Source of the DNA: Raja brachyura
Lineage: Eukaryota
Reading direction: 5' to 3'
DNA: 64,000 nucleotides
NCBI GenBank assembly: GCA_963514005.1
Contig: OY740804.1
Coordinates: 2,294,001 to 2,358,000 of the forward strand
Positions within the stretch are counted from its first letter, which is position 1; every line of letters starts with the position of its first letter. The translations under genes were made by a program, and so were the position numbers. Shown piece by piece: positions 1-64,000 of the stretch. The notes under the pieces are model-generated. The model saw only the letters and a program-made list of their open reading frames with translations. It was not told the origin of the DNA and made no database searches.

Positions 1-690
1 ATAATTACTAGCATTTTTTCAAATTATCTGGTGTTAAACTATGCCGTCTGTCAGACAGAATATGCTTCAGTTGTGAAAAACTTCTTTCTACCCCAGCTGA
101 GGTCACTGGTGCATACCTGAAACAAGCTACATACTCTATATTCATGTAGATGTCTTGTGCATTGCAATTACCTTTGAGAACTTTAGCTACGTTTTGTATT
201 TCTTCAAGATCTTTGTCAGCTAAAATCACTCTCTCACGTTTTCCTTGTATATCTTCACCGACATCGCCAGGACCTTTATGAATAGCGTCAGTTACTTTGT
301 GGAAAACCTGCAAGTTATTCACTAATGTTTTGCCACCTTTCTCAAGGGAAGTGGTAGCTTGTGGGAAGTTTGCAAAATTGGAAGCATTAAATAGATTTTG
401 GAGAAGACTGAACCAGCGGGCAGCGGCACGAATGAACGAACTACCGACGTTGGCGCCCCCAGTTTCGCCCCGGTGGTGGAAATGTTCTTGTAATTTATAC
501 TATGTTAACACTTTAATAATAACATTAATATTAACGTGTTAATATAGAAAACGTTATTGTAATCATGGTACAACTAGACAAAATAGCACAACCTTTTAGC
601 AAAAAAAGGCTGATTTAGGCACTCGATCGTGAAAAAGGCTTCTTGGCCAAATCATCAAAAAAGGCATGAAACGCCACATGGCATTAATGG
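1..690 (-). mobile_element. hAT-type DNA transposon remnant (chitinase intron 4)
   Basis: [29 protein letters not shown] resembles the hAT C-terminal dimerisation motif. A second copy is at ~31710-32330. Confidence 0.65.
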
Positions 691-976
691 CAAAATTACC
701 ATACACACACACTGTTTACGTCGGGCACATGGAACTACAGGTGCTGGTTTACGAAAAGAAAAGACACAAAGTGCTGGAGTAACTCAATGGGTCAGGCAGC
801 ATCTCTGGAGAACATGGATAGGTGACGATTACGGTCGAGATCCTTCTTCAGGCTGAGTTACTGAGGAGTTACTCCAGCACTTTGTGTCTTTCAATATTCA
901 TTCCTTATCACAGTCAATTGGAAAATAACTCTTATTTTTTTTAATCTAATGCTAACGTAAAAAGTTTCCATCTTAC

Positions 977-2989
977 TTCTGGGTGCCAAAGTTCCATCCT
1001 CCAATGGACAGCAGAGTCTTGAGGTTTGAATTCCTTAAAAAAATGGACAAAATGTGGTTTTAGAATGATGTTTAGAACAACAGAACATTTTCAGAACTTC
1101 TCAGGAACTTCTGGATCTTCTGTTTTTTCGCCCCTTTGGTGTTACGTTTCGTTGAGGGGCTTTGCCTTAGTCTGGATCTCAAGGGGGTCACAGAAAATGA
1201 GGTACAAGTTCACGCAACAAGGCTTCATAAGCAAGGGCCAGTCTCACTCTGTGGGCTGAAGGGCCTATTTCCTCAATCTGTGACTCAATGATTCTGTTGG
1301 CCTGTCCAATAGCTTTCTCCTGAATATCCCCCTGGACCAAGTCACCTTTCAGACAGGGGAGGTGGATGAGATGAGAAAACCTTCAATAAATGGATGTGTA
1401 ACAGGGTCATGTCAAAGACCCCGCTGACCATCGATCACCTGTTCACACCAGTTCAACATTATCCCACTTTCTCATCCACTCCCTACGCACTTGGGGCAAT
1501 TTGTAGAGGCCAATTAACCTAGAAACCCTTTGTAATGTGGGAGAAAACCGGTAATCTGGAGAAAACCTACACCGTCACAGGGAGTACGTGCAAACTCCAC
1601 AGAAACAGTGCCCGAGGTCAGGATCGAACCCAGGTCTCTGGCGCCGTGAGGCAGTGACTCTACCTGCTGCCGCCCGGTACGTATAACAGATGGATTCTTG
1701 CCACATACTCTTCAAAACAACTTGTTCACTTAGATCGACCATTTTGAAGAGTTTGAAATCCAATGTTCATTAAACACTGGATGTCCCTTCACTTACAGCA
1801 AGGACCAGGGAATTCATGGTTAAATTTAACCCAATCAGACCCAAATCAGCAGGGTTCCACTCCACCCATTTGTCTCCATCGAGCTGTATCTCTGAGAAGT
1901 TAGGCATCACCTTGGTACTTAAAGTCTAAATTATCCCACTGAACCATCCTCTCACCAACTAGAGAGCGGCCCTGACCTCCCATCTACCTCATTGGAGACC
2001 CTCGGACTATATGTAATCAGACTTCACTGGACTTTATCTTGCATTAAACATTATCCCCTTCATCCAGTGTCTGTACATTGTAATCATGTACAGTCTTTCT
2101 GCCGACTAGTTAGCACGCAACAAAAAGCTTTTTGTTGTACCATGGTACACGTGACAATAATAAACTAAATTAAACTAAATTAACTGTGGAATATGGGTTA
2201 TGGGATATTGGTTTGGGGAATATCCAATACAATGACTGGTTAACACGCAACAAAAACCTTTCACTGTCCTCAGTACAGGTGACAATAAACTAAACTGGAC
2301 AATGTAAACATCGCAACAATGCCCGACATTTGAGAAACAAGGTTAAGCCCCTGTCCCATTTTCCCGAGTTACTCACGAATTCTCCCGAGTTTTCCCCTTG
2401 ATTCAAACTCGGAGATGCCAGCCGTAGGTACTCAGGGCTATTTTTTTTACTCATGGACATTTTTCAACATGCTGAAAAAACGTCCCGACTTACCTGATTC
2501 CCCCGAGTACCTACGGCTGGCATTACGAGCCGCTACGAAGTATCTGCGGACTCCTACCGACTCGCTACGGACATTCTCCAAGTTTGAATCAAGGGGAAAA
2601 CGCGGGAGAATTCGTGAGTAACTCGGGCAAGTGGGACAGGTGCTTTAGTATTTATTCAGCAACTGTACTTGTTCTTCAGGCTGTTGATCTCATGGTAGAG
2701 TTTTGGGTCGTTCCATTCATAGATGGCGATCTGATTGCTCTTCATTCCAGCGAAGGCGTAGATGATGTGTGTGCAGAGGCAAGGGTCCACGTTCTGGGGC
2801 ATGTATTTACCCTCTCCTGGTCTGTACTGCGACCAGTTGGTGAAGTAACACACCAGCCTGTAGGCAGAGCCTGGGCATGGGGGAGACAGGGCGGTCAGGA
2901 CAATATCTCTGTGGCACTCACACAAAGCAAAGCAAGGCTGCAAATGCACAAAGACTCACCCAGTTGCAGGCAGGCCAGTAAGACCACCG
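977..2989 (-). CDS. chia: Second chitinase copy, partial (exons 2-4; gene continues beyond the left edge; exon 1 not found)
   Basis: Exons 2989-2960, 2870-2669 and 1033-977 are nearly identical to those of the complete copy (exon 3 differs by NWSQ vs NWAQ plus two synonymous changes). Splice sites are intact. Region 1-3046 duplicates 31898-34679. Confidence 0.85.
2346..2644. mobile_element. PIF/Harbinger-type MITE
   Basis: ~70-bp terminal inverted repeats (AGCCCCTGTCCCA...TGGGACAGGTGCT) with TTA target duplication on both sides. Confidence 0.8.
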
Positions 2990-3638
2990 CTGGAACAGAA
3001 AACAGAGAGCAGCGTGTTAGGATTACGACAAACCGTAATAAGTCAGTGAATTGGCCTCCACTGCCGCCTGTGGCAGAAAATTCCACAGATTCACATCTCT
3101 CTGGGTGAATTTTGTTTCCTCATCCCAGTCCTAAATGGGATACCTCTTATTCTTATACTGTGACCCCCTGGCTCTAGGCTCCCCGAAAATTTTTCTTGCA
3201 TACAGCCTGTCCAATCCCTTAAGAATTCTATAGTTGAATACATCAAGTGGGACCCATTGGGCCCCGTCCCCTAACACAATAATCCACCACTCACCCATTC
3301 CCCCAACACAACCCGTTTCCACCACCCACCCGTTCCCACAACGCAATAATCCACCACTCACCCATTCCCCCACAGGAGGCCTAGTCCCCCAACGCAACAA
3401 GTTCCCCGATGTAAGATTCCGCCACTCACTTGTTCCCCCAACGCAACCCATTCCCCCAATGCAATATTCCACCACTCACCCATAGCGCCCAACTGTGCAG
3501 GTCATTTTAAACTTTTTTAAAAATGCAATTGCACTACAATTTAACATGATGCAGGTGCCACCGACAAGGCCATCTTTTGTTATCCAAATCTAATCATTAA
3601 TCTTTGCTGTGCTGGGTTAGGCTGGCGTATTCTTCCCC

Positions 3639-6600
3639 TGTGTCACTCATGTTATGAGATACTTTGTATCTACGCTCACTAGTTTAACACAAAGCTTCTC
3701 ATCCCTTTCTCCCTCAGTTTTGTGTTACATATTAAGATGAAGTTACCTATGCTGTAATGCTAATAAAGTATTTGGATTTTAATCACTGTGTGTGACCTAA
3801 GTTATCCCAACAGCAGAAGCTCGACATGGTGTCAGAGTGTACGGACTCACTCCTTGCTTAATTATATTGCTTTTATTTTAGTTTGTTGTTTGTTGTTTTC
3901 TCCGGTATATATTACTATGGCCTCTGCTCTCAGAAAACCAGAGATCCCGTGCAACACCACAAAGATCTTGCAGAACGATGGTGTATATTTGAAGAAGATT
4001 TCTAAATTTACATTGAAGCGGCTCAACTTACTGCTGCTCCAGGTGTTCGAGCATCAATTCTTCTTAATCTAGCAGGCACAGAAGCTGCTCGATGTGCCAG
4101 AAGATTTTATTATGAACTAGCTAGGTTTGACCCAGCTAATGTCCAGATCGCTCCCGCTGAGTCTTTCTGTGACCCTGACTGCCTACTACGCAAATTCCGA
4201 CAGTTATGTGAGTTACGCACTAACCTGGTCATGGAGAGGCATTTGTTCTTTTCTCGAATCCAGAGACAGGGTGAACCAATGGAGATGTATGTCAGTGCCT
4301 TGAAGCACGTTGCCAATCGATGCGATTTCAGGGATATATGTGATAGACTAGTCCGTGACCGTTTGGTCTATGGTGTCCGCTATGATAAATTATGTGATGA
4401 GTTACTGCGGGATGCTGAGCTTACCCTAGAGACTGCTGAAAACCACTGTCGCATCGCTGAATTGGCTAATGCTCATACAAACGTTTTAGGGCACTCTGCT
4501 GGTCGTGAAATTAATGTTGCCGTTCTCCTCAAGTGCCCGACAACTCTATCGTGAGACTAATAGACAATTGTTTTAACTGTAGGGGTTCGCATGCTGCTGC
4601 TCGTGACCGTTGCCCTGCGCATGGAAAATTATGTTGATTCTGTAACAAAAGGAATAATTTCTTCAAATGCTGCCGCTCGCATAGCAACAGAGTTCAAACA
4701 AGGCAATCTGTTAATTCACTTGGCCATGAGAACTTGCTCTTGGAACGCTCTCAACCAACTCCCACAGATAATCAGGCTGCTAGCGAAGGTTTTGACTTGG
4801 ATGTGCATTCCCGTCAGACTCAATACACAAACAACTAGATCCCAAGGTCGCTTTGCTCATTAATGGCAAGAACCTTTATCTGAAAGTTGACACAGGGGCC
4901 AGATGTAATGTGATCTGTCTAGCTGTGTCGAAAAAGTTACGAAAAACAGAGACTGTCACACCTACGGCTGCCTCCCTTCTCCCATTTGCAGGAGGTCCAG
5001 TGTACCCTATAGGTCAAGTTGAGTTACGCTGCTGTCTTAACTCACGTGTCCACAACCTGAGTTTCCATGTTGTTCGTGAGGATGTGCCGACGTCTCTGCT
5101 GGGTGCCAACGTATGTCAAGACATGGGTCTTATCTCTTTCAGCCCTTCTGTTTATCATCTGACTCCAACCTGTGACTTTAGCCAACAAATCTGACACAAA
5201 ATAAAACGTTTTTTGATGACAAGCTAGACAGGTTGCCTGTTAAGTACACAATTACCATTAACCCTGAGATCATCCCAGTTGCCGAACAGCACACAAGATT
5301 CCCCATGCTATGTGGGACCACGTTCAAAATGAACTCAACAGAATGGTGTCTCTAGGTGTGATTGCTCCCGTCGCTGACCCCTCGGATTGGTTGTGGCAAC
5401 GAAGAAGAATAAATATGAAATACAGATTTGTGTGAACCCTAAGGACTTAAAGCCATTAAATGACCTCACTATCCCATGCGCACTGTGGACAAGATTGCAG
5501 CGCAGATGGCTGAAGCAACTGGAGATGCCAAGAGTTCATTCTGGCAGATCTCGCTGAAACACAACTCCTCCAAGTTAACCACCTTCAGCACACTGTTCAG
5601 GCAATACAGATTACTTTGCATGACTTTTGGCATAAGCTCTGCCAGTGAATATTTCAACGAGCTATGGAGCAGTTTGCGGGTTACCCATGCTCCATTGTAG
5701 TGGATGACATCCTTGTTGCTGGACGAACTGTTGAAGAACACAATGCTAATCTGACAAAGGTCTTGGATCGCGCTAAGGCCATTAACCTCAAGCAAAACCC
5801 AGGGTAAGTCAGGTGAAATGCATAGGCCATATGTTCACTAAGGACGGCCTAAAAACGGATCCGGTGAAAACCAGTGCCATCAACGAGCTCCCAGCACCCA
5901 CACACGTGCTTGGTCTACAAAGATTCCTTGGCATCGTGAACTACTTGAGAAAATCTATTCTGGACTTCAGTGAAATATCAGCCCCATTGCGCTGTGGTCC
6001 CTGCTTTGCTGCACAGCAAGTATATTGACGCTGTCCATGTCGGGCACCCAGGCGCTGAAGCCACCATCCTACGGGCAAGAAACATGTTTTACAGGCCTGG
6101 CATGGCCGAATACATCACCGAGAATGTGACCTCCTGTGCAGTGTGTAACAGCTTGGCACCTCATCAACAAAAGCAACCACTTCTTTCACATCCGGCTCCT
6201 GCTCTCCCGTGGTCTACAGTGGCAACTGACATATTTGAATGGCATGGCAAGCAGTACCTGGTACTTGTCAATTTGTATTCTGGATGGTTTGACATTGATT
6301 TTCTTAGCAGCCCCACTTCTCGCGGGGTAGTTTCGAAACTAGCTCGCCATTTTGCAGACCACAGAGCTCCGTGCATACTGCTGTCTGATAATGGCAGTCA
6401 ATTTACCAGCCAACACTTCAAGGAGTTTGCTGCATGTTGGGGTTTTTGCAACATCACCAGCAGCCTTGAATATCCACAGTCGAATGGACCAGCTGAGTGG
6501 GCCGTCAAGAGTACCAAACAGCTCATGGAATGATCGTACAGAGCTAATTCCGACTCCCACTACCCCGTTTTGGGTTCACCAGCTCAACGTTTATTGTTGA

Positions 6601-7457
6601 GGCAGACCCGAGCCACGGTGCCTGTGGCGGATCAGGCATTGATCCCACAGGTGGTTCCACCATCGGAGGTCCAGTCCAGGTTACAAAAAAAGCGTGACAT
6701 TCAAAAACAGTGGTATGACAAGACAAGTAGACCACTGCCACCGTTTTCCAAGGGGCAGGTGGTTCATTTGCAGACTGACAATGGCCGTATCTGTGTAATT
6801 TCTGGAACAGCTTCTGAGCCACGCTCATATCTGGTCAGTGCCGATGGCAGCACCTTCAGGCATATCAGACAAAATATCCTGCCAGTGAATGAGCCGATTC
6901 CACAACCGTACAAGTGTACTTCTGTCTGTTTCTGGCATTGATCCGCCTACACCAGCACAACAACCCACTTCGGGAGCGGCTGCTTTGCCGGTGCCGACAC
7001 CCCCTCCGCCTGTGCTGAAGTCCCCTGTTTCATCACCGGGAATGCTGGTTCAATCTCTGTCACCCGTGAAGCCACCGGCTCTGTCCGTGGTTGGGAAAAA
7101 CGGAAATGGTTTTTATCGCACACAAGCTGTCATGTTTGCAAGCCCACCGTGAAGTACCCGGGCTACGTTTGACTTTCCCCCAGCTTATTATCAATTGCTA
7201 TCCATGCCTTATTTAGTCAATGGTTTTGTACTGACATTTAATTTTTTTAAGAGGGAGGATGTAGATCAGTGTCACTCGTGTTATGAGTCATACTTTGTAG
7301 CTACGCCCACTAGTTTAACAGAAAGCTTCTCAGCCCTTTCTCCCTCAATCTTGAGTTACGTATTAAGATGAAGTTACCTACGCTGTAACGCTAATAAAGT
7401 ATTTGTATCTTAATCACTGTGTGTGATCTAAGATATTCTAACAGCAGAAGCTCGACA
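3639..7457 (+). mobile_element. Decayed Ty3/Gypsy LTR retrotransposon
   Basis: LTRs 3639-3826 and 7260-7457; PBS TGGTGTCAGA; PPT AAGAGGGAGGA. Fragmented gag (RDRLVYG), protease (VDTGA), RT (VDDIL) and integrase (GHPG, C-x2-C, SDNGSQF). RNase H deleted near 5990; many frameshifts. Confidence 0.9.
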
Positions 7458-9526
7458 TTCCCTGGAGGACATTTGCTGTGAAGGACTCAGTGTTCTGGGA
7501 TAGAAACTGTAGCCGGTAGGGCATTGTGATGATCACCAGGGGCGCCGGGGAGATGGCAGCCCTGCCTGCAGTCTGTTCATTTTTTCATCTTTTTGTTATT
7601 TTTTTGTATTTGTTAAAAGTTTGAATAATGTACCTTGGTTTGTTTTATGTGGGGGGAGGGGGGATCGGGGGAAACTTTTTTTCAGGTTGTTACCTTCCTG
7701 GAGATGTGAGCCATAGCTGGAGCTGGAAGCCGCCTCGAACTGTCGTAAGTCCCACCGCGGAGAGCGGACTTAACATCGGAGCGGATCCCTTACCTGGGAT
7801 CGCTCCAACCGCGGCCTGCGGACTTACCATCATGGATTCGCAGTCTCGGGAGAGGCAAGTCGGGAGCTCCAATGCCACAGAAGGTTCGACCAGCCCCGAC
7901 ACGAGATTGGATCGCTCGGCGCGGGGGAGCTGAACGCGTCTACGCGGGTGGCCCAAACGCCACCGGCTACAGGATTCAAGATCATCCCGTCAACGGAGGG
8001 CTCGAGGCCCACGACCGAGGGAGAACAAAAGGGAAGGACTTGAACTTTATTTCGCCTTCCATCACAGTGAGGGATGTGTAGCAGTCACTGTGGTGGATGT
8101 TCATTTTAAAATGTGTTTTTAAGTCTGTTGCTTTTAATTGTATGACTGACCTGGCCAGTGAAATTCCTCGCATGTTGCAAAACATATTTGGCGAATAAAA
8201 TCTGATTCTGATTCTTCTGATTCTGATAACTGCCTAACTGACAGTGTAGATTTGAAGAAATCCAACTTTTAAATGTAACTTTAAAACATTTAAATATCCC
8301 CCTCTGCGTCCCTCTCCTTACAACAATATACAAACACTTTCATAGCTTGTGTATTGACAGCAGAGATCCCATTGTTAAGTCATTTTCAGTTTTTGGAATG
8401 TTCACGGCAGCTTATGTAATTAAGATCCCATTGTGATTGGACAACTGTGGGATGCCATTGTGACATCGCTGGAAGAGTCTCCCTCTCAAAGGCAGTTATT
8501 ATTCTCAAAATAAGAATCTGCAAAATCTGCAAAATCTTCTAATCTTCTAAGAATCTGCAAAATCCCGGAGACAATCATTCCCATCACCCATTCCCCAAAC
8601 GTAACCCATTCGACCAACGCAATATTCCACCACTCACCCATAGCCCCCAACTGCGCAAGTGCGGCTCATTGCCCCTCATCCCCAACACTTCCTGCCCCTC
8701 CCTCTTCTCTCCCCTCACCTCCTCCCCTCCTCCACTCCTCTTTCACCGCTCCCTCCTGCTCCTTTCCCCTACCCTCAGCCCCTCCCTACCCTCAGTCAGT
8801 CCCTCACACCCCCCATAACTCCTCTCCCCTCCCTACCCTCCTGACCCATTGGGCTTTGTCTCCCAAACTCTACTGCTGCGCCACCGTGACCACCTATTTA
8901 TTAAATGTTATCTATGGGTATGGTGTTTCCAAGCCTATTCTGCTGCTGCAGGTAACCATTTAATTGTTCCATTGTCGGTACATACGACAATTAAACAATC
9001 TTGACTGTAGACTCTTGACACCTGAGACCATGTGATTCACCTAACTTCAGCGACAAACATCCTCTCTTGCTCGGTTCTGTTGAAGGATTTTCATTCTGAA
9101 TCGTTGCCTCTGTTGCTCCACCACAAATGCTGCCTGACCCACTGTGTGTCTCCCACATTTCCCTTTATTTTTGTTCCTGTTCTCAACATCTGCAGACTCC
9201 TGATTTTCCACATGTTCTTCCGTCCCTGTATGGTCATGACCAATAATGGACACAGCTCATAGAACACGGTGATGTTGCCCGTAGTGAGCAGGAGTTGCAC
9301 AAAGTTCACACCCAACTCAAAGCTGGCGCACAAAGAATCACTCACACCGGCCTTCTTCAGGGCAGGCAGAAGAGAGTTTATTTCCATTAAAGTCCATTTA
9401 CAGGGTCAGTTCTCCTCACTGCATGCGATCCGAAGGGCATGTTTCCCTGCTTTAACTCTGAACTAAACTAAACTAAACTAAACTAAACTAAACTTTGCAA
9501 GGGCCCTGCTGAATCAGTGGGAGGTT

Positions 9527-10060
9527 TCACTGGATTGTCAGCCGGGCCAATTCTTCACATTCCCTATCACGAAAGGTGGTCCAGACACAGGAATATGTCC
9601 CCTCATCTTTCTCTTTTACACCTGTCAGGAGCAATGAGCCGTCAAATTCAGGAAAGGGATCTCGATGCATGAACTCCCAGCGGACATCATGGCCCTGATA
9701 TAGGTAAGGTATTCTAGTATGATTCATGGCAATTTCAGCACCATCTTTTCTCCATTTAACTACTCTGAGAGATTCGTAATCTTTGGATACTTTACAGGGC
9801 AGCGTAATAGAACCACCCAGAGATGCAACGAGCACCTTCATGTTAATCGATGATAGGTGATGACTGTATGTATCAGAATCTGTCTCGTTCGTGCATCTTG
9901 AAATCTGTTTAACGTTGACTTGCCGAGGAGCCCGTGCGTTCCACCCGGGCAAGTTTGCTTCCTCTCCCCATTCTCTGGCGATCGGACCTGCTCCAGTTCC
10001 GGAGACTTGCCACACCATCTCCACAAGGACCATGAATCCTATCCGTCTCTGCAGTCCCAT
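9527..10060 (-). CDS. Secreted single Ig V-type domain protein, copy 1 (177 aa; single coding exon)
   Basis: Signal-like N-terminus, propeptide ending RAPR. V-set hallmarks GGSITLPC, VKWRK, DGSLLL, DEGTYSC. Stop directly after the G strand. Acceptor cacccacag 4 nt before the ATG. Confidence 0.8.
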   Translation of the reverse strand: MGLQRRIGFMVLVEMVWQVSGTGAGPIAREWGEEANLPGWNARAPRQVNVKQISRCTNETDSDTYSHHLSSINMKVLVASLGGSITLPCKVSKDYESLRVVKWRKDGAEIAMNHTRIPYLYQGHDVRWEFMHRDPFPEFDGSLLLTGVKEKDEGTYSCVWTTFRDRECEELARLTIQ

Positions 10061-10629
10061 GTTCCTGTGGGTGAAACAACCTTATTGCAACTCAGTAGGA
10101 TTCATGATGACATTCTCTGAACCCGCCCAGAGTTGGGGAATCGAGAACCAGAGGACATCTGTTTAAGGTGAGGGGGGGAAAGATTTAATGGGAAACTGAG
10201 GGGTGACTTTTTTACACAAAGGGTGGAGGGTGTTTGGAACGAGCTGCCGGAAGATGTAGTTGAGGCAGGTACTATCACAATGATTAAGAAACAGTTAGAC
10301 AGGTACATTGATAGGGCAGGATTAGAGGGGTAAGGGCCAAACGCAGGCAGGTGGGTCTAGTTTTGATGGGGCAAGTTGGTGGGCGCGGGCAAGTTGGGCC
10401 GAAGGTCTCGCTGTATGACTCTATGACTCCATCACTTGTCCCACCCCGGTCATTCCTCCTTCTCCCTGGTCCTGTCTAGCAGAAGGTACAGAAGCTTGAA
10501 AGCGCGCACCACCAGACTCAGGAACAGCTTCTTCCCCTCTGCTATCAGGCTTCTGAACTGGGGGAACAGTGAACAGAGACAATCCCACCCCCATCACTCA
10601 CAGACACTTGAAGAATCCACAGGGTGGCT

Positions 10630-10880
10630 ACCAGCTCCTTTTATACCTACTGCCGGCTTCTCCTGACCTTCATTGCCTGCGCTCCCGTACATTCAACCAA
10701 TCACTGCCTCCCACGGAGCATTGGCGGGAGTCAGCCGCGACCTCTCCACCCTCTGCCAACTGTGTCCTTGCATCAGCCGTTAACGTTTAACAAGACCAAC
10801 GTCATCACAGCTGCCAGCGGCCAACCAGGCGCCCCACACATCCTGCTTGTGTCTCCACCACGTCTCGCTCTGGCCAACCA
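10630..10880 (-). promoter_or_regulatory. IgV copy 1 promoter with deleted exon 1
   Basis: ERSE at 10697-10715 and TATAAAA at 10639-10645, but only 7 nt to the donor at 10630-10631. Confidence 0.6.
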
Positions 10881-11397
10881 TCGCAGTTGAGGCAGAAACT
10901 ATCCCAAGGTTTAAGAAACAGTTAGACAGGAACAGGTATAGGTTAGATTTGGGGTACACAAAATGCTGGAGAAACTCAGCTGGTGCAGCAGCATCTATGG
11001 AGCGAAGGAGATAGGCAACGTTTCGGGCTGAAACCCTTCTTCAGACTGATCCCACTCCCATGAAGAAGGGTCTCGGCCCGAAACGTTGCCGATCTCCTTC
11101 GCTCCATAGATGCTGCTGCACCCGCTGAGTTTCTCCAGCATTTTGTGTACTCTCGATTTTCCAGCATCTGCAGTTCCTTCTTAAACACATAGGTTATTGA
11201 ATGGGTATGGACCAAACATGGACAGATGGGACGAGTGTAGCTGGGACATGTTGGCCAGTGTGGGCAAGTTGGGCTGAAGGGCCTGTTTCCACGCTGTATC
11301 ACCCTGTGACTATTACACTATGACATTAAATAAATAATGTTTATAAAATGAAACTCCACATAAATCTCATCTTCTCCTCTGGTTGTATACACAACAC

Positions 11398-11487
11398 TCA
11401 TTGACTGCAGCAGATAAAATGAATGTCACACTGGTGGTACCAGGGCACCTCTGGAAAATGTTCTTCTCAAGATGTGATTGAGAAGAC
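11398..11487 (-). pseudogene. Frameshifted CBM14 (chitinase last-exon) remnant, copy 1
   Basis: Reads Q-SHLEKNIFQR-CPGTT/(1-nt shift)/DIHFICCSQ*, aligning in register with [28 protein letters not shown]. It lies ~1 kb downstream of the orphan exon 10. Confidence 0.6.
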
Positions 11488-12450
11488 TATGTAACATGGA
11501 ACAGTACAGCACAGGATCAGGCCCTTCGGCCCACAATGTCCGTGCTGCACATGATGCCAAGTTAATCTAATCTCCTCTGCCTGCATGTGATCCATAATCT
11601 CTGTTCCCCGCATATCCATGAGATGTTTTAGATAAAGCCTCTATTGTAACTATTGTATCTGCCTCCACCACCCACAGCAGCGGGTTCCAGGCACCCACAA
11701 CCCTCTGTGCCTCGCGGCTGAGGCTACATTTAGATCCCAATGTTTAAGAAACAGTGAGTCAGGTACATGGATAGGACAGGTTTGGAGGGATATGTACCAA
11801 ACTGAATGTTCTCGAGAGAGAGAGTTAGATTTAGCTCTTAGTGCTAATGCAATCGAGGGATATGGGGAGAAAGCAGGAACGGGGCACTGATTTAGGATGA
11901 TCAGCCATGATCATTGTTGAATGGCTGTGCTGGCTCGAAGGGCTGAATGGCCTACTCCTGCACCAATTTTCATTGTTTCTATGTTTCTACACACTCCCAA
12001 TGAGGGTCGAAACTGGACTCTAATCAGCAGCCCCAACAGTGCAAGAGGCCAATGTAAGGGAGGCTCAGTGAGGCAGCAGTTGAGCTGTTGCCTTACAGCA
12101 CTAGAGACCCGGGTTCAATCCTGACTGTGGGTACTGTCTGTACGGTGGTTGTACGTTTTCCCTATGACCGTGTGGGTTTCCTCCGGGTGCTACAGTTTCC
12201 TGACAGATTTCAAAGATGTGCAGGTTTGTAGGTTAATTGGCTTCAGTAAATTGTCCCTTGCGTGTAGGTTAGAACTTGTGTACAGGCGATCACTCTAAAC
12301 AAATCTAAACTAAACTCGTCAACTCGACTCAACTCAGCTAAAGGCAACTCCATGACACTTAATTTTGCTGCTCAGACCTGTTAAAATATTCTGGATTGGA
12401 ACAAGTAGGGGCAGTTCAGTTTGACCTGGGATGCAAATAATAATGGTTCC

Positions 12451-12589
12451 GACTGTTAATGTTGAGGAGGGATTTCAATGCGCTGATCAAAGGATAAACA
12501 CCCTCTTTCCATCTTGTTCCACTAAAGTCATCAACATCTAGAGACCACAACATGGCTCCTCTACAGTTGTTGGTCATCAGCCACTGAGC
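12451..12589 (-). pseudogene. Orphan degenerate chitinase exon 10 (diverged paralogue)
   Basis: After acceptor ttccccag: AQWLMTNNCRGAMLWSLDVDDFSGTRWKEGVYPLISALKSLLNI, homologous to [44 protein letters not shown]. The conserved Cys is replaced by Trp, and there is no canonical donor at the equivalent position. Confidence 0.8.
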
Positions 12590-12821
12590 CTGGGGAAAAG
12601 GAAGGAAAACCATGACTGGAAAGTGTCTTTTGTTGATGAGCCTTTTAGGCAATAAAGCACACGGATATAATATGTAAAAAGCAAAATAATTCAATAAATG
12701 AGAGAGCACAATACTAGTGTGTAAAGCCAACATCCTTAGTGCAACCAAAGACAGTCCATAGACATTCATCGTTGACCTCATTGTCGTGTCGTGTTCTAGT
12801 TGTTGGGAAGGAATTATGGAT

Positions 12822-13217
12822 CCAATCACTGCCTCCCACGGGGCATTGGCTGGAGCCAGCCGCGACCAATCCCAACGCACCGCCGGCTCAGATTGAGTAT
12901 AAACTGTGAAACCAGCGCAGGTGCCAGGGCTGTGGTGGTGACGTGGCGTGGCTGGGACATCCAGTCCGAATGTTGGCCGGAGCGAGACGTGGTGGAGACA
13001 CAAGCAGGATGTGTGGGGCGCCTGGTTGGCCGCTGGCAGCTGGGATGGCGTTGTTCTTGTTAAACGTTAACGGCTGATGCAAGGACACGTTTGGCAGAGG
13101 GTGGAGAGGTCAATGAGGGTCTGGAGACACCGGGAGAAGGTATAAAAGGGGCGAGCAATGGCAGGAGATGGAAGTAAGACCGGCCTCGTCAGCCTGTGTG
13201 GAGACTCCGGAGCTGGT
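12822..13217 (+). promoter_or_regulatory. IgV copy 2 promoter and non-coding exon 1
   Basis: ERSE CCAAT-N9-CCACG at 12822-12840, UPRE-like TGACGTGG at 12939-12946, TATAAAA at 13141-13147, donor at 13216. Confidence 0.65.
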
Positions 13218-13836
13218 AACCACCCCCTGTGGATCCTTCAAGTGTCTGTGAGTGATGGGGGTGGGATTGTCTCTGTTCTCTGTTCCCCAGTTCAGAAGCC
13301 TGATAGCAGAGGGGAAGAAGCTGTTCCTGAGTCTGGTGGTGCGTGCTTTCAAGCTTCTGTACCTTCTGCTAGACAGGACCAGGGAGAAGGAGGAATGACC
13401 GGGGTGGGACAAGTCTTTGATTTTTTTGGTTGTAGATGGAGTCGCTGGTGGGGAGTGTGGTCCGTGTGATGGACTGGGCTCCATCCACAACTCTGCAATT
13501 TCTTGTGGTCTTGGGCTCAGAGCTGTTCCCAAACCAAACTGTGATGCAACCTGACAGTCTGCTCTCCGTGGTGCATCTGTAGAAGCTTGTGAGAGACATT
13601 AGAGACTTGCCGTATTTCCTTGGTCTCCAAGGAGGTAGATGCATTGGTGTGTCTCCTTGGCTGCCACTTTAATGTTGTTGGTCAACGACAGGTCAAAGCA
13701 ACTTAAAATAAACCAGGCAGGAGCTGAAGAGGCTGCACAGCGACATTGCCCAGTGTGGTGGCAGCAGCTTCAGAGAATGTCATCATGAATCCTACTGAGT
13801 TGCAATAATGTGACCCATTGTTTCACCCACAGGAGC

Positions 13837-14346
13837 ATGGGACTGCAGAGATGGATAGGATTCATAGTCCTTGTGGAGATGGTGTGGCAAGTCTCTGGAA
13901 CTGGAACAGGTCCGATCTCCAGAGAATGGGGAGAGGAAGCAAACTTGCCCGGGTGGAACGCACGGGTTCCTCGGCAAGTCAACAAACAAGAAACTCCAGA
14001 ATGCGGTGTTAAGCCAGATTTGACCAAGATGACGGAGATGACGGCACGCAAGGGTGGTTCTGCTACGCTACCCTGTGAAGTACCCACAGGGAAGGATGGA
14101 CCCACGCATTTTGTGGTCACCTGGAGGAAAGGGAAGGGGACACTGGGCGTGTTTACTAAAGGGAAAGGTCCAATCTATCCAGGGGGTGCCGGCCGCTGGA
14201 AGTTCATGAAACCAAACGTGGCTGAGACACGGGATGCCTCGTTGATCGTCACGGGTTTACGCGAGACTGATGCTGGGATGTATTCCTGTGCTTGGTTCAC
14301 TAGCCAAGGGGAATGTAGACTAAATGTCAAGCTGGCAGTGAAGTGA
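13837..14346 (+). CDS. Secreted single Ig V-type domain protein, copy 2 (169 aa; single coding exon)
   Basis: True start MGLQRW at 13837 after acceptor cacccacag (13831-13832). RVPR propeptide end; GGSATLPC, VTWRK, DASLIV, DAGMYSC. Confidence 0.85.
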   Translation: MGLQRWIGFIVLVEMVWQVSGTGTGPISREWGEEANLPGWNARVPRQVNKQETPECGVKPDLTKMTEMTARKGGSATLPCEVPTGKDGPTHFVVTWRKGKGTLGVFTKGKGPIYPGGAGRWKFMKPNVAETRDASLIVTGLRETDAGMYSCAWFTSQGECRLNVKLAVK

Positions 14347-15079
14347 AACCTCCCACTGATTCAGCACAGACCCCTCCAAGTGTCAGGAGCAACAGGCAGT
14401 GGCAGGTCAGCACAAACACAATAACATCCTTCATTATAAACTTGACACACTTAGGCCAACAACAGCATTATATATTGTAGTCACTGAATTCATCATGAGG
14501 GGAATAGAGGGGTGGACACTAAGCATCTTTTACCTGGGGTACGGGAATCAAGAACCAAGGGACATACATTTAAGGTGAGAGGGGCAAGATTTAATAGGAA
14601 CCTGAGGGGCAATATTTTCACTCATGGGGTGGTGGGTTTATGGAACTGTCCGGTGGGGCGGGAACAATAACAATATTTAATACACACTTGGTACAGGGAA
14701 AGGTTTAGGGGGATATGGGGTGAACGCAGTGCAATGGGACAGACCCTGCTTGCACGGGTAAATGTACCATTAATGGAAATAAACTCTGTTGAAGACAGCC
14801 GGTGGTGTGAGTGATTCTTTGTACGCCAGCATTGAAGTTGGGTGTGAACTTTGTTCAACTCTTGCTCACTACGGGCAGCATCGCCGGGTTCTATGAGCTG
14901 TGTCCATTATTGGTCATGACCACACGGGGACGGAACAACATGTGGAAAATCAGGAGTCTGCAGATGTTGCGAACAGGGACAAAAGTAAAGGGGAATGTTT
15001 TTCAGGAACAAAACAGGAACAAAAGTAAAGGCAGATGACACAACAGTAGGCGGGTTTGCAGATAGTGGAGTTGGTTGAT

Positions 15080-15572
15080 TGGCACCAGACTGATTCCTGG
15101 GATGTCAGGACTTTCATATGAGGAAAGATTGGATAGACTCGGTTTGTACTCGATGGAATTTAGAAGATTGAGGGGGGATCTTATAGAAACCTACAAAATT
15201 CTTAAGGGGTTGGACAAGCTAGATGCTGGAAGATTGTTCCCGATGTTGGGGGAGTCCAGAACAAGGGGTCGCAGTCTAAGGATAAGGGGGAATTCCTTTA
15301 GGACCGAAATGAGGAAAACATTCTTTACACAGAGAGTGGTGAGTCTCTGGAATTCTCTGCCACAGAAGGTAGTTGAGGCCAGTTCATTGGCTATATTTAA
15401 GAGGGCGTTAGATGTGGCACTTGTGGCTAAAGGGATCAGGGGGTATGGAGAGAAGGCAGGTACGGGATACTGAGTTGGATGATCAGCCATGATCACATTG
15501 AATGGCGGTGCAGGCTCGAAGGGCCGAATGGCCTACTCCTGCACCTATTTTCTATGTTTCTATGTTTCTATG
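15080..15572 (+). mobile_element. CR1 LINE 3' fragment
   Basis: LSYEERL...RLRGDLIETYKI...FFTQRVV C-terminus and (TTTCTATG)n tail. Confidence 0.85.
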
Positions 15573-16152
15573 GTTGTGAAAAATTGCAGCAGGATATTGA
15601 AATATTGGCCAAGTGGGCTGAGGAACGGTTGATGGAATTTACTACAGAGTAATGTGAGGTGTTGTATTTGGGGGGAGTCCAACATGTGCAGGACCTACAC
15701 AGTGAATGGCCCGGCTCTGGGGAGTGTTGTAGAGCAGAGGGATCTATGAGTGAAGGTGCATGGTTCCTTGAAGATGCAGTCGCAGGTGGGTAGGGTGGTC
15801 AAAAAGGCTTTTAGCACATTGGCCTTCATCAGTCAGAGTATTCAGTATGGAGGTTGGGAGGTCATCTTGCAGCTGCAGAAGATTGGTGAGGCCACATTTA
15901 GATCCCAATGTTTCATAAACAGTTGGACAGGTACATGGATAGGACAGGTTTGGAGGGATATGGAACAAACACAGGCAGGTGAGACTATTGTAGCTGGGGC
16001 ATGTTGGCCAGTGTGGGCAAGTTGGGCTGAAGGGCCTGTTTCCACGCTGTATCACTCTGTGACTACTACACTATGACATTAAATAAATAATGATTATAAA
16101 ATGAAACTCCACATAAATCTCACCTTCTCCTCTGGCTGTATACACAGCACAC

Positions 16153-16242
16153 TCATTGACTGCAGCAGATACAATGAATGTCACACTGGTGGTACCAGGG
16201 CACCTCTGGAAAATGTTCTTCTCAAGATGTGATTGAGAAGAC
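16153..16242 (-). pseudogene. Frameshifted CBM14 remnant, copy 2
   Basis: Near-identical to 11398-11487; ends DIHCICCSQ* and retains the CxCC motif. Confidence 0.6.
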
Positions 16243-16399
16243 GGTGTAACATAGAACATGGAACAGTACAGCACAGGAACAGGCCCTTCGGCCCCCAATG
16301 TCCGTGCTGAACATGATCACCATGGAAAATTGGTTCTGACTGTCTACCCTATCTGTATCTCATACTTTTATAACTTGTGCAAGAGGCCAATGCAAGGGA

Positions 16400-19300
16400 C
16401 CCCATCCACGCTACTAGTTACATCCTCGAAAAATTCCACAAGATTCGTCAGACATGATTTACCTTTCGTAAATCCATGCTGACTTTGTCCAATGATTTCA
16501 CCACTTTCCAAATGTGCTGCTATCCCATCTTTAATAACTGACTCTAGCAGTTTCCCCACTACCGATGTTAGACTAACTGGTCTGTAATTCCCCGTTTTCT
16601 CTCTCCCCCCCTTCTTAAAAAGAGGGGTTACGTTTGCTACCTGCCAATCCTCAGGAACTACTCCAGAATCTAAAGAGTTTTGAAAGATTATCACTAATGC
16701 ATCCACTATTTCCAGAGCTATTTCCTTAAGTACTCTGGGATGCAGCCTATCTGGCCCTGGGGATTTATCGGCCTTTAATCCATTCAATTTACCCAACACC
16801 ACTTCCCGACTAACCTGGATTTCACTCAAGTACTCCTTTGACCCGCGGTCCCCTGCTATTTCCGGCAGATTATTTATGTCTTCCTTAGTGAAGACGGAAC
16901 CAAAGTAGTTATTCAATTGGTCAGCCATATCCTTGTTCCCCATGATCAACTCACCTGTTTCTGACTGCAAGGGACCTACATTTGTTTTAACTAATCTCTT
17001 TCTCTTCACATATCTGTAAAAACTTTTGCAGTCAGTTTTTATGTTCCCTGCCAGTTTTCTTTCATAATCTATTTTTCCTTTCCTAATCAAGCCCTTTGTC
17101 CTTCTCTGCTGGTCTCTGAATTTCTCCCAGTCCTCTGGTATGCTGCTTTTTCTGGCTACTTTGTACGCATCATCCTTTGCTTTGATACTATCCCTGATTT
17201 CCCTTGTTATCCACGGATGCACTACCTTCCCTGATCTATTCTTTTGCCAAATTGGGATGAACAATTTTTGTAGTTCATCCATGCAGTCTTTAAATGTCTT
17301 CCATTGTGTATCCACCGTCAACCCTTTTAGAATTGATTGCCAGTCAATATTGGCCAATTCACGTCTCATACCCTCAAAGTTACCTTTCCTTAAGTTCAGA
17401 ACCATTGTTTCTGAATTAACAATGTCACTCTTCATCCTAATGAAGAACTCGACCATATTATGGTCACTCTTGCCCAAGGGGGCACGCACAATAAGACTCC
17501 TAACTAACCCTTCCTCATTACTCAATACCCAGTCTAAAATAGCCTGCTCTCTCGTTGGTTCCTCTACATGTTGATTTAGATAACTATCCCTCATACTTTC
17601 CAAAAAATCCTCTTCCTCAGCGCCTGCCAATTTGATTCACCCAATCTATATGTGGATTGAAGTCACCCATTATAACTGTTTTGCCTTTGTCGCACGCATT
17701 TCTAATTTCCTGTTTTATACCATCCCCAACTTCACTACTACTGTTAGGTGGCCTGCACACAACTCCCACTAGCGTTTTCTGCCCCTTATTGTTTCGCAGC
17801 TCTACCCATACCGATTCCACATGCTCCAAGCTAATGTCCTTCCTTTCCATTGCGTTAATCTCCTCTCTAACCAGCAACGCTACCCCACCTCCTTTTCCTT
17901 TCTCTCTATCCCTCCTGAATATTGAATATCCCTGGATGTTCAGCTCCCAGCCTTGGTCACCCTGGAGCCATGTCTCCGTGATCCCAACTATATCATACTC
18001 ATTAATAGCTATCTGCACGTTCAACTCATCCACCTTATTACGAATACTCCTTGCATTGAGACACAAAGCCTTCAGACTTGTTTTTACATCCCTTTTTTTC
18101 CCTATATCGTTGGTGCCAATATGCACCACGACAACTGGCTGTTCACCCTCCCCCTCCAGAATGTTCTGCAGCCGTTCAGTAACATCCCTGACCTTTGCAG
18201 CAGGGAGGCAACATACCATCCTGGAGTCTCTTTTGCGTCCGCAGAAACGCCTATCTATTCCCCTGACAATTGAATCCCCTATTACAATAGCCCTTCCCCT
18301 CTTTTTTCCCCCATCATGTGCTGCAGAGCCACCCATGGTGCCATGAACGTGGCTGCTGCTGCATTCCCCTGATGAGCCATCTCCCTCAACAGTATCCAAA
18401 ATGGTAAACCTGTTGAGTAGGGAGATGACCGCAGGGGACTCCGGCACCACCTGCCTACTGCTTTGCTGGCTATTGGCCACCCGCTCCCTTTCTGTCCTCT
18501 TACCTTTTACCTGTGGCATGACCAACTTGCTGTATGTGCTGTCCACAACTTTCTCTGCGTCGTGGATGCTCCAGTATGAATCCAGCCGCAGCTCCAATCG
18601 TTCAATGCTTTTTTAATTTTTTTAAATTTCAAAATAGACTTTATTAAAGTAATTAATATATACAGCACATCAACCGTGCGAAAAATCCATCCGACATTTT
18701 CGGAGGCACTATAAATTGTTCCATACAGTCTATACACATTTTTTCAAATTTCGCGAATCGATCCCCCACCCGTGCCACTCATGTGGCCACTGGCATGGGT
18801 TATCTTCCTTTATTTTGAGGGGCGTCCCCACCATACCGTGCCCCCCATGTCCAGCAGCGGAAGGACCTTAGACTGTGGCCCTCCCCCACCGAGCCTTGGC
18901 GTTGGCTGCACAGGGAGCTTCAGTGCGTCCCTCAGCACGTACTCCTGCAGTCTGCAGTGGGCCAGTCGGCAACATTCCCCGACGGACATCTCGCTCTGCT
19001 GGGTGGTGAACAAAGCTCGGGCAGACCAGAGAGCGTCTTTCACCGAGTTGATAACCCTCCAGCAGCACTTGATATCAGTCTCTGAATGTGTCCCTGGGAA
19101 CAGTCCGTAAATCACAGAGTCCTCTGTGACGGAGCTGTTTGGAATAAAGCGTACCAGGGACCCTTGCATTTTTCTCCAGACTCTTTGGGCAAATCCACAC
19201 TCTGCAAAGAGGTGGGCAACCGTCTCCACTCCATAGCAGCCGTCCCGAGGGCAGCATGCAATGCGGTCTGCCAGGAGCTGCAGCTGGACACACTTCCTGC

Positions 19301-19620
19301 AAACGTAGTCACCAGGGACACCGACCATATCCCTGATCTCCCACATGTTGCAGGCTGAGCAAGGCACGGGACCAATCTCCACTGACACCTTACTCTATTA
19401 AATATATATATTTTTTAAATTTATTTTTTATTAAACACAAAACTTTATTCTTTAAACTTTACTAATAAATACTAATAAATATTGAATCCCTAACACCCAG
19501 AATCCTTAGCTCCCAGAATCCTTAAACCTGTAGGCAGAAATGTAGAAATGTAAATCCCGGGTTGCAGCCAATCAGCTGCTTCCTCTGGTCCTCTTCATCA
19601 GCCTCACGTGCGGCACTTTA
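16400..19620 (-). mobile_element. CR1-clade LINE, internally deleted and 3'-truncated
   Basis: ORF1 Cys-rich start (CSACNMW...CRKC) and SGNH esterase (IGDSIVRG, HIGTND) fused by deletion to the ORF2 APE (CLNARS, ITETW, MGDFN, SDH) and RT start (KSPGPD, NYRPVSLTS, QHGF). Confidence 0.9.
18609..19258 (-). mobile_element. 5'-truncated L1/Tx1-type LINE inserted into CR1 ORF1
   Basis: C-terminal CCHC motif (CPRDGC..ETVAHLFAEC), A-rich tail at ~18609-18630, TSD CAATGC (18603-18608 and 19259-19264). Confidence 0.8.
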
Positions 19621-21209
19621 TCAAAGGCTTCCGAAGGGGACTTCCGAACCAGGGTCACAGTTTAAGAATAAGGGGTTAGGCCATTTCGGACTGAGATGAG
19701 GAAAGAAATAACCACCCAGAGAGTTCTGAATCTGTGGAATTCTCAGACACAGAAGGCAGTGGAGGCCAATTCACTGGATGGTTTCAAGAGAGAGTTAGAT
19801 TTAGCTCTTGGGGCTAACGGAATCAAGGGATATGAGCAAAAAGCAGGAACGGGGCACTGATTTTGGATGATCAGCCATGATCATATTGAATGGCGGTGCT
19901 GGCTCGAAGGGCCAAATGGATTACTCCTCGGCCTATTTTCTATGTTTCTGTGACTCGCAGGAGCCACAACGAGGATGTGTGGGGCACGTTGTCAACTGTT
20001 GGGACATCTTTGATGACCACAATCTCGTTAGTAATTAACGGCGGCTGACTAGCGACCACACAGAGACAATTCTGGGCACCACTCTGTGAACACCAATGTT
20101 TGCTTGACACCAGTTTGTATTGGGGTAGCATAGCTGTAGAGTTACTGCCTCACAGTGCCAGACACCCGGGTTCGATTATGACTACGGGTGCTGACTACTC
20201 GTGACAGCGGCCAGAATCACCAGAAGAGAAATACCAATTACTAGAGGACGTCAGACAGACAGTTCGAGTAGATCATCAGAACAATTTTCCAAGGGTGGGA
20301 ATGTAAAGGACTAGTGGGCAGAGCTTTAAGGTGAGAGGGGCAAAGTTTAAATGAGATGTGTGCGGCAAGTTTTTTTTACACGGAGAGTGATGGGGCCCTG
20401 GAACGCGCTGCCAGGGGCGGTGGTGGAGACAGATACGATAGTGGTGTTTAAGAGGCTTTTAGATTGGCACATGGATATGTAGGGAATGGAGGGATACGGG
20501 TCACGTGCAGGCAGAGGGGATTAGTTTAACCTGTCTGCAGGTGAATGGTGGAATCTGGGAGAAATTGAAAACCATATAGAGAGAGTAAAGTTGGATTAGA
20601 TTAGTGTAGGATTAGTGTAAATGGATGGCTGATGGATGGCATGGACACAAGGGTTCTGTGTCTATCTGAAAACAAGATTGTGCAAAAGCTTGAAAGGTAA
20701 GTAACTGCATGAGACTGTGACATTCATACTGATGTGATCCTTCCCTCTGGAAGGCGACTCCGGACTGTCAAAGCTCAACAGCTTTTTTTCCCCATGAGCA
20801 GTAGCTCTACTCAGCACCCAGAAATCTGTAGCCTCCTTGTGCTCTGGTATTCTATGTCATTCTTCACATGTTTAAATTGTAATGTTTCATTCCTAATTGT
20901 TAACTGCATATTGTGTTGTTACTTGCGAGCAAAGCACCGAGTCAAATTCTTGTATATATACATACTTGGCTAATTACAGTTATTCAATTCAATTCATAGC
21001 AACAGAAATTGCTGACTTTAATTGATAAACTGTTTATCAGGATGAGGGGAATTTTGAAGGATGAGGGGGTGGGGACCTCATAGAAACTTACCGATTAGTT
21101 TAAAGACCTGGGCAGAGTGGATGTGGAGAGGATGTTGCCATTATTTACGGAGTCCAGGACCAGAGGGCACAGTCTCAGAATAAAAGTAAGTACCTTTAGG
21201 AAGGAGATG

Positions 21210-22090
21210 TGACCTGGACAGGTTGTGTGAGTGGGCAGATGCGTGGCAGATGCAGTATAATATAGATAAATGTGAGGTTATCCACTTTGGCGGCAAAAAA
21301 AGGGGGCAGATTATTAACTCAATGGGGTTAGGTTAGGTAAGAGGGAGGTGCAGCGAGACATGGGCGTCCTTGTACACCGGTCACTGAAGGTTGGCGTGCA
21401 GGTACAGCAGGCAGTGAAGAAAGCTAATGGAATGTTGGCCTTCATAGCAAGAGGATTTCAGTATAGGAGTAAAGAGGTTCTTCTGCAGTTGTGTAGGGCT
21501 CTGGTGAGACCACATCTGGAGTATTGTGTACAGTTTTGGTCTCCTAATTTGAGGAAGGACATCCTTGTGATTGAGGCAGTGCAGTGTAGGTTCACGAGAC
21601 TGATCACTGGGATGGCGGGACTGTCATATGAGGAAAGATTGAAAAGACTAGGCTTGTATTCACTTGAGTTTAGAAGGATGATGGGGAATCTTATAGAAAC
21701 ATATAAAATTATAAAAGGACTGGACAAGCTAGATGCAGGAAAATGTTCCCAATGTTGGACGAGTCCAGAACCAGGGGCCACAGTCTTAGAATAAAGGGGA
21801 AGCCATTTGAGATTGAGGTGAGAAAAAACGTTTTCACCCTGAGAGTTGAGAATTTGTGGGATTCCCTGCCACAGAGGCCAGTGGAGGCCAAGTCACTGGA
21901 TTGATTTAAGAGAGAGTTAGCTAGAGCTCTAGGGGCTAGTGGAGTCAAGGTATATGGGGAGAAGGCAGGCACGGGTTAATTGATTGGGGATGATCAGCCA
22001 TGATCACAATGAAACGTGGTGCTGGCTTGAAGGGCTGAATGGCCTCCTCCTGCACCTATTTTCTACGTTTCTATGTTACTATGTTTCTAT
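21210..22090 (+). mobile_element. CR1 LINE 3' fragment
   Basis: LVRPHLEYCVQFWSP motif and CR1 3' UTR. Confidence 0.85.
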
Positions 22091-22359
22091 GAGATGAGGA
22101 GGAATTTCCTTAGTCAGAGGGTGGTGAATCTGTGGAAGTCATTGCCACAGACGGCCGTGGAGGCCAAGTCATTGAGTATTTTGAAAGTGGAAATTGACAG
22201 CTTGATTAGTGCGGATGTCAGAGATTATGGGGAGGAGGCAGGAGAATGGGGTTGAGAGGGAGAGACAGATCAGCCATGTAGACTTGATGGGGCAAATGGC
22301 CTAATTCTGATCCTGGAACTGATGTACATGAACAGACACAAAGTACGCTGTTATATGCT

Positions 22360-22455
22360 TAAAATTATGACTTTATTTTATTGTTTTGACAGTAACAATT
22401 ATCTTTGTGATGAACAATCGATGGTGGAAGTTCCGAATTGTTTGTCGACCACAGT
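22360..22455 (-). other. Probable non-coding terminal (3' UTR) exon of the chitinase gene with poly(A) signals
   Basis: Strong donor AAG|GTGAGA 9 nt after the stop codon (exon end 25800). Acceptor tctttctgttgcag at 22456-22457 in non-repetitive sequence, followed by two overlapping AATAAA (22372-22382). Confidence 0.55.
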
Positions 22456-23194
22456 CTGCAACAGAAAGATCATCTTAGATTTCTCAAAACCAGGAAGGAT
22501 GTCTACACATCAGATCAAAAACAATATCTTAAGTACATATTTATATTTAAGTTCTAGTTTAGTTTATTATTGTCACGTGTACCGAGGTGCAGTGAAAAGT
22601 TTAATGTGTGCGTGCTATCCTGTCAGCGGAAAGACTACACATGATTACAGTCGAGCCGCCCACAGTGTACAGATACAGGATGAAGGGGTTAACGTTCTGT
22701 GCGAGGTAAAGTCCAGTAAAGTCCAATCAGGGATAGTCCAAAGAGTGATGGGGATACACAGCAGGGAGACAGGCCGTTCAGTGCATACCTGACCCTCACT
22801 CATTTCCCCAACATTCCCATCAGTTCTCCCCAGATTCCAACCCTCACCTACACACAAGGTGCAATTTACAGAGGGCCTGTCAACCTACAACCCTGCGCGA
22901 CTTTGGAATGTGGGAGGAAACCGGAGCTCCTGGAGAAAAACCCACGCAGTCACAGGAGAACGTGCAAACTCCGTCACCCAGAGAGTTGTGAATCTGTGGA
23001 ATTCTCTGCCGCAGAAGGCAGTGGAGGACAATTCACTGGATACTTTCATGGGAGAGTTGGAAATAGCTATTTGGGCCAGGGGTCCAGTGCTGCCGGAGGG
23101 CACCCCTGTAAAAAAAACACCAAAATAATGGGGAATTTTAATGAGCAGGTGTGTGGTCGAGGTAACCTGATTAAAAGAGGGGGAAGGGAAAGAC

Positions 23195-23938
23195 CCTTCA
23201 CTACTGATGGGTTTTCAATCACTACTGATGGGTCTTCCCTATAGGGGGGTTGGGGGGTGGAGCACTAGGACCCAGCAGAATCGTCACTACTGATGGGTCT
23301 TTCCTATAGGAATGTGGGTTTGGGGGGGCACTAGGACCCAGCAGAGTCATCATCAAAATTATAGAGCTCTCTTTGATCTTTGGTCATCACCACTGATGGG
23401 TCTTCCCTATGGAGGGGAGGAGGGGGGCACTAGGACCCAGCAGAGTCATCACCACTGATGGGTCTTCCCTATAGGAGTGTGGGTTTGGGGGGGCATTAGG
23501 ACCAAGCAGAGTCATCACCACTGATGGGTCTTCCCTATAGAGGGGAGGGGGGGCACTAGGACCCAGCAGAGTCATCACCCCTGATGGGTCTTCCCTAAAG
23601 AGGGGAGGGGGGGCACTAGGACCCAGCAGAGTCATCACCACTGATGGGTCTTCCCTATAGAGGGGAGGGGAGGGCACTAGGACCCAGCAGAGTCATCACC
23701 CCTGATGGGTCTTCCCTATAGGAGTGTGGGTTTGGGGGGGCATTAGGACCCAGCAGAGTCATCACCACTGATGGGTCTTCCCTATAGAGGGGAGGGGGGG
23801 CACTAGGACCCAGCAGAGTCATCACCCCTGATAGGTCTTCCCTATAGAGGGGAGGGGGGGGCACTAGGACCCAGCAGAGTCATCACTACTGATCGGTATT
23901 CCCTATAGGGGAGTGGGAGGGGGGGGGGGGGGCACTAG
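23195..23938. repeat. G-rich ~60-bp minisatellite, ~11 units
   Basis: Unit GCACTAGGACCCAGCAGAGTCATCACCACTGATGGGTCTTCCCTATAG plus a variable G-rich spacer. Confidence 0.95.
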
Positions 23939-25317
23939 ATGGCCATTTAGGCAGTGGGTGTTGTTGCTGCTCCTGGTGGTGGCCATCTCCGCCTCATGAG
24001 GGTGAGCGTATGTCGATGTAGCAACGTTACGAAATTTTGAGATTTAAAAAAATCAAGTCTGCAATTTATCCCATCAGATAAAGCATAAAAATAAGTTTAA
24101 TTTGACACCTAATTCATTTTCATATCTTCAGTATTAAAAAGGTTATGGCCATTTTCATACTCTGAAATTAGCATCTTGTTCCCTATTGCTTTTCCATCCA
24201 CTTAACACAAAAACTGTGATTAAGGACAGTCAAAAGCCCATAACTTTTTTTTTTAATTAAGAGAGCTGAGTGAATTTTTCAGTTTTTATAGATTGAAGCA
24301 TTCAGAAACAAATATGAAACACTCTTACTTGGATGACCTGAAATTAAAACATATAATTAGTTAGTTACCTAATTGTAGCTAATTACAAAATTCAATTACT
24401 AGATCTAAACATCTATCCATTTCTTAAGAAAAGGTTAACATTTAAAAAAAAGCCTAAGTGTCCAGATAACATTCATACAAGAATTCACAATATAACATGA
24501 TTTTTTAATCTCATTGTTATGAATTTATAGGTCAAATGGAAGGAATTTAGTGTTTAATTCCCGTAAATTAATGGCCATTTAAATCAACTTGCGAGTGGGT
24601 TTTTGTGGAACGCGATGGATTGGAACATTGCGGTTTGCGGTGAATTTAACCCCCAGTCGGCAGGAAAAATACTGCCAGTTCGTATATTTTTAAAGACACC
24701 TTTTCGCAACATGAAATTTTGATTAAAGGCTTCCTAAGAAGCACATTTTTATGTAAAAATAAACCGTGTATTTTCTTTTGCCCCTACGTAAGATCTGTCC
24801 CGTTGTCAGCGTTCACGGATTTAGGAGATGATTTTTAATTCACTCTAGCAATTAAATTATTCAGCGCATTTTAAAAATACCTCCATAAAACAAATGTCGG
24901 AGCGATTTCTCTTCAGCAATTAAATCCCCTGAGATTAATCGATTTGAATGATCTGGAGTAAAGGGCATTTAAAACCCACCCCCCTCTCAAAGGCACCAAA
25001 GTCGCGCACATGGGCAGCGAAAGAACAGCAGCGCCGCTGAAGGTAAGCTTTGTAACATACATAGTCAGTGTGTGTCAGTGGGTGAGAGTGTGTGTGTGGG
25101 CCGAATAGCCTACTCCCGTACCTATTTTTTTCTAACTCCACACATAGACAGCTCCAGTAGTCAGGATTGAACCCGTATCTCTGGAGCTGCGAGGCAGAGG
25201 CTCGACCCGCTGCACGGCTACATTCTCTGGAGCATTTTATGGAATGGTCGCCTGTTTCCTGGCCTGTTGGTTCCCTTGCCCACCGCCACCACCACAGTCT
25301 TCACCCAGAAAAGAGGT

Positions 25318-25610
25318 GGCACGGTGGTGCAGCGGCAGACACACCACTTGCGTGTCTTACAACGCCATAGACCCGGGTTCCATCCTGACCTCGGGTGCTG
25401 TCTGCACAGAGTTTACACGTTCTCACTGTGACCGCGTGGGTTTTCTCCGGGTGCTCCGGTTTCCTCCCACATTCCAAAATCATACAGGTTTGTCAGTTAA
25501 TTGGCTTCTGTAAATTGTAAACTGTCCCTAGTGTGTTGGATAGTGCTAGTGATCGCTAGTTGGTGTGGACTCGATGGGCCGAAAGGCCTGTTTTCGCGCT
25601 GTATCTCTAT
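25318..25610 (+). mobile_element. tRNA-derived HE1/V-SINE-like SINE (representative; others at ~1430, 12060, 30230, 31250, 33050, 34887, 36680, 40245, 41160)
   Basis: A-box GGTGGTGCAGCGG, B-box GGTTCCATCC, central GGGTTTTCTCCGGGTGCTCCGGTTTCCTCCCAC domain and CR1-like tail. Confidence 0.75.
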
Positions 25611-25808
25611 AGACTAGAGGTGAAAATACAATGACCAATGAACGTTTTGGGTGGCCAATCACATACTACTCTTGTGTTTCTTACCCCACGAGCATTAGGG
25701 TCAAGTAGGGTCAGTATGGACTTGTTGGGCTGAAGGGCTGGTTCAGAGATGTATGACTCGATGCCCAGTATAGAGTGTGAGGTAGGTAAGCAGTCTCACC
25801 TTCTGCCA

Positions 25809-28800
25809 TTAAGGCCAGTTGCAGCATTTACAGGATGAGTCGAAGACCAATCCTGCGGCACAGCTCTTCACGTAGGTCCGACCATCATCGCACTGGTAGA
25901 ACTTGTTCTTGTTCTTGGGATCGGGGAAGGTACCATTCGCTTTGCCCTGACAGAAGCCACTGCCTCCACCACCGCTGCCTCCACCACCGCTAGGAGCATC
26001 AGTAGGTGGGACCGCCGGCTTCAATGTTGTCTTGGATGGGACGCAAGCTGCAGAGAAACACAGTTTGTTATGTTCTCCTAAAGTCTTAGGAGAATTAGGC
26101 GATTTAGCCCATTGACTTACCCCACCATTCAATCATGGTTGATCTATCCCTCCCTCTCAACCCCATTCTCCTGCCTTCTCCCCATAAACCCTGACACCCG
26201 AACTAATCAAGAATCTGTCCATCACCGCCTTAGAACGCAGGTCCACAAAGTATGAATATCCCAGTCAATGGGATTATGCCACTGAACCCCCCTCTCACCA
26301 ACTCCAGAGGGATCCTGACCTCACATCTACCCCAGATGCTGGTCTATAAAAAGAGACACAATGTGCTGGAGTAACTCAGTTGCTTGTTCTCTATACCCAC
26401 CACTCCATGTGTGTAAAACGTAGCTATCACACCTAGTCTTACCACTATCTGCCTCCACCACCCCCGGTAGCGTGTTCCAGGCACCCACCACCCTCTGTGT
26501 GAAAGACTGGTCCTGCACATCTCCATTACCTGCAGAGATGCCAAGGCCAGAGTGCAGAGTGTTGATGAGGGGGTAGGGTCCCTGGTGACAGAAGGCACCA
26601 GAGAAGTCATCCAGAGCCAGATCCCAGACCATAGCTCCTCCATAGTTGTTCTTCTTCAGCCACTCAACCTGGAAGACACGGTTCACATCTTTACACCAGC
26701 ATCCCTCAGTCAATAATGGTGTCTATGATGCGCCGGAGAAAGCTTTTTATCGGGATTCATCACAACACGGTTTGGGAATGGCTCCATCCAAAACCCGCAG
26801 GAAATTGCAGGGAGTTGCTGACGCAGCCCAGACCATCACGTAAACCAACCTCCCTTCCATTGACTCCATCTACACCTCGCGTTGCCTCAGCAAGGCCACC
26901 AGCATAATCGAGGACCAGTCTCATCCCAGCACCAGAGAAATAAAACAGAAATTCCAAGTTTCCCCGATGTGAATCCTAACCCCTTTCTCCTGCTTTCTCC
27001 CCATAACCCCTGATACCTGAACACCATGAGTTTATGGTGAGCTGGAAATATTTTGTAGAATGTAATGATTCCAAGGATTTTGAAGCATAATTCTGGAGCT
27101 CACTGTTGGAAACTCTGCAGTAGATATTGAGATAAACGAGACCACGATGGCTCACGTGGAAAGGGTGGAACTTCGATGGTCAGATGTACCTTGTCTCCGA
27201 AGCTCTTGACGTTGTCATAGCCGACCCATATTCCATTCTTGAAGGCGTACGGGGTGTCCTGTGGGGCGTTCCATTCGGCGGTGGCACCATTCAGGAACCC
27301 GCAGATCTGTTCAGAGAAGGAGATGTTAGGGACCAATCTTGTCGAAGTGGAAAAAAATCATGAGAGGAACCGATCAGGTAGATGCAAAGTGTCTCTTGTC
27401 CAGTCGGGGAATCGACAACCAGAGGACATAAGGTGAGGGAGAAAGATTTAATAGGAATGGTGCTGGTTCGAAAGGCCGAATGGCCTACTCCTGCACCTAT
27501 TGTCTATTAAACCTGAGGGGTAACCATTTGACACCGAGGGTGGTGGGTGTATGGAACAGATGGGTGGAGATAGTGACAAAAGCTGGAGGGGAACAGGAGA
27601 CAAAATAGTGTCAGATACTGATAGAAGAGGAACAGAGAGATGCGCAAAGAGAGGAGGAAAGAGATATGTGAAGAGAAGGGAGAAAGACATGAAAGAAGGA
27701 TAGAAAGAGGAGAGGAGGGAAAGATATATAAAGAGAGGAAAGAGAGATATGTCCAGAAAGAGGAGGAGAGAGATGTAAAGTGCGAGGGAGGGATGTGGAG
27801 AGAAGGAGATAGCGGGGAGGGCAAATAGGAAGGGGAGGATAGAAGGGAAATGGGGATCTCTGAGAGAAGAGGAGGGGAACGGAGAACGTGGGTGTGCGAT
27901 GTTTCGGATGGAGATCCTTCCTCATGTGTCCATCTATGTTGTGTGTGGTTATTCAGTATTGGATTGGAAGATAACATTGAGTAAAGGGCCACGCGGTTGG
28001 ATTAGTCGGTAGGTACAGTACCTCATAGTAGGCCAGGAAGCCGGCTTGGCGGGTGAATTTGCCGGCTGGTCCAGCACCTCCTGCTGGGGCACCCACGGCC
28101 GTGCTGGACGAGGTCAGTCTGAAAGTGTGTCCGTAGGTGGGGAAGCCCACATTCAACTTGTCCACTGGAGCCCCCTTGCTCTTCCAGTAGTTCATGGCAT
28201 ATTCCTGCAGGGACACAGTTGGCATCAAAGGACTTTAGGCTCATGTTTAACATTAGGTTTATTATTGTCACGTGTACCGAGGCACAGTGAAAAGCTTCCA
28301 AACAGATCAGATAATACCGTACATAAATACAATCAAGTCAAACTCAGGTACAATAGGTAGAACAAAGGGGAAGATACAGAGTGCAGAATATAGTTCTCAG
28401 CATCGTAGCGCATCAGTTCCACAGACAAAGTCCAATGTCCACAATGGGGTAGAGGTGAATCGGACAGTACCCTAGCTTAAGGAAGGACCGTTCAGAAGCC
28501 TGATAGCAGAGGGCAGGGAGCTGTTCCTGAGTCTGGTGGTGCTCGCTTTCAAGCTTCTGTACCTTCTGCTAGACAGGACCAGGGAGAAGGAGGAATGACC
28601 GGGGTGGGACAAGTCTTTGATTCTGTCGGTTGCTTTTCTGAGGCAGCGTGAAGTGTAGATGGAGTCAATGGTGGGGAGTGGGGTCTGTGTGATGGACTGG
28701 GCTCCATCCACAACTCTCTGCAATTTCTTGTGGTCTTGGGCTCAGAGCTGTTCCCAAGCCTAGTTGTGATGCAACCCCACTGTCTGCTCTCCATGGTGTT

Positions 28801-31800
28801 TGGAACAGTTATATGGACTCGGCTAAATAGGTTTATAAATTCGGGGAGAGGAAATGAAAAAGTTGAGCAGGATTTATTTTTCTTGAGCACTTACCACATT
28901 GAAGTGGGTGTTGGTGTAATCATTGTCATTAGGCAGGGCATAGAGGGGGCTGTTCTCTCCAGTAACGTGGCTCCAGGGACCATAGAAATCGTAGGTCATC
29001 ACGTTGAAGAAATCAACTACCCTGCAAGAGAGGAGACCGGGTCACCCTGATACTCCATGCCCCAAATTAACATCAGAACACAGAACAGTACAACACGTGA
29101 ACAGGCCCTTCTACCCACAATGTCCGTGTCAAACATGACGGCAAGATAAACTCATCTCCTCTGTCTGCACGTGATCCGTATCCCTCCATTCCCTGCATAT
29201 CCACGCGCCTATCCACAAGCCTCTTAAACAACACTATCGTATCTGCCTCCATCACCACCCCTGGCAGCGCATTCCAGGCATCCACCACCCTCTGTGTGTA
29301 AAAAAAACATGCACATCTCCTTTAAACTTGAACATGGTGCCAAGTCCATCACTTATCTACATGCACATCACCAACATCCCTCCATGCCCAGCATTATCAT
29401 GTGCCCATCTAAAAGTATTTTAAATGCACTAATGTATCTACTTCAACCACCACCCCAGCAGGTTCTGGCTGTCTACCCTATCTATGCCTCTAGTGATTTA
29501 TAAACTTCTATCAAGTCTCTCCTCAACCTCTGATGTTCCAGAGGAAACAATGCAAGTTTGTCCAACCTCTCCCTGTAGCTAATCCCCTCTAATCCAGGCA
29601 GCGTTCTGGTAAATCTCCTGTGCACCGTCTCCAAAGCCTCCACATCCTTCCTGTAATGGAGACAACCAGACCTGCACGCAATGCTCTAAATACCTCCTGG
29701 CTAAAGACCGACAGAGCTGCAAGTTGGCTTCCTGACTCTCACGCTCAATGCCCCGACCAATGAAGGCATTGAATGCATTAGGGTTGTGGATGGATCTCAA
29801 TCAACGTGCTGGAAGCTCCCACCATTGGAATTCTGGAGCGATGAAAAACTAGTTCAAATACGACGTCAAACTGGCTAAACTCCCGAGATGAAAGCCCACA
29901 GGAAAAGTTGGGTTTCTTTGTGTGTAGAAGGACACTCACTTGCCGAGCTGAGGAACCTCGTAGCCAGTATCAATGTTGCTCATCCCACCAGCAACGGCAG
30001 CTGAGAGCAGCAGGCGTGGCTGTCCTGTGCTTTTCCCCTCGGCCTCGAAGGCAGCCATCAGCTCCTGTGGGTCAGAGAGATCGAGGGCTCCTTTAGCAAG
30101 AGGTCAAGTCTAGTCTTAGCAAGGGTCCCGACCCGAAACGTCATCTATACTTTTTCCCCAGAGATGCTGCCTGACCCGCAGTGTTACTCCAACACTTTGT
30201 GTCAATTTCAAGTTTGGTTTAGTTTGGTTCAGAGATGCAGCGTGGAAACAGGCCCTTCGGCCCATCGAGTCCACGCCGACCAGCGATTACCCTTTCACTC
30301 TAGTTATATCCTACATACTTGGGACAATTTACTGAAGCCAATTAACCTACAAACCCACACACATTTGGAGTGCGGGAGGAAATCAGAGCACCTGAGGTCA
30401 CGGGGCGAACGTACAAACTCCGTACAGACAGCATCCATGGTCAGGATTGAACCCGCGTCTCTGGCGCTGTGAGGCAGCAACTCTACCCCTGCACCACCGT
30501 ATCGCCCAAGAGTGGGGAAGAAGCTTTTTAATCCAAACCTCAAAATGGTGCTTGGTTCAAATTTTATTAAATTCTTAATTTCTGAATTCTTAAATTCCTT
30601 TGTGTAATCTGTGAAAATCTGTCCTTTGTGATCTTGACAATAAGTTGCATTTATTGGATAAATTTTCAAGTCATAGAGTTATGCAGCGTGACAACAGACC
30701 CTTTGGCCCAACCTGCCCGCACCGACCAATGTGTCCCATCTACACTAGTCCCACAAAGTGCTGGAGTAACTCAGCGGGTCAGGCAGCATCTGAGGAGATA
30801 AAGGATGGGTTTGGCCTGCGTTTGGCCCATTTATTTTAACGAAACCCATAGTGAGATGTACTTGACCGCACCTGAGCCAGGACAGTGTAGAGATGCTTGT
30901 CAACAGGGGGACTTCCTCGAGATCCAGGATATTCCCAATCGATATCCAGACCGTCAAAGCCGTACCCTCTCAGGAAGGCGATGACTGACTTGATGAAGAT
31001 TTGCCGAGTTCCTGATGAGGCGACCATCGCGGTGAATCTGCAGGTGGGGTGAATGTGGGGAGAGGAGTTAGAAATGAAATGTGCCGGAGACACGAGGAAC
31101 GGCCAGTGACCCAGTGACTCTGCTGTTATATCCTGTCATGTACAGATTCATCCAAGCTTTTGTTAAATGCTCAAGTGGTTAAAGAATTACTCCTTTCTCC
31201 TGTTGTCATCTGAAGTTTCATGTGCAATTATTCTTTTTGAAAATAGCGTTTAGTTTAGTTCAGAGATACAGCGCAGAAACAGGCCCTTCGGCCCACCCAG
31301 TCCGCACCGACCAGCGATCCCCACACACTAACACTATCCTGCACACACAAGGGACAATTTACATTTATACCAAGCCAATAAACCTACAAATGTGTACGTC
31401 TTTGGAGTGTGGGAGCAAACTGAAGATCTCTGAGAAAACCTAGGCAGTCACAGGGAGAACGTACCAACTCCACACAGACAGCACCCGTAGTCAGGATCCA
31501 ACCCGGGTCTCCAGAGTTCCACTAGTACCACTACGCCACACACTATTGAAAGCATTCTTTCTGAAAATTATATTCTTTTACTTTTTGGCAAGCAATATCC
31601 TATATTGTTCAAATTACAATTTGCAAACTGCTCTGTTTAATAATACTCCTGAAACAGTTCACTGTAAAATTATCCCCTCGATATTTATCACTTGGGATAT
31701 CATTACTAGAGCCAGGATGTTTAAGCACTAAAAAATTCTGAAATAGGCAGGCAAAAAGGCATAATAAAATTATTTAAAAAAGCATGAGAAAGGCATTTAT

Positions 31801-34800
31801 TGACATAAAAAGGCATGTATTTCCACCACCAAAATATGGTTAAAAATGATAATGTAAAGTTATAGTACATTAAATGATCAAAGTTGCCTGGTTGCACATA
31901 ATTACTAGCATTTTTTCAAATTATCTGGTGTTAAACTATGCCGTGTGTCAGACAGAATATGCTTCAGTTGTGAAAAACTTCTTTCTACCCCAGCTGAGGT
32001 CACTGGTGCATACCTGAAACAAGCTACAGACTCTATATTCATGTCAATGTCTTGTGCATTGCAATTACCTTTGAGAACTTTAGCTACGTTTTGTATTTCT
32101 TCAAGATCTTTGTCAGCTAAAATCACTCTCTCACGTTTTCCTTGTATATCTTCACCGACACCGCCAGGAACTTTACGAATAGCGTCAGTTACTTAGTGGA
32201 AAACCTGCAAGTTGTTCATTAATGTTTCGCCACCTTTCTCAAGGGAAGTGGATCGTGAAAAAGGCATCTTGCCAAAATCATCAAAAAAGGCATGAAACGC
32301 CACATGGCATTAATGGCAAAATTACCATACACACCCACTGTTTACATCGGGCACATGGAACTACAGGTGCTGGTTTACAAAAAGAAAAGACACAAAGTGC
32401 TGGAGTAACTCAGCGAGTCAGGCGGCATCTCTGGAGAACATGGATAGGTGCCGATTCCTGTTAAGACTGTTCTTCAGGCTGAGTTACTGAGGAGTTACTC
32501 CAGCACTTTGTGTCTTTCAATATTCATTCCATATGTCAATTGGAAAATAACTCTTATTTTTTTTAATCTAATGCTAACGTAAAAAGTTTCCATCTTACTT
32601 CTGGGTGCCAAAGTTCCATCCTCCAATGGACAGCAGAGTCTTGAGGTTTGAATTCCTTAAAAAAATGGACAAAATGTGGTTTTAGAATGATGTTTAGAAC
32701 AACAGAACATTTTCAGAACTTCTCAGGAACTTCTGGATCTTCTGTTTTTTCGCCCCTTTGGTGTTCCGTTTCATTGAAGGGATTTGCCTCCGTCTGGATC
32801 TCAAGGGGGTCACAGAAAATGAGGTACAAGTTCACGCAACAAGGCTTCATAAGCAAGGGCCAGTCTCACTCTGTGGGCTGAAGGGCCTATTTCCTCAATC
32901 TGTGACTCAATGATTCTGTTGGCCTGTCCAATAGCTTTCTCCTGAATATCCCCCTGGACCAAGTCACCTTTCAGACAGGGGAGGTGGATGAGATGAGAAA
33001 ACCTTCAATAAATGGATGTGTAACAGGGTCATGTCAAAGACCCTGCTGACCATTGATCACCTGTTCACACCAGTTCAATATTATCCTACTTTCTCATCCA
33101 CTCCCTATGCACTTGGGGCAATTTGTAGAGGCCAATTAACCTAGAAACCCTTTGTAATGTGGGAGGAAACCGGTAATCTAGAGAAAACCTACACCGTCAC
33201 AGGGAGAACGTGCAAACTCCACAGAAACAGTGCCCGAGGTCAGGATCGAACCCAGGTCTCTGGCGCCCTGAGGCAGTGACTCTACCCGCTGCCCCACTGT
33301 GCCGCCCGGTACGTATAACAGATGGATTCTTGCCACATACTCTTCAAAACAACTTGTTCACTTAGATCGACCATTTTGAAGAGTTTGAAATCCAATGTTC
33401 ATTAAACACTGGATGTCCCTTCACTTACAGCAAGGACCAGGGAATTCATGGTTAAATTTAACCCAATCAGACCCAAATCAGCAGGGTTCCACTCCACCCA
33501 TTTGTCTCCATCGAGCTGTATCTCTGAGAAGTTAGGCATCACCTTGGTACTTAAAGTCTAAATTATCCCACTGAACCATCCTCTCACCAACTAGAGAGCG
33601 GCCCTGACCTCCCATCTACCTCATTGGAGACACTCGGACTATATGTAATCAGACTTCACTGGACTTTATCTTGCACTAAACATTATCCCCTTCATCCTGT
33701 GTCTGTACATTGTAATCATGTACAGTCTTTCTGCCGACTAGTTAGCACGCAACAAAAAGCTTTTTGTTGTACCATGGTACACGTGACAATAATAAACTAA
33801 ATTAAACTAAATTAACTGTGGAATATGGGTTATGGGATATTGGTTTGGGGAATATCCAATACAATGACTGGTTAACACGCAACAAAAACTTTTCACTGTA
33901 CCTCAGTACAGGTGACAATAAACTAAACTGGACAATGTAAACATTGCAACAATGCCCGACATTTGAGACACAAGGTTAAGCCCCTGTCCCATTTTCCCGA
34001 GTTACTCACGAATTCTCCCGAGTTTTCCCCTTGATTCAAACTCGGAGATGCCAGCCGTAGCTACTCAGGGCTATTTTTTTTACTCGTGGACATTTTTCGA
34101 CATGCTGAAAAAACGTCCCGATTTACCTGATTCCCCCGAGTACCTACGGCTGGCATTACGAGCCGCTACGAAGTATCTGCGGACTCCTACCGACTCGCTA
34201 CGGACATTCTCCGAGTTTGAATCAAGGGGAAAACTCGGGAGAATTCGTGAGTAACTCGGGAAAGTGGGACAGATGCTTTAGTATTTATTCAGCAACTGTA
34301 CTTGTTCTTCAGGCTGTTGATCTCATGGTAGAGTTTTGGGTCGTTCCATTCATAGATGGCGATCTGATTGCTCTTCATTCCAGCGAAGGCGTAGATGATG
34401 TGGGTGCAAAGGCAAGGGTCCACGTTCTGGGGCATGTATTTACCCTCTCCTGGTCTGTACTGCGCCCAGTTGGTGAAGTAACACACCAGCCTGTAGGCAG
34501 AGCCTGGGCAAGGGAGAGACAGGGCGGTCAGGACAATATCTCTGTGGCACTCACACAAAGCAAAGCAAGGCTGCAAATGAACAAAGACTCACCCAGTTGC
34601 AGGCAGGCCAGTAAGACCACCGCTGGAACAGAAAACAGAGAGCAGCGTGTTAGGATTACGACAAACCGTAATAAGTCAGGGATTACGGGGACAGACGGGG
34701 AGAATGGGATTGAAAGGGAAAGATAGATCAGCCATGATTGAGTGGCTAGAGTACACTTGATGGGCCGAATGGCCTAATTCTGCTCGCATCAGTTATGAAT

Positions 34801-36133
34801 TTATGAAACCTTGGCTGTATTACGGCCTCTACACAATGAAAATGTTATATAAGTGTTTGGGAAACTATGAAGGTCTATCTTGTGGGCAGCACGGTGGAGC
34901 AGCAGTAGAGTTGCTGCCTCACTGTGCCAGAGACCCAGGTTCGATCTTGACTATGGGTGTTGAACGTGTGTGGAATTTGTACATCAACCCTGCTAGTATA
35001 AATTGATTGTTCTGTTTCTGGTACATATGACAATAACACACCCTTAACTCCCTCTCCCTGTGACCATGTGGGTTTTCTCCGGGAGCTCTGGTTTCCTCCC
35101 AAATCCCCAAAATGTGAGGGATTGAAGGTTAGTTGTCCCTCTGTAAAATTGTGAAGGGCTGAACAGTGGTCAGCATGGACTCTGTGGGCCGAAAGGCCTT
35201 GTTTCTATACTGTATCATTAAACTAAACCTTTCCTATCCATGTACCTGTCTGAATGTCTTTTAAATGTTATTATACTTGCCTCATCTACCTCCTCTGGCA
35301 GATCGTTCCATATACTCACCACCCTCTGGGCAACAGGTTAGAGTCATAGAGTCACACAGTCATAGAGTCAAACAGGCCCTTTGGCCCAATTTGCCCATGC
35401 TGACCAAGATGCCCCACCTAAGCTTGTCCCAGTTGCCCCTGGATTCACCTTTAAATTTTTTCCCACTCACCTTAAGTCAATGCCCTGTAGTTTTAAATTC
35501 CCCTTCCCTGGAGAAAGGCAGAGACCATACTTCATATCTCAGCCGCTTGTGATTTTCTAAATGTCTCTGATGGTATTTACAGAGTGCTGGAGCAATTCAG
35601 CGGGTCAGGCAACTTCTCCGGAGAGAAGAAATGGGTGACATTTCGGGTCCGTTGGAAAATACAAAATATTAAGAAACTACGAACTGCAGCAGTTGATTTA
35701 CACCAAAGATAGACACAAAGTGCTGGAGTATCTCAGCGGGTCAGGCAGCATCTCCGGAGATAAGAGTTGGGTAGAATTGAGGCCCTTCTTCAGACACCTT
35801 CATAATAAAACTTGGGAAACAATTTAATCTGTTCTCATCCTCATTTAATTTCTAAACCTGATTCTTTCAAAAAAGTATCCCAATATCAAAAGGAATTAAA
35901 CAGCAAAAGGCTCTTACGGAGCGAAGGAGATAGGCGACGTTTCGGGTCGAGACCCTTCTTCAGTCTGAAGAAGGGTCTCGACCCGAAACGTCGCCTATCT
36001 CCTTCGCTCCTTAGATGCTGCTGCACCCGCTGAGTTTCTCCAGCTTTTTGTGCAACCCTCGATTCTCCAGCATCTGCAGTTCCTTCTTTAACAGCAAAAG
36101 GCTCTTACCTGTTCCAAGAAGTAACTTTGCCAT
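25809..36133 (-). CDS. chia: Acidic mammalian chitinase-like GH18 chitinase with C-terminal CBM14; complete, 11 coding exons, 469 aa
   Basis: GT-AG exons read by hand (minus strand): 36133-36109 (MAKLLLGT), 34622-34593, 34503-34302 ([15 protein letters not shown]), 32655-32599 ([13 protein letters not shown]), 31037-30872 ([12 protein letters not shown] catalytic motif), 30064-29940, 29021-28895 (VMTYDFYG), 28204-28022, 27306-27190 (WVGYDN), 26668-26530 ([13 protein letters not shown]), 26047-25809 (linker + CBM14 ...CKCCNWP*). Total 1410 nt in frame. Exon sizes 25/30/202/57/166/125 match the vertebrate CHIA/CHIT1 layout. Orthology (CHIA vs CHIT1-like) is not resolved. Confidence 0.93.
27590..27880. 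repeat. Purine-rich (GA) low-complexity tract in chitinase intron 8
   Basis: Almost exclusively A/G on the plus strand. Confidence 0.8.
31710..32330 (-). mobile_element. hAT-type DNA transposon remnant
   Basis: Same transposase C-terminal fragment (31905-32126), with an internal deletion relative to the first copy. Ends approximate. Confidence 0.6.
33979..34277. mobile_element. PIF/Harbinger-type MITE (same insertion in the duplicated segment)
   Basis: Same TIRs and TTA TSD, at the same position next to chitinase exon 3. Confidence 0.8.
35918..36089. mobile_element. Palindromic Penelope-type insertion with hammerhead-like cores in chitinase intron 1
   Basis: ~93-bp near-perfect palindrome (35918-36010) carrying CTGAAGA-stem-GAAACGTC on both strands, flanked by a 19-bp duplication. 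A related inverted pair is at ~10955-11185. Confidence 0.6.
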
Positions 36134-36168
36134 CTTGTTACTGTTGCTGACTAGACCTGAGCTGCCTC

Positions 36169-36175
36169 TTTTATA
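36169..36175 (-). promoter_or_regulatory. TATA box (TATAAAA) of the complete chitinase gene
   Basis: TATAAAAG on the minus strand ~35 nt upstream of the ATG at 36133. GATA-type motifs lie further upstream (~36222, ~36284). Confidence 0.65.
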
Positions 36176-37204
36176 CAATGAGCTAATCACGAACAATAAT
36201 CCAATCTGTTTGTCGTTCCCTTTATCGGTAAGAAAGGGCAGTCACGATGATCCTCCTGCTATTTACAAAGGAAAATAATAATTCTTATCTTGACTTCAAT
36301 ATTTTCTCTTCTATAAAACCTCGTCCCCTGTTCAATGTCATTCAGATTGTTCACCTTCATTTTCACCTCAAGACTGTTTCTGAGCCTGATTGGAAATGAC
36401 TTAGAAACATGGAATCATGGAAAATTGGTGCTGGAGTAGGCAATTCAGCCCTTCGAGCCAGCACTGCCATTCAATTATGATCATGGCTATTCGTCCAGAA
36501 TTAGTACCCTGTTCCTGCTTTCTCCCCATATCCCTTGATTCCATTAGCCCTATGAGCTAACTCTCTCTTGAAAACATCCAGTGAATTGGCCTCCACTGCC
36601 TTCTGAGGTATAGAATTCCACAGATTCATAACTCACTGGTGAAAAGGTTTTTCATCATCTCAGTCCTAAATGACCTACTCTGAAACAGGCCCTTCAGCCC
36701 ACCGGGTCCGTGGAGACCAATGATCATCCCATCCAATAGTTCTATCCCACACTTCAGAGACAGTTTATACAGGCACCTACAAACACGCACGTCTGGGATG
36801 TGAGAGGAAACCAGAGCACCCGGAGGAAACCCACACGGTCACAGTGAGAACGTTCAAACTCTGTACGGACAGCGCCCGTAGTCAGTATAGAACCAGAGTC
36901 TCTGTCGCTGAGAGGCAGTAAATCTACCGCCGCGCCACCGTGCCACCAAGAAGTCGGGGGCATGTCAGCACAAACACAATAACAGCCGTTATCATCAACT
37001 TGACACACTGAGGCCAAGCCAAGATTTGGAACCGGGACGTAGGTTTAAGGTGATTGGGCCAAGGTTTAAAAGGAACCTAAGGGACAACATTTACAGTTAG
37101 AGGGTGGTGGGTGTATGGAATGAGCTGCCAGAGGAGGTAGTTGAGGCTGGTAGTACAATAACATTTAATAGACTGATGGGTGGGTAGATGGACAGGAATG
37201 GTTT

Positions 37205-37730
37205 TATGATCATCTCAGTCCTAAATGACCTACCCCTTATTCTTAAACTGTGACCCGTGGTTCTGGACTCCCCCAACATCGGGGACATTTTTCTTGCATC
37301 TTGCCGGTCCAATCCTTTAAGAATTTTGTATGTTTCTGTAAAATCCCCTCCCATTCTTCTAAATTCCAGTGAATATCAGCCCAGTCGACCCATTCGTTCA
37401 TCACATGACAGCCCCGCCATCCCAGGAATTAACTTGGTGAACCTACGCTGCATTCCCTCAATAGCAAGAATGCCCTACCTCAAATTACGAGATCAAAACT
37501 GCACACAATACTCCATGTGTGGTCTTATCATGGCCCTATACAACTGCAGTAGGACCTCCTTGCTCCGCTTCACAAACCCTGTCGCTATGAAGGCCAACAT
37601 GCCATTTGCTTTCTTCACTGCCTGCTGTACCTGCATGTTTACTTTTAGTGACTGGTGTACAAGCACACCCAGGTCTCGTTGCATCTCCCCTTTTCCTAAT
37701 CTGACACCATTCAGATAATCTACATTCTCC
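37205..37730 (-). mobile_element. CR1 LINE fragment
   Basis: RDLGVLVHQSLKV...RPHMEYCVQF. Confidence 0.8.
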
Positions 37731-38099
37731 CCATAACCCCTGACACCTGTACAAATCAACAATCTATCCATCTCTACATTAAAAATATCCATCGACCTGG
37801 CCTCCACAGACAGCCTTCCATGGGAATGAATTCCACAGATTCACCACCCTCTCACTAAAGAAATTCCTCGTCATCTCCTTCTTAAAAGCTGCCCTTTAAT
37901 TCTGAGGCTGTGCAAGCCTTGTGTCCGAGACTCCCACACTAGTGGATTACGTGCGGGCTGAAGAGATTAATTTAACCTCTCAGCATCATGATCAACATCA
38001 TGTTCAGCACGGACATTGTGGGCCGAAGGGCCTGTACCTGTGCTGCACTGTTCCACGCTCTGTGTTACATCGTTTTCTCAATCACAGTGGAGTGGGTGG

Positions 38100-38408
38100 G
38101 TGGCCAGAGCGAGACGTGGTGGAGACATAAGCATAATGTGTGTGGCGCCTGGTTGGCCGCTGGCAGCTGGGATGACGTTGTTCTTGTTAAACTTTAACGG
38201 CTGATGCAAGGACGCGTTTGGCAGAGGGTGGAGAGGTCGCGGCTGACTCCGTCCAATGTTCCGTGGGAGGCAGTGATTGGTTGAAAGTACGTGAGTGCAG
38301 GCAATGAAGCTCAGGAGAAGCCGGGAGTTGGTATAAAAGGAGCGAGCGATGGCAGGAGATGTGAACAAGACCGGTCTCGTCACCCTGTGTGGAGACTCCG
38401 GAGCTGGT
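38100..38408 (+). promoter_or_regulatory. IgV copy 3 promoter and non-coding exon 1
   Basis: ERSE (CGTGG-N9-ATTGG) at 38262-38280, extra CCAAT at ~38253, TATAAAA at 38332-38338, donor CTG|GTAACC at 38407. The block is conserved in all three copies. Confidence 0.7.
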
Positions 38409-38641
38409 AACCACCCTTGTGGATCCTTCAAGTATCTGTGAGTGATGGGGGTGGGATTGTCTCTGTTCTCTGTTCCCTCAGTTCAGAAGCCTGATAGCAG
38501 AGGGGAAGAAGCTGTTCCTGAGTCTGGTGGTGCGCGCTTTCAGGCTTCTGTACCTTCTGCTAGACAGGACCAGGGAGAAGGAGGAATGACCGGGGTGGGA
38601 CAAGTGATGGAGTCATAGAGTCATACAGCGAGACCTTCGGC

Positions 38642-38778
38642 CCAACTTGCCCGCGCCCACCAACTTGCCCGCGCCCACCAACTTGCCCGCGCCCACCAAC
38701 TTGCCCGCGCCCACCAACTTGCCCGCGCCCACCAACTTGCCCGCGCCCACCAACTTGCCCGCGCCCACCAACTTGCCC
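38642..38778. repeat. 18-bp tandem repeat (CCAACTTGCCCGCGCCCA) x~7.5
   Basis: Perfect array in the intron of IgV copy 3. Confidence 0.95.
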
Positions 38779-39086
38779 CATCAAAACTAGACCCACCTGC
38801 CTGCGTTTGGCCCTTACCCCTCTAATCCTGTCCTATCAATGTACCTGTCTAACTGTTTCTTAATCATTGTGATAGTACCTGCCTCAACTACATCTTCCGG
38901 CAGCTCGTTCCAAACACCCTCCACCCTTTATGTAAAACAGTCACCCCTCAGTTTCCCATTAAATCTTTCCCCCCCTCACCTTAAACAGATGTCCTCGGGT
39001 TCTCGATTCCCCAACTCTGGGCGGGTTCAGAGAATGTCATCATGAATCCTACTGAGTTGCAATAAGGTTGTTTCACCCACAGGAAC

Positions 39087-39614
39087 ATGGGACTGCAGAG
39101 ATGGATAGGATTCTTGGTCCTTGTGGAGATGGTGTGGCAAGTCTCTGGAACTGGAACAGGTTCGATCTCCAGAGAATGGGGAGAGGAAGCAAACTTGCCC
39201 GGGTGGAACGTACGGACGCCTCGGCAAGTCAGCGATGAACAGCTTCCAAGATGCACGGACAAGCCAGGTTATGCCGGTCATCGCCCTTTAATCATTAATC
39301 TGCAGGTGGTCGTTGTGTCTCCGGGTGGTAGTATTACGCTGCCCTGTAAAATATCCAAGCATTACAGTAAACCTAAACTCGTCACATGGAAAAAAGGCAA
39401 TGTTGCCATTGCCACGTATCACGGTGTGTTTTCAGTGGGATATCAGGGATCTTATCCCCACTGGAAGTTCGCGAATGACAACGTGTTCAGACGTCGGGAC
39501 GCCTCGTTGGTACTGTGGGGGGTACAAGAGAAAGATGCCGGGACGTATACCTGCATTTGGTCCACTTCTCATCATGGAAAATGTCATGTATTGACCTGGC
39601 TGAAAATAGAGTGA
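39087..39614 (+). CDS. Secreted single Ig V-type domain protein, copy 3 (175 aa; single coding exon)
   Basis: MGLQRW leader, RTPR propeptide end; GGSITLPC, VTWKK, DASLVL, DAGTYTC. Acceptor at 39081-39082. Confidence 0.85.
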   Translation: MGLQRWIGFLVLVEMVWQVSGTGTGSISREWGEEANLPGWNVRTPRQVSDEQLPRCTDKPGYAGHRPLIINLQVVVVSPGGSITLPCKISKHYSKPKLVTWKKGNVAIATYHGVFSVGYQGSYPHWKFANDNVFRRRDASLVLWGVQEKDAGTYTCIWSTSHHGKCHVLTWLKIE

Positions 39615-42600
39615 AACCTCCCATAGATTCAGCGGGGACCATCCCAGGAACAGTAGCAAAGTTTACCTAAACCCGCATGTTCTACCGTTTGATAAACACT
39701 TTAACTCCCCCTCCCATTCCCACACTGACCTTTCTGCCCTGGGCCGCATGAGGCCCGAGTGCAAATTGGAGGGACAGCACCTCAAATTTCACTTGGGCAG
39801 CTTACAACCCAGTGGTTTGAATATTGGCTTCTCTAACGTCAAGTAAACCTTGCTTCTGTCTCTCTCTGTCCCTCCCCCACCCTAGTCCTCCAACCAGTCT
39901 GACTGCCTGATTACAATTTTTCTTTTAATACTTCATTGTCACCTTCCCCCAGCTAACAATGATCAATTCTAGATTTTCCTTGAACATCGCCTCCTTTGAT
40001 GTATAGTGTTCACACCTTACCTTTTCATATCTCTATGTCTCCCTCTCCCCTGACTCGCAGTCTGAAGAAGGGTCTTGACCGCAACGTAACCCATTCCTTC
40101 TATCCAGAGTTGCTGTCAGTCCCACAGAGTTACTCCAGCATTTTGTGTCTGTCTTTCGTGTAAACCAGCATCTGCAGTGCCTTCCTACCCAAAAGCAAAG
40201 CCTAGTTCAGTTTCGGTTAGTTTAGTCCTGAGGTGCAACAGGGAAACAGGCCCTTCAGCCCACCGGGTCTGTGGATACCAATGGTCAGCCCATGCAATAG
40301 TTCTATCCCACACTCCAGAGACAATTTACACAGGCCAATTAACTGACAAACATGCACGTCTGGGATGTGAGAGGAAACCAGAGCACCCGGAGGAAACCCA
40401 CACGGTCACAGTGAGAACGTTCAAACTCTGTACGGACAGCGCCCGTAGTCAGTATTGAACCTGAGTCTCTGGCGCTGAGAGGCAGTAAATCTACCGCAGC
40501 GCCACCGTGCCGCCAAGAAGTCGGGGGCAGGTCAGCACAAACACAATAACAGCCGTTGTCATAAACTTGACACACTGAGGCCAAGCCCAGATTTGGAACC
40601 GGGACGTAGGTTTAAGGTGATAGGGCCAAGGTTTAAAAGGACTAAGGGGCAACATTTACAGTTAGAGGATGGTGGGTGTATGGAACGAGCTGCCAGAGGA
40701 GGTAGTTGAGGCTGGTAGTACAATAACATTTAATAGACTGATGGGTGGGTAGATGGACAGGAATGGTTTTATGGGGATGTGGGCCAAATGTAGTGAAATG
40801 GGATGAGCTTAAATGGGGTATATGGGTCTGCATGGGCGTTGGGCTGAAGGGCCTGTTTCCATGCTGTATGACTCTATGACACTAAGTAGGGATTAGTAAA
40901 GGTATAAAGATGAGCAGCATGGAGGGTTTGAGCGTGGATCGCATGCAGTGAGGAGAACTGACCCTGTCTGCACCAGTAAATGTACGTCTAATGGAAATAA
41001 ACTCTCTTCTACCTGCCCTGAAGACAGCCGGTGTGAGTGATTCTTTGTACCCCAGCATTGAGTTGGGTGTGAACTTTGTGCAACTCCTGCTCACTACGGG
41101 CAACATCGCCAGATTAAGTGTCATGGAGTTGCCTTTAAATTAGTTTAGTTTAGTTCTGTTTTGCTTAGAGATACAGCGTGGAAACAGGCCCTTCGGCCCA
41201 CCGAGTCCAATCCGACCAGTGATCACCCGTACACTAGTTCTAACCTACACACTAGGGACAATTTACTGAAGCCAATTAACCTGCAAAATCTGCACGTCAC
41301 GGTCACAGGGAGAACGTACAAACACCGTACAGACAGTACCTGTAGTCACAATCGAAGGTGGGTCTCTCGCGCTGTAAGGCAGCAACTCTACCGCTGCGCC
41401 ACTGTGCCACCTGTGCATTGCCCTCGTGCATTGTTAGGGCTGCTGATTAGCGTCCAGTTTTGACCCTCATTGGGAGTCAATTGTGGTTGAGTCAAGGAGC
41501 ATTCTTACCTCCGTATGGAGTCTGGTCTTCCAGCTAAAGACCCACACCACCCTGGCCACACTCGCTTATCGCTACTACCAAAGGGAAGGTACAGGAGAAC
41601 CTGAGATCCGAGACCTCCAGGTTCAAGAGCAGCTTCCTCCCAGCAAGCATAAGGTTGTTGAACCAGCCTGCACAACCCCAACCACAACCCTACGCCACCC
41701 AGCTGAACCACGATGGACATTGCACCACTGGTGATGCCCCACGTACTTTGTCGTGTACTATCATGGTCTGAGACCTTATTGTGTACTTATGGTGTAAGTA
41801 TAAAATCATAATAGGCCAGGGTAGACAGTGGAGGGCTGCCACTACAGAGACACCCATAGACCTGATAGAATTATATCAAGTTATGAGAGGCATAGATTGG
41901 GGAGATAACCAGAACCAATTTCCCAAAGGCTTTGGAAAGGGTACAGAAGAGGTTTCCCAGAATGATGCCAGGATTGGAGGTTGTTAGTTTAAGGACAGGT
42001 TGGATAGTCCTGGATTGAATTCTCTAGAACTTCAGATGTTGAGGGGAGACCTTTTTAGTTGAGTTTAGAGATACAGGGTGGAAACAGGCCCTTCGACCCT
42101 CTGGGTCCGTGCTGACCAGCGATCCCCGCACATTAACACCATCCTTCACCCACTTGAAAGAGTCAAAGTCATTATAAAGTCTTGTAGGTTACAAAATGGA
42201 CTCTGCTTATAGATTTAGAAGTACTCAAGGTCAGAAGCAAACTGCTTGAATCTACAGAGATAAGGAATGCTCCTTCCTTGATCATAACCATATATGGACA
42301 ATAGCTTTTCTGAAATCAGAAGAAACAATAGAGCTTTAATATTACCATGTATGGACATGGTGGGACTCTGTGATCAGATAGATAGCCAATTGGCACAGTG
42401 AAGTGAAGTCAAAAATAAAGAACACAACACAGAGTAGACAGAAATTCAACATAAAACATCCCTTCACAGCAGGATCAAAATTTCCCACCGTGAGGGAAGG
42501 CACCAAAGTCAGTCTCTTCCCGATGCCCCCACTGTTCTCCCGTGGTCGGGGCCTCCCCGTGCCCTCCGCTGTTGCCGCTCCGGGCGGCCCGATGTTCAGG

Positions 42601-45409
42601 CTCGCTCCCCGGGGCGATGTAAGTCCGACGTCGGGGCTGGGGGACGTCCTCAGCGGCCTGGACCCTGGGTCGGCCCCCTCCTACCGGAGTCCGCGGCTCC
42701 CAAAGTCCGCAGGCCGCGCCGGGTGGAGATGCAATGCTGGAGGCCCTCGGCAAAGGGCCCCAGGACTCCATGAAGTTCAGCGCCGCCCGCGTTGGAAGCT
42801 CTCCCAACCAGAGCTCCACGGTTTTGGAGCAGCGGCCCAACGCTCCACAGCTCCAACGGCGACCCAGGTAGGCATCGCCCCCTCTGCGGTGACTCCAGCG
42901 CCGCCGCCGCTGTTGCAGCTCTGGTCCGGTTCCCGGTTCCCGGTCCCCGGCAGGAAAGGTCGCTCGGATCCAGGAGGTAGGCCGCGAGGTGGGGGGGGGG
43001 GCGAGGATGCGACTCGGAGAAATAGTCACGTCCCCGCCAGGAAGTGACTGGGAGTTAGTTTCCCCCTTACCCTGCCCCTCTCCCTCTATGCCTCTCATAA
43101 GAGACTTGGGAACAAGTAGTCCGGGAGTACCTAGATCGTAAATGGTCCCTGTGGGTCGAGATTGCAGATAAACTATCTGTGGAAAATGTTGTTGTTAAAG
43201 AGCCGATATAGAGCTGAATAATGGGACAGGCTCGGGATAACAGTGATGTGGGAGCTCCGAGCTTCGGTACAACATATGTGTTATTTGGATCCGGGAATTT
43301 GGATCCGGGAAAACGTAAAGATTACATGATGATCTGGCGAAAGGATTTAAAAGAAAAGAGAATACGGTTGGCCAAAAGAATAATAAACAATTGGTAATGC
43401 AAAAATGGAAACCGAAGCAAAATATCCACGGGGATCCCTTATCTGGCATGGCAACCCTGTTTATAGAGGAGGGGGATGAGGAACTAATTCGGGAATGGTG
43501 TAGACCACCTCCCCCATATGCCCCAGAAGAAAATGAGACTGATAGCGACTCGGAAACTGTAAAGGAAGATGAGAAGGAAGAAGGGAATGGGCTGAGGCAG
43601 AAGAGGAAGGAAGTGCAGTAATTGAATCCATCAGTATAGATTGGTTACTCCACACTAACCAATTGTAGTGCTTTATTTGGATCTGGGAGAGTGATTCCCA
43701 GACTTCATGCTGAAGTGTACTGTAAGTGATCTTTAATAAAATTATGTTGTACTGCATTATGCGAATAGTACTGCATTATACATCATTTACAATCAGTGAG
43801 AAAGTGAAACGAAACGAGCAAAGGAAGCGCAAGGCCAAGAAACAACAGGAGACCCCAAAGATAATACCAATGAGAGCACTGCCAAATGCATTGGCTGAAC
43901 CCCGACCAAATGGTCTGCCGGCAGTAATGCATGCATACAGCCGCTGGAAGCTGCAGGAGGTGCTGTTGATTTCTTAAAAATGCCCCAGACTGAATTAAAG
44001 ATCTACCAGGATTATATTACAGTCAACGCTGACCATGTATGAGGCAGCTGTGAGGGATGTGTTTGCCCGAACGTCCGCCATCCTAAATCCCACTGAGAGG
44101 GCACGATGGAAGGCCCTCTTGAGTGCCGCAACGTGGGCGGCTCTCGAGGCACTGTACCCGGACAACCCCGCAAGAATTGAGGCTGAGCTCACCGCCCTGA
44201 CTCAATGCCTGAAACGACCTAGTGATATAGGCAAAGTAATTGAATGCAGACCCTTATCCAAGGAATCAGCGCATGATTTCTGGAAGAGAATTACGACAGC
44301 GTATCGTACTTATGCAGGAGACGAGAACTTTAACCACGAACCAACAGTCTGCACAGTTTAAAACAATCTTGATACAACTTAAGACCCTAAGGCTGCTCCA
44401 CAGCTCAGCGGTAATACAGTGTGCTGATGGCCTTCTGTTTGCAAGTACAGAGATAAGGAGAATGCTGAGGACACTGATGAACTACTAAAAGCCTTCCACT
44501 GCTGGGGTTACATTCTACCCAAATGAAAGGTAGTCCAGGGGCATACGTAAGTAAAATTAATGGTATATTGCTCAGTGCTACAGAACGAGCATTGACACCC
44601 ACCTGGATGGATCCCATTGTGGACCACACCAGCCCAACCACCCCTAAACAGATGAGGGCTTTTCTGGGCTTGGGTTAATTTCTGCCGGCAGTGAATCCCC
44701 GACGTGGCATTATACATGAAACTACTGTCGCCCCTTGCCTCTGCCAAGGCACCACAGCAATTCACTCTCTCATTCCAACAAGAAGAAGACTTTCGCAATT
44801 TAAAAATAGTGCTGGCTACTGCACCAGCCACTGGATGCCCTCTACATGGTCGCCCCTTCCAGCTCTATGTGACGAACCTACTGCAAGCCTTAGCCCTCCC
44901 GGTTCACCAGCCATTATTAAGTGTAATGCCCATACGAGTGGCCATGACAAAATCTCCCAAGGTAATGCCCTAGCTGACATTACTGCTCGCACGGCAACTT
45001 GCGAATTCTGCACATTTGTCCCCACAGAACCAAAGATTCTCGGAGACAGAACGGCTCTGCCAGACATGGGTGATGTAAAGTTAATGCAGGGGATCGCCTC
45101 TGCCGTGCAACGCGATTTTTGGAAACGAGAGTGTTCCTCTGTTGACTCTTTGATGGGCCTCTGGCTCACCCCTCTCAGACAGGTTTGTGTACCTGATGCT
45201 TTTCTGTCCGTTCTTTACCACTATATACACTCCCTTACGCATGCTGGTAAAGAGGGAAGGGAATGTGTAATGTAGCTTGCACTTTGAAGCTTTAATGAAA
45301 TGGCCGTGTTTACGAGGGGGGAGTAGCAGCAGCAGCAGTAGAGCCAAAGAGAGTGGGATACCAAGGATGTGTAAATGTGTGTTTTGGGTCGAGACCGTTC
45401 TTCAGAATG

Positions 45410-46151
45410 TGTTGTATTTATGAAAATGTTTTTTGGACTGTAACCTCTGATATTTCTCATATATAGCAAGCAATCAATTCTTACTCACGGCCCTCCCTGG
45501 GTCATTGAAGTCTTCTTTCTTCCGATGACCCAGGCATTCAACCACGTCTTTTCTTCTTCCAGAATTCAGGCTGTAATCTCTGGCAGAGATCCAGCTTCTT
45601 CGATTCACCGTTGAATTAGTCTTTTGCTACAACTCTTCTGTAGCAACTAGTTTTCTGCTTAAATGTAGTGGCAGTTTTTACAACTTCTCAAAGTTCAACC
45701 TTCGATAGTTACTAATTTGTCGGGGACGATTAGAAAAGTAGTCTCACGCACTGCACGACACAGCAAAGATGAATCTACCAGAAGTAGCCTCTTGATTAAT
45801 AGCTTCTTTATTGTAGTAATACAAAACAATGAAATAACTCATAACTTTCAATTCTTAATCGTCGTTCCATTCATGTCATATAAATCATAAAATCTTCTTC
45901 TTGTAAAAGTACATCGTCTGACAACATATATATGCCCCAATCATGCTTGTTGTCATGATAGAAAACAGTTTCATCCATGGCCTCGACATTAAACTAAAAC
46001 TAATGATCTGAGAATCTGCGGCACAATCCTCTGGCCAAAAACACGCCTCAGACTACGTATAAAATCCCACCCCCATTAACACAGGCAGATAATAACTAAA
46101 GGTAACTAGACATGACTATAATAAACTTACTTAAGCTTAATTGCTCCAACA
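45410..46151 (-). mobile_element. Probable solo LTR
   Basis: TGTTG...CAACA termini; flanks AATG/AACG (4-bp TSD with one CpG change); AATAAA on the minus strand at ~45807. Confidence 0.5.
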
Positions 46152-46554
46152 AACGTATTTGGGTGTACCAAAGTTTTAACAGATTGTATGATTTCCTTGA
46201 GGTGTGAGTCACTGTGTTTTACTTTTGAGTGAGAATTTTATTGTTTTAAAGTGTGTGAATATCTGAGATTCAGCATATTGCATGAGGTGGAAATTTGTGA
46301 GTGAATGTCACAGAAAAGAAGAGTATAGAGTGAGGAAGTTTAAAGATTGTTACTTGTTTGTGGAACCGGTTCTGGGTGAATGTTTAATTTTATATCGAAG
46401 TCTCGTGACGAGACTATGTGAAGAACCCGCCAGCCCACATGCGCATCAATACATTGTCACATGGCGCGAGATGCGGGTGAATTCGGAAATGCTCCATCAG
46501 GTAAGGTGTTTTTTTTTGCAGGAACGGTGCAGCGGGCTTGGAGATGCTGACAGG

Positions 46555-47135
46555 TACGACCTGTACAGCAACCATATTTAAAGCTCTGGAAGGGACAGGT
46601 GACCCGGCCTGGTCTCGGAGTAACTGGCAGGCGCGACCTGTACAGCAACCACCGTTAAAGCTCTGGAAGGGACAGGTGACCCGGCCTGGTCTCGGAGTAA
46701 CTGGCAGGCGCGACCTGTACAGCAACCACTGTTAAAGCTCTGGAAGGCAGCAGGTGGCCCGGCCTGGTCTCGAGGTGACTGGCAGGCACAGCCTGCACAG
46801 TAATCTCCTCCAAGACTCCGATATGGAGCAGCCTGTTGCACCGGGATCGGAGACGCTGGCAGACATGACCTGCACAGCAACCTCCGTTTAATGCTCCGAA
46901 AAGGAGCAGTTTGTCAAGCGTGGGTCCGAAGAGGTGAACAGGCACGTCCTGCAGAAGTAAATGCACTTAAGCTCCGATAAGGAGCAGCTGGTCGACGGAG
47001 ACGCTGGCAGGTAAGGTCTGCATTCAAACCTCTGTGAAAGCTCCGACATGAAGCAGCTTGGCGACCCGGGCTCGGAGACACTGGCAGCGTTGCCTGCACA
47101 ACAACCTCTGAAACCTCTGCAAAGGAGCAGCTTGT
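46555..47135. repeat. ~75-bp tandem repeat in the old DIRS 5' region
   Basis: Unit GACCTGTACAGCAACC...AAAGCTCTGGAAGGGACAGGTGACCCGGCCTGGTCTCGGAGTAACTGGCAGGCGC; copies become progressively more diverged. Confidence 0.85.
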
Positions 47136-48419
47136 CTACTCTTGTTCAGGGTGTTCCAACTTGAAACTGGCTGTTCAGAAGGACCACATTGGCCAGGGAA
47201 GCACTGCCTCAACATCAAAGGTGAGGTTATCAGGCTGCTCACAAGACTGAGGATAACTGAGTGAGTGCACTGCACTGATACAGGCAGTTAAATTCAGATA
47301 TTTGAGGATATCTCCTGCTTGGAGGCAGGGAGTTTGTGGATTCCCTCAACACATGCAAAATACTTTCAGCTCATGGCTATAATTGAGCTGCCAGCACTCT
47401 GGAACATAATTTGCTATTCTCTCGAGGATAGGCAAAGCAGTAAAGGCCGAACTGGCAAGTAGCATTAATACCTGACTTGCAGGTCAGTAATGTAATAAAT
47501 TAATAAACAAATAAATAAATGGATGGATAAATTAATAACTAAAGATCAAAAGCTCCAAAAGGGAGCAGTTTGGTGACCCGAGTTCGGGGAAGGCCAAGGC
47601 AAAAACAGCAAAATATGTCCAAAAGGACACTACTGGGCCGGAAGGAACTGCCTCAACATCCATTGAGGGTATCATCTGTCGGCCCTCAAAACTGGAAAAC
47701 GTGATTGAGAGGTTGATCGAAGGGAATGTCCGCACACTGGCGAGCGGACACAGGTAGTTCCAGTCTGATGTCTGCCGCAGCAATACCTGGTTCAGGGTTG
47801 CATTATGATATCTGCCGCACAGAGGAGGGGCGTTTTGAAGAGTATTACATGGTAGACTCTGACAGTGGGGAAGTCAACAGTGAACTCGAATTCCCTCAAT
47901 AATTCCCTCATAATAGCCATGATCATATTGAATGGCGGTGCTGGCTCGAAGGGCCGAATGGCCTCCTCCTGCACCTATTTTCTATGTTTTCTATGTTTTC
48001 CATGTAATAAGTGGATGATATGCATCAACTCAAGTCTAAAAAGGAGCTGCCGGCATTTGTGACTAAATTTTGCAGGGACTGGAGAACCGTTAGAGAAAGA
48101 ACTGGCAAGTAGCATTGGTTACTTAACGTCTCATCAGCTGAATGAGAAGAACACTGCTGTAAAGTATGCTAGTCCTGATAACTGCCAGGCACTGGAGGTT
48201 CTGAAGGTTAATGCCACCATTTGGGGCTATCTGAATCGCAAAACATAGTCAAAAGACTTAAAACTCGCGTGAGTTCAGAGATTTCTCACAAGAGGGATTA
48301 CGGCCTTTGCAAGGTCGGTGGAGAGAACTCAGCTGTCTGATTTGCAGCAGATGCCTTAGCACTTCTGTGCAATGCACAGTTTGAGCTCAATTGTGTTGTA
48401 AAGGATTTGTGCAAGGCAA

Positions 48420-51400
48420 TTTTATTTCGGTAGTCACGTGAGTGACTACGTGAAGGCCCCGCCAGCACGCATGCGCGACATATCGTCGTACGCATGCGGA
48501 AGCGACGGTCGGGAGGAGCGGGGCTCCTCCAGCGTAAGTTTAAATAACTTACGCCAGGTAAGTCTCACCGGAGAGTGATCGTCGACGAGAAAATAGTATC
48601 ATTATGGAATCACGGAAGTCCAAGAGAGCAGCGGCGAGAGCAGCTGCTATGGAGAGCAGCCAGCGTACCGCCTCTCCAGAGCTACAGGTATTACCTGCAG
48701 CTCCTGACTTCTCGTCCATGAGGGCCGTTGGTACTCCACGGTCGGGCGGCAAACCCACCCGGAAGTCGGACGGGGCCGGCGACCCAGCTGGGTCCGGTCC
48801 CGAGGACACCCCGTTCGCAGATAGCGACGGAGGTCGTCTAACCCGCATGGAGCGGATGATGGAGCAATTGCTCCAACGTGACCTGCTAATGCAGGGGCAG
48901 AGTCACAGTGGGCCTCCTCGCAGGCTCACGGCAGGTTCCTACCAAGGACTGCCAAATGTCTCACCCTCCTCGCAGGGGAGCATTGAGGGTCAGAACTGGG
49001 CTGACCCAGAAGAAGGGGAGCTGGCTGAACAACCATCTGTGTCAGAGGTGTGTGAAGAATATCTGGATATGGTAAATAAACATGCAATGCCGACACAGAA
49101 AGGCCTACCTATCCACCCTAAGCTGGCAGCCAGCATTAACTACATGGCGACCAACCAGCTACAGGAACAGGCCATAAATTCTACAGCTGATAAATATATG
49201 GCTCCTGAAAACTGCAACTCACCTTAATGTCCCTGCGGTGAACAACCCTATTTGGGGGAATATGAGCCCCTCGAGCAGAGGGCATGAAATCAAACTTCAA
49301 AGAATCCTAAAACTCTTAACCGCCGGGATCACAGCAGTGGCCAGAACTGCAGTGGGGATAGAGTTGCCGGAAGAACTGCAAGATGCCCTGGCTCTACTGT
49401 GTCATACACAGTATGAGATAAACAATTTCAGGAAGAGCATCATAAAGCCGGCGCTTAACCCCAAGTTTGCGGGGTTGTGTAAGCCTGGGAAGACTCAGCC
49501 TCCAAGCTTGCTGTTCGGGGAAAACCTTCCCAAGCAAGTAAAAGATCTTGATGAGGAGGCCAAGGCCTTGGGCCTGATCAAGGTTCCCGGGCCTACCAAA
49601 CCTCATTACCCACAAAGACAGCACCCCTACACACCCACCGGACAGAGATACCATCAGAGACCTGCCGGTGGTGAAAGCTCGAAGGCCGGCCAACCTGCAC
49701 AGCGGTCTTTTTTAGGCCATGGCCCAGCCCAGCCTTCTTGGAAGATGCGCCACTCCTACAACACGATGAATCAACAAAGAAAACAAGGACAGAAACCGCA
49801 ACACCGGCAATAACCATGGAGGTAGGTGGGTCTGGTTTCCCCAGAAACACATCTTGCCTAAATTCACTTTATGTAGGGGGCCGGTTGCACATGTTTTATG
49901 AAAATTGGTGCACTTTTACCTCTGATCCTTTCATACTCAGGAGTATTCAGGGCTACAAAATTGAATTTATTCACGAACTCCCTACCCCGGTCCAGCATTC
50001 ACCTAGCCGAAAATTCATACTCTCTCAAAAAGAGAGGGTAGCAGGGCATGCTGAACTATACAGATTAATTGAAAAAGGGATAATTGAGAAGGCCACCAAA
50101 GAACCACAGGAGTTCGTGTCTAATATATTCACCAAAAACAAAAAAGACGGCGGTTGCCGCATTATCATAGATTTGACCGAACTGAATACTTCTGTTCAGT
50201 ATGTTCATTTTAAAATGGACACCTTTGACACTGCTATACAGTTAATAGATTATGGGTACTACATGGCATGCATTGACCTCAAAGATGCATACTATTCAGT
50301 ACCAATACACAAGGATCATAGGAAATATTTAAAATTTATCTGGATGGGACAATTATGGCAATACAAAGCCTTGCCTAATGGGTTATCATCAGCACCCAGA
50401 TTGTTTACCAAGATATTAAAACCAGCCTTGGCCTACTTAAGGAAACAGAATCATACTGTTATGGCCTATCTTGATGATATCCTCATTGTTGGGGAAAGTT
50501 TGGAAATGGCTACATTGGCAGTTACAGCCACGAAACATCTCTTTCAGAAGCTGGGTTTCATTATACATCCAGATAAATCAATATTAAAACCCTCTACCAC
50601 CATGAAATACTTGGGGTTCAATATCGACTCAGTGCAAATGTCTATCACGTTGCCACTAAGTAAGGTGGAGGACTTGATAGAGGCTTGCAGGAGCCTTATT
50701 GGCATCAAGGACCCATCCATTCGGCAGGTGGCCAGGATAGTGGGAAGATAGTGGCTGCCTTTCCCGCAGCACAATATGGGCCTTTACATTATCAAAACTT
50801 ACAAAGAGCCAAAATTATAGCTCTCAAAAGTCATGCAGGCCATTTCGATAGGCCTATGAAAATACCAGAAAAGGCAAAAGCCGAATTAAATTGGTGGATG
50901 GCTAATGCCCAATATTGTTCCAAACCCATCACTATCATCAATCCCTCGATCACCTTACAAACGGATGCCAGTGCCAAAGGTTGGGGAGCTACTAATACTA
51001 CCTCTAGTTGTGGAGGTAGATGGAGTGCACAAGAGTTAACCCTATTCAAAAATTTGGGAATTAACTATTCAGAAATGCTGGCAGCATTTCACGGCCTCAG
51101 GGCATACTGCACAAACATGCACAAAGTTCATGTTAGGATACAAATTGACAACACCACGGTGGTGGCCTATATTAACCACATGGGCGGAATAAAGTCGATA
51201 TCGTGTGATGAATTGGCCAACAATATCTGGCTCTGGAGTCTGCTAAGGGAAATTTGGATCTCAGCCACTTACCTCCCAGGCAAGCTAAACACAGTGGCAG
51301 ACACCAGGTCACGCAAATTTAACGACAACATAGAATGGATGTTGGATCGAAAAGTGTTCACAGATATTGTAGAACGTTATGGGACACCAGATATCGACCT

Positions 51401-53205
51401 CTTCGCGTCCAGATTAAATCACCAACTACCAACATATGTTGCTTGGGAACCAGGCCCTGGGGCAGTAGCGATGGACGCTTTCACGCTACATTGGGGGGAT
51501 TTGTTCTGCTATGCATTCCCCCCTTTCTGCCTCATCAATCGGGTCTTGCAGAAAATAAAACAAGATTCCGCATCGGGTATTTTGGTGGTGCCCGACTGGC
51601 CTACCCAACCATGGTTCCCAGCGGTACAGAAGATGGCCACAGAACCTTGCATTCGGGTCAATAAACGACCTAGCCTGCTCATTCATCCTGTCACAGGAGA
51701 ACATCACCCATGTTATGACCGCATGGACCTGTTAATTTGCAGATTTTTAAACGGCCTCTTCGCGGATTCGGACTCACCAGCAGAACGATAGGCACCATCT
51801 CGGCGGCATGCAGGGAGTCCACCAGGAAGCAGTACCTCACCTACATCAAGAAATGGGAAGGATTCTGCGCTACTACCAACACTACATATGAATCCGCTAC
51901 CATTACAGAAGTGCTGGAATTCTTGGCTACCCTACACTTTGATGAGGGACTGAGCTACAGTGCCATAAACAGTGCCAGGAGTGCACTATCATCCTACTTG
52001 GGCCAGGGGAGTGACCAATTGGGAATTGGATCACATCCATTAGTGTCCAAACTAATGAGAGGAATATTCAATTCCAATCCCCCTAGGCCCAGATATAACC
52101 ATACGTGGGATATCAGCACAGTCCTAACAATGCTGCGAGGATGGACACCTAACACGGGACTCACTTTGGCAAAGCTCACATACAAAATGGTAATGATTAT
52201 GGCACTTATCACGGCACAACGGGTCCAGTCTCTGCACAAACTTAATCTGGATGCCATGACTATCACCAATGATAAAATCACTTTTCATGTGCAGGGACTG
52301 TTGAAACAAGATCGACCCAGACCGTCTGGTCATACCTTGGAATTTCTGGCATATCCAGCAGAAACTCGACTCTGCATCGTCACGTTAATTTCACAATATA
52401 TCACAGTCACCTAAAATCTCAGGGGCACGGAGACAGCTTTGCTTATGAGCCACAAGAAGCCCCATCATAAAGTCACGGTGCAAACCATTTCTAGATGGTT
52501 AAGGGTGGTTTTGGATGCGGCGGGGGTGGACACTAATATATTCAAATCTCACTCCACCAGGGCGGCATCCACTTCGGCTAGGAGGATGGAAGTACCATTG
52601 GACCACATCCTGGCCACAGCGGGTTGGAGTAATGAAAGGACTTTTCACCGTTTCTACAACAAACCCGTGGCCTCCCCTGACACTTATGCAGGGAGGATTT
52701 TGAGTACTGTCAAATAATTTACCCCTATGGGATATTTATTTTGTTTTGGTATGAATAAATACCTTATTTTGTTTTTCAGCCAGTGTCATGTCTGAATTAC
52801 GTTCATCCTCTCATCCCAGCATAGCGGTGTGTGAGCATGGAGCTTCCAGGGCATGAAATCACAGAGCTTTGAAATCTTCACGTAGTCACTCACGTGACTA
52901 CCGAAATAAAATAGTAAGATTAAACGAGAACTTACCAGTTTGAAGTTTGATCTTTATTTTATGAGGAGTTACGATGAGGGATTACGTGCCCTCTGCTCCC
53001 AACCCTCTACTATAAAGATCACCTGGTATGAAAGTTCTCTCTTATCTTACTATATTAGTCATTGTGACTGTCTGTGATTTCACACCACTGCTTTGAAGAA
53101 TGTCGCGCATGCGTGCTGGCGGGGTCTTCACGTAATCCCTCATCGTAACTCCTCATAAAATAAAGATCAAACTTCAAACTGGTAAGTTCTTGTTTAATCT
53201 TACTA
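48420..53205 (+). mobile_element. DIRS1-type retrotransposon A (full length, inactivated)
   Basis: Inverted termini and internal complementary region (~52876-52989). gag 48604-49813 (frameshift ~49222); RT/RNase H/methyltransferase-like 49816-51791 (YLDD, TDAS, DLFAS, YAFPPF; frameshift ~50745); YR 51737-52717 (in-frame stop at 52412). Confidence 0.93.
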
Positions 53206-55658
53206 TTAATGTGCAGTCTGCAAGCATCTCTTTGGAGAAGATTTGGGCAAGTAAAATTCAAGGCTGCGATGGGTGTGATAAGACACCCTTTGTGGGTAAG
53301 ACTCCCGGCTACCGGCGTGCATATCAGCACTGCCAAGCTAGCGGCACATACTGCTACACTGAGGCTGTTTGGAGCACCAGACATACACAATTAAAACCAA
53401 GCCAGAGGCCTTTTTCATGCTCAGGTTCACAGCGCTCACCGTGGAGGCAGCACACTCCACATACTCAGTATCGTTCCCCAGCAGGCCACGATACCAGAGC
53501 CAAAGGGACAGAGCAAAATCTAGGGTCAGTTGACTCTATTGATCAACCTCCTAAGGCCAATTTGGTGTTGTCAGTCTCAGGGTTTGCTGGACTGGTTCGT
53601 GTTGGCTGCTGGTGATAATCACCTCTTGCCTATTATTTTATTGGCAGCCTTGGTGGTTTTTATAGCAAGTTATTTCTTAGAAACTGCCTTGATCACTCCT
53701 AAAGCCGCCGTCTGTCTCGTCATGGACAGCAAAGCGACCAAGAGGTGGAGGCCGTTGAGGTATGCAAATATTATTCCATCAGTCGCATGAGATGTGCTGA
53801 CGATATTCAATTTCATTTCGGAGTCACTTGAGTGACTTCGTGAAGAGCCCGCCGGCGCGCATGCTCGCCATATCGTCGTATCGCGTTGCTGCGACGGCTG
53901 GCGGTGGAGCGCGCTCCTCGCCAGCCCTTCATAAGGGAACCACTGAGGTAAGTACTCTACCTTAAGTTGGTGGTTCTTGTTGCGTTTTGTTTTCGCAGCA
54001 AGGACATGGATGGGAGCTTTAAAGGCCGGAGAACGTCTGGACGAGGTCGCCGGTCAACAGTCTCGGAGCCAGTGATATCGGCAGTACCTGCAGCGCAGGC
54101 TGGGACAGGGGCGGAATTGTCGGTGAGTCCTGTGTTTACAGGTCCGGATCCGCCAGCACACCACAGCTCGGAGGAGTTCTACGAGGAGGAGTGTGGTGTG
54201 CCGCCAGAGCAGGAGGACCCTGCCATGGCAGTCAGGTCGTCAGCAGGCTTGCTGACGGCCTCGAGCAGAAGGGTGCGTGTGGCTGCACGACCCTTTTCAC
54301 CCAGCCCTCCGAGGAGGGGAAGGGCAGGAGCCCGAAAGTCTAACCCTGTTGGGGCTAAGGCTTCACCTGCCGCCGAGGAGCGGTCAGGTTCTAGGACGGG
54401 ACCCGGGGCGGCTGTGAGGTCCAGTCGACGCCCCCCAACTCTCGACGCCGGGACGGGTCGGTTGAGTCGGGTCTCGTCACGGTCGCCGAGCCCCCCATGG
54501 ATGGGTGGGCGAGACCATGCGTCGGCGAGGTCCACGACGTGGGCTGCCGGCAAGCCTGCGCAGCTATCAGGTATCCAGGCTGCGGCTGGTGCCGACATCA
54601 CGCCGCAAGTGTCCTTAGTGGCAGCGGCGTCCGCTCCCGCTAAACGGAGGCGGTTGAACACGCCCACGCAGGAATCGCGCAGTTTCGCTTTGGCAGCTGC
54701 TAGCGACGACTACCGGCATCGGGTGGGCCTCGATGAGGTGCGGGCCGATGATAGGGGCCCCGGCCATTTTTCAGAGCCGGAGGACTCCGACCACCTGAGT
54801 GTTCAGGGTGAAGGGCGTATTGACTGGATGGAGCGGCTGCTGGAGCTCCTGCTTCATGGTCAACAGCAGCAAGCGTCCAGCAGCGACAGGCACAGGGCTG
54901 TTTCACCAACTTCTACCATCAGCCTGGAGCAGCAGGAAGAGGAGGTATTGGTCGACCCCATCCCACCTCCGTCCGATTTACCAGCGGAGGGCCTTCTCGA
55001 TGTGGCCACTAAGTTCGCGGCCCCACACTCATCTGGGCTTCCCCTGAACTCAAAATTGGCAGCCACAGTGGACTTCCTCAACAACCATCAGTTACAGGAG
55101 GAGGTTCTCATGCACGCCATGAGCCGTCACAAGGCTCCAGCCAACTGCAACTCCCTCAACGTGCCTGTGGTCAATACGCCGATATGGGGCAATCCGTCAA
55201 CAGGAGCTGAAAATTCAGCGGATCCTGAAGCTCCTCACGGCCGGAATTACCGCCTTTGTGCGGTCGGTTGATGGGGATGAGTTAAACTTGGACCAGGAGG
55301 ATGCTCTCGCTCTGCTGTGTGCAACTCAGCATGAAATAAATGGGTTTCGCAAAAACAGCATCCGCCCGGCGCTCAACCCTAAGTTTGCAGGGTTGTGCAA
55401 ACCACCGCCGCCGCCGCCGCCCCGTCAGCTCTTTGGCGAAGATCTCTCTAAGAGGGTCAAAGAGCTTGACGAACAAGCCAAAATGGTGGGACTCATGCGC
55501 CCTCACAGCGCCCCCACGCCGTCGGGCTCGAAAGCTCCGCTTGTTCGACCACGAGGATCTGCCAGCACCTCTACAAGGACCTACCCTCCAGCTCCACCTC
55601 GTTACCAACCACCCCAGCACCAGGGGGCTTTTTTAGGACAAGGTCGACAGAAACCCTG

Positions 55659-57659
55659 GTGGAAGATGAGGACGCCACGCCCTCAAGCCAACCCAGCACC
55701 TCCACGTCCACCCACACGTGTCAAGGACCGCCGGTAACCGCGGAGGTGAGGCGGTCTGGTTCTCTTTTTTCTCTGTGTTTAACCTCACATGTTGGTGGGC
55801 GCCTTCGGTTCTTTTTGGGTGCATGGGGTGATATTACTGGTGATGAGTATGTGTTACGAAATGTTCAGGGTCACAGCATTGAGTTTCTTAATGGGGACAT
55901 TCCTCCATCCCAGCACAGGCCTGGTCGTACATTTAAATTGTCTGCTGCAGAACAGGCAGCAGGCTATAAGGAAATTTTGAGGCTAGAGCAGAAGGGAGTG
56001 ATAGAGAAAACGGTTCATGAGCCCGTGGAATTTGTTTCCAATATATTCACTCGACCTAAGAAGGATGGAGGCTGTCGGGTCATTATTGATCTGACTAGTT
56101 TAAATACTTTTGTAACATATACTCATTTCAAAATGGACACTTTTGAAACAGCCAAATCATTGATTTCACATGGTTGCTTTATGGCATGCATTGATTTACA
56201 AGATGCGTACTATACTGTATCCATTCATAAATATTATAGGAGGTTTCTGAAATTTATCTGGATGGGTCAACTTTGGCAATATAGGGCTTTGCCCAATGGG
56301 CTTACCACAGCCCCTCGATTATTCACTAAATTGGTGAAGCCAATTATGGCTTATTTACGACAACGACATCATATAGTAATGGCCTATTTAGATGATATCT
56401 TAATTGTGGGCCACACCCTGGAATTGGCTCAACAGGGTGTTGCAGCTGCAGTCAATTTATTTCAGCAGCTGGGGTTCATTGTCCATCCAGCCAAATCAAA
56501 GTTCTGCCCTTCCCAGGTAATTGATTATCTGGGGTTTACGGTGGACTCTATTCGCATGAGGGTCACCATACCACCTAATAAGGTTGAGGAGGTCACCCAG
56601 GTGTGTCAAGGTTTAATCACCACTGGTATACCATCGATTCGTCATACAGCTACAGTAATTGGCAAACTTGTAGCATTGTTTCCGGCAGCCCGATATGGGC
56701 CTTTGCATTATCAGAATTTGCAAAGGGCCAAGATCGCTGCGTTAAGACAGCACACTGGTCATTATGATCGACCAATGCAGCTGCCGCCTGGAGCGACGGA
56801 TGAGTTACGATGGTGGGTGCGCCACATTAGTAACTTGTTTAAGCCTATCATTGAGGCTAATCCGGTGGTATACTTGCAAACTGATGCGAGCTCTTATGGC
56901 TGGGGAGCTACGGATCATTCCTCTAGTTGCGGGGGCAGATGGGATACCCTTGAGGCTACTATGTTGTTGTCACAAGGGATCAACTATTTGGAGCTACTTG
57001 CAGCATTCCACGGACTTCGTGCTTATTGTTCCAAGGTTTTTGGGGCACATGTCCGTCTCCAAATAGACAACACCACAGCGGTGGCATATTTAAACCATAT
57101 GGGCGGTACCAGGTCAGTTTCATGTGATAAATTGGCTAACTCAATTTGGCTCTGGTGTGTTCAGAGAGACATTTGGATTTCAGCTACCTATTTGCTTAAT
57201 ACTGTGGCGGACGCCAGGTCACGCAAGTTCAATGACAATATTGAATGGATGTTGCATCCTGAAATTTTTACCAAAATCACAGCCAAATTTGGGAAACCGG
57301 ATATTGACCTTTTTGCGTCCCGGTTGAACCATCAGGTACCAACCTACGTTTCGTGGGAACCAGATCCTGGGGCTATGGCGCTAGATGCATTCTCGCTGGA
57401 CTGGGGGAATTGGTTTTTCTATGCATTCCCCCCGTTTTGCCTCATCAGTCGGGTATTACGAAAGATTCAGATGGATGCAGCTAAGGGCATCCTTATTATA
57501 CCCGACTGGCCTACACAGCCGTGGTATCCGGTGGTCTTTGACATGCTCAGTGAGCCTTGGGTCCTTTTAAAGGGTTGCCCAGAATTAGTTACTCACCCTG
57601 TCTCAGGGGAGCCACATCCCTGCCATGGCTATTTAAATTTGTTGGCTTGCAGGTTTTGA
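55659..57659 (+). CDS. DIRS reverse transcriptase / RNase H / methyltransferase-like ORF
   Basis: IDLQDAY, LPNGL, YLDD, YLG, QTDAS, INYLEL, DNTTA, DLFAS, YAFPPF. Small in-frame deletion (ATYL-LNTVAD) relative to element A. Confidence 0.88.
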   Translation: MEDEDATPSSQPSTSTSTHTCQGPPVTAEVRRSGSLFSLCLTSHVGGRLRFFLGAWGDITGDEYVLRNVQGHSIEFLNGDIPPSQHRPGRTFKLSAAEQAAGYKEILRLEQKGVIEKTVHEPVEFVSNIFTRPKKDGGCRVIIDLTSLNTFVTYTHFKMDTFETAKSLISHGCFMACIDLQDAYYTVSIHKYYRRFLKFIWMGQLWQYRALPNGLTTAPRLFTKLVKPIMAYLRQRHHIVMAYLDDILIVGHTLELAQQGVAAAVNLFQQLGFIVHPAKSKFCPSQVIDYLGFTVDSIRMRVTIPPNKVEEVTQVCQGLITTGIPSIRHTATVIGKLVALFPAARYGPLHYQNLQRAKIAALRQHTGHYDRPMQLPPGATDELRWWVRHISNLFKPIIEANPVVYLQTDASSYGWGATDHSSSCGGRWDTLEATMLLSQGINYLELLAAFHGLRAYCSKVFGAHVRLQIDNTTAVAYLNHMGGTRSVSCDKLANSIWLWCVQRDIWISATYLLNTVADARSRKFNDNIEWMLHPEIFTKITAKFGKPDIDLFASRLNHQVPTYVSWEPDPGAMALDAFSLDWGNWFFYAFPPFCLISRVLRKIQMDAAKGILIIPDWPTQPWYPVVFDMLSEPWVLLKGCPELVTHPVSGEPHPCHGYLNLLACRF

Positions 57660-58636
57660 ACAGGCCGTTAGCCCAATACGGCCTCTCAACTCGGACCATG
57701 GATACCATTGCGGCGTCGTGCCGAGAGTCAACAAGGCGAAGATACCGCTCACATATCAAGAAGTGGGAAGCCTTCTGCAGCCGCTCTCGCATCACGTACG
57801 ATGCCGTGACTATAACCGACGTCCTGGAATTCCTCGCGGGGTTGCACCATGATGAACACTTAAGTTACAGTGCCATCAACAGCGCCAGGAGCGCGCTGTC
57901 ATTCTACCTCAAGATTGAGGTGGGATCCAACAGGCTAGTGTCCAGGCTCATGCGGGGTATATTCAATATGAATCCGCCTACACCACGCTACTATATCACC
58001 TGGGATGTCAGGGACGTTTTAACCCTGCTCAGGACGTGGTCCCCCATGGAAGGGCTCCAGCTGGACAAACTCACCATGAAGCTGGTGATGTTACTAGCGC
58101 TGACTTCAGCACAGAGGGTACAGACACTCCATAAACTACGTGTCGACAGAATGATGTCTACCCCTACAGAAGTAGTCTTCTTCGTTGATGAGCTACTAAA
58201 GCAGCATAGACCTGGGTGCACAGGGCTGCAGCTGAAGTTCCCGGCATACCCCGCAGATGCTAGGCTGTGTTTAGCCTCCCATATCCGTCACTACGTCAAG
58301 GTGACGGCATGCATCAGAGGAATGGAGAGATACCTGCTTGTCACTCATAAGAGACCTCATCATCGAGTGACAGTCCAGACGATATCCAGGTGGCTCCGGG
58401 TCATCTTGGGTAAGTCAGGTATCGACACTAATGTGTTCAAGTCTCATTCCACCAGGGCTGCATCGACGTCGGCGGCGAGGGTCATGGAGGTGCCCATGGA
58501 CCATATTCTCGCCACAGCAGGATGGGCTAATGAAGCTGTGTTTCAGCGATTTTATAACAAGCCTGTTGCTGCTCCTCTACAGTTCGCGGAAGCCGTGCTG
58601 AATGCAGGTCGAGAACGTGGAGGTGTCCCCGCATGA
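57557..58636 (+). CDS. DIRS tyrosine recombinase
   Basis: Catalytic-type residues AQRV, HSTR, AGW, RFYNK; overlaps the end of the RT ORF. True start uncertain. Confidence 0.88.
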   Translation: MGPFKGLPRISYSPCLRGATSLPWLFKFVGLQVLNRPLAQYGLSTRTMDTIAASCRESTRRRYRSHIKKWEAFCSRSRITYDAVTITDVLEFLAGLHHDEHLSYSAINSARSALSFYLKIEVGSNRLVSRLMRGIFNMNPPTPRYYITWDVRDVLTLLRTWSPMEGLQLDKLTMKLVMLLALTSAQRVQTLHKLRVDRMMSTPTEVVFFVDELLKQHRPGCTGLQLKFPAYPADARLCLASHIRHYVKVTACIRGMERYLLVTHKRPHHRVTVQTISRWLRVILGKSGIDTNVFKSHSTRAASTSAARVMEVPMDHILATAGWANEAVFQRFYNKPVAAPLQFAEAVLNAGRERGGVPA

Positions 58637-59754
58637 GGGGTTTTTGATTTGTTGTTAATAAATATGCTCTTGTTTTACAGTATGAACTATTTGAGCAAGT
58701 TTGTTCCTCCCATCCATCCCTGCTAGTGGTGTGACAGCATGGACGTGGTCCAGGGCGTGTAATCACAGAAGCTTTGAAGTCTTCACGAAGTCACTCACGT
58801 GACTCCGAAATGAAATAGTAAGATTGAACGAGAACTTACCAGTTCGAAGGTTGATCGTTATTTCATGAGGAGTCGCGGTGAGGGATTTCGTGCCCTCCAC
58901 GCCCAACCCTCAATCACCTTCACCTGGTAATTTGAGTCTCTTTCATCTTACTATGCCAAGTCATTTCTGTTACTGGTTTCTGTGATTCCACGCTGCTACT
59001 TTGAAGAATGTCGAGCATGCGCGCCGGCGGGCTCTTCACGAAATCCCTCACCGCGACTCCTCATGAAATAACGATCAACCTTCGAACTGGTAAGTTCTCG
59101 TTCAATCTTACTAGTCTGAGGTAGATTGTGACTGTTCAAAAACAGGTGGGGACGGATAACCTCTGATCCTTTTAGCTTACTAATCACATAAGGTTGTAAG
59201 ATTGTGTTTCTAGCTGAATAATTTTCTCCGCAGCAAGTAAAGCCAAGACTCCCGTACATACGGTCTAAAGAGGAAATTATGGCTATCCAAGTTGAAATCG
59301 AGAAACTACACAAAAAGGGTATGATTGAGCAGTCTGCCCATGAACAAGAGGGGTATATTTCTAATATATTCTCCAGGTTGAAGAAAATTGGAGCATTCTA
59401 GGATTTAGCTAGTCTGAACACGTGCTTGGAATATACCCATTTCAAGATGGATATTTTTCATTCAGCAAAAAAGCTGATTACAGAGGATTGCTTTATGGCT
59501 TCAATTGATCTTGAAGATGCATACTATTCAGTACCAATACATGAGAGCCACGTGATATATCTGAAGTTTATCTGGCAAGGCCAGTTGTGGCAATTTTAGG
59601 CTCTACCTAAGGGGTTGAGTTCAGCAACAAAGTTAGCTGTTTCAGCAACAAAGGCACTCCTAGAATATCTAGGGTTTGTTATTCATCAAGGAAAGTCCAT
59701 ACTAGAGCCGACAAAATCTATTACCTATCTAGGTTTTGTCATAAACTCTGCAGA

Positions 59755-60372
59755 TATTCGCGGCCTACCACTGGATCAGAGCGGCCTTTCATACCTTGGA
59801 CCGGGGACCGGACCAGCGCTTCGGCAGCGGCGGCGCGGCGCTGGATTCACTGCGGAGCGGGCGATGCCTTCCTGGATCGCCGTTTGGACCTGCTGCTCCA
59901 ACATCGCAGGGCTGTGGTTCGCGGAGCTCCCAACGCGGGCGGCGCTGACCAACATCGCGGAGTCCTGGGGCCCTTTGCCAAGGGCCGCCAGCATGAATCT
60001 CCGGCCGGCACAGCCTGGGGACGTCAGGAGCTGCGGACACCGGTGGGAAGTGGCCGATTTGGAGGTCCAAGCCGCTGAGCCGCCAAGTATAGTCCCGACG
60101 TCGGAGAGCCAACATCCTGAGCAGCGGGCTGCCCGTAGCGGCAACTGCAGAGGGCTCCGGAGGCCCCGACCACGGGTGAACATCGAGGAAGAGACTGACT
60201 TTGGTGCCTTCCCTCACAGTGGGAAGCTTTGATTCTGCTGTGTGGGGATGTTTTATGTTGAACTCTATCGTGTGTTGTGTTCTTTATTTTATTGTATGGC
60301 TGTATGGTGATCACATTTCACTGTACCAACTGGCACATGTGACAAATAAATGTATCGTGTATCTTGTATCTT
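59755..60372 (+). mobile_element. GC-rich non-autonomous retroelement (family also at ~42385-43100 -, 60590-61185 +, 7520-8225 +)
   Basis: CpG-rich body followed by a shared CACAGTG..(C)TGTG stem region, AATAAA and short tandem tails. 42480-42930 is a reverse-complement homologue. Confidence 0.6.
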
Positions 60373-63070
60373 GAGATATGTCTGTGACCCTATCCACAGA
60401 TAAGAAACAGAATATTGTAGAGGCATGCACAGGGTGGTCAGGAGATGCCAGCAAAGACAATTCAAGACAATGCAACATGAATTATAGTAGTGCCAAATTG
60501 GTCTATTCAACCATTGTAAATAGGTCTGCTGGAAGAAGCTCCTATTAACTCACAGACACGAACAGTGGTTAGTTCAACCAAACACGCGTGCATCAGCAAC
60601 GGCAGCGGCGACCCGACTTGGCCCTGGAGCTGCGGTGGCAGCGGCAGTGGCGACCCGACTCGGCCTCTGAGCTGTGGCGGCGGTGGCAGCAGCAGCGGCC
60701 CGACCTCGGAGGCTCGGCCGCGGGTAGGGTGGACTTGGCCGCGGGCCCAGTGGACGACATCATCGGGAGCTCGCAGGTCACAGATTGGTGACCTGTTTTT
60801 CCGGAGCTCCCGCAACGACAGCTTCGTTCACTGGTCTGGAGGGCGGCAGCTTCGGCAGCTTCGACCGCCCCGGGCCGCGGAGTTTGAACTGGCCCGTTCG
60901 CGGAGCGCGGTTGAGCCGCGGGACTTACCACCACCCGTTGGGGTCACAACATCTGAAGCCTGGATCGCCTCGGCAGAGGGAGAACGAAGACGGAAGAGAC
61001 AGAGACTTTAAGACTTTGCCTTCCATTACAGTGAGGAGGTGTTTGGTGAACTCACTGTGGTGGATGTTAAATCTGTGTTTATTGTGTGTTTTTGTCATTT
61101 TTTATTATATGTATGTGCAAGGCAACGAAATTTTGTTCAAACCGAAAGGTCTGAATGACAAAAATAAAATACAATTCAATTCAATATTAACACTGCTTGC
61201 AGTGCTTTATCATCGTACCTAGTGCTTGCGGTGGGACAACAAGCTATTGGCACTCATCCATTGGTGTCAAAGTTCATGAAGGGTGTCTTCAATATGAACC
61301 CTCCAAGGCCTAGATATAATGAAGTGTGGAATGTGAAAGTAGTTTTGAGTTTGCTTCGCAATCTGGCACTAGTTGCATCGCTGACGTTGGAACTGCTCAC
61401 TCTTAAATTAGTGATGCTTATGCCACTTATTTCAGTGCAAAGAGCTCAGTCTTTGCACAAACTCCATCTGGATAACTCTGCTGTAACTGACAAGAAAGTG
61501 GTATTTTATGTGGATGATCTGATAAAGCAGAGCAGGCCAGGCGTGGTGGGGTACAAGTTAGATCTGGCAGAATACCCACCGGATCGGAGATTGTGTGTTT
61601 GTATTTATGTGATAAAATACATTGAGGTTACTAAAAACATTCGAGATGAGGAAAAAGCTTTCTTCATAAGTTATAAAACGCCGCACAAGAGAGTGTCGGT
61701 GCAGAGTATTTCAAGATGGATAAAGTGTACGCTGTTGGAAGCTGGAGTGAATTCTGATATTTTCAAGTCTCACTCTACCAGGGCTGCAGCCACGTCGGCA
61801 ACAAATAGAATGGAGGTTCCTCTTGAACACATTCTTGCAACAGCAGAATGGTCAGATGAACGCATGTTTTGGAAGTTTTATAATAAACTTTTTGTCATAA
61901 AGATCATTCGGTAAATCAAGGGTTATTAATCTTTCTATAGTTTAGTTTAGTACAAGTGGTCTGTGGTTTCATACAGTTGCTTTGCAGATTAACGCACATG
62001 CGGGCTGGCGGGTTCTTCACGTAGTCTCTCCAACTTCTCATAAAATAAAGATCAAACTTCAAACGGTAAGTTCTCGTTTAATCTTTCCATTAATCCTATA
62101 ATTCAGATGAAATAGGATGTCATTGAATGAGCTTCATATGTTTTAAGAGGTAGTGTCTCTTTAAGTTGCAGTTGTGTGGTGGTGGAGCCACATGCAGTTA
62201 TTTTCTGTTCCTTTGTTCTGGAAATGCATTAGCTATCTATGTGGAAAGTAACTGTTTATTCTCTGTCTTCTCAACTTTTAACAGTTAGAGATGCAAATAT
62301 GCAGTTTTATCAGTGTTTTAAGTTTTTTTTTCTATTTCTTACCTTTTGAATTGAGTTGAGGATACCTTGCGTTTGTCCTAGTGTCTGACCTTTCAGCTAA
62401 GGAAATGTGCAGACACTCAAGGTCAGAAGCAAACTGTTTCAATCTGCAAAGATAATAATGCACCTTCCTTGAGCATAACCAGATATGGACAATAGCTTTT
62501 CTGAAATCGGAAGAAACTATAGGGCTTTAATATTGCCATATATGGACATGGCGGGACTGTGCGAGAATGTTCTATAAGATAAAGAATTGCTGAATTGCTG
62601 ACTGATTTGGGTATAAGTATCCGCATGTGCTGTGCATCTTTGTATATACTATCATACTCAGAGTTTCCTCCCACACCAGCTTGGCGAAATAAAGACGTTA
62701 CTGCTTATTACTAACTTTATTGTGTGGTTGTAAAATTATGAGAGCCAGATAGGGTCGACAGTCAGTACCAATTTCCCATGGTGGAAATGCCAAAGACTAG
62801 AGGGCATCGCTTTAGGATGAGACAGGCAACAGGGGCACAGAGGGTGGAGGGTGCCTGGAACCCGCTGCTGTGGGTGGTGGAGGTAGATACAATAGTTACA
62901 ATAGAGGCTTTCTCTAAAACATCTCATGGATACGCAGATAATAGAAGATTATGGATCACATGCAGGCAGAGGAGATTAGCTTAACTTGGCATCATGTTCA
63001 GCATGGACATTGTGGGCCGAAGGGCCTGTTCCTGTGCTGTGCTGTGCTGTTCCATGTTCTATGTTACATA

Positions 63071-63160
63071 GTCTTCTCAATCATATCTTGAGAAGAACAT
63101 TTTCCAGAGGTGCCCTGGTACCACCAGTGTGACATTCATTATATCTGCTGCAGTCAATGA
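63071..63160 (+). pseudogene. Frameshifted CBM14 remnant, copy 3 (inverted)
   Basis: Reverse-complement match to 11398-11487; ends DIHYICCSQ*. Confidence 0.55.
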
Positions 63161-63187
63161 GTGTGTTGTGAAAACAGCCAGAGGAGA

Positions 63188-64000
63188 CAATAGACAATAG
63201 GTGCATGAGTAGGCCATTCGGCCCTTCGAACCAGCACTGCCATTCAATGTGATCATGGCTGATCATCCCCAATCAGTACCCCGTTCCTGCCTTCTCCCCA
63301 TATCCCCTGACTCTGCTATTTTTAAGAGCCCTATCTAGCTCTCTCTTGAAAGTGTCCAGAAAACCGGCCCCCACCGCCCTCTGAGGCAGAGAATGTCACA
63401 GACTCTCTGTGAGAAAAAGTATTTCCTCGTCTCTGTTCTAAATGGCTTACCACTTATTCTTAAACTGTGGCGCATGGTTCTGCACACCCCCAACATTGGT
63501 AACATATTTCGTGCCTCTAGCGTGTCCAAACCCTTAACAATCTTATATGTTTCAATAAGATCCTCTCTCATCTTTCTAAACTCCAGAGTGTACAAGGCCA
63601 GCTGTTCCATTCTCTCAGCATATGACAGTCCCGCCATCCCGGGAATTAACCTTGTAAACCTATGCTGTACTCCCTCAATAGCAAGAATGTCCTTCCTCAA
63701 ATTAGGGGACTAAAAATGCGCACAATTCTCCAGGTGTGGTCTCACTAGGGCCCTGTACAACTGCAGAAGGACCTCTTTGCTCCTATACTCGACTCCTCTT
63801 GTTATAAAGGCCAACATGCCATTCGCTTTCTTCACTGCTTGCTGTACCTGCATGCTTACTTTCATAGACTGATGAACAAGGACCACCAGATCCTGTTGTA
63901 CTTCCCCTTTTCCCAACTTGACACGATTTAGTAATCTGCCTTCATGTTTTTGATACCAAAGTGAATAACCTCACATTTATCCACATTAAACTTCATCTGC
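63188..64000 (-). mobile_element. CR1 LINE 3' fragment (runs off window)
   Basis: LYRALVRPHLENC, EDLIETYKIV and CR1 3' UTR. Confidence 0.85.

Follow-up and report, generated by a model that had tools for sequence, protein, structure and literature searches.

The window, a stretch of 64,000 nucleotides from Raja brachyura (OY740804.1:2294001-2358000), contains three intact open reading frames inside a cluster of chitinase genes, as the first-pass annotation had reported. They encode proteins of 177 aa (copy A, 9527..10060, minus strand), 169 aa (copy B, 13837..14346, plus strand) and 175 aa (copy C, 39087..39614, plus strand), all three of which matched the Pfam V-set domain above the cut-off. 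The shared start of 48 residues differs at only 5, 7 and 4 positions in the pairwise comparisons of copies A, B and C. In agreement with the same annotation, the J-like [FW]GxG motif occurs in none of the three copies, and the best 19-residue hydropathy past residue 25 (0.55-1.49) does not resemble that of a transmembrane segment. The similarity in DNA sequence claimed to resume after the stop codon extends for about 20 nt, breaks off and reappears at a common poly(A) block. In copy A, the predicted signal peptide (residues ~1-21), as judged by hydropathy only and with a Glu in its core, is followed by a pro-segment that reaches a putative PR|Q cleavage site (46/47) and by the V domain, with cysteines at positions 56, 89, 158 and 168. 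Independent public DNA contigs, which behave as genomic DNA, were identical to copy A over 435 nt and to copy C over 500 nt (0 differences).

The whole-genome count brought the family to 16 copies, 15 clustered and one dispersed, of which 12 are intact, 2 have an altered end and 2 are broken. In the 100 kb surrounding the dispersed copy, Pfam matches were obtained for 0 of the 106 stop-to-stop frames scanned (out of 134 of at least 95 aa). All GH18 chitinase exons matched in the genome (67 of 67) are located on the contig of the family, at 1.72-2.45 Mb, where they surround it. One chitinase gene (25812..36175, minus strand; ATG at 36133 and TATA at 36175, both read by eye) is arranged head-to-head with copy C at a distance of ~2 kb, and the 5' exons of a second chitinase copy (1..2955, minus strand) are ~97% identical to the first. 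The second chitinase copy belongs to a tandem unit of roughly 31 kb composed of a chitinase gene, copy A and copy B. The A-type copies lie upstream of chitinase genes on the same strand. Every chitinase gene carries its own CBM14 exon as the last exon.

Gene models and relatives

The copies look like two-exon genes with a TATA box, a short exon 1, a GT-AG intron, a coding exon and a poly(A) signal. The earlier placement of the whole coding sequence in a single exon thus holds from ATG to stop, but a predicted upstream exon is separated from it by an intron of 537-645 nt in the window copies. For copy A, the predicted promoter and very short exon 1 (10602..10792, minus strand) include TATAAAAG at 10638-10645 and an HNF1-like palindrome at 10779-10792; the predicted GT..AG intron of 537 nt spans 10065..10601, and AATAAA (9377..9382) lies in the conserved poly(A) block (9373-9388), with a GT-rich stretch after it. 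On the plus strand, the corresponding region of copy B (13058..13247; palindrome 13058-13071, TATAAAAG 13141-13148) precedes a predicted GT..AG intron of 585 nt (13248..13832), with the junction as in the Leucoraja RefSeq models, and AATAAA (14778..14783) lies in the block at 14772-14787. Copy C, also on the plus strand, has its predicted promoter and exon 1 at 38185..38437 (palindrome 38185-38198, CCAAT-like boxes, TATAAAAG 38332-38339), a predicted GT..AG intron of 645 nt (38438..39082) and AATAAA at 40996..41001 in the block at 40990-41005. Across the family, TATAAAAG is kept in 14/16 copies, the splice donor in 15/16, the acceptor in 16/16 and the poly(A) block in 13/15 clustered copies, with introns of 488-645 nt. 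In the window, the HNF1-like motif occurs no more often than chance allows (5 seen versus 2.45 expected; 9 of 100 shuffles reach 5).

The Leucoraja RefSeq models add 31 residues from exon 1. We rejected this extension as an essential part of the protein, since it is in frame in only 6/16 copies; elsewhere the exon-1 ATG is out of frame (4/16) or missing (5/16), or no donor is found within 2.5 kb (1/16). Among the window copies, copy A has no upstream ATG, that of copy B is out of frame, and that of copy C is in frame and would add 31 residues if used.

Full-length relatives comprise eight Leucoraja and one Rhinoraja RefSeq proteins, all uncharacterized proteins of these two skate genera, the Logan protein P0011, and XP_069798310.1 from the electric ray Narcine, which RefSeq names 'nectin-1-like'. 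Copy C is 81% identical to Leucoraja XP_055510991.1. The contig that encodes P0011, 900 bases long, has exons 1 and 2 in direct succession and looks spliced, being too short for an intron of 488-645 nt. We infer that P0011 stems from RNA, and this one spliced-looking public contig is the basis for the putative transcription of the family. A search of public sequencing runs listed six that contain family sequence, none of them from RNA, an outcome that speaks neither for nor against expression. A HMMER profile search gave 2572 matches; among the best 150, which were mostly multi-Ig proteins, only P0003 and P0090 matched the whole profile, and shark members may rank lower. With the Narcine protein as query, only the protein itself was returned among 71 candidates. 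The profile word search contributed nothing beyond P0008, an unrelated two-V protein. The ESM Atlas returned generic V-set, OX-2 and unnamed clusters (0.92-0.95) and no named family. A described family with close full-length matches, which the first-pass annotation had named as grounds for refutation, was not found; no description of this family was met in the openly accessible literature searched, and the main text of the little skate genome paper has 0 mentions of nectin, chitinase or immunoglobulin.

The hexamer GTGAAA, which overlaps the stop codon, is situated at the site where nectin V exons have their splice donor, and the A-type copies precede chitinase genes of the same orientation. 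Both observations would suit first exons of membrane receptors or V segments whose transcripts are spliced or rearranged onto a C, a J or a membrane exon or, in a VCBP-like fusion, onto the chitin-binding exon of a chitinase. We consider this highly improbable. GTGAAA is missing in L007, L008, L012, L015 and L016, most clustered copies retain the poly(A) block, and the chitinases already possess CBM14 exons of their own. Splicing before the stop into C or transmembrane exons, which the first-pass annotation had named as a test of its proposal, left no sign in the relatives, 11/11 of which end without a membrane anchor, or in 224 kb searched with 109 Ig-protein queries, where no other Ig exon was found with a control that recovered V-type exons only and is weak for C-type exons. 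A recombination signal consists of a heptamer, a spacer and a nonamer, and none was detected within 200 nt of the stop in the 15 clustered copies (0/15) with this consensus. Ig and TCR V segments have a leader intron and a strand G supplied by J, whereas leader and V domain share one exon in this family and strand G is encoded in the germline.

Similarity to nectin/PVR-type V domains

By sequence and predicted fold, the V domain is of the nectin/PVR type rather than the antibody type, with domain 1 of nectin/PVR (CD155) as the closest V domain. The best PDB sequence matches to copy B were to PVR, and a profile search of the PDB placed JAML at the top, level with PVR and CD226. In the model of copy C, residues 68-174 fold as a V domain, for which the fold search identified nectin-1 D1 as the top match (Z 15.6, rmsd 1.5, 106 aligned residues); ranks 1-4 were occupied by nectin-1 and nectin-3, with CD200 close behind (Z 14.4). 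The next matches to the Narcine protein in the Raja brachyura genome were four nectin-like V exons, and the genome contains at least four of these. Since JAML, PVR and CD226 are level in the profile search and CD200 is close in fold, descent from a nectin is likely rather than proven.

Nectins and PVR have a V-C2-C2 architecture with a membrane anchor and a tail. In contrast, no C2, membrane or cytoplasmic part was found in this family (the control of the C2 search recovered V-type exons only), leader and V domain are encoded in one exon, a pro-segment is predicted, and two of the four invariant cysteines, one preceding strand A and one within strand G, are additional. The multigene V-domain families MDIR, CD300 and SITR of skates and teleosts are similar in their multiplicity. 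In these, the F-strand cysteine lies in a YWCR motif, SITR is soluble and CD300 domains have two disulfides (PMC3031540). The family studied here has Y(S/T)CxW in place of YWCR and differs also in the position of its extra cysteines, its single domain, its pro-segment and the lack of membrane forms among the sequences found.

The lock and key motifs of nectins are A-X6-G and T(F/Y)P (PMC10486284). Both the lock and a TYP key are kept in the Narcine protein. Among 20 skate-type sequences, an [AG]-X6-G lock is present in 9 (with a strict A in 3; G-X6-G in copy B) and missing in 11, copies A and C included, and the key is lost in 20/20, including copy B, as compared to its presence in 4/4 nectin V exons of this genome. 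Because of the lost key, the skate copies likely no longer pair like nectins. The complex prediction for copy B (47-169) and a nectin-1-like V exon gave a score of 0.00, which weighs neither way. The Narcine motifs, the remaining locks and the nectin-like V exons of the genome are what could be expected of soluble regulators of the animal's own nectin network, which would bind skate nectins or receptors similar to CD226, TIGIT or CD96 and tune adhesion or killer-cell signalling. The loss of the key and of most locks makes such a role improbable, and omega of ~3 at 30% of sites would exceed the usual drive from a conserved host ligand.

Divergence of flanks, prepro region and mature domain

DNA identity among the copies is 94% in the prepro region as compared to 59% in the mature part. 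The promoter, exon 1, the intron ends and the poly(A) block are 91-96% identical, similar to the prepro DNA. Fourfold sites, which were compared because codons with multiple hits can raise NG86 dS artificially, differ at 24/478 positions (5%) in the prepro region versus 124/466 (27%) in the mature part. Since flanks and silent sites are as alike as the prepro region, gene conversion of the cassette best explains the pattern, and neighbour-to-neighbour conversion has likely kept promoter, exon 1, intron ends, prepro region and poly(A) block alike.

In conotoxins and frog skin peptides, signal and pro-segment hardly vary and the mature part that follows them is hypervariable, and the first-pass annotation had recognized this toxin or antimicrobial architecture here. 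The contrast between the two parts of the protein is indeed similar, but it is no evidence of a toxin layout, as non-coding flanks and silent sites share the conservation, which reaches the promoter and the intron, and the mature part is an Ig domain of 13-15 kDa. It is quite unlikely that the proteins are effectors from a gland or mucus with a toxin-like or direct antimicrobial action, held inactive by the pro-segment until cut, even though Narcine and the skates share the PR|Q site and several mature domains are cationic (pI 8.4-9.5 in 7/10). The charge of the mature domains is spread from -15 to +8, and skates are not known to have a venom spine.

In the tree of mature domains, the species are intermixed, and a clade of the Leucoraja cluster was rejected (p-AU 3.5e-39). 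The flank tree is star-like, and the topology of the mature domains was not rejected on the flanks (p-AU 0.163). The subtypes of the mature domain are old and common to different skate genera.

The mature domain has diversified by positive selection. Comparison of site models M2a and M1a gave 2dlnL 33.4 (P 5.5e-8), with 30% of sites at omega 2.96, in our own implementation with 9 copies and 119 codons, a type of test that gene conversion can inflate. Three young B-type copies differ by ~30 replacement changes versus 1 silent change (P 0.0024). Functionless sequences that ride on chitinase duplications, whether passive passengers or decaying retrocopies, could account for the tandem units and for the broken and altered copies, but there is scarcely any room for them beside 12 intact copies with omega above 1, four invariant cysteines, subtypes common to different genera and an electric-ray relative of full length. 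The selection test, the 16 copies and their relatives agree with the earlier description of a germline-encoded, rapidly diversifying, single-V family, predicted to be secreted and without a name.

Reproduction would explain positive selection on secreted proteins as well as defence does. The products could be recognition proteins of sperm, seminal fluid, egg jelly or uterus that diverged under sexual conflict or for the recognition of species, and copy C and its orthologue in a second organism are set apart by 4 residues of the mature part. Nectins have a role in sperm development. The pregnancy-specific glycoproteins (PSGs) discussed below are likewise reproductive (PMC5594555). Old subtypes have, however, persisted next to one another in different genera, as would be expected of a panel of binders more than of a single protein for species recognition, and we regard a reproductive role as unlikely, if less so than the alternatives above.

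Possible functions of the mature domain

We consider it about as probable as not (roughly 0.5) that the family consists of secreted nectin/PVR-type V domains that serve in defence against microbes or parasites, either as soluble decoys or as recognition proteins. A nectin-like V exon would have been cut off from the downstream C and membrane exons, with the stop now occupying the position of the splice donor in a nectin V exon. Residues 1-21 would direct secretion, and cleavage at PR|Q would free a domain of 13-15 kDa, in which the two extra cysteines likely pair to form a second disulfide that closes an N-terminal loop of variable length. Conversion would homogenize the cassette outside the mature domains while selection keeps these distinct, and with nectin-like pairing likely gone, foreign ligands may be bound instead. 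From the chitinase neighbourhood and the HNF1-like palindrome in the promoter, our guess would be a gut or mucosal site.

The PSGs of bats, horses, primates and rodents are secreted offshoots of CEACAMs. Those of bats are secreted, positively selected and proposed to be decoys, and PSGs are expanded, with a stop near a lost splice donor and a poly(A) signal (PMC5594555). For CEACAM32, conversion is limited to leader and intron (PMC7042247). The family is similar in that its IgV domains likely branched off a receptor used in adhesion and by pathogens, multiplied and came under positive selection, with secretion here predicted only. PSGs differ in their CEACAM-type domain, as opposed to the nectin-type domain here, and in separate leader, V and C exons, with no pro-segment described in the sources consulted; mouse CEACAM15 D1 was at rank 44 in the fold search (Z 12.0, as compared to 15.6 for nectin-1 D1). 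Skates lay eggs and have nothing that corresponds directly to the placental expression of PSGs.

The VCBPs of amphioxus and Ciona are reported to be secreted germline V-domain proteins active in the gut with chitin (PMC4757023, PMC4008424). The setting is similar, with V genes interleaved with CBM14-bearing chitinase genes, but the V domains of VCBPs are fused to a chitin-binding domain, whereas this family has a single V domain that ends in a stop codon; VCBP3 was at rank 50 in the fold search (Z 11.7). A more elaborate scenario, which we put forward as speculative and rather unlikely as a whole, is that rays and skates turned the domain by which a nectin serves as virus receptor into a second germline repertoire of single-domain binders, with pro-segment cleavage, a hypervariable N-terminal loop closed by a disulfide, and secretion in the stomach with co-duplicated chitinases. 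V recognition and chitin binding would then work together from separate genes, and jawed vertebrates would have an equivalent of the gut immunity that VCBPs provide in protochordates.

As small genes with a single coding exon, the copies make tissue, cleavage and ligands open to direct tests. If the family does encode secreted nectin-type binders, batoids would have done with nectin what some mammals did with CEACAM1, independently, and a cell-surface receptor exploited by viruses would have been turned into a growing panel of secreted, fast-evolving binders. The locus would provide a clean example of conversion that spares a selected domain within one exon, and the mature protein a natural small Ig scaffold (13-15 kDa) with four cysteines. 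Innate recognition in the oldest lineage of jawed vertebrates that has adaptive immunity would gain an arm not described so far.

Gene structure and genomic setting

The three intact open reading frames proposed by the first-pass annotation were recovered in the window at 9527-10060 on the reverse strand (copy A, 177 aa) and at 13837-14346 and 39087-39614 on the forward strand (copies B and C, 169 and 175 aa). As claimed, they share a 48-residue prepro start (5, 7 and 4 pairwise differences); the DNA alignment is near-identical through codon 48, drops sharply thereafter, and regains identity 3' of the stop codon (about 20 nt). All three exceed the Pfam V-set cut-off, and the J-like motif [FW]GxG is absent from each. 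Copies A and C matched public DNA contigs from other samples over 435 and 500 nt, both with 0 differences (run X1). Contig depth in those runs, which does not equal copy number, was 43-374 for the prepro region versus 8-10 for the mature part of copy C, as expected for a front end common to many copies. The ratio of A mature to C depth differed between organism A (3.4) and organism B (1.3-1.7; runs X1, X2, X5), a weak hint of a copy-number difference; the C copy of organism B differs at 4 mature residues.

A 201-nt probe identified 16 genomic sites, of which 15 lie in the 186 kb surrounding the window; the sixteenth, a dispersed copy, is 25 Mb off on the same contig. The identical set was recovered by two mature-domain protein searches and by a genome search with a protein of the electric ray Narcine bancroftii (XP_069798310.1). 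Twelve of the 16 copies are intact, L014 and L015 carry one and two stops, and L005 and L006 have lost the normal end, their frames extending to 223 aa. In the latter two (G000:C24:2250178 and G000:C24:2217102, both +), the poly(A) block and the final residues of strand G are missing, and read-through adds 55 residues with a hydrophobic stretch among them, which may be a newly gained membrane anchor or a sign of decay. L007 and L008 (G000:C24:2365649-2376602) are inverted duplicates whose mature domains are identical; L007 has neither promoter nor exon 1 within 2.5 kb.

The element TATAAAAG is located upstream of the ATG in 14 of 16 copies, a GT donor is present in 15 and an AG acceptor, 4 nt ahead of the ATG, in all 16, with an intron of 488-645 nt (nine copies measured). 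Downstream, 13 of the 15 clustered copies have a conserved block containing AATAAA together with a GT-rich stretch. Leucoraja RefSeq models have the identical junction, with 31 more residues contributed by exon 1; since only 6 of the 16 copies in this genome have the exon-1 ATG in frame, translation likely starts at MGLQ. The only sign of transcription is P0011, a Logan protein of 202 aa that clusters with the Leucoraja proteins and terminates at the family stop; on its 900-base contig, exon 1 runs directly into exon 2. This contig is probably a spliced transcript, because an unspliced gene with an intron of this size needs about 1,100 bases.

The chitinase-cluster setting was borne out, all 67 GH18 exon matches being located on the window's contig at 1.72-2.45 Mb, a large chitinase expansion in which near-identical recent tandem units surround the window. 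The catalytic exon alone gave about 14 matches, and some chitinase exon matches carry stops. One chitinase, one A-type and one B-type gene duplicate as a unit of about 31 kb (units 97-99.5% identical), and each chitinase gene has its own CBM14 exon. A chitinase promoter (36175, -) lies head-to-head with that of copy C (38332, +), about 2 kb apart and both containing TATAAAAG, while copies A and B are head-to-head with TATA boxes 2.5 kb apart; common enhancers are possible in both pairs. The chitinase association may be no more than co-duplication. The window further contains a retrotransposon, in two or three copies (48604-62000), that combines reverse transcriptase with a tyrosine recombinase and that we take from its layout to be DIRS-like. 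There are also broken remnants at 4231-6533 and 16368-19346, of LTR type (integrase core) and LINE type (reverse transcriptase), and at 23218-23927 units of about 60 nt form a degenerate tandem repeat.

A nectin-type domain in a batoid family

The best PDB sequence matches of copy B were to the poliovirus receptor (PVR), and the family profile placed JAML, PVR, CD226 and nectin-2 near the top. The copy C model (pLDDT 82-93 for residues 71-175, below 50 for 1-55) matched the nectin-1 D1 fold best (Z 15.6, rmsd 1.5, 106 aligned), with further matches in the order nectin-1, nectin-3 twice and CD200 (Z 14.4). After the family copies, the Narcine query matched four nectin-like V exons, L033 (C1034), L034 (C51), L035 (C882) and L036 (C26). 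L033, L034 and L035 are closely related paralogues and suggest that the membrane nectin group has expanded; about 1.2 kb from L034 is a further Ig exon, CEACAM-like by eye. In the alignment, the family stop sits at the codon that the donor of the nectin V exon splits. That the copies are exons spliced into a receptor is a reading that we consider very improbable: 109 Ig-protein queries found no other Ig exons in 224 kb (the control recovered V-type exons only), and P0011 ends at the stop. No recombination signal was found within 200 nt 3' of the stop in any of the 15 clustered copies.

Pairing in the PVR family uses two motifs, the lock A-X6-G and the key T(Y/F)P (PMC10486284). The Narcine protein retains both; among 20 skate-type sequences, the [AG]-X6-G lock is present in 9 and the key in 0. 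Regulation of the host nectin network by these proteins seems unlikely.

Full-length relatives comprise eight uncharacterized Leucoraja erinacea proteins, one from Rhinoraja longicauda, and P0011. A HMMER search added the Narcine protein (218 aa, labelled 'nectin-1-like'), which is 31% identical to copy B from the signal peptide through strand G and has the PRQV site and four cysteines of the skate copies; no shark members were among the best 150 of 2572 matches. The genes are annotated yet nameless, in line with the earlier failure to match a named family. No description was found in the literature searched, accession searches gave 0 papers, and the main text of the little skate genome paper mentions neither nectin, chitinase nor immunoglobulin. 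The batoid family is real and apparently undescribed. It differs from MDIR/SITR/CD300 proteins in the motif on which the comparison is based (PMC3031540), and our verdict is a new version of a secreted receptor offshoot.

Conserved front end, diversifying domain

Among six subtype representatives (15 pairs; L007 was left out, its donor not being found), identity was 93% in the promoter, 93% in exon 1, 91% and 96% at the intron ends, 94% in the prepro region and 59% in the mature domain, with 95% in the poly(A) block (10 pairs). At fourfold sites, 24/478 differed in the prepro region and 124/466 in the mature domain (21 pairs). Mature distance tracks the tree (39% between and 19% within the two main clades), and prepro distance is 5.3% between versus 5.2% within them. 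In the mature tree, Raja brachyura copies pair with those of Leucoraja and Rhinoraja, and a clade made up of the nine Leucoraja-cluster rows is rejected (p-AU 3.5e-39), whereas residues 1-37 agree at 99% from one Leucoraja subtype to another and at 92% from species to species. The dispersed copy is less homogenised than the clustered ones: in all 7 comparisons 16/120 prepro versus 41/176 mature fourfold sites differed, with equality against L007, L010, L012 and L015 (13/70 and 20/107) and inequality against L013, L001 and L005. Gene conversion is the best reading of these sequence patterns, although the flank tree counts against it, being star-like and failing to reject the mature-domain topology (p-AU 0.163). 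Conversion confined to leader and intron is described for CEACAM32 (PMC7042247).

Rapid diversification of the mature domain, also proposed earlier, was upheld. The three pairs of young B-type copies show 18, 23 and 19 replacement changes, against 1, 1 and 0 silent ones (star-tree count about 30:1, P 0.0024); L003 and L004 differ at 19/354 mature, 5/516 intron and 2/600 downstream bases. Our own codon-model implementation (nine copies, 119 columns) gave an M0 omega of 1.37 and favoured M2a, with an omega of 2.96 at 30% of sites, over M1a (2dlnL 33.4, P 5.5e-8), a test that conversion between copies can inflate. The nine top-ranked sites (68, 69, 95, 97, 98, 118, 131, 135 and 161 in copy C) are scattered across several loops and strand edges. 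That the genes are passengers, as co-duplication with chitinases might imply, is hardly credible beside this replacement excess.

Proposed function

Residues 1-21 are predicted from hydropathy to direct secretion, the Narcine leader looking more canonical than those of skates. Cleavage at PR|Q would release a 13-15 kDa domain, in which two extra invariant cysteines may form a second disulfide; an R-x-x-R site is common but not present throughout, L005, L006, P0001, P0009 and Narcine lacking it. A prepro region followed by so variable a domain could also belong to direct toxin-like effectors, which we think improbable, the prepro conservation being shared with non-coding flanks and silent sites. 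A panel of nectin-type domains that are old, keep diverging and have lost the key would suit soluble decoys or recognition proteins acting against microbes, the reading that we favour at a probability of about one half. The nearest working analogue is provided by bat pregnancy-specific glycoproteins, which are likewise secreted, expanded and positively selected, and for which a decoy role is proposed (PMC5594555). Reproductive recognition proteins, for which diversifying selection would also be fitting, are a less likely though not negligible alternative. For the decoy or recognition proteins, the chitin-binding VCBPs of amphioxus and Ciona suggest, by analogy, a bolder reading in which they may act in the gut.

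Follow-up and report, generated by a model that had tools for sequence, protein, structure and literature searches.

The response element for ER stress (ERSE), CCAAT-N9-CCACG, is known mainly as a switch that raises the folding capacity of the ER. PMC8301375 defines the consensus of ERSE and UPRE and gives the established view that ATF6 binds CCACG only with NF-Y on the CCAAT box, and that XBP1s binds both the ERSE and the UPRE. HSPA5, HSP90B1 and CALR, whose products enter the ER, have this exact ERSE-I close to where the gene begins (PMC8301375). The three skate genes described here carry it too, upstream of a predicted start and of a coding sequence whose product is predicted to enter the ER; they differ in having a single element each, in not encoding ER folding machinery, and in that the function of the element is predicted. 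In a second system, CRELD2-ALG12, one ERSE with an adjoining NF-Y site acts bidirectionally between head-to-head genes (PMC3091781). The skate locus also has an ERSE with an adjoining NF-Y site and a head-to-head gene pair; however, the second NF-Y site lies 8 bp from the ERSE in CRELD2-ALG12 and 4 nt from it in the skate, the intergenic distance is <400 bp there and >2 kb here, and both of the CRELD2-ALG12 targets serve the ER (PMC3091781). A third parallel is functional: CREBH together with ATF6 drives the secreted defence proteins CRP and SAP, and ATF6 functions in fish (PMC3844873). In the skate, control by such UPR-type bZIP factors is predicted; CRP and SAP are pentraxins of mammalian liver instead of Ig domains, and they do not form a multigene family that diversifies behind a converted promoter.

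The window, by which we mean the whole stretch of 64,000 nucleotides of Raja brachyura DNA that was analysed, contains three IgV genes lying among chitinase genes (Table 1). Each consists of a TATAAAA box, a short exon 1 ending at GTGAGT, an intron, a single coding exon and a 3' block with AATAAA that is shared by the three. The same exon 1 is spliced onto the same exon 2 in six of six Leucoraja gene models, which lends the intron independent support. Splicing of the V exon to a further, downstream exon is unlikely: all three frames run into a stop where the domain ends, the GT at that place has a weak context and is in phase 2, and the shared AATAAA block follows.

Table 1. Features of the three IgV genes, in window positions.
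Gene	Feature	Position	Strand	Remark
Copy 1	ERSE	10697-10715	+	gene on minus strand, hence ERSE reversed relative to the gene
Copy 1	second CCAAT	10720-10724	-	4 nt from ERSE, opposite orientation
Copy 1	GACGTGG	10858-10864	-	
Copy 1	TATAAAA	10639-10645	-	followed by a 61-nt deletion; 37 nt left to donor GT at 10601
Copy 1	CDS	9527-10060	-	177 aa, single V-set domain
Copy 1	AATAAA	9377-9382	-	
Copy 2	46-bp module	12822-12867	+	ERSE 12822-12840 and second CCAAT 12845-12849; lies further upstream than in copies 1 and 3 and in inverted orientation
Copy 2	copy 2-only segment	12868-12972	+	end of third CCAAT (12866-12870), TATAAA (12898-12903), perfect UPRE (12939-12946)
Copy 2	GACGTGG	12986-12992	+	
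Copy 2	gap junction	13111-13112	+	63-64 nt missing, which in copies 1 and 3 contain the ERSE
Copy 2	proximal TATAAAA	13141-13147	+	donor GT 13248, acceptor end 13832
Copy 2	CDS	13837-14346	+	169 aa, single V-set domain
Copy 2	AATAAA	14778-14783	+	
Copy 3	GACGTGG	38113-38119	+	7 of 8 UPRE bases; in shared distal promoter block 38097-38237
Copy 3	second CCAAT	38253-38257	+	4 nt from ERSE, opposite orientation
Copy 3	ERSE	38262-38280	-	reversed relative to the gene; CCAAT with full NF-Y context
Copy 3	TATAAAA	38332-38338	+	transcription start predicted at about 38361-38363 from TATA spacing
Copy 3	non-coding exon 1 (predicted)	38361-38437	+	donor GT at 38438; 5' end predicted
Copy 3	intron 1	38438-39082	+	repeat fragments and an 18-bp tandem array
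Copy 3	CDS	39087-39614	+	175 aa, with signal peptide, pro-piece and a single V-set Ig domain before the stop
Copy 3	AATAAA	40996-41001	+	within the 3' block common to the three genes

The Leucoraja models place their start ATG (n = 6) 10 nt past the TATA box, which counts against a working ERSE, as does a product that is not ER machinery. Of the window copies, only copy 3 has this ATG in frame; copy 2 has it out of frame, and in copy 1 it has been deleted. We read it as lying outside the transcript, with the models over-extended, and the MAGD extension of the N-terminus, in frame in copy 3 alone, was rejected as a conserved start. Alternatively, transcription might begin upstream of the predicted start, of which the Leucoraja ATG is the single hint. 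Two local features of these first exons and introns are also recorded. The tandem array of the copy 3 intron is perfect (38642-38778, 7.6 copies) and has fewer than two units in copy 1, and the deletion in copy 1 (window 10638-10639) is bounded by short GGAGC repeats and leaves a first exon of perhaps 14 nt.

The surroundings can be described briefly. A complete GH18 chitinase with a CBM14 domain (25809-36175, minus strand, first codon at 36133) and IgV copy 3 stand head to head. The linker before CBM14 contains a natural GGGGS repeat, and the chitinase promoter has a GATA-like site, a CCAAT box and a TATA box, with no CCACG. A second chitinase copy at 1-3049 (minus strand) is 97% identical to 31898-34682, but the window has no homologue of the promoter and first exon to go with it, so that it is likely a 5'-truncated duplicate. 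Two DIRS-type retrotransposons (48562-53205 and 53952-59113) encode reverse transcriptase, the second also with Dam-like and tyrosine-recombinase domains, and remnants follow at 59400-62100. An LTR retrotransposon at 3640-7458 has 190-bp terminal repeats that are 90% identical, and an integrase frame. Broken frames with a PPPY motif at 43319-45275 have no Pfam match; we take them to resemble gag and pol of an endogenous retrovirus.

An earlier note on this DNA had reported CCAAT-N9-CCACG at the three IgV genes, about 50 nt upstream of TATAAAA in copies 1 and 3, together with a UPRE at copy 2 and GACGTGG in all three promoters. All of these sites are present where it had placed them, the three ERSEs have an identical spacer, the distance to TATAAAA measures 51 nt in both copies, and the UPRE is perfect. 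What had been missed is a fourth exact ERSE with a different spacer at 59534-59552, within the reverse-transcriptase remnant, where the sequence resembles the reverse-transcriptase frames of the DIRS-type elements of the window. This fourth match fits the chance mean of 0.12 per window obtained from window shuffles, and it weighs against function that a chance ERSE occurs in the very window in which the promoter ERSEs amount to a single independent occurrence. At least four matches were found in 0 of 100 window shuffles, yet three of the four observed are one ancestral copy. When the spacer between CCAAT and CCACG was varied from 0 to 30, a length of 9 alone gave more than one match. Dinucleotide shuffling of the three promoters produced an ERSE in 112, 79 and 171 per 100000 (about 0.1%), and the probability of CCACG at +9, given the CCAAT box, is 0.002-0.004.

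These figures bear directly on the main alternative to a working site, namely that we are looking at an ordinary NF-Y/TATA promoter, in which the CCAAT box is functional while CCACG is an accident of a GC-rich, CpG-retaining promoter that gene conversion then spread. We consider this explanation possible, if on the doubtful side. A genome contains thousands of CCAAT promoters, and at 0.002-0.004 per box we estimate that tens of accidental ERSEs should be expected in each. The accidental count estimated in this way would be similar to what PMC5890977 gives for a human scan, in which 39 genes had an ERSE-I in the 10 kb upstream; with one wobble allowed, PMC10700025 gives 20,565 human ERSE sites. 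The CCAAT box itself is accounted for by its own context and position. The NF-Y consensus, known to be YRRCCAATSR, is complete at the ERSE CCAAT of copies 1 and 3, is incomplete at that of copy 2, and is found in full at 7 of the 163 CCAAT boxes in the window. The conservation of CCACG, moreover, is not significant. None of the five variable columns of the module falls inside the 19-mer (P 0.06), nor do any of the 19 differences between copies 1 and 3 (P 0.18; P 0.28 for the 10 core bases), so that among the window copies selection on the 19-mer relative to its flanks is not significant (P 0.06-0.18) and the element is not significantly better conserved than its surroundings, which also speaks against a working site.

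What an ordinary promoter explains less readily is the company that the ERSE keeps, because the UPRE and the cluster of CCACG near the copy 2 ERSE would need further accidents. The UPRE, TGACGTGG, occurs once in the window against 1.24 expected, and there is thus no window-wide enrichment; under the consensus used, TGACGTG(G/A), copy 2 alone has a full match, copies 1 and 3 having 7 of 8 bases. Like the promoter ERSEs, it is an exact consensus match, and it matches the first 10 bases of the ATF6 reporter element quoted in PMC6994954. A UPRE appeared in the 105-nt copy 2-only segment in 1346 of 100000 shuffles, four CCACG within 171 nt in 212 of 30000, and GACGTGG in the shared block in 1401 of 30000, all three being tests picked after the sequence had been inspected. 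GACGTGG occurs 11 times in the window, 4 times in the IgV promoters and 7 times outside them, and ERSE-II (ATTGG-N-CCACG) has 0 matches in the window.

Copy 2 departs from the other two in the placement of its element. Here the module is 89-93% identical to that of copies 1 and 3, and homology stops exactly at the CCAAT of the ERSE, which we count in favour of a working site; the ERSE is forward with respect to transcription and 300 nt upstream of the proximal TATAAAA. The earlier description of an ERSE in all three promoters therefore stands insofar as each gene has exactly one, despite the rearrangement, and falls short insofar as the proximal promoter of copy 2 has a gap where the ERSE should be. 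That copy 2 persists without a TATA-proximal ERSE is what an ordinary promoter would allow, although a displaced fragment that keeps the whole 19-mer would then need luck. A second TATAAA lies 57 nt downstream of the copy 2 ERSE, and an alternative upstream promoter is possible. At the upstream edge, copies 1 and 3 adjoin repeats, while copy 2 runs on into sequence that occurs nowhere else in the window.

The same rearrangement could be taken as the trace of a promoter captured from elsewhere; the earlier note had already proposed that promoter and first exon might come from an ER chaperone gene. On this account an intronless coding exon, whether a retrocopy or a shuffled exon, acquired the promoter and exon 1 of an ER-stress gene. 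The cassette in copy 2, with its ERSE, two more CCAAT boxes, TATAAA and UPRE, would be a remnant of the donor, and the ERSE of copies 1 and 3 an inverted templated insertion. Such an origin would be compatible with present-day function, and we hold it to be quite unlikely. In its favour, signal peptide and V domain are encoded in one exon, which is unusual for genes of the Ig superfamily; the cassette is non-repetitive in the window, dense in UPR sites, and has its ERSE close to the second TATAAA; a four-base microhomology, GGTC, sits at the module junction; and an 8-mer of the filler weakly matches the cassette (p 0.029, one of 16 comparisons). The pairing of an ERSE with an adjoining NF-Y site, as in CRELD2-ALG12, points the same way, while the difference in their spacing points away (PMC3091781). 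Against capture, the window contains no donor promoter, of an ER chaperone or otherwise, and exon 1 preserves no trace of a chaperone coding exon, since copy 1 has lost its upstream ATG frame by deletion, copy 2 has that frame broken, and the N-terminal extension of the relative in Narcine is unrelated. Of 16 local comparisons on where the 21-nt filler came from and which way the rearrangement went, two reached p ~0.02-0.03, which is too little to decide; copy 2 may be either ancestral or derived. The copy 2 promoter has no similarity to phage DNA.

It is also conceivable, but in our estimation very unlikely, that a decayed LTR or other mobile element supplied both CCAAT and TATA. The homology that the three genes share has an abrupt 5' boundary (10880, 12972 and 38097-38101), and the locus is rich in retroelements. 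However, within the window the block is found at the three genes only, the TATA box is not followed by the AATAAA or ATTAAA that the R region of an LTR would need, and the search of Rfam for RNA families gave 0 matches at the gathering threshold.

The 5' block as a whole is 92-100% identical between the paralogs, with 92-96% in the distal promoter, 95-96% in exon 1 and its donor and 98-100% at the intron end, and the leaders differ by a dS of only 0.03-0.06 between window copies. The V regions, in contrast, are 34-42% identical among the window copies, with dS 0.51-0.75, dN 0.45-0.71 and a dN/dS of about 0.9-1, the boundary with the homogenised block falling right at an R-x-P-R/QV motif. In the tree, copy 1 groups with LOC129708939 (support 95/95), copy 3 with LOC129708937 (99/99) and copy 2 with LOC129708941/942 (87/89), and on this basis the V domains appear to be old lineages, each grouping with Leucoraja paralogs. 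At residue 21 the three window copies all have G, where the six Leucoraja paralogs all have A. A nearly identical 5' block in front of old V domains points to gene conversion across the promoter-exon 1-leader block. Given conversion in addition to shared ancestry, the three ERSEs count as one observation; the earlier note had already warned that the copies are not independent, and conversion makes that case stronger than ancestry alone. The most unusual established feature of these genes is their design and not their motif, a converted promoter-leader cassette placed before a fast-diverging V domain.

The three frames encode a hydrophobic leader, a pro-piece and one V-set Ig domain, and stop at the domain end. 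They lack a KDEL-type C-terminus, ending at the last V strand, and no 19-residue window exceeds 1.5 on the Kyte-Doolittle scale, as a transmembrane segment would. The product is probably secreted. In 9 of 10 skate sequences the R-x-P-R motif stands just ahead of the variable part, and we take it to be a proprotein convertase motif at which the pro-piece may be cleaved. A cysteine pair beyond the canonical Ig pair (in copy 3, Cys56 at 39252-39254 and Cys166 at 39582-39584) is invariant in 11 of 11 members and probably forms a second disulfide.

From 48 candidates, a homologue search yielded seven uncharacterised proteins, of which six belong to Leucoraja erinacea and the seventh to Rhinoraja longicauda. 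When 1.84 billion representatives were searched with a profile, one more full-length relative came to light, from Narcine bancroftii, annotated as nectin-1-like and 31% identical over 183 columns, leader included; repeating the search with 11 sequences led from 3173 candidates to the same eight proteins, all of them batoid. Within the reach of these searches, the family appears restricted to batoids. All eight homologs are 175-221 aa long, longer forms being outside that search. Among the best 150 of 1783 profile matches, besides one Leucoraja member, only P0069 was matched over leader and V domain without a break; for the others the match was mainly to the Ig domain and mostly repeated several times. 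The ESM Atlas yielded generic V-set clusters and nothing more specific. In the literature searched there was no mention of the six Leucoraja LOC identifiers (within LOC129708937-946) and nothing on gene conversion in such a family, and among the matches listed there was none linking an ERSE with sharks or skates and no V-set mention for a secreted skate protein with chitinase. The ERSE is an element already known, and it is the family, and the ERSE on this family, that we did not find in print.

The predicted structure (mean pLDDT 68, with residues 1-54 unreliable) is nearest to the V domains of nectin, CAR, CD200 and PVR, with many families tied, and profile matches agree. The nearest solved structure is nectin-1 D1 (Z 14.4, rmsd 1.8, 106 aligned); Foldseek matched PVR and nectin-2, and profiles matched JAML and PVR. 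Identity to nectin, PVR, JAML and CD200 is 20-28%, with many families within 1-2 Z units. The V-set N-terminal domain is what the skate proteins have in common with nectins and PVR. The V-C-C ectodomain and the transmembrane segment are absent, the stop following directly after the V domain in all three skate copies, and the extra invariant cysteine pair and the pro-piece are further differences. Membership in the nectin family was accordingly not assignable, given one domain, low identity and many tied families. The VCBPs of amphioxus and Ciona are secreted V-region proteins that bind chitin, and the skate genes likewise place V domains, here probably secreted, in a chitin-related context, between chitinase genes. 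They lack a chitin-binding domain, however, no VCBP is among the 50 structural neighbours listed, and the adjacency of IgV and chitinase genes may be incidental.

We suggest as the best explanation, and give it an even chance on the strength of the sequence, that the ERSE is a working site for NF-Y and an ATF6/XBP1/CREB3-type factor, tying the family to transcription in secretory cells or under ER stress. NF-Y on the CCAAT box, some 80-85 nt upstream of the predicted start, would provide basal activity, and a bZIP factor of the UPR type, be it ATF6, XBP1s or a member of the CREB3 family, would bind CCACG nine bases away and raise transcription when the cell is a professional secretory one or suffers ER stress. 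The genes would thereby supply a probably secreted protein with a single V domain, the V domains of this batoid family being quick to diversify, and since promoter, exon 1 and leader would form one ancestral unit kept uniform by gene conversion, the family as a whole would answer to a single switch. The exact consensus and spacing, the complete NF-Y context that copies 1 and 3 have and the short, equal distance to their TATA boxes all argue for such a site, as do the adjacent chitinase promoter, which offers a plain alternative with CCAAT and TATA and no CCACG, the activity of ERSEs in either direction in reporters (PMC3091781), and the precedent of CRP and SAP (PMC3844873). Against it, context can mute even a perfect ERSE: ALG12 promoter constructs barely responded, and neighbouring sites can cancel the response (PMC3091781). 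The nearby UPRE, the CCACG cluster, GACGTGG and the retention of one ERSE per gene through a rearrangement tip the balance modestly toward function, and the proposed wiring to the unfolded-protein response is plausible.

A bolder version of the working-site hypothesis can be stated, although we think it unlikely. The proteins would be secreted, hypervariable single-V decoys or recognition proteins, and their conversion-uniform promoter would be a direct target of ATF6/XBP1, such that ER stress, caused for example by virus replication or arising in a chitinase-secreting gut cell, would release the whole panel of diverse binders at once; in the course of duplication the ERSE would have been moved and inverted, and one would still have been kept in each gene because it was needed.

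Should the ERSE not be functional, what is left is an ordinary CCAAT/TATA promoter on an uncharacterised family, and a clear case of a motif multiplied by gene conversion. If it is functional, ER stress would act in these animals as an alarm for the release of cargo, a logic that has so far been described for a few acute-phase proteins, and batoids would possess an unstudied immune or mucosal family in which a constant regulatory-leader cassette is joined to a variable binding domain.

Follow-up and report, generated by a model that had tools for sequence, protein, structure and literature searches.

In the 64,000-nt stretch of Raja brachyura DNA analysed here (the window) we observed three copies of a gene with a V-type immunoglobulin (Ig) domain, all with open frames: copy 1 at 9527-10060 (minus strand), copy 2 at 13837-14346 (plus) and copy 3 at 39087-39614 (plus). 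Why should the coding part of copy 3 differ from that of copy 1 far more than the non-coding DNA beside it? An earlier note, made from the letters alone, had proposed diversifying selection on the V domain and/or gene conversion that homogenizes the flanks while V cassettes are exchanged.

The observations behind this proposal were sound in part. For the 39 codons from 39306 we reproduced exactly the reported count against copy 1 (17 identical, 18 replacement and 3 synonymous codons and one AGT/TCT Ser switch). The promoter and intron of the two copies are nearly identical, as had been stated, with 29 differences in 817 aligned bases (3.5%; 171 gap columns), and the coding part is indeed more diverged, with ∼128 of 369 bases of the mature domain differing in a codon alignment. 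The border of the diverged part had to be moved: identity drops at ∼39231, where the pro-segment ends, ahead of the V domain itself (39306). What did not stand was the reading of 18:3 as a signature of selection. The ratio is no dN/dS, as two or three bases are changed in 8 of the 18 replacement codons; replacement sites outnumber silent sites by about 3:1. For the 39 codons NG86 gave ω of 1.03 (κ = 1) or 1.17 (κ = 2), and maximum likelihood (ML) estimates for the mature domain were dN = 0.53, dS = 0.46 and ω = 1.15. With ω of ∼1 and silent divergence about as high as replacement divergence, which the note itself had named as the mark of old paralogues, this pair does not show selection; given these dN and dS values, the two V domains are old paralogues. 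There is a lesson of method here: a diverged exon beside near-identical flanks does not by itself show selection.

A search of the Raja brachyura genome gave 16 family matches; 15 of them lie in a stretch of 190 kb, the other 25 Mb away on the same contig. A TATA box, a short first exon followed by an intron, and a 3′ block that contains AATAAA are common to most copies. The statement that no copy has a stop holds for the window and fails genome-wide: two of the 16 copies (L003, L009) have internal stops, and in L014 and L016 the reading frame continues into unrelated sequence. The latter two (G000:C24, ∼2,250,200 and ∼2,217,100) are C-type copies that lost their final codons, the frame entering repeat DNA; no 3′ polyA block was seen within the 1.5 kb examined, and the read-through adds a hydrophobic C-terminal stretch that could be a new membrane anchor. 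Four tandem units of ∼31 kb each contain a head-to-head pair of A- and B-type genes. The units diverge at about 1.8-1.9% of aligned bases (0.4% between the last two), and in part such near-identical units could be co-assembled haplotypes. The mature domain is identical in the three intact A-type copies.

Other copies and repeats deserve mention. In the lone distant copy, L010 (G000:C24, ∼27,486,300), the leader is more diverged, 7 codons are deleted and the mature part, with a net charge of -16, is strongly acidic; this copy seems to escape conversion. L002 and L004 (G000:C24, 2,365,600-2,376,600) are inverted duplicates with identical mature domains, and the L002 locus is without the TATA box and first-exon donor that most other copies have. 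At window positions 15027-20977 the flanks of a C-type gene are kept and the gene is absent, with a LINE-like element (16368-19346) in between. A piece at 28490-28798, 85-97% like the start of the family intron and with no gene adjoining it, is probably a repeat element residing in that intron. Diverged retroelements at 48604-62100 (65-75% alike), with reverse-transcriptase-like and tyrosine-recombinase-like ORFs, are presumably DIRS-like. Tandem repeats were seen at 38640-38780 (a 20-mer, ∼7 times, in the copy 3 intron), 23218-23927 and 46534-47060.

The named homologues (175-221 aa) are uncharacterized skate proteins (seven from Leucoraja, one from Rhinoraja) and one electric-ray protein labelled nectin-1-like; in the searches run, full-length homologues came from skates and one electric ray only. 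No further homologues were found by an alignment search at similar length with 3937 candidates; a search for longer forms gave one partial hit, which is weak evidence, and the ESM Atlas search gave generic V-set clusters only. The representative search returned mostly multi-Ig proteins, with full-length matches only to P0003 and P0088 among the best 150 of 2401; because multi-Ig proteins dominated it, weakly scoring members from sharks could have been missed. No account of the family was found in the open-access literature, and it appears to be undescribed.

Table 1. Features of the three window copies and of the tandem array (window coordinates)
Feature	Position	Strand	Details
Tandem unit (∼31 kb), fourth and last	1..31500	.	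End coordinate approximate
Copy 1 (A-type)	9377..10645	-	TATA 10645-10639, CDS 10060-9527, AATAAA 9382-9377
Copy 2 (B-type)	13141..14783	+	TATA 13141, CDS 13837-14346, AATAAA 14778-14783; belongs to young trio
Copy 3 promoter	38253..38338	+	CCAAT 38253, reverse CCAAT 38276, TATAAAA 38332-38338; putative function
Copy 3 exon 1 region, probably non-coding	38339..38437	+	Donor GT 38438
Copy 3 intron	38438..39082	+	20-mer tandem expansion and repeat-element fragment
Copy 3 codons 1-48	39087..39230	+	Predicted signal peptide (∼1-21, hydropathy), pro-segment ending PR-QV
Copy 3 variable N-terminal arm, codons 49-73	39231..39305	+	Invariant Cys56
Copy 3 V-type Ig domain, codons 74-175 and stop	39306..39614	+	C87, W101, D150, C156, extra C166
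Codons 96-98	39372..39380	+	Align to PVR VSQ stretch; selected sites 95, 97, 98
Codons 109-118	39411..39440	+	Align to AX6G lock and two following residues; selected 118, weaker 113, 115-117
Codons 160-162	39564..39572	+	Align to T(F/Y)P key; 161 and 162 selected
Copy 3 3′ block	40936..41110	+	AATAAA 40996-41001; 2-10% divergent among V lineages

The promoter of copy 3 (Table 1) has 88-95% identity to most paralogue promoters, exon 1 is contained in the RefSeq models of the Leucoraja homologues, and the repeat-element fragment of the intron recurs at 91-100% in paralogues whose V types differ widely. An upstream ATG at 38349 was considered as the true start and rejected, as it is not conserved (in frame in copy 3, out of frame in copy 2, deleted in copy 1). 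The ORF has 175 codons, with leader and V domain in one open frame. Codons 1-48 are the homogenized part of the CDS, with a fourfold-site divergence of 0.04. Judging from the leader, the copy 3 product would be secreted and cleaved; hydropathy analysis places a Glu within the h-region of the predicted signal peptide. The PR-Q motif that closes the pro-segment is conserved otherwise but lost in two Leucoraja proteins, P0001 (the orthologue of copy 3) and P0162. In the arm, Cys56 is invariant in 15 of 15 aligned sequences and would pair with Cys166, and codons 66, 68 and 69 have site posteriors >0.9 (model without multi-hit). Because of repeat insertions the AATAAA of copy 3 sits 1.3 kb past the stop.

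The mature domain matched the Pfam V-set profile at 34.4 bits (cut-off 26). Invariant residues and the structure model (pLDDT 81-93 across residues 71-170) together show the Ig V-set features: the B- and F-strand Cys, the C-strand Trp, D-x-G-x-Y-x-C and the C′ and C″ strands. From skates through electric ray 19 columns are invariant, four cysteines among them. The possibility of a V segment of a rearranging antigen receptor, with leader intron and recombination signal, was rejected, as the leader and a complete V with G strand and stop share one frame. The nearest solved relatives, both by Foldseek and by sequence, are PVR/nectins, with identity of only 21-28%.

A genome search with the electric-ray member returned the 16 copies first and then four weaker V exons; of these, the three translated bear nectin motifs and the one tested matches nectin-1. 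We take these next hits as true nectins (profile match 97.5%). L037, L038 and L039 are V exons on separate contigs (G000:C1034, C51 and C882), and the two translated among them, nectin-type exons that closely resemble each other, both keep lock and key, which suggests a nectin expansion in this genome. Nectins carry (V/I)(S/T)Q as their third motif, and it is visible in the PVR alignment. The lock AX6G and the key T(Y/F)P are defined in the part of PMC10486284 available to us. Both AX6G and TYP are retained in the electric-ray (Narcine) member; AX6G is present in the C-type, has G for A in the B-type and is absent in copy 3, and the TFP/TYP key is absent from all 10 skate genes listed. Nectins, as the accessible part of PMC7286890 describes them, have a V-C2-C2 ectodomain, a transmembrane segment and a cytoplasmic tail. 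Here the stop comes directly after strand G, with no C2 domain or transmembrane segment, and six of the seven proteins tested had no hydrophobic 19-mer >1.5, the exception being the read-through L014. Because the nectin architecture fails, we call the genes nectin-derived or nectin-like, not nectins.

At the level of the family positive selection is real. Site models were run on nine distinct intact genes (L003, with its stops, was left out); our own codon models agreed on M0 with IQ-TREE (lnL -2686.34 vs -2686.36, ω = 1.37). M2a and M8 placed ∼30% of codons in a class with ω near 3. M8 against M8a, a comparison of the kind suggested along with the original count, gave 2ΔlnL of 37.6, and 23.4 when double and triple changes were allowed; the signal was robust to restriction to 78 strict columns, to removal of young copies and to F1X4. 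In the B-type trio, which includes copy 2, we observed 18-23 replacement vs 0-1 silent changes (Fisher P 0.006-0.036), where ∼5 replacements are expected at the 1.9% unit background; ω was 11.8 (P = 3e-4), and third positions made up 2 of the 31 variable bases (P = 5e-4). No mature-domain change was seen among the intact copies of A-type and D-type duplicates; therefore, selection is episodic and lineage-specific. The claim of diversifying selection thus stands for the young B-type copies and in the site models, and falls for the copy 3/copy 1 pair and for the orthologues of copy 3 (see below). The 14 codons aligned to nectin motifs had posterior ω above the rest of the V domain (P ∼0.001; ∼0.01 against non-core residues; the test was chosen post hoc), and four of the eight top V sites fall within them. 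Selection falls preferentially where nectins bear the lock-and-key motifs.

What could such proteins do? Our first choice, which we hold at a little under an even chance, is that they act in a contest between host and pathogens, as soluble binders or decoys, on the surface by which nectins bind partners and viruses enter. Pheromone and venom-peptide families, on the other hand, typically combine a constant leader with a mature part that varies, and close behind ranks the possibility, which we hold somewhat less strongly, that the same evolutionary mechanism serves a reproductive or chemical-signal protein (of seminal or clasper-gland fluid, egg coat or skin mucus). The restriction of full-length homologues to skates and an electric ray would agree with such a role, as would the action of nectins in spermatogenesis mentioned in the accessible part of PMC7286890; still, pathogen pressure would account just as well for episodic, lineage-restricted bursts on the binding face.

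One may ask whether relaxed constraint on the V domain of old paralogues with converted flanks would suffice, with no positive selection at all. Pairwise ω of ∼1 between the old lineages and among the copy 3 orthologues, the stops in two copies and a null model that puts ∼85-90% of codons at ω = 1 all speak for it. So does the inflation of the likelihood-ratio test (LRT) by rate variation: the uncorrected LRT was matched in none of 35 null simulations with multi-hit alone and in 3 of 58 with codon-wide rate variation added. For the seven old lineages gene-wide ω was 1.26 after correction, not significantly above 1 (P = 0.14). Yet the LRT survives multi-hit plus rate variation (M2a vs M1a, P = 4e-4 with nine genes and 0.003 with seven lineages), and the ω and third-position deficit of the B-type trio, as well as the columns kept invariant from skates to electric ray, are against this explanation, which we consider unlikely. 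A class of codons with ω >1 is present, weaker in the old lineages and absent in the copy 3 orthologues.

In these orthologues, from four related organisms, we counted 23 replacement vs 8 silent changes, with ω of 0.9-1.0, which is not significant (changes were hand-classified among 40 of 59 rows, the Ser switch was left out of 23:8, and the X14 list may be incomplete). Among the rows listed all replacements lie within codons 49-135, with codons 103-105 struck repeatedly. A single fixed set of hypervariable sites for paralogues and orthologues was considered and gained no support, as no enrichment was seen at paralogue-selected sites (P 0.19-0.30). Copy 3 alone shows constraint mixed with fast change and no significant excess of replacements. 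Between window positions 39312 and 39490 the orthologues often differ by adjacent double changes, among them the AGT/TCT Ser switch, which also separates related organisms; multi-nucleotide mutation may be frequent there. A 4-base insertion in the V domain at window position 39447, carried by one related-organism contig (run X3) at a depth of 18 of 99, may represent a frameshift allele.

The contrast between V domain and leader is seen at silent sites. In pooled cluster lineages 94 of 328 fourfold sites differ in the mature domain vs 14 of 339 in the leader (P = 4e-19, with pairs not independent; codons sharing the first two bases were counted, and pairs with L003 and L010 were left out), i.e. 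silent sites of the V domain are seven times more diverged, and near 39231 identity falls from >90% to ∼55-80%. In the mature-domain tree copy 3 (L001) pairs with Leucoraja P0001 (99/99), L003 with P0004 (95/87) and L014 with P0007 (94/91); trees and models omit the near-identical duplicates L004-L006, L009, L011 and L016. Leader codon 21 is Gly in nine of nine cluster genes tested and Ala in seven of seven Leucoraja proteins, with Ala kept in the distant L010; this cross-species evidence is at protein level and consists mainly of one fixed site. Since the V lineages pair with Leucoraja orthologues while the leader marker is species-wide, conversion homogenizes the 5′ side. The proposal of converted flanks thus gained support, both from the fourfold contrast and from a leader marker particular to each species across V lineages that precede the split; the pattern of the 5′ module is one of concerted evolution. 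The 3′ side is probably homogenized by conversion as well, its block (2-10%) being much less divergent than V silent sites. We have here a divergence island: flanks are closer within the species than the silent sites of the island, and the island groups with orthologues (the cross-species part at protein level).

The other half of the proposal, the exchange of V cassettes, was not supported. A PHI-type test found no recombination within the mature domain (P 0.23-0.86), so the cassettes are not being shuffled; the V lineages persist as cross-species orthologues, and it is the V region that resists exchange. A swapping of cassettes between loci, or piecewise shuffling as in avian Ig gene conversion, might explain the sharp identity step at ∼39231, a V domain bracketed by shared sequence, and L002 and L004, identical in the mature domain and inverted in orientation; the PHI-type result, a longest identical run between lineages of 26 bases and the absence of a promoterless V pool among 18 tblastn places in 264 kb make it very improbable. 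Local hypermutation of the V domain was rejected too. Silent changes among copy 3 orthologues (1-4 of ∼91 sites) are in line with those of the 3′ flank (1-3 of 57 bases), and dS in the B-type trio is ∼0.01; because of this the V mutation rate is not considered raised. That the copies are recent duplicates whose V domains diverged without any conversion, through selection or local hypermutation alone, is least credible of all, for although flank divergence of ∼3.5% and several adjacent double changes among orthologues would agree with it, the sevenfold silent-site contrast, V lineages older than the Leucoraja split and the unraised silent rates do not.

Taken as a whole, we consider it probable that this is a nectin-like secreted V family with converted flanks and a partly selected mature domain, for which a role as binder is proposed. 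Non-allelic gene conversion would keep the flanks alike; conversions reaching the mature domain would at first be purged by selection and, once identity had become low, would be blocked, and a divergence island would result. Every duplicate would retain the common module for expression and secretion, and its binding face would change in bursts. More tentatively, one could see here a batoid germline repertoire built from the first domain of a nectin, i.e. secreted, disulfide-reinforced single-V binders or decoys against nectin-using viruses or receptors, with a promoter and leader module maintained by conversion and an arms race rewriting the former lock-and-key face. Such a batoid decoy or recognition system is not described as such in the literature found. 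If the decoy reading were true, cartilaginous-fish immunity would gain a new arm, a soluble one, and a small single-domain scaffold of natural origin would be added. The batoid family is apparently unstudied; as its selected sites are located, the ligand is testable with a few small recombinant proteins. The locus also sets conversion against selection with internal controls, since neighbour genes of the same unit stay unchanged while one diversifies.

NITR, MDIR/CD300-like proteins, amphioxus VCBP and shark VNAR are innate V-domain families. The skate genes resemble them as clustered, diversified germline V domains; unlike them, the skate family has no transmembrane, chitin-binding or constant domain and is closest to nectins, and none of these families was matched in the searches run. 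PMC6795676 covers NITR and IgNAR, and the part of it available holds nothing resembling the skate family. Domain 1 of nectin/PVR (CD155) gave the best sequence and fold matches, and the electric-ray member has both motifs; the family genes differ from nectins in having one V, a pro-segment, an extra cysteine pair and a single coding exon, and in the skate copies the TFP key is lost and the lock varies. Conotoxins and salamander courtship pheromones likewise combine near-invariant signal/pro regions and UTRs with a fast mature part and fixed cysteines; the skate family, however, has an Ig V fold of unrelated sequence, with no sign of venom or pheromone function. The mechanism, a divergence island under conversion, is already known: a divergence peak under gene conversion is described for exon 5 of the human red/green opsins, with the model of Teshima and Innan, in the accessible part of the review PMC3924837. 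To the extent that this part describes it, the likeness is that the selected coding part groups with its orthologues, and the non-coding flanks resemble one another within a species; the skate family differs in having ∼7 old lineages, in that the island is the whole 380-bp mature domain and starts inside an exon, and in that replacement continues in one lineage.
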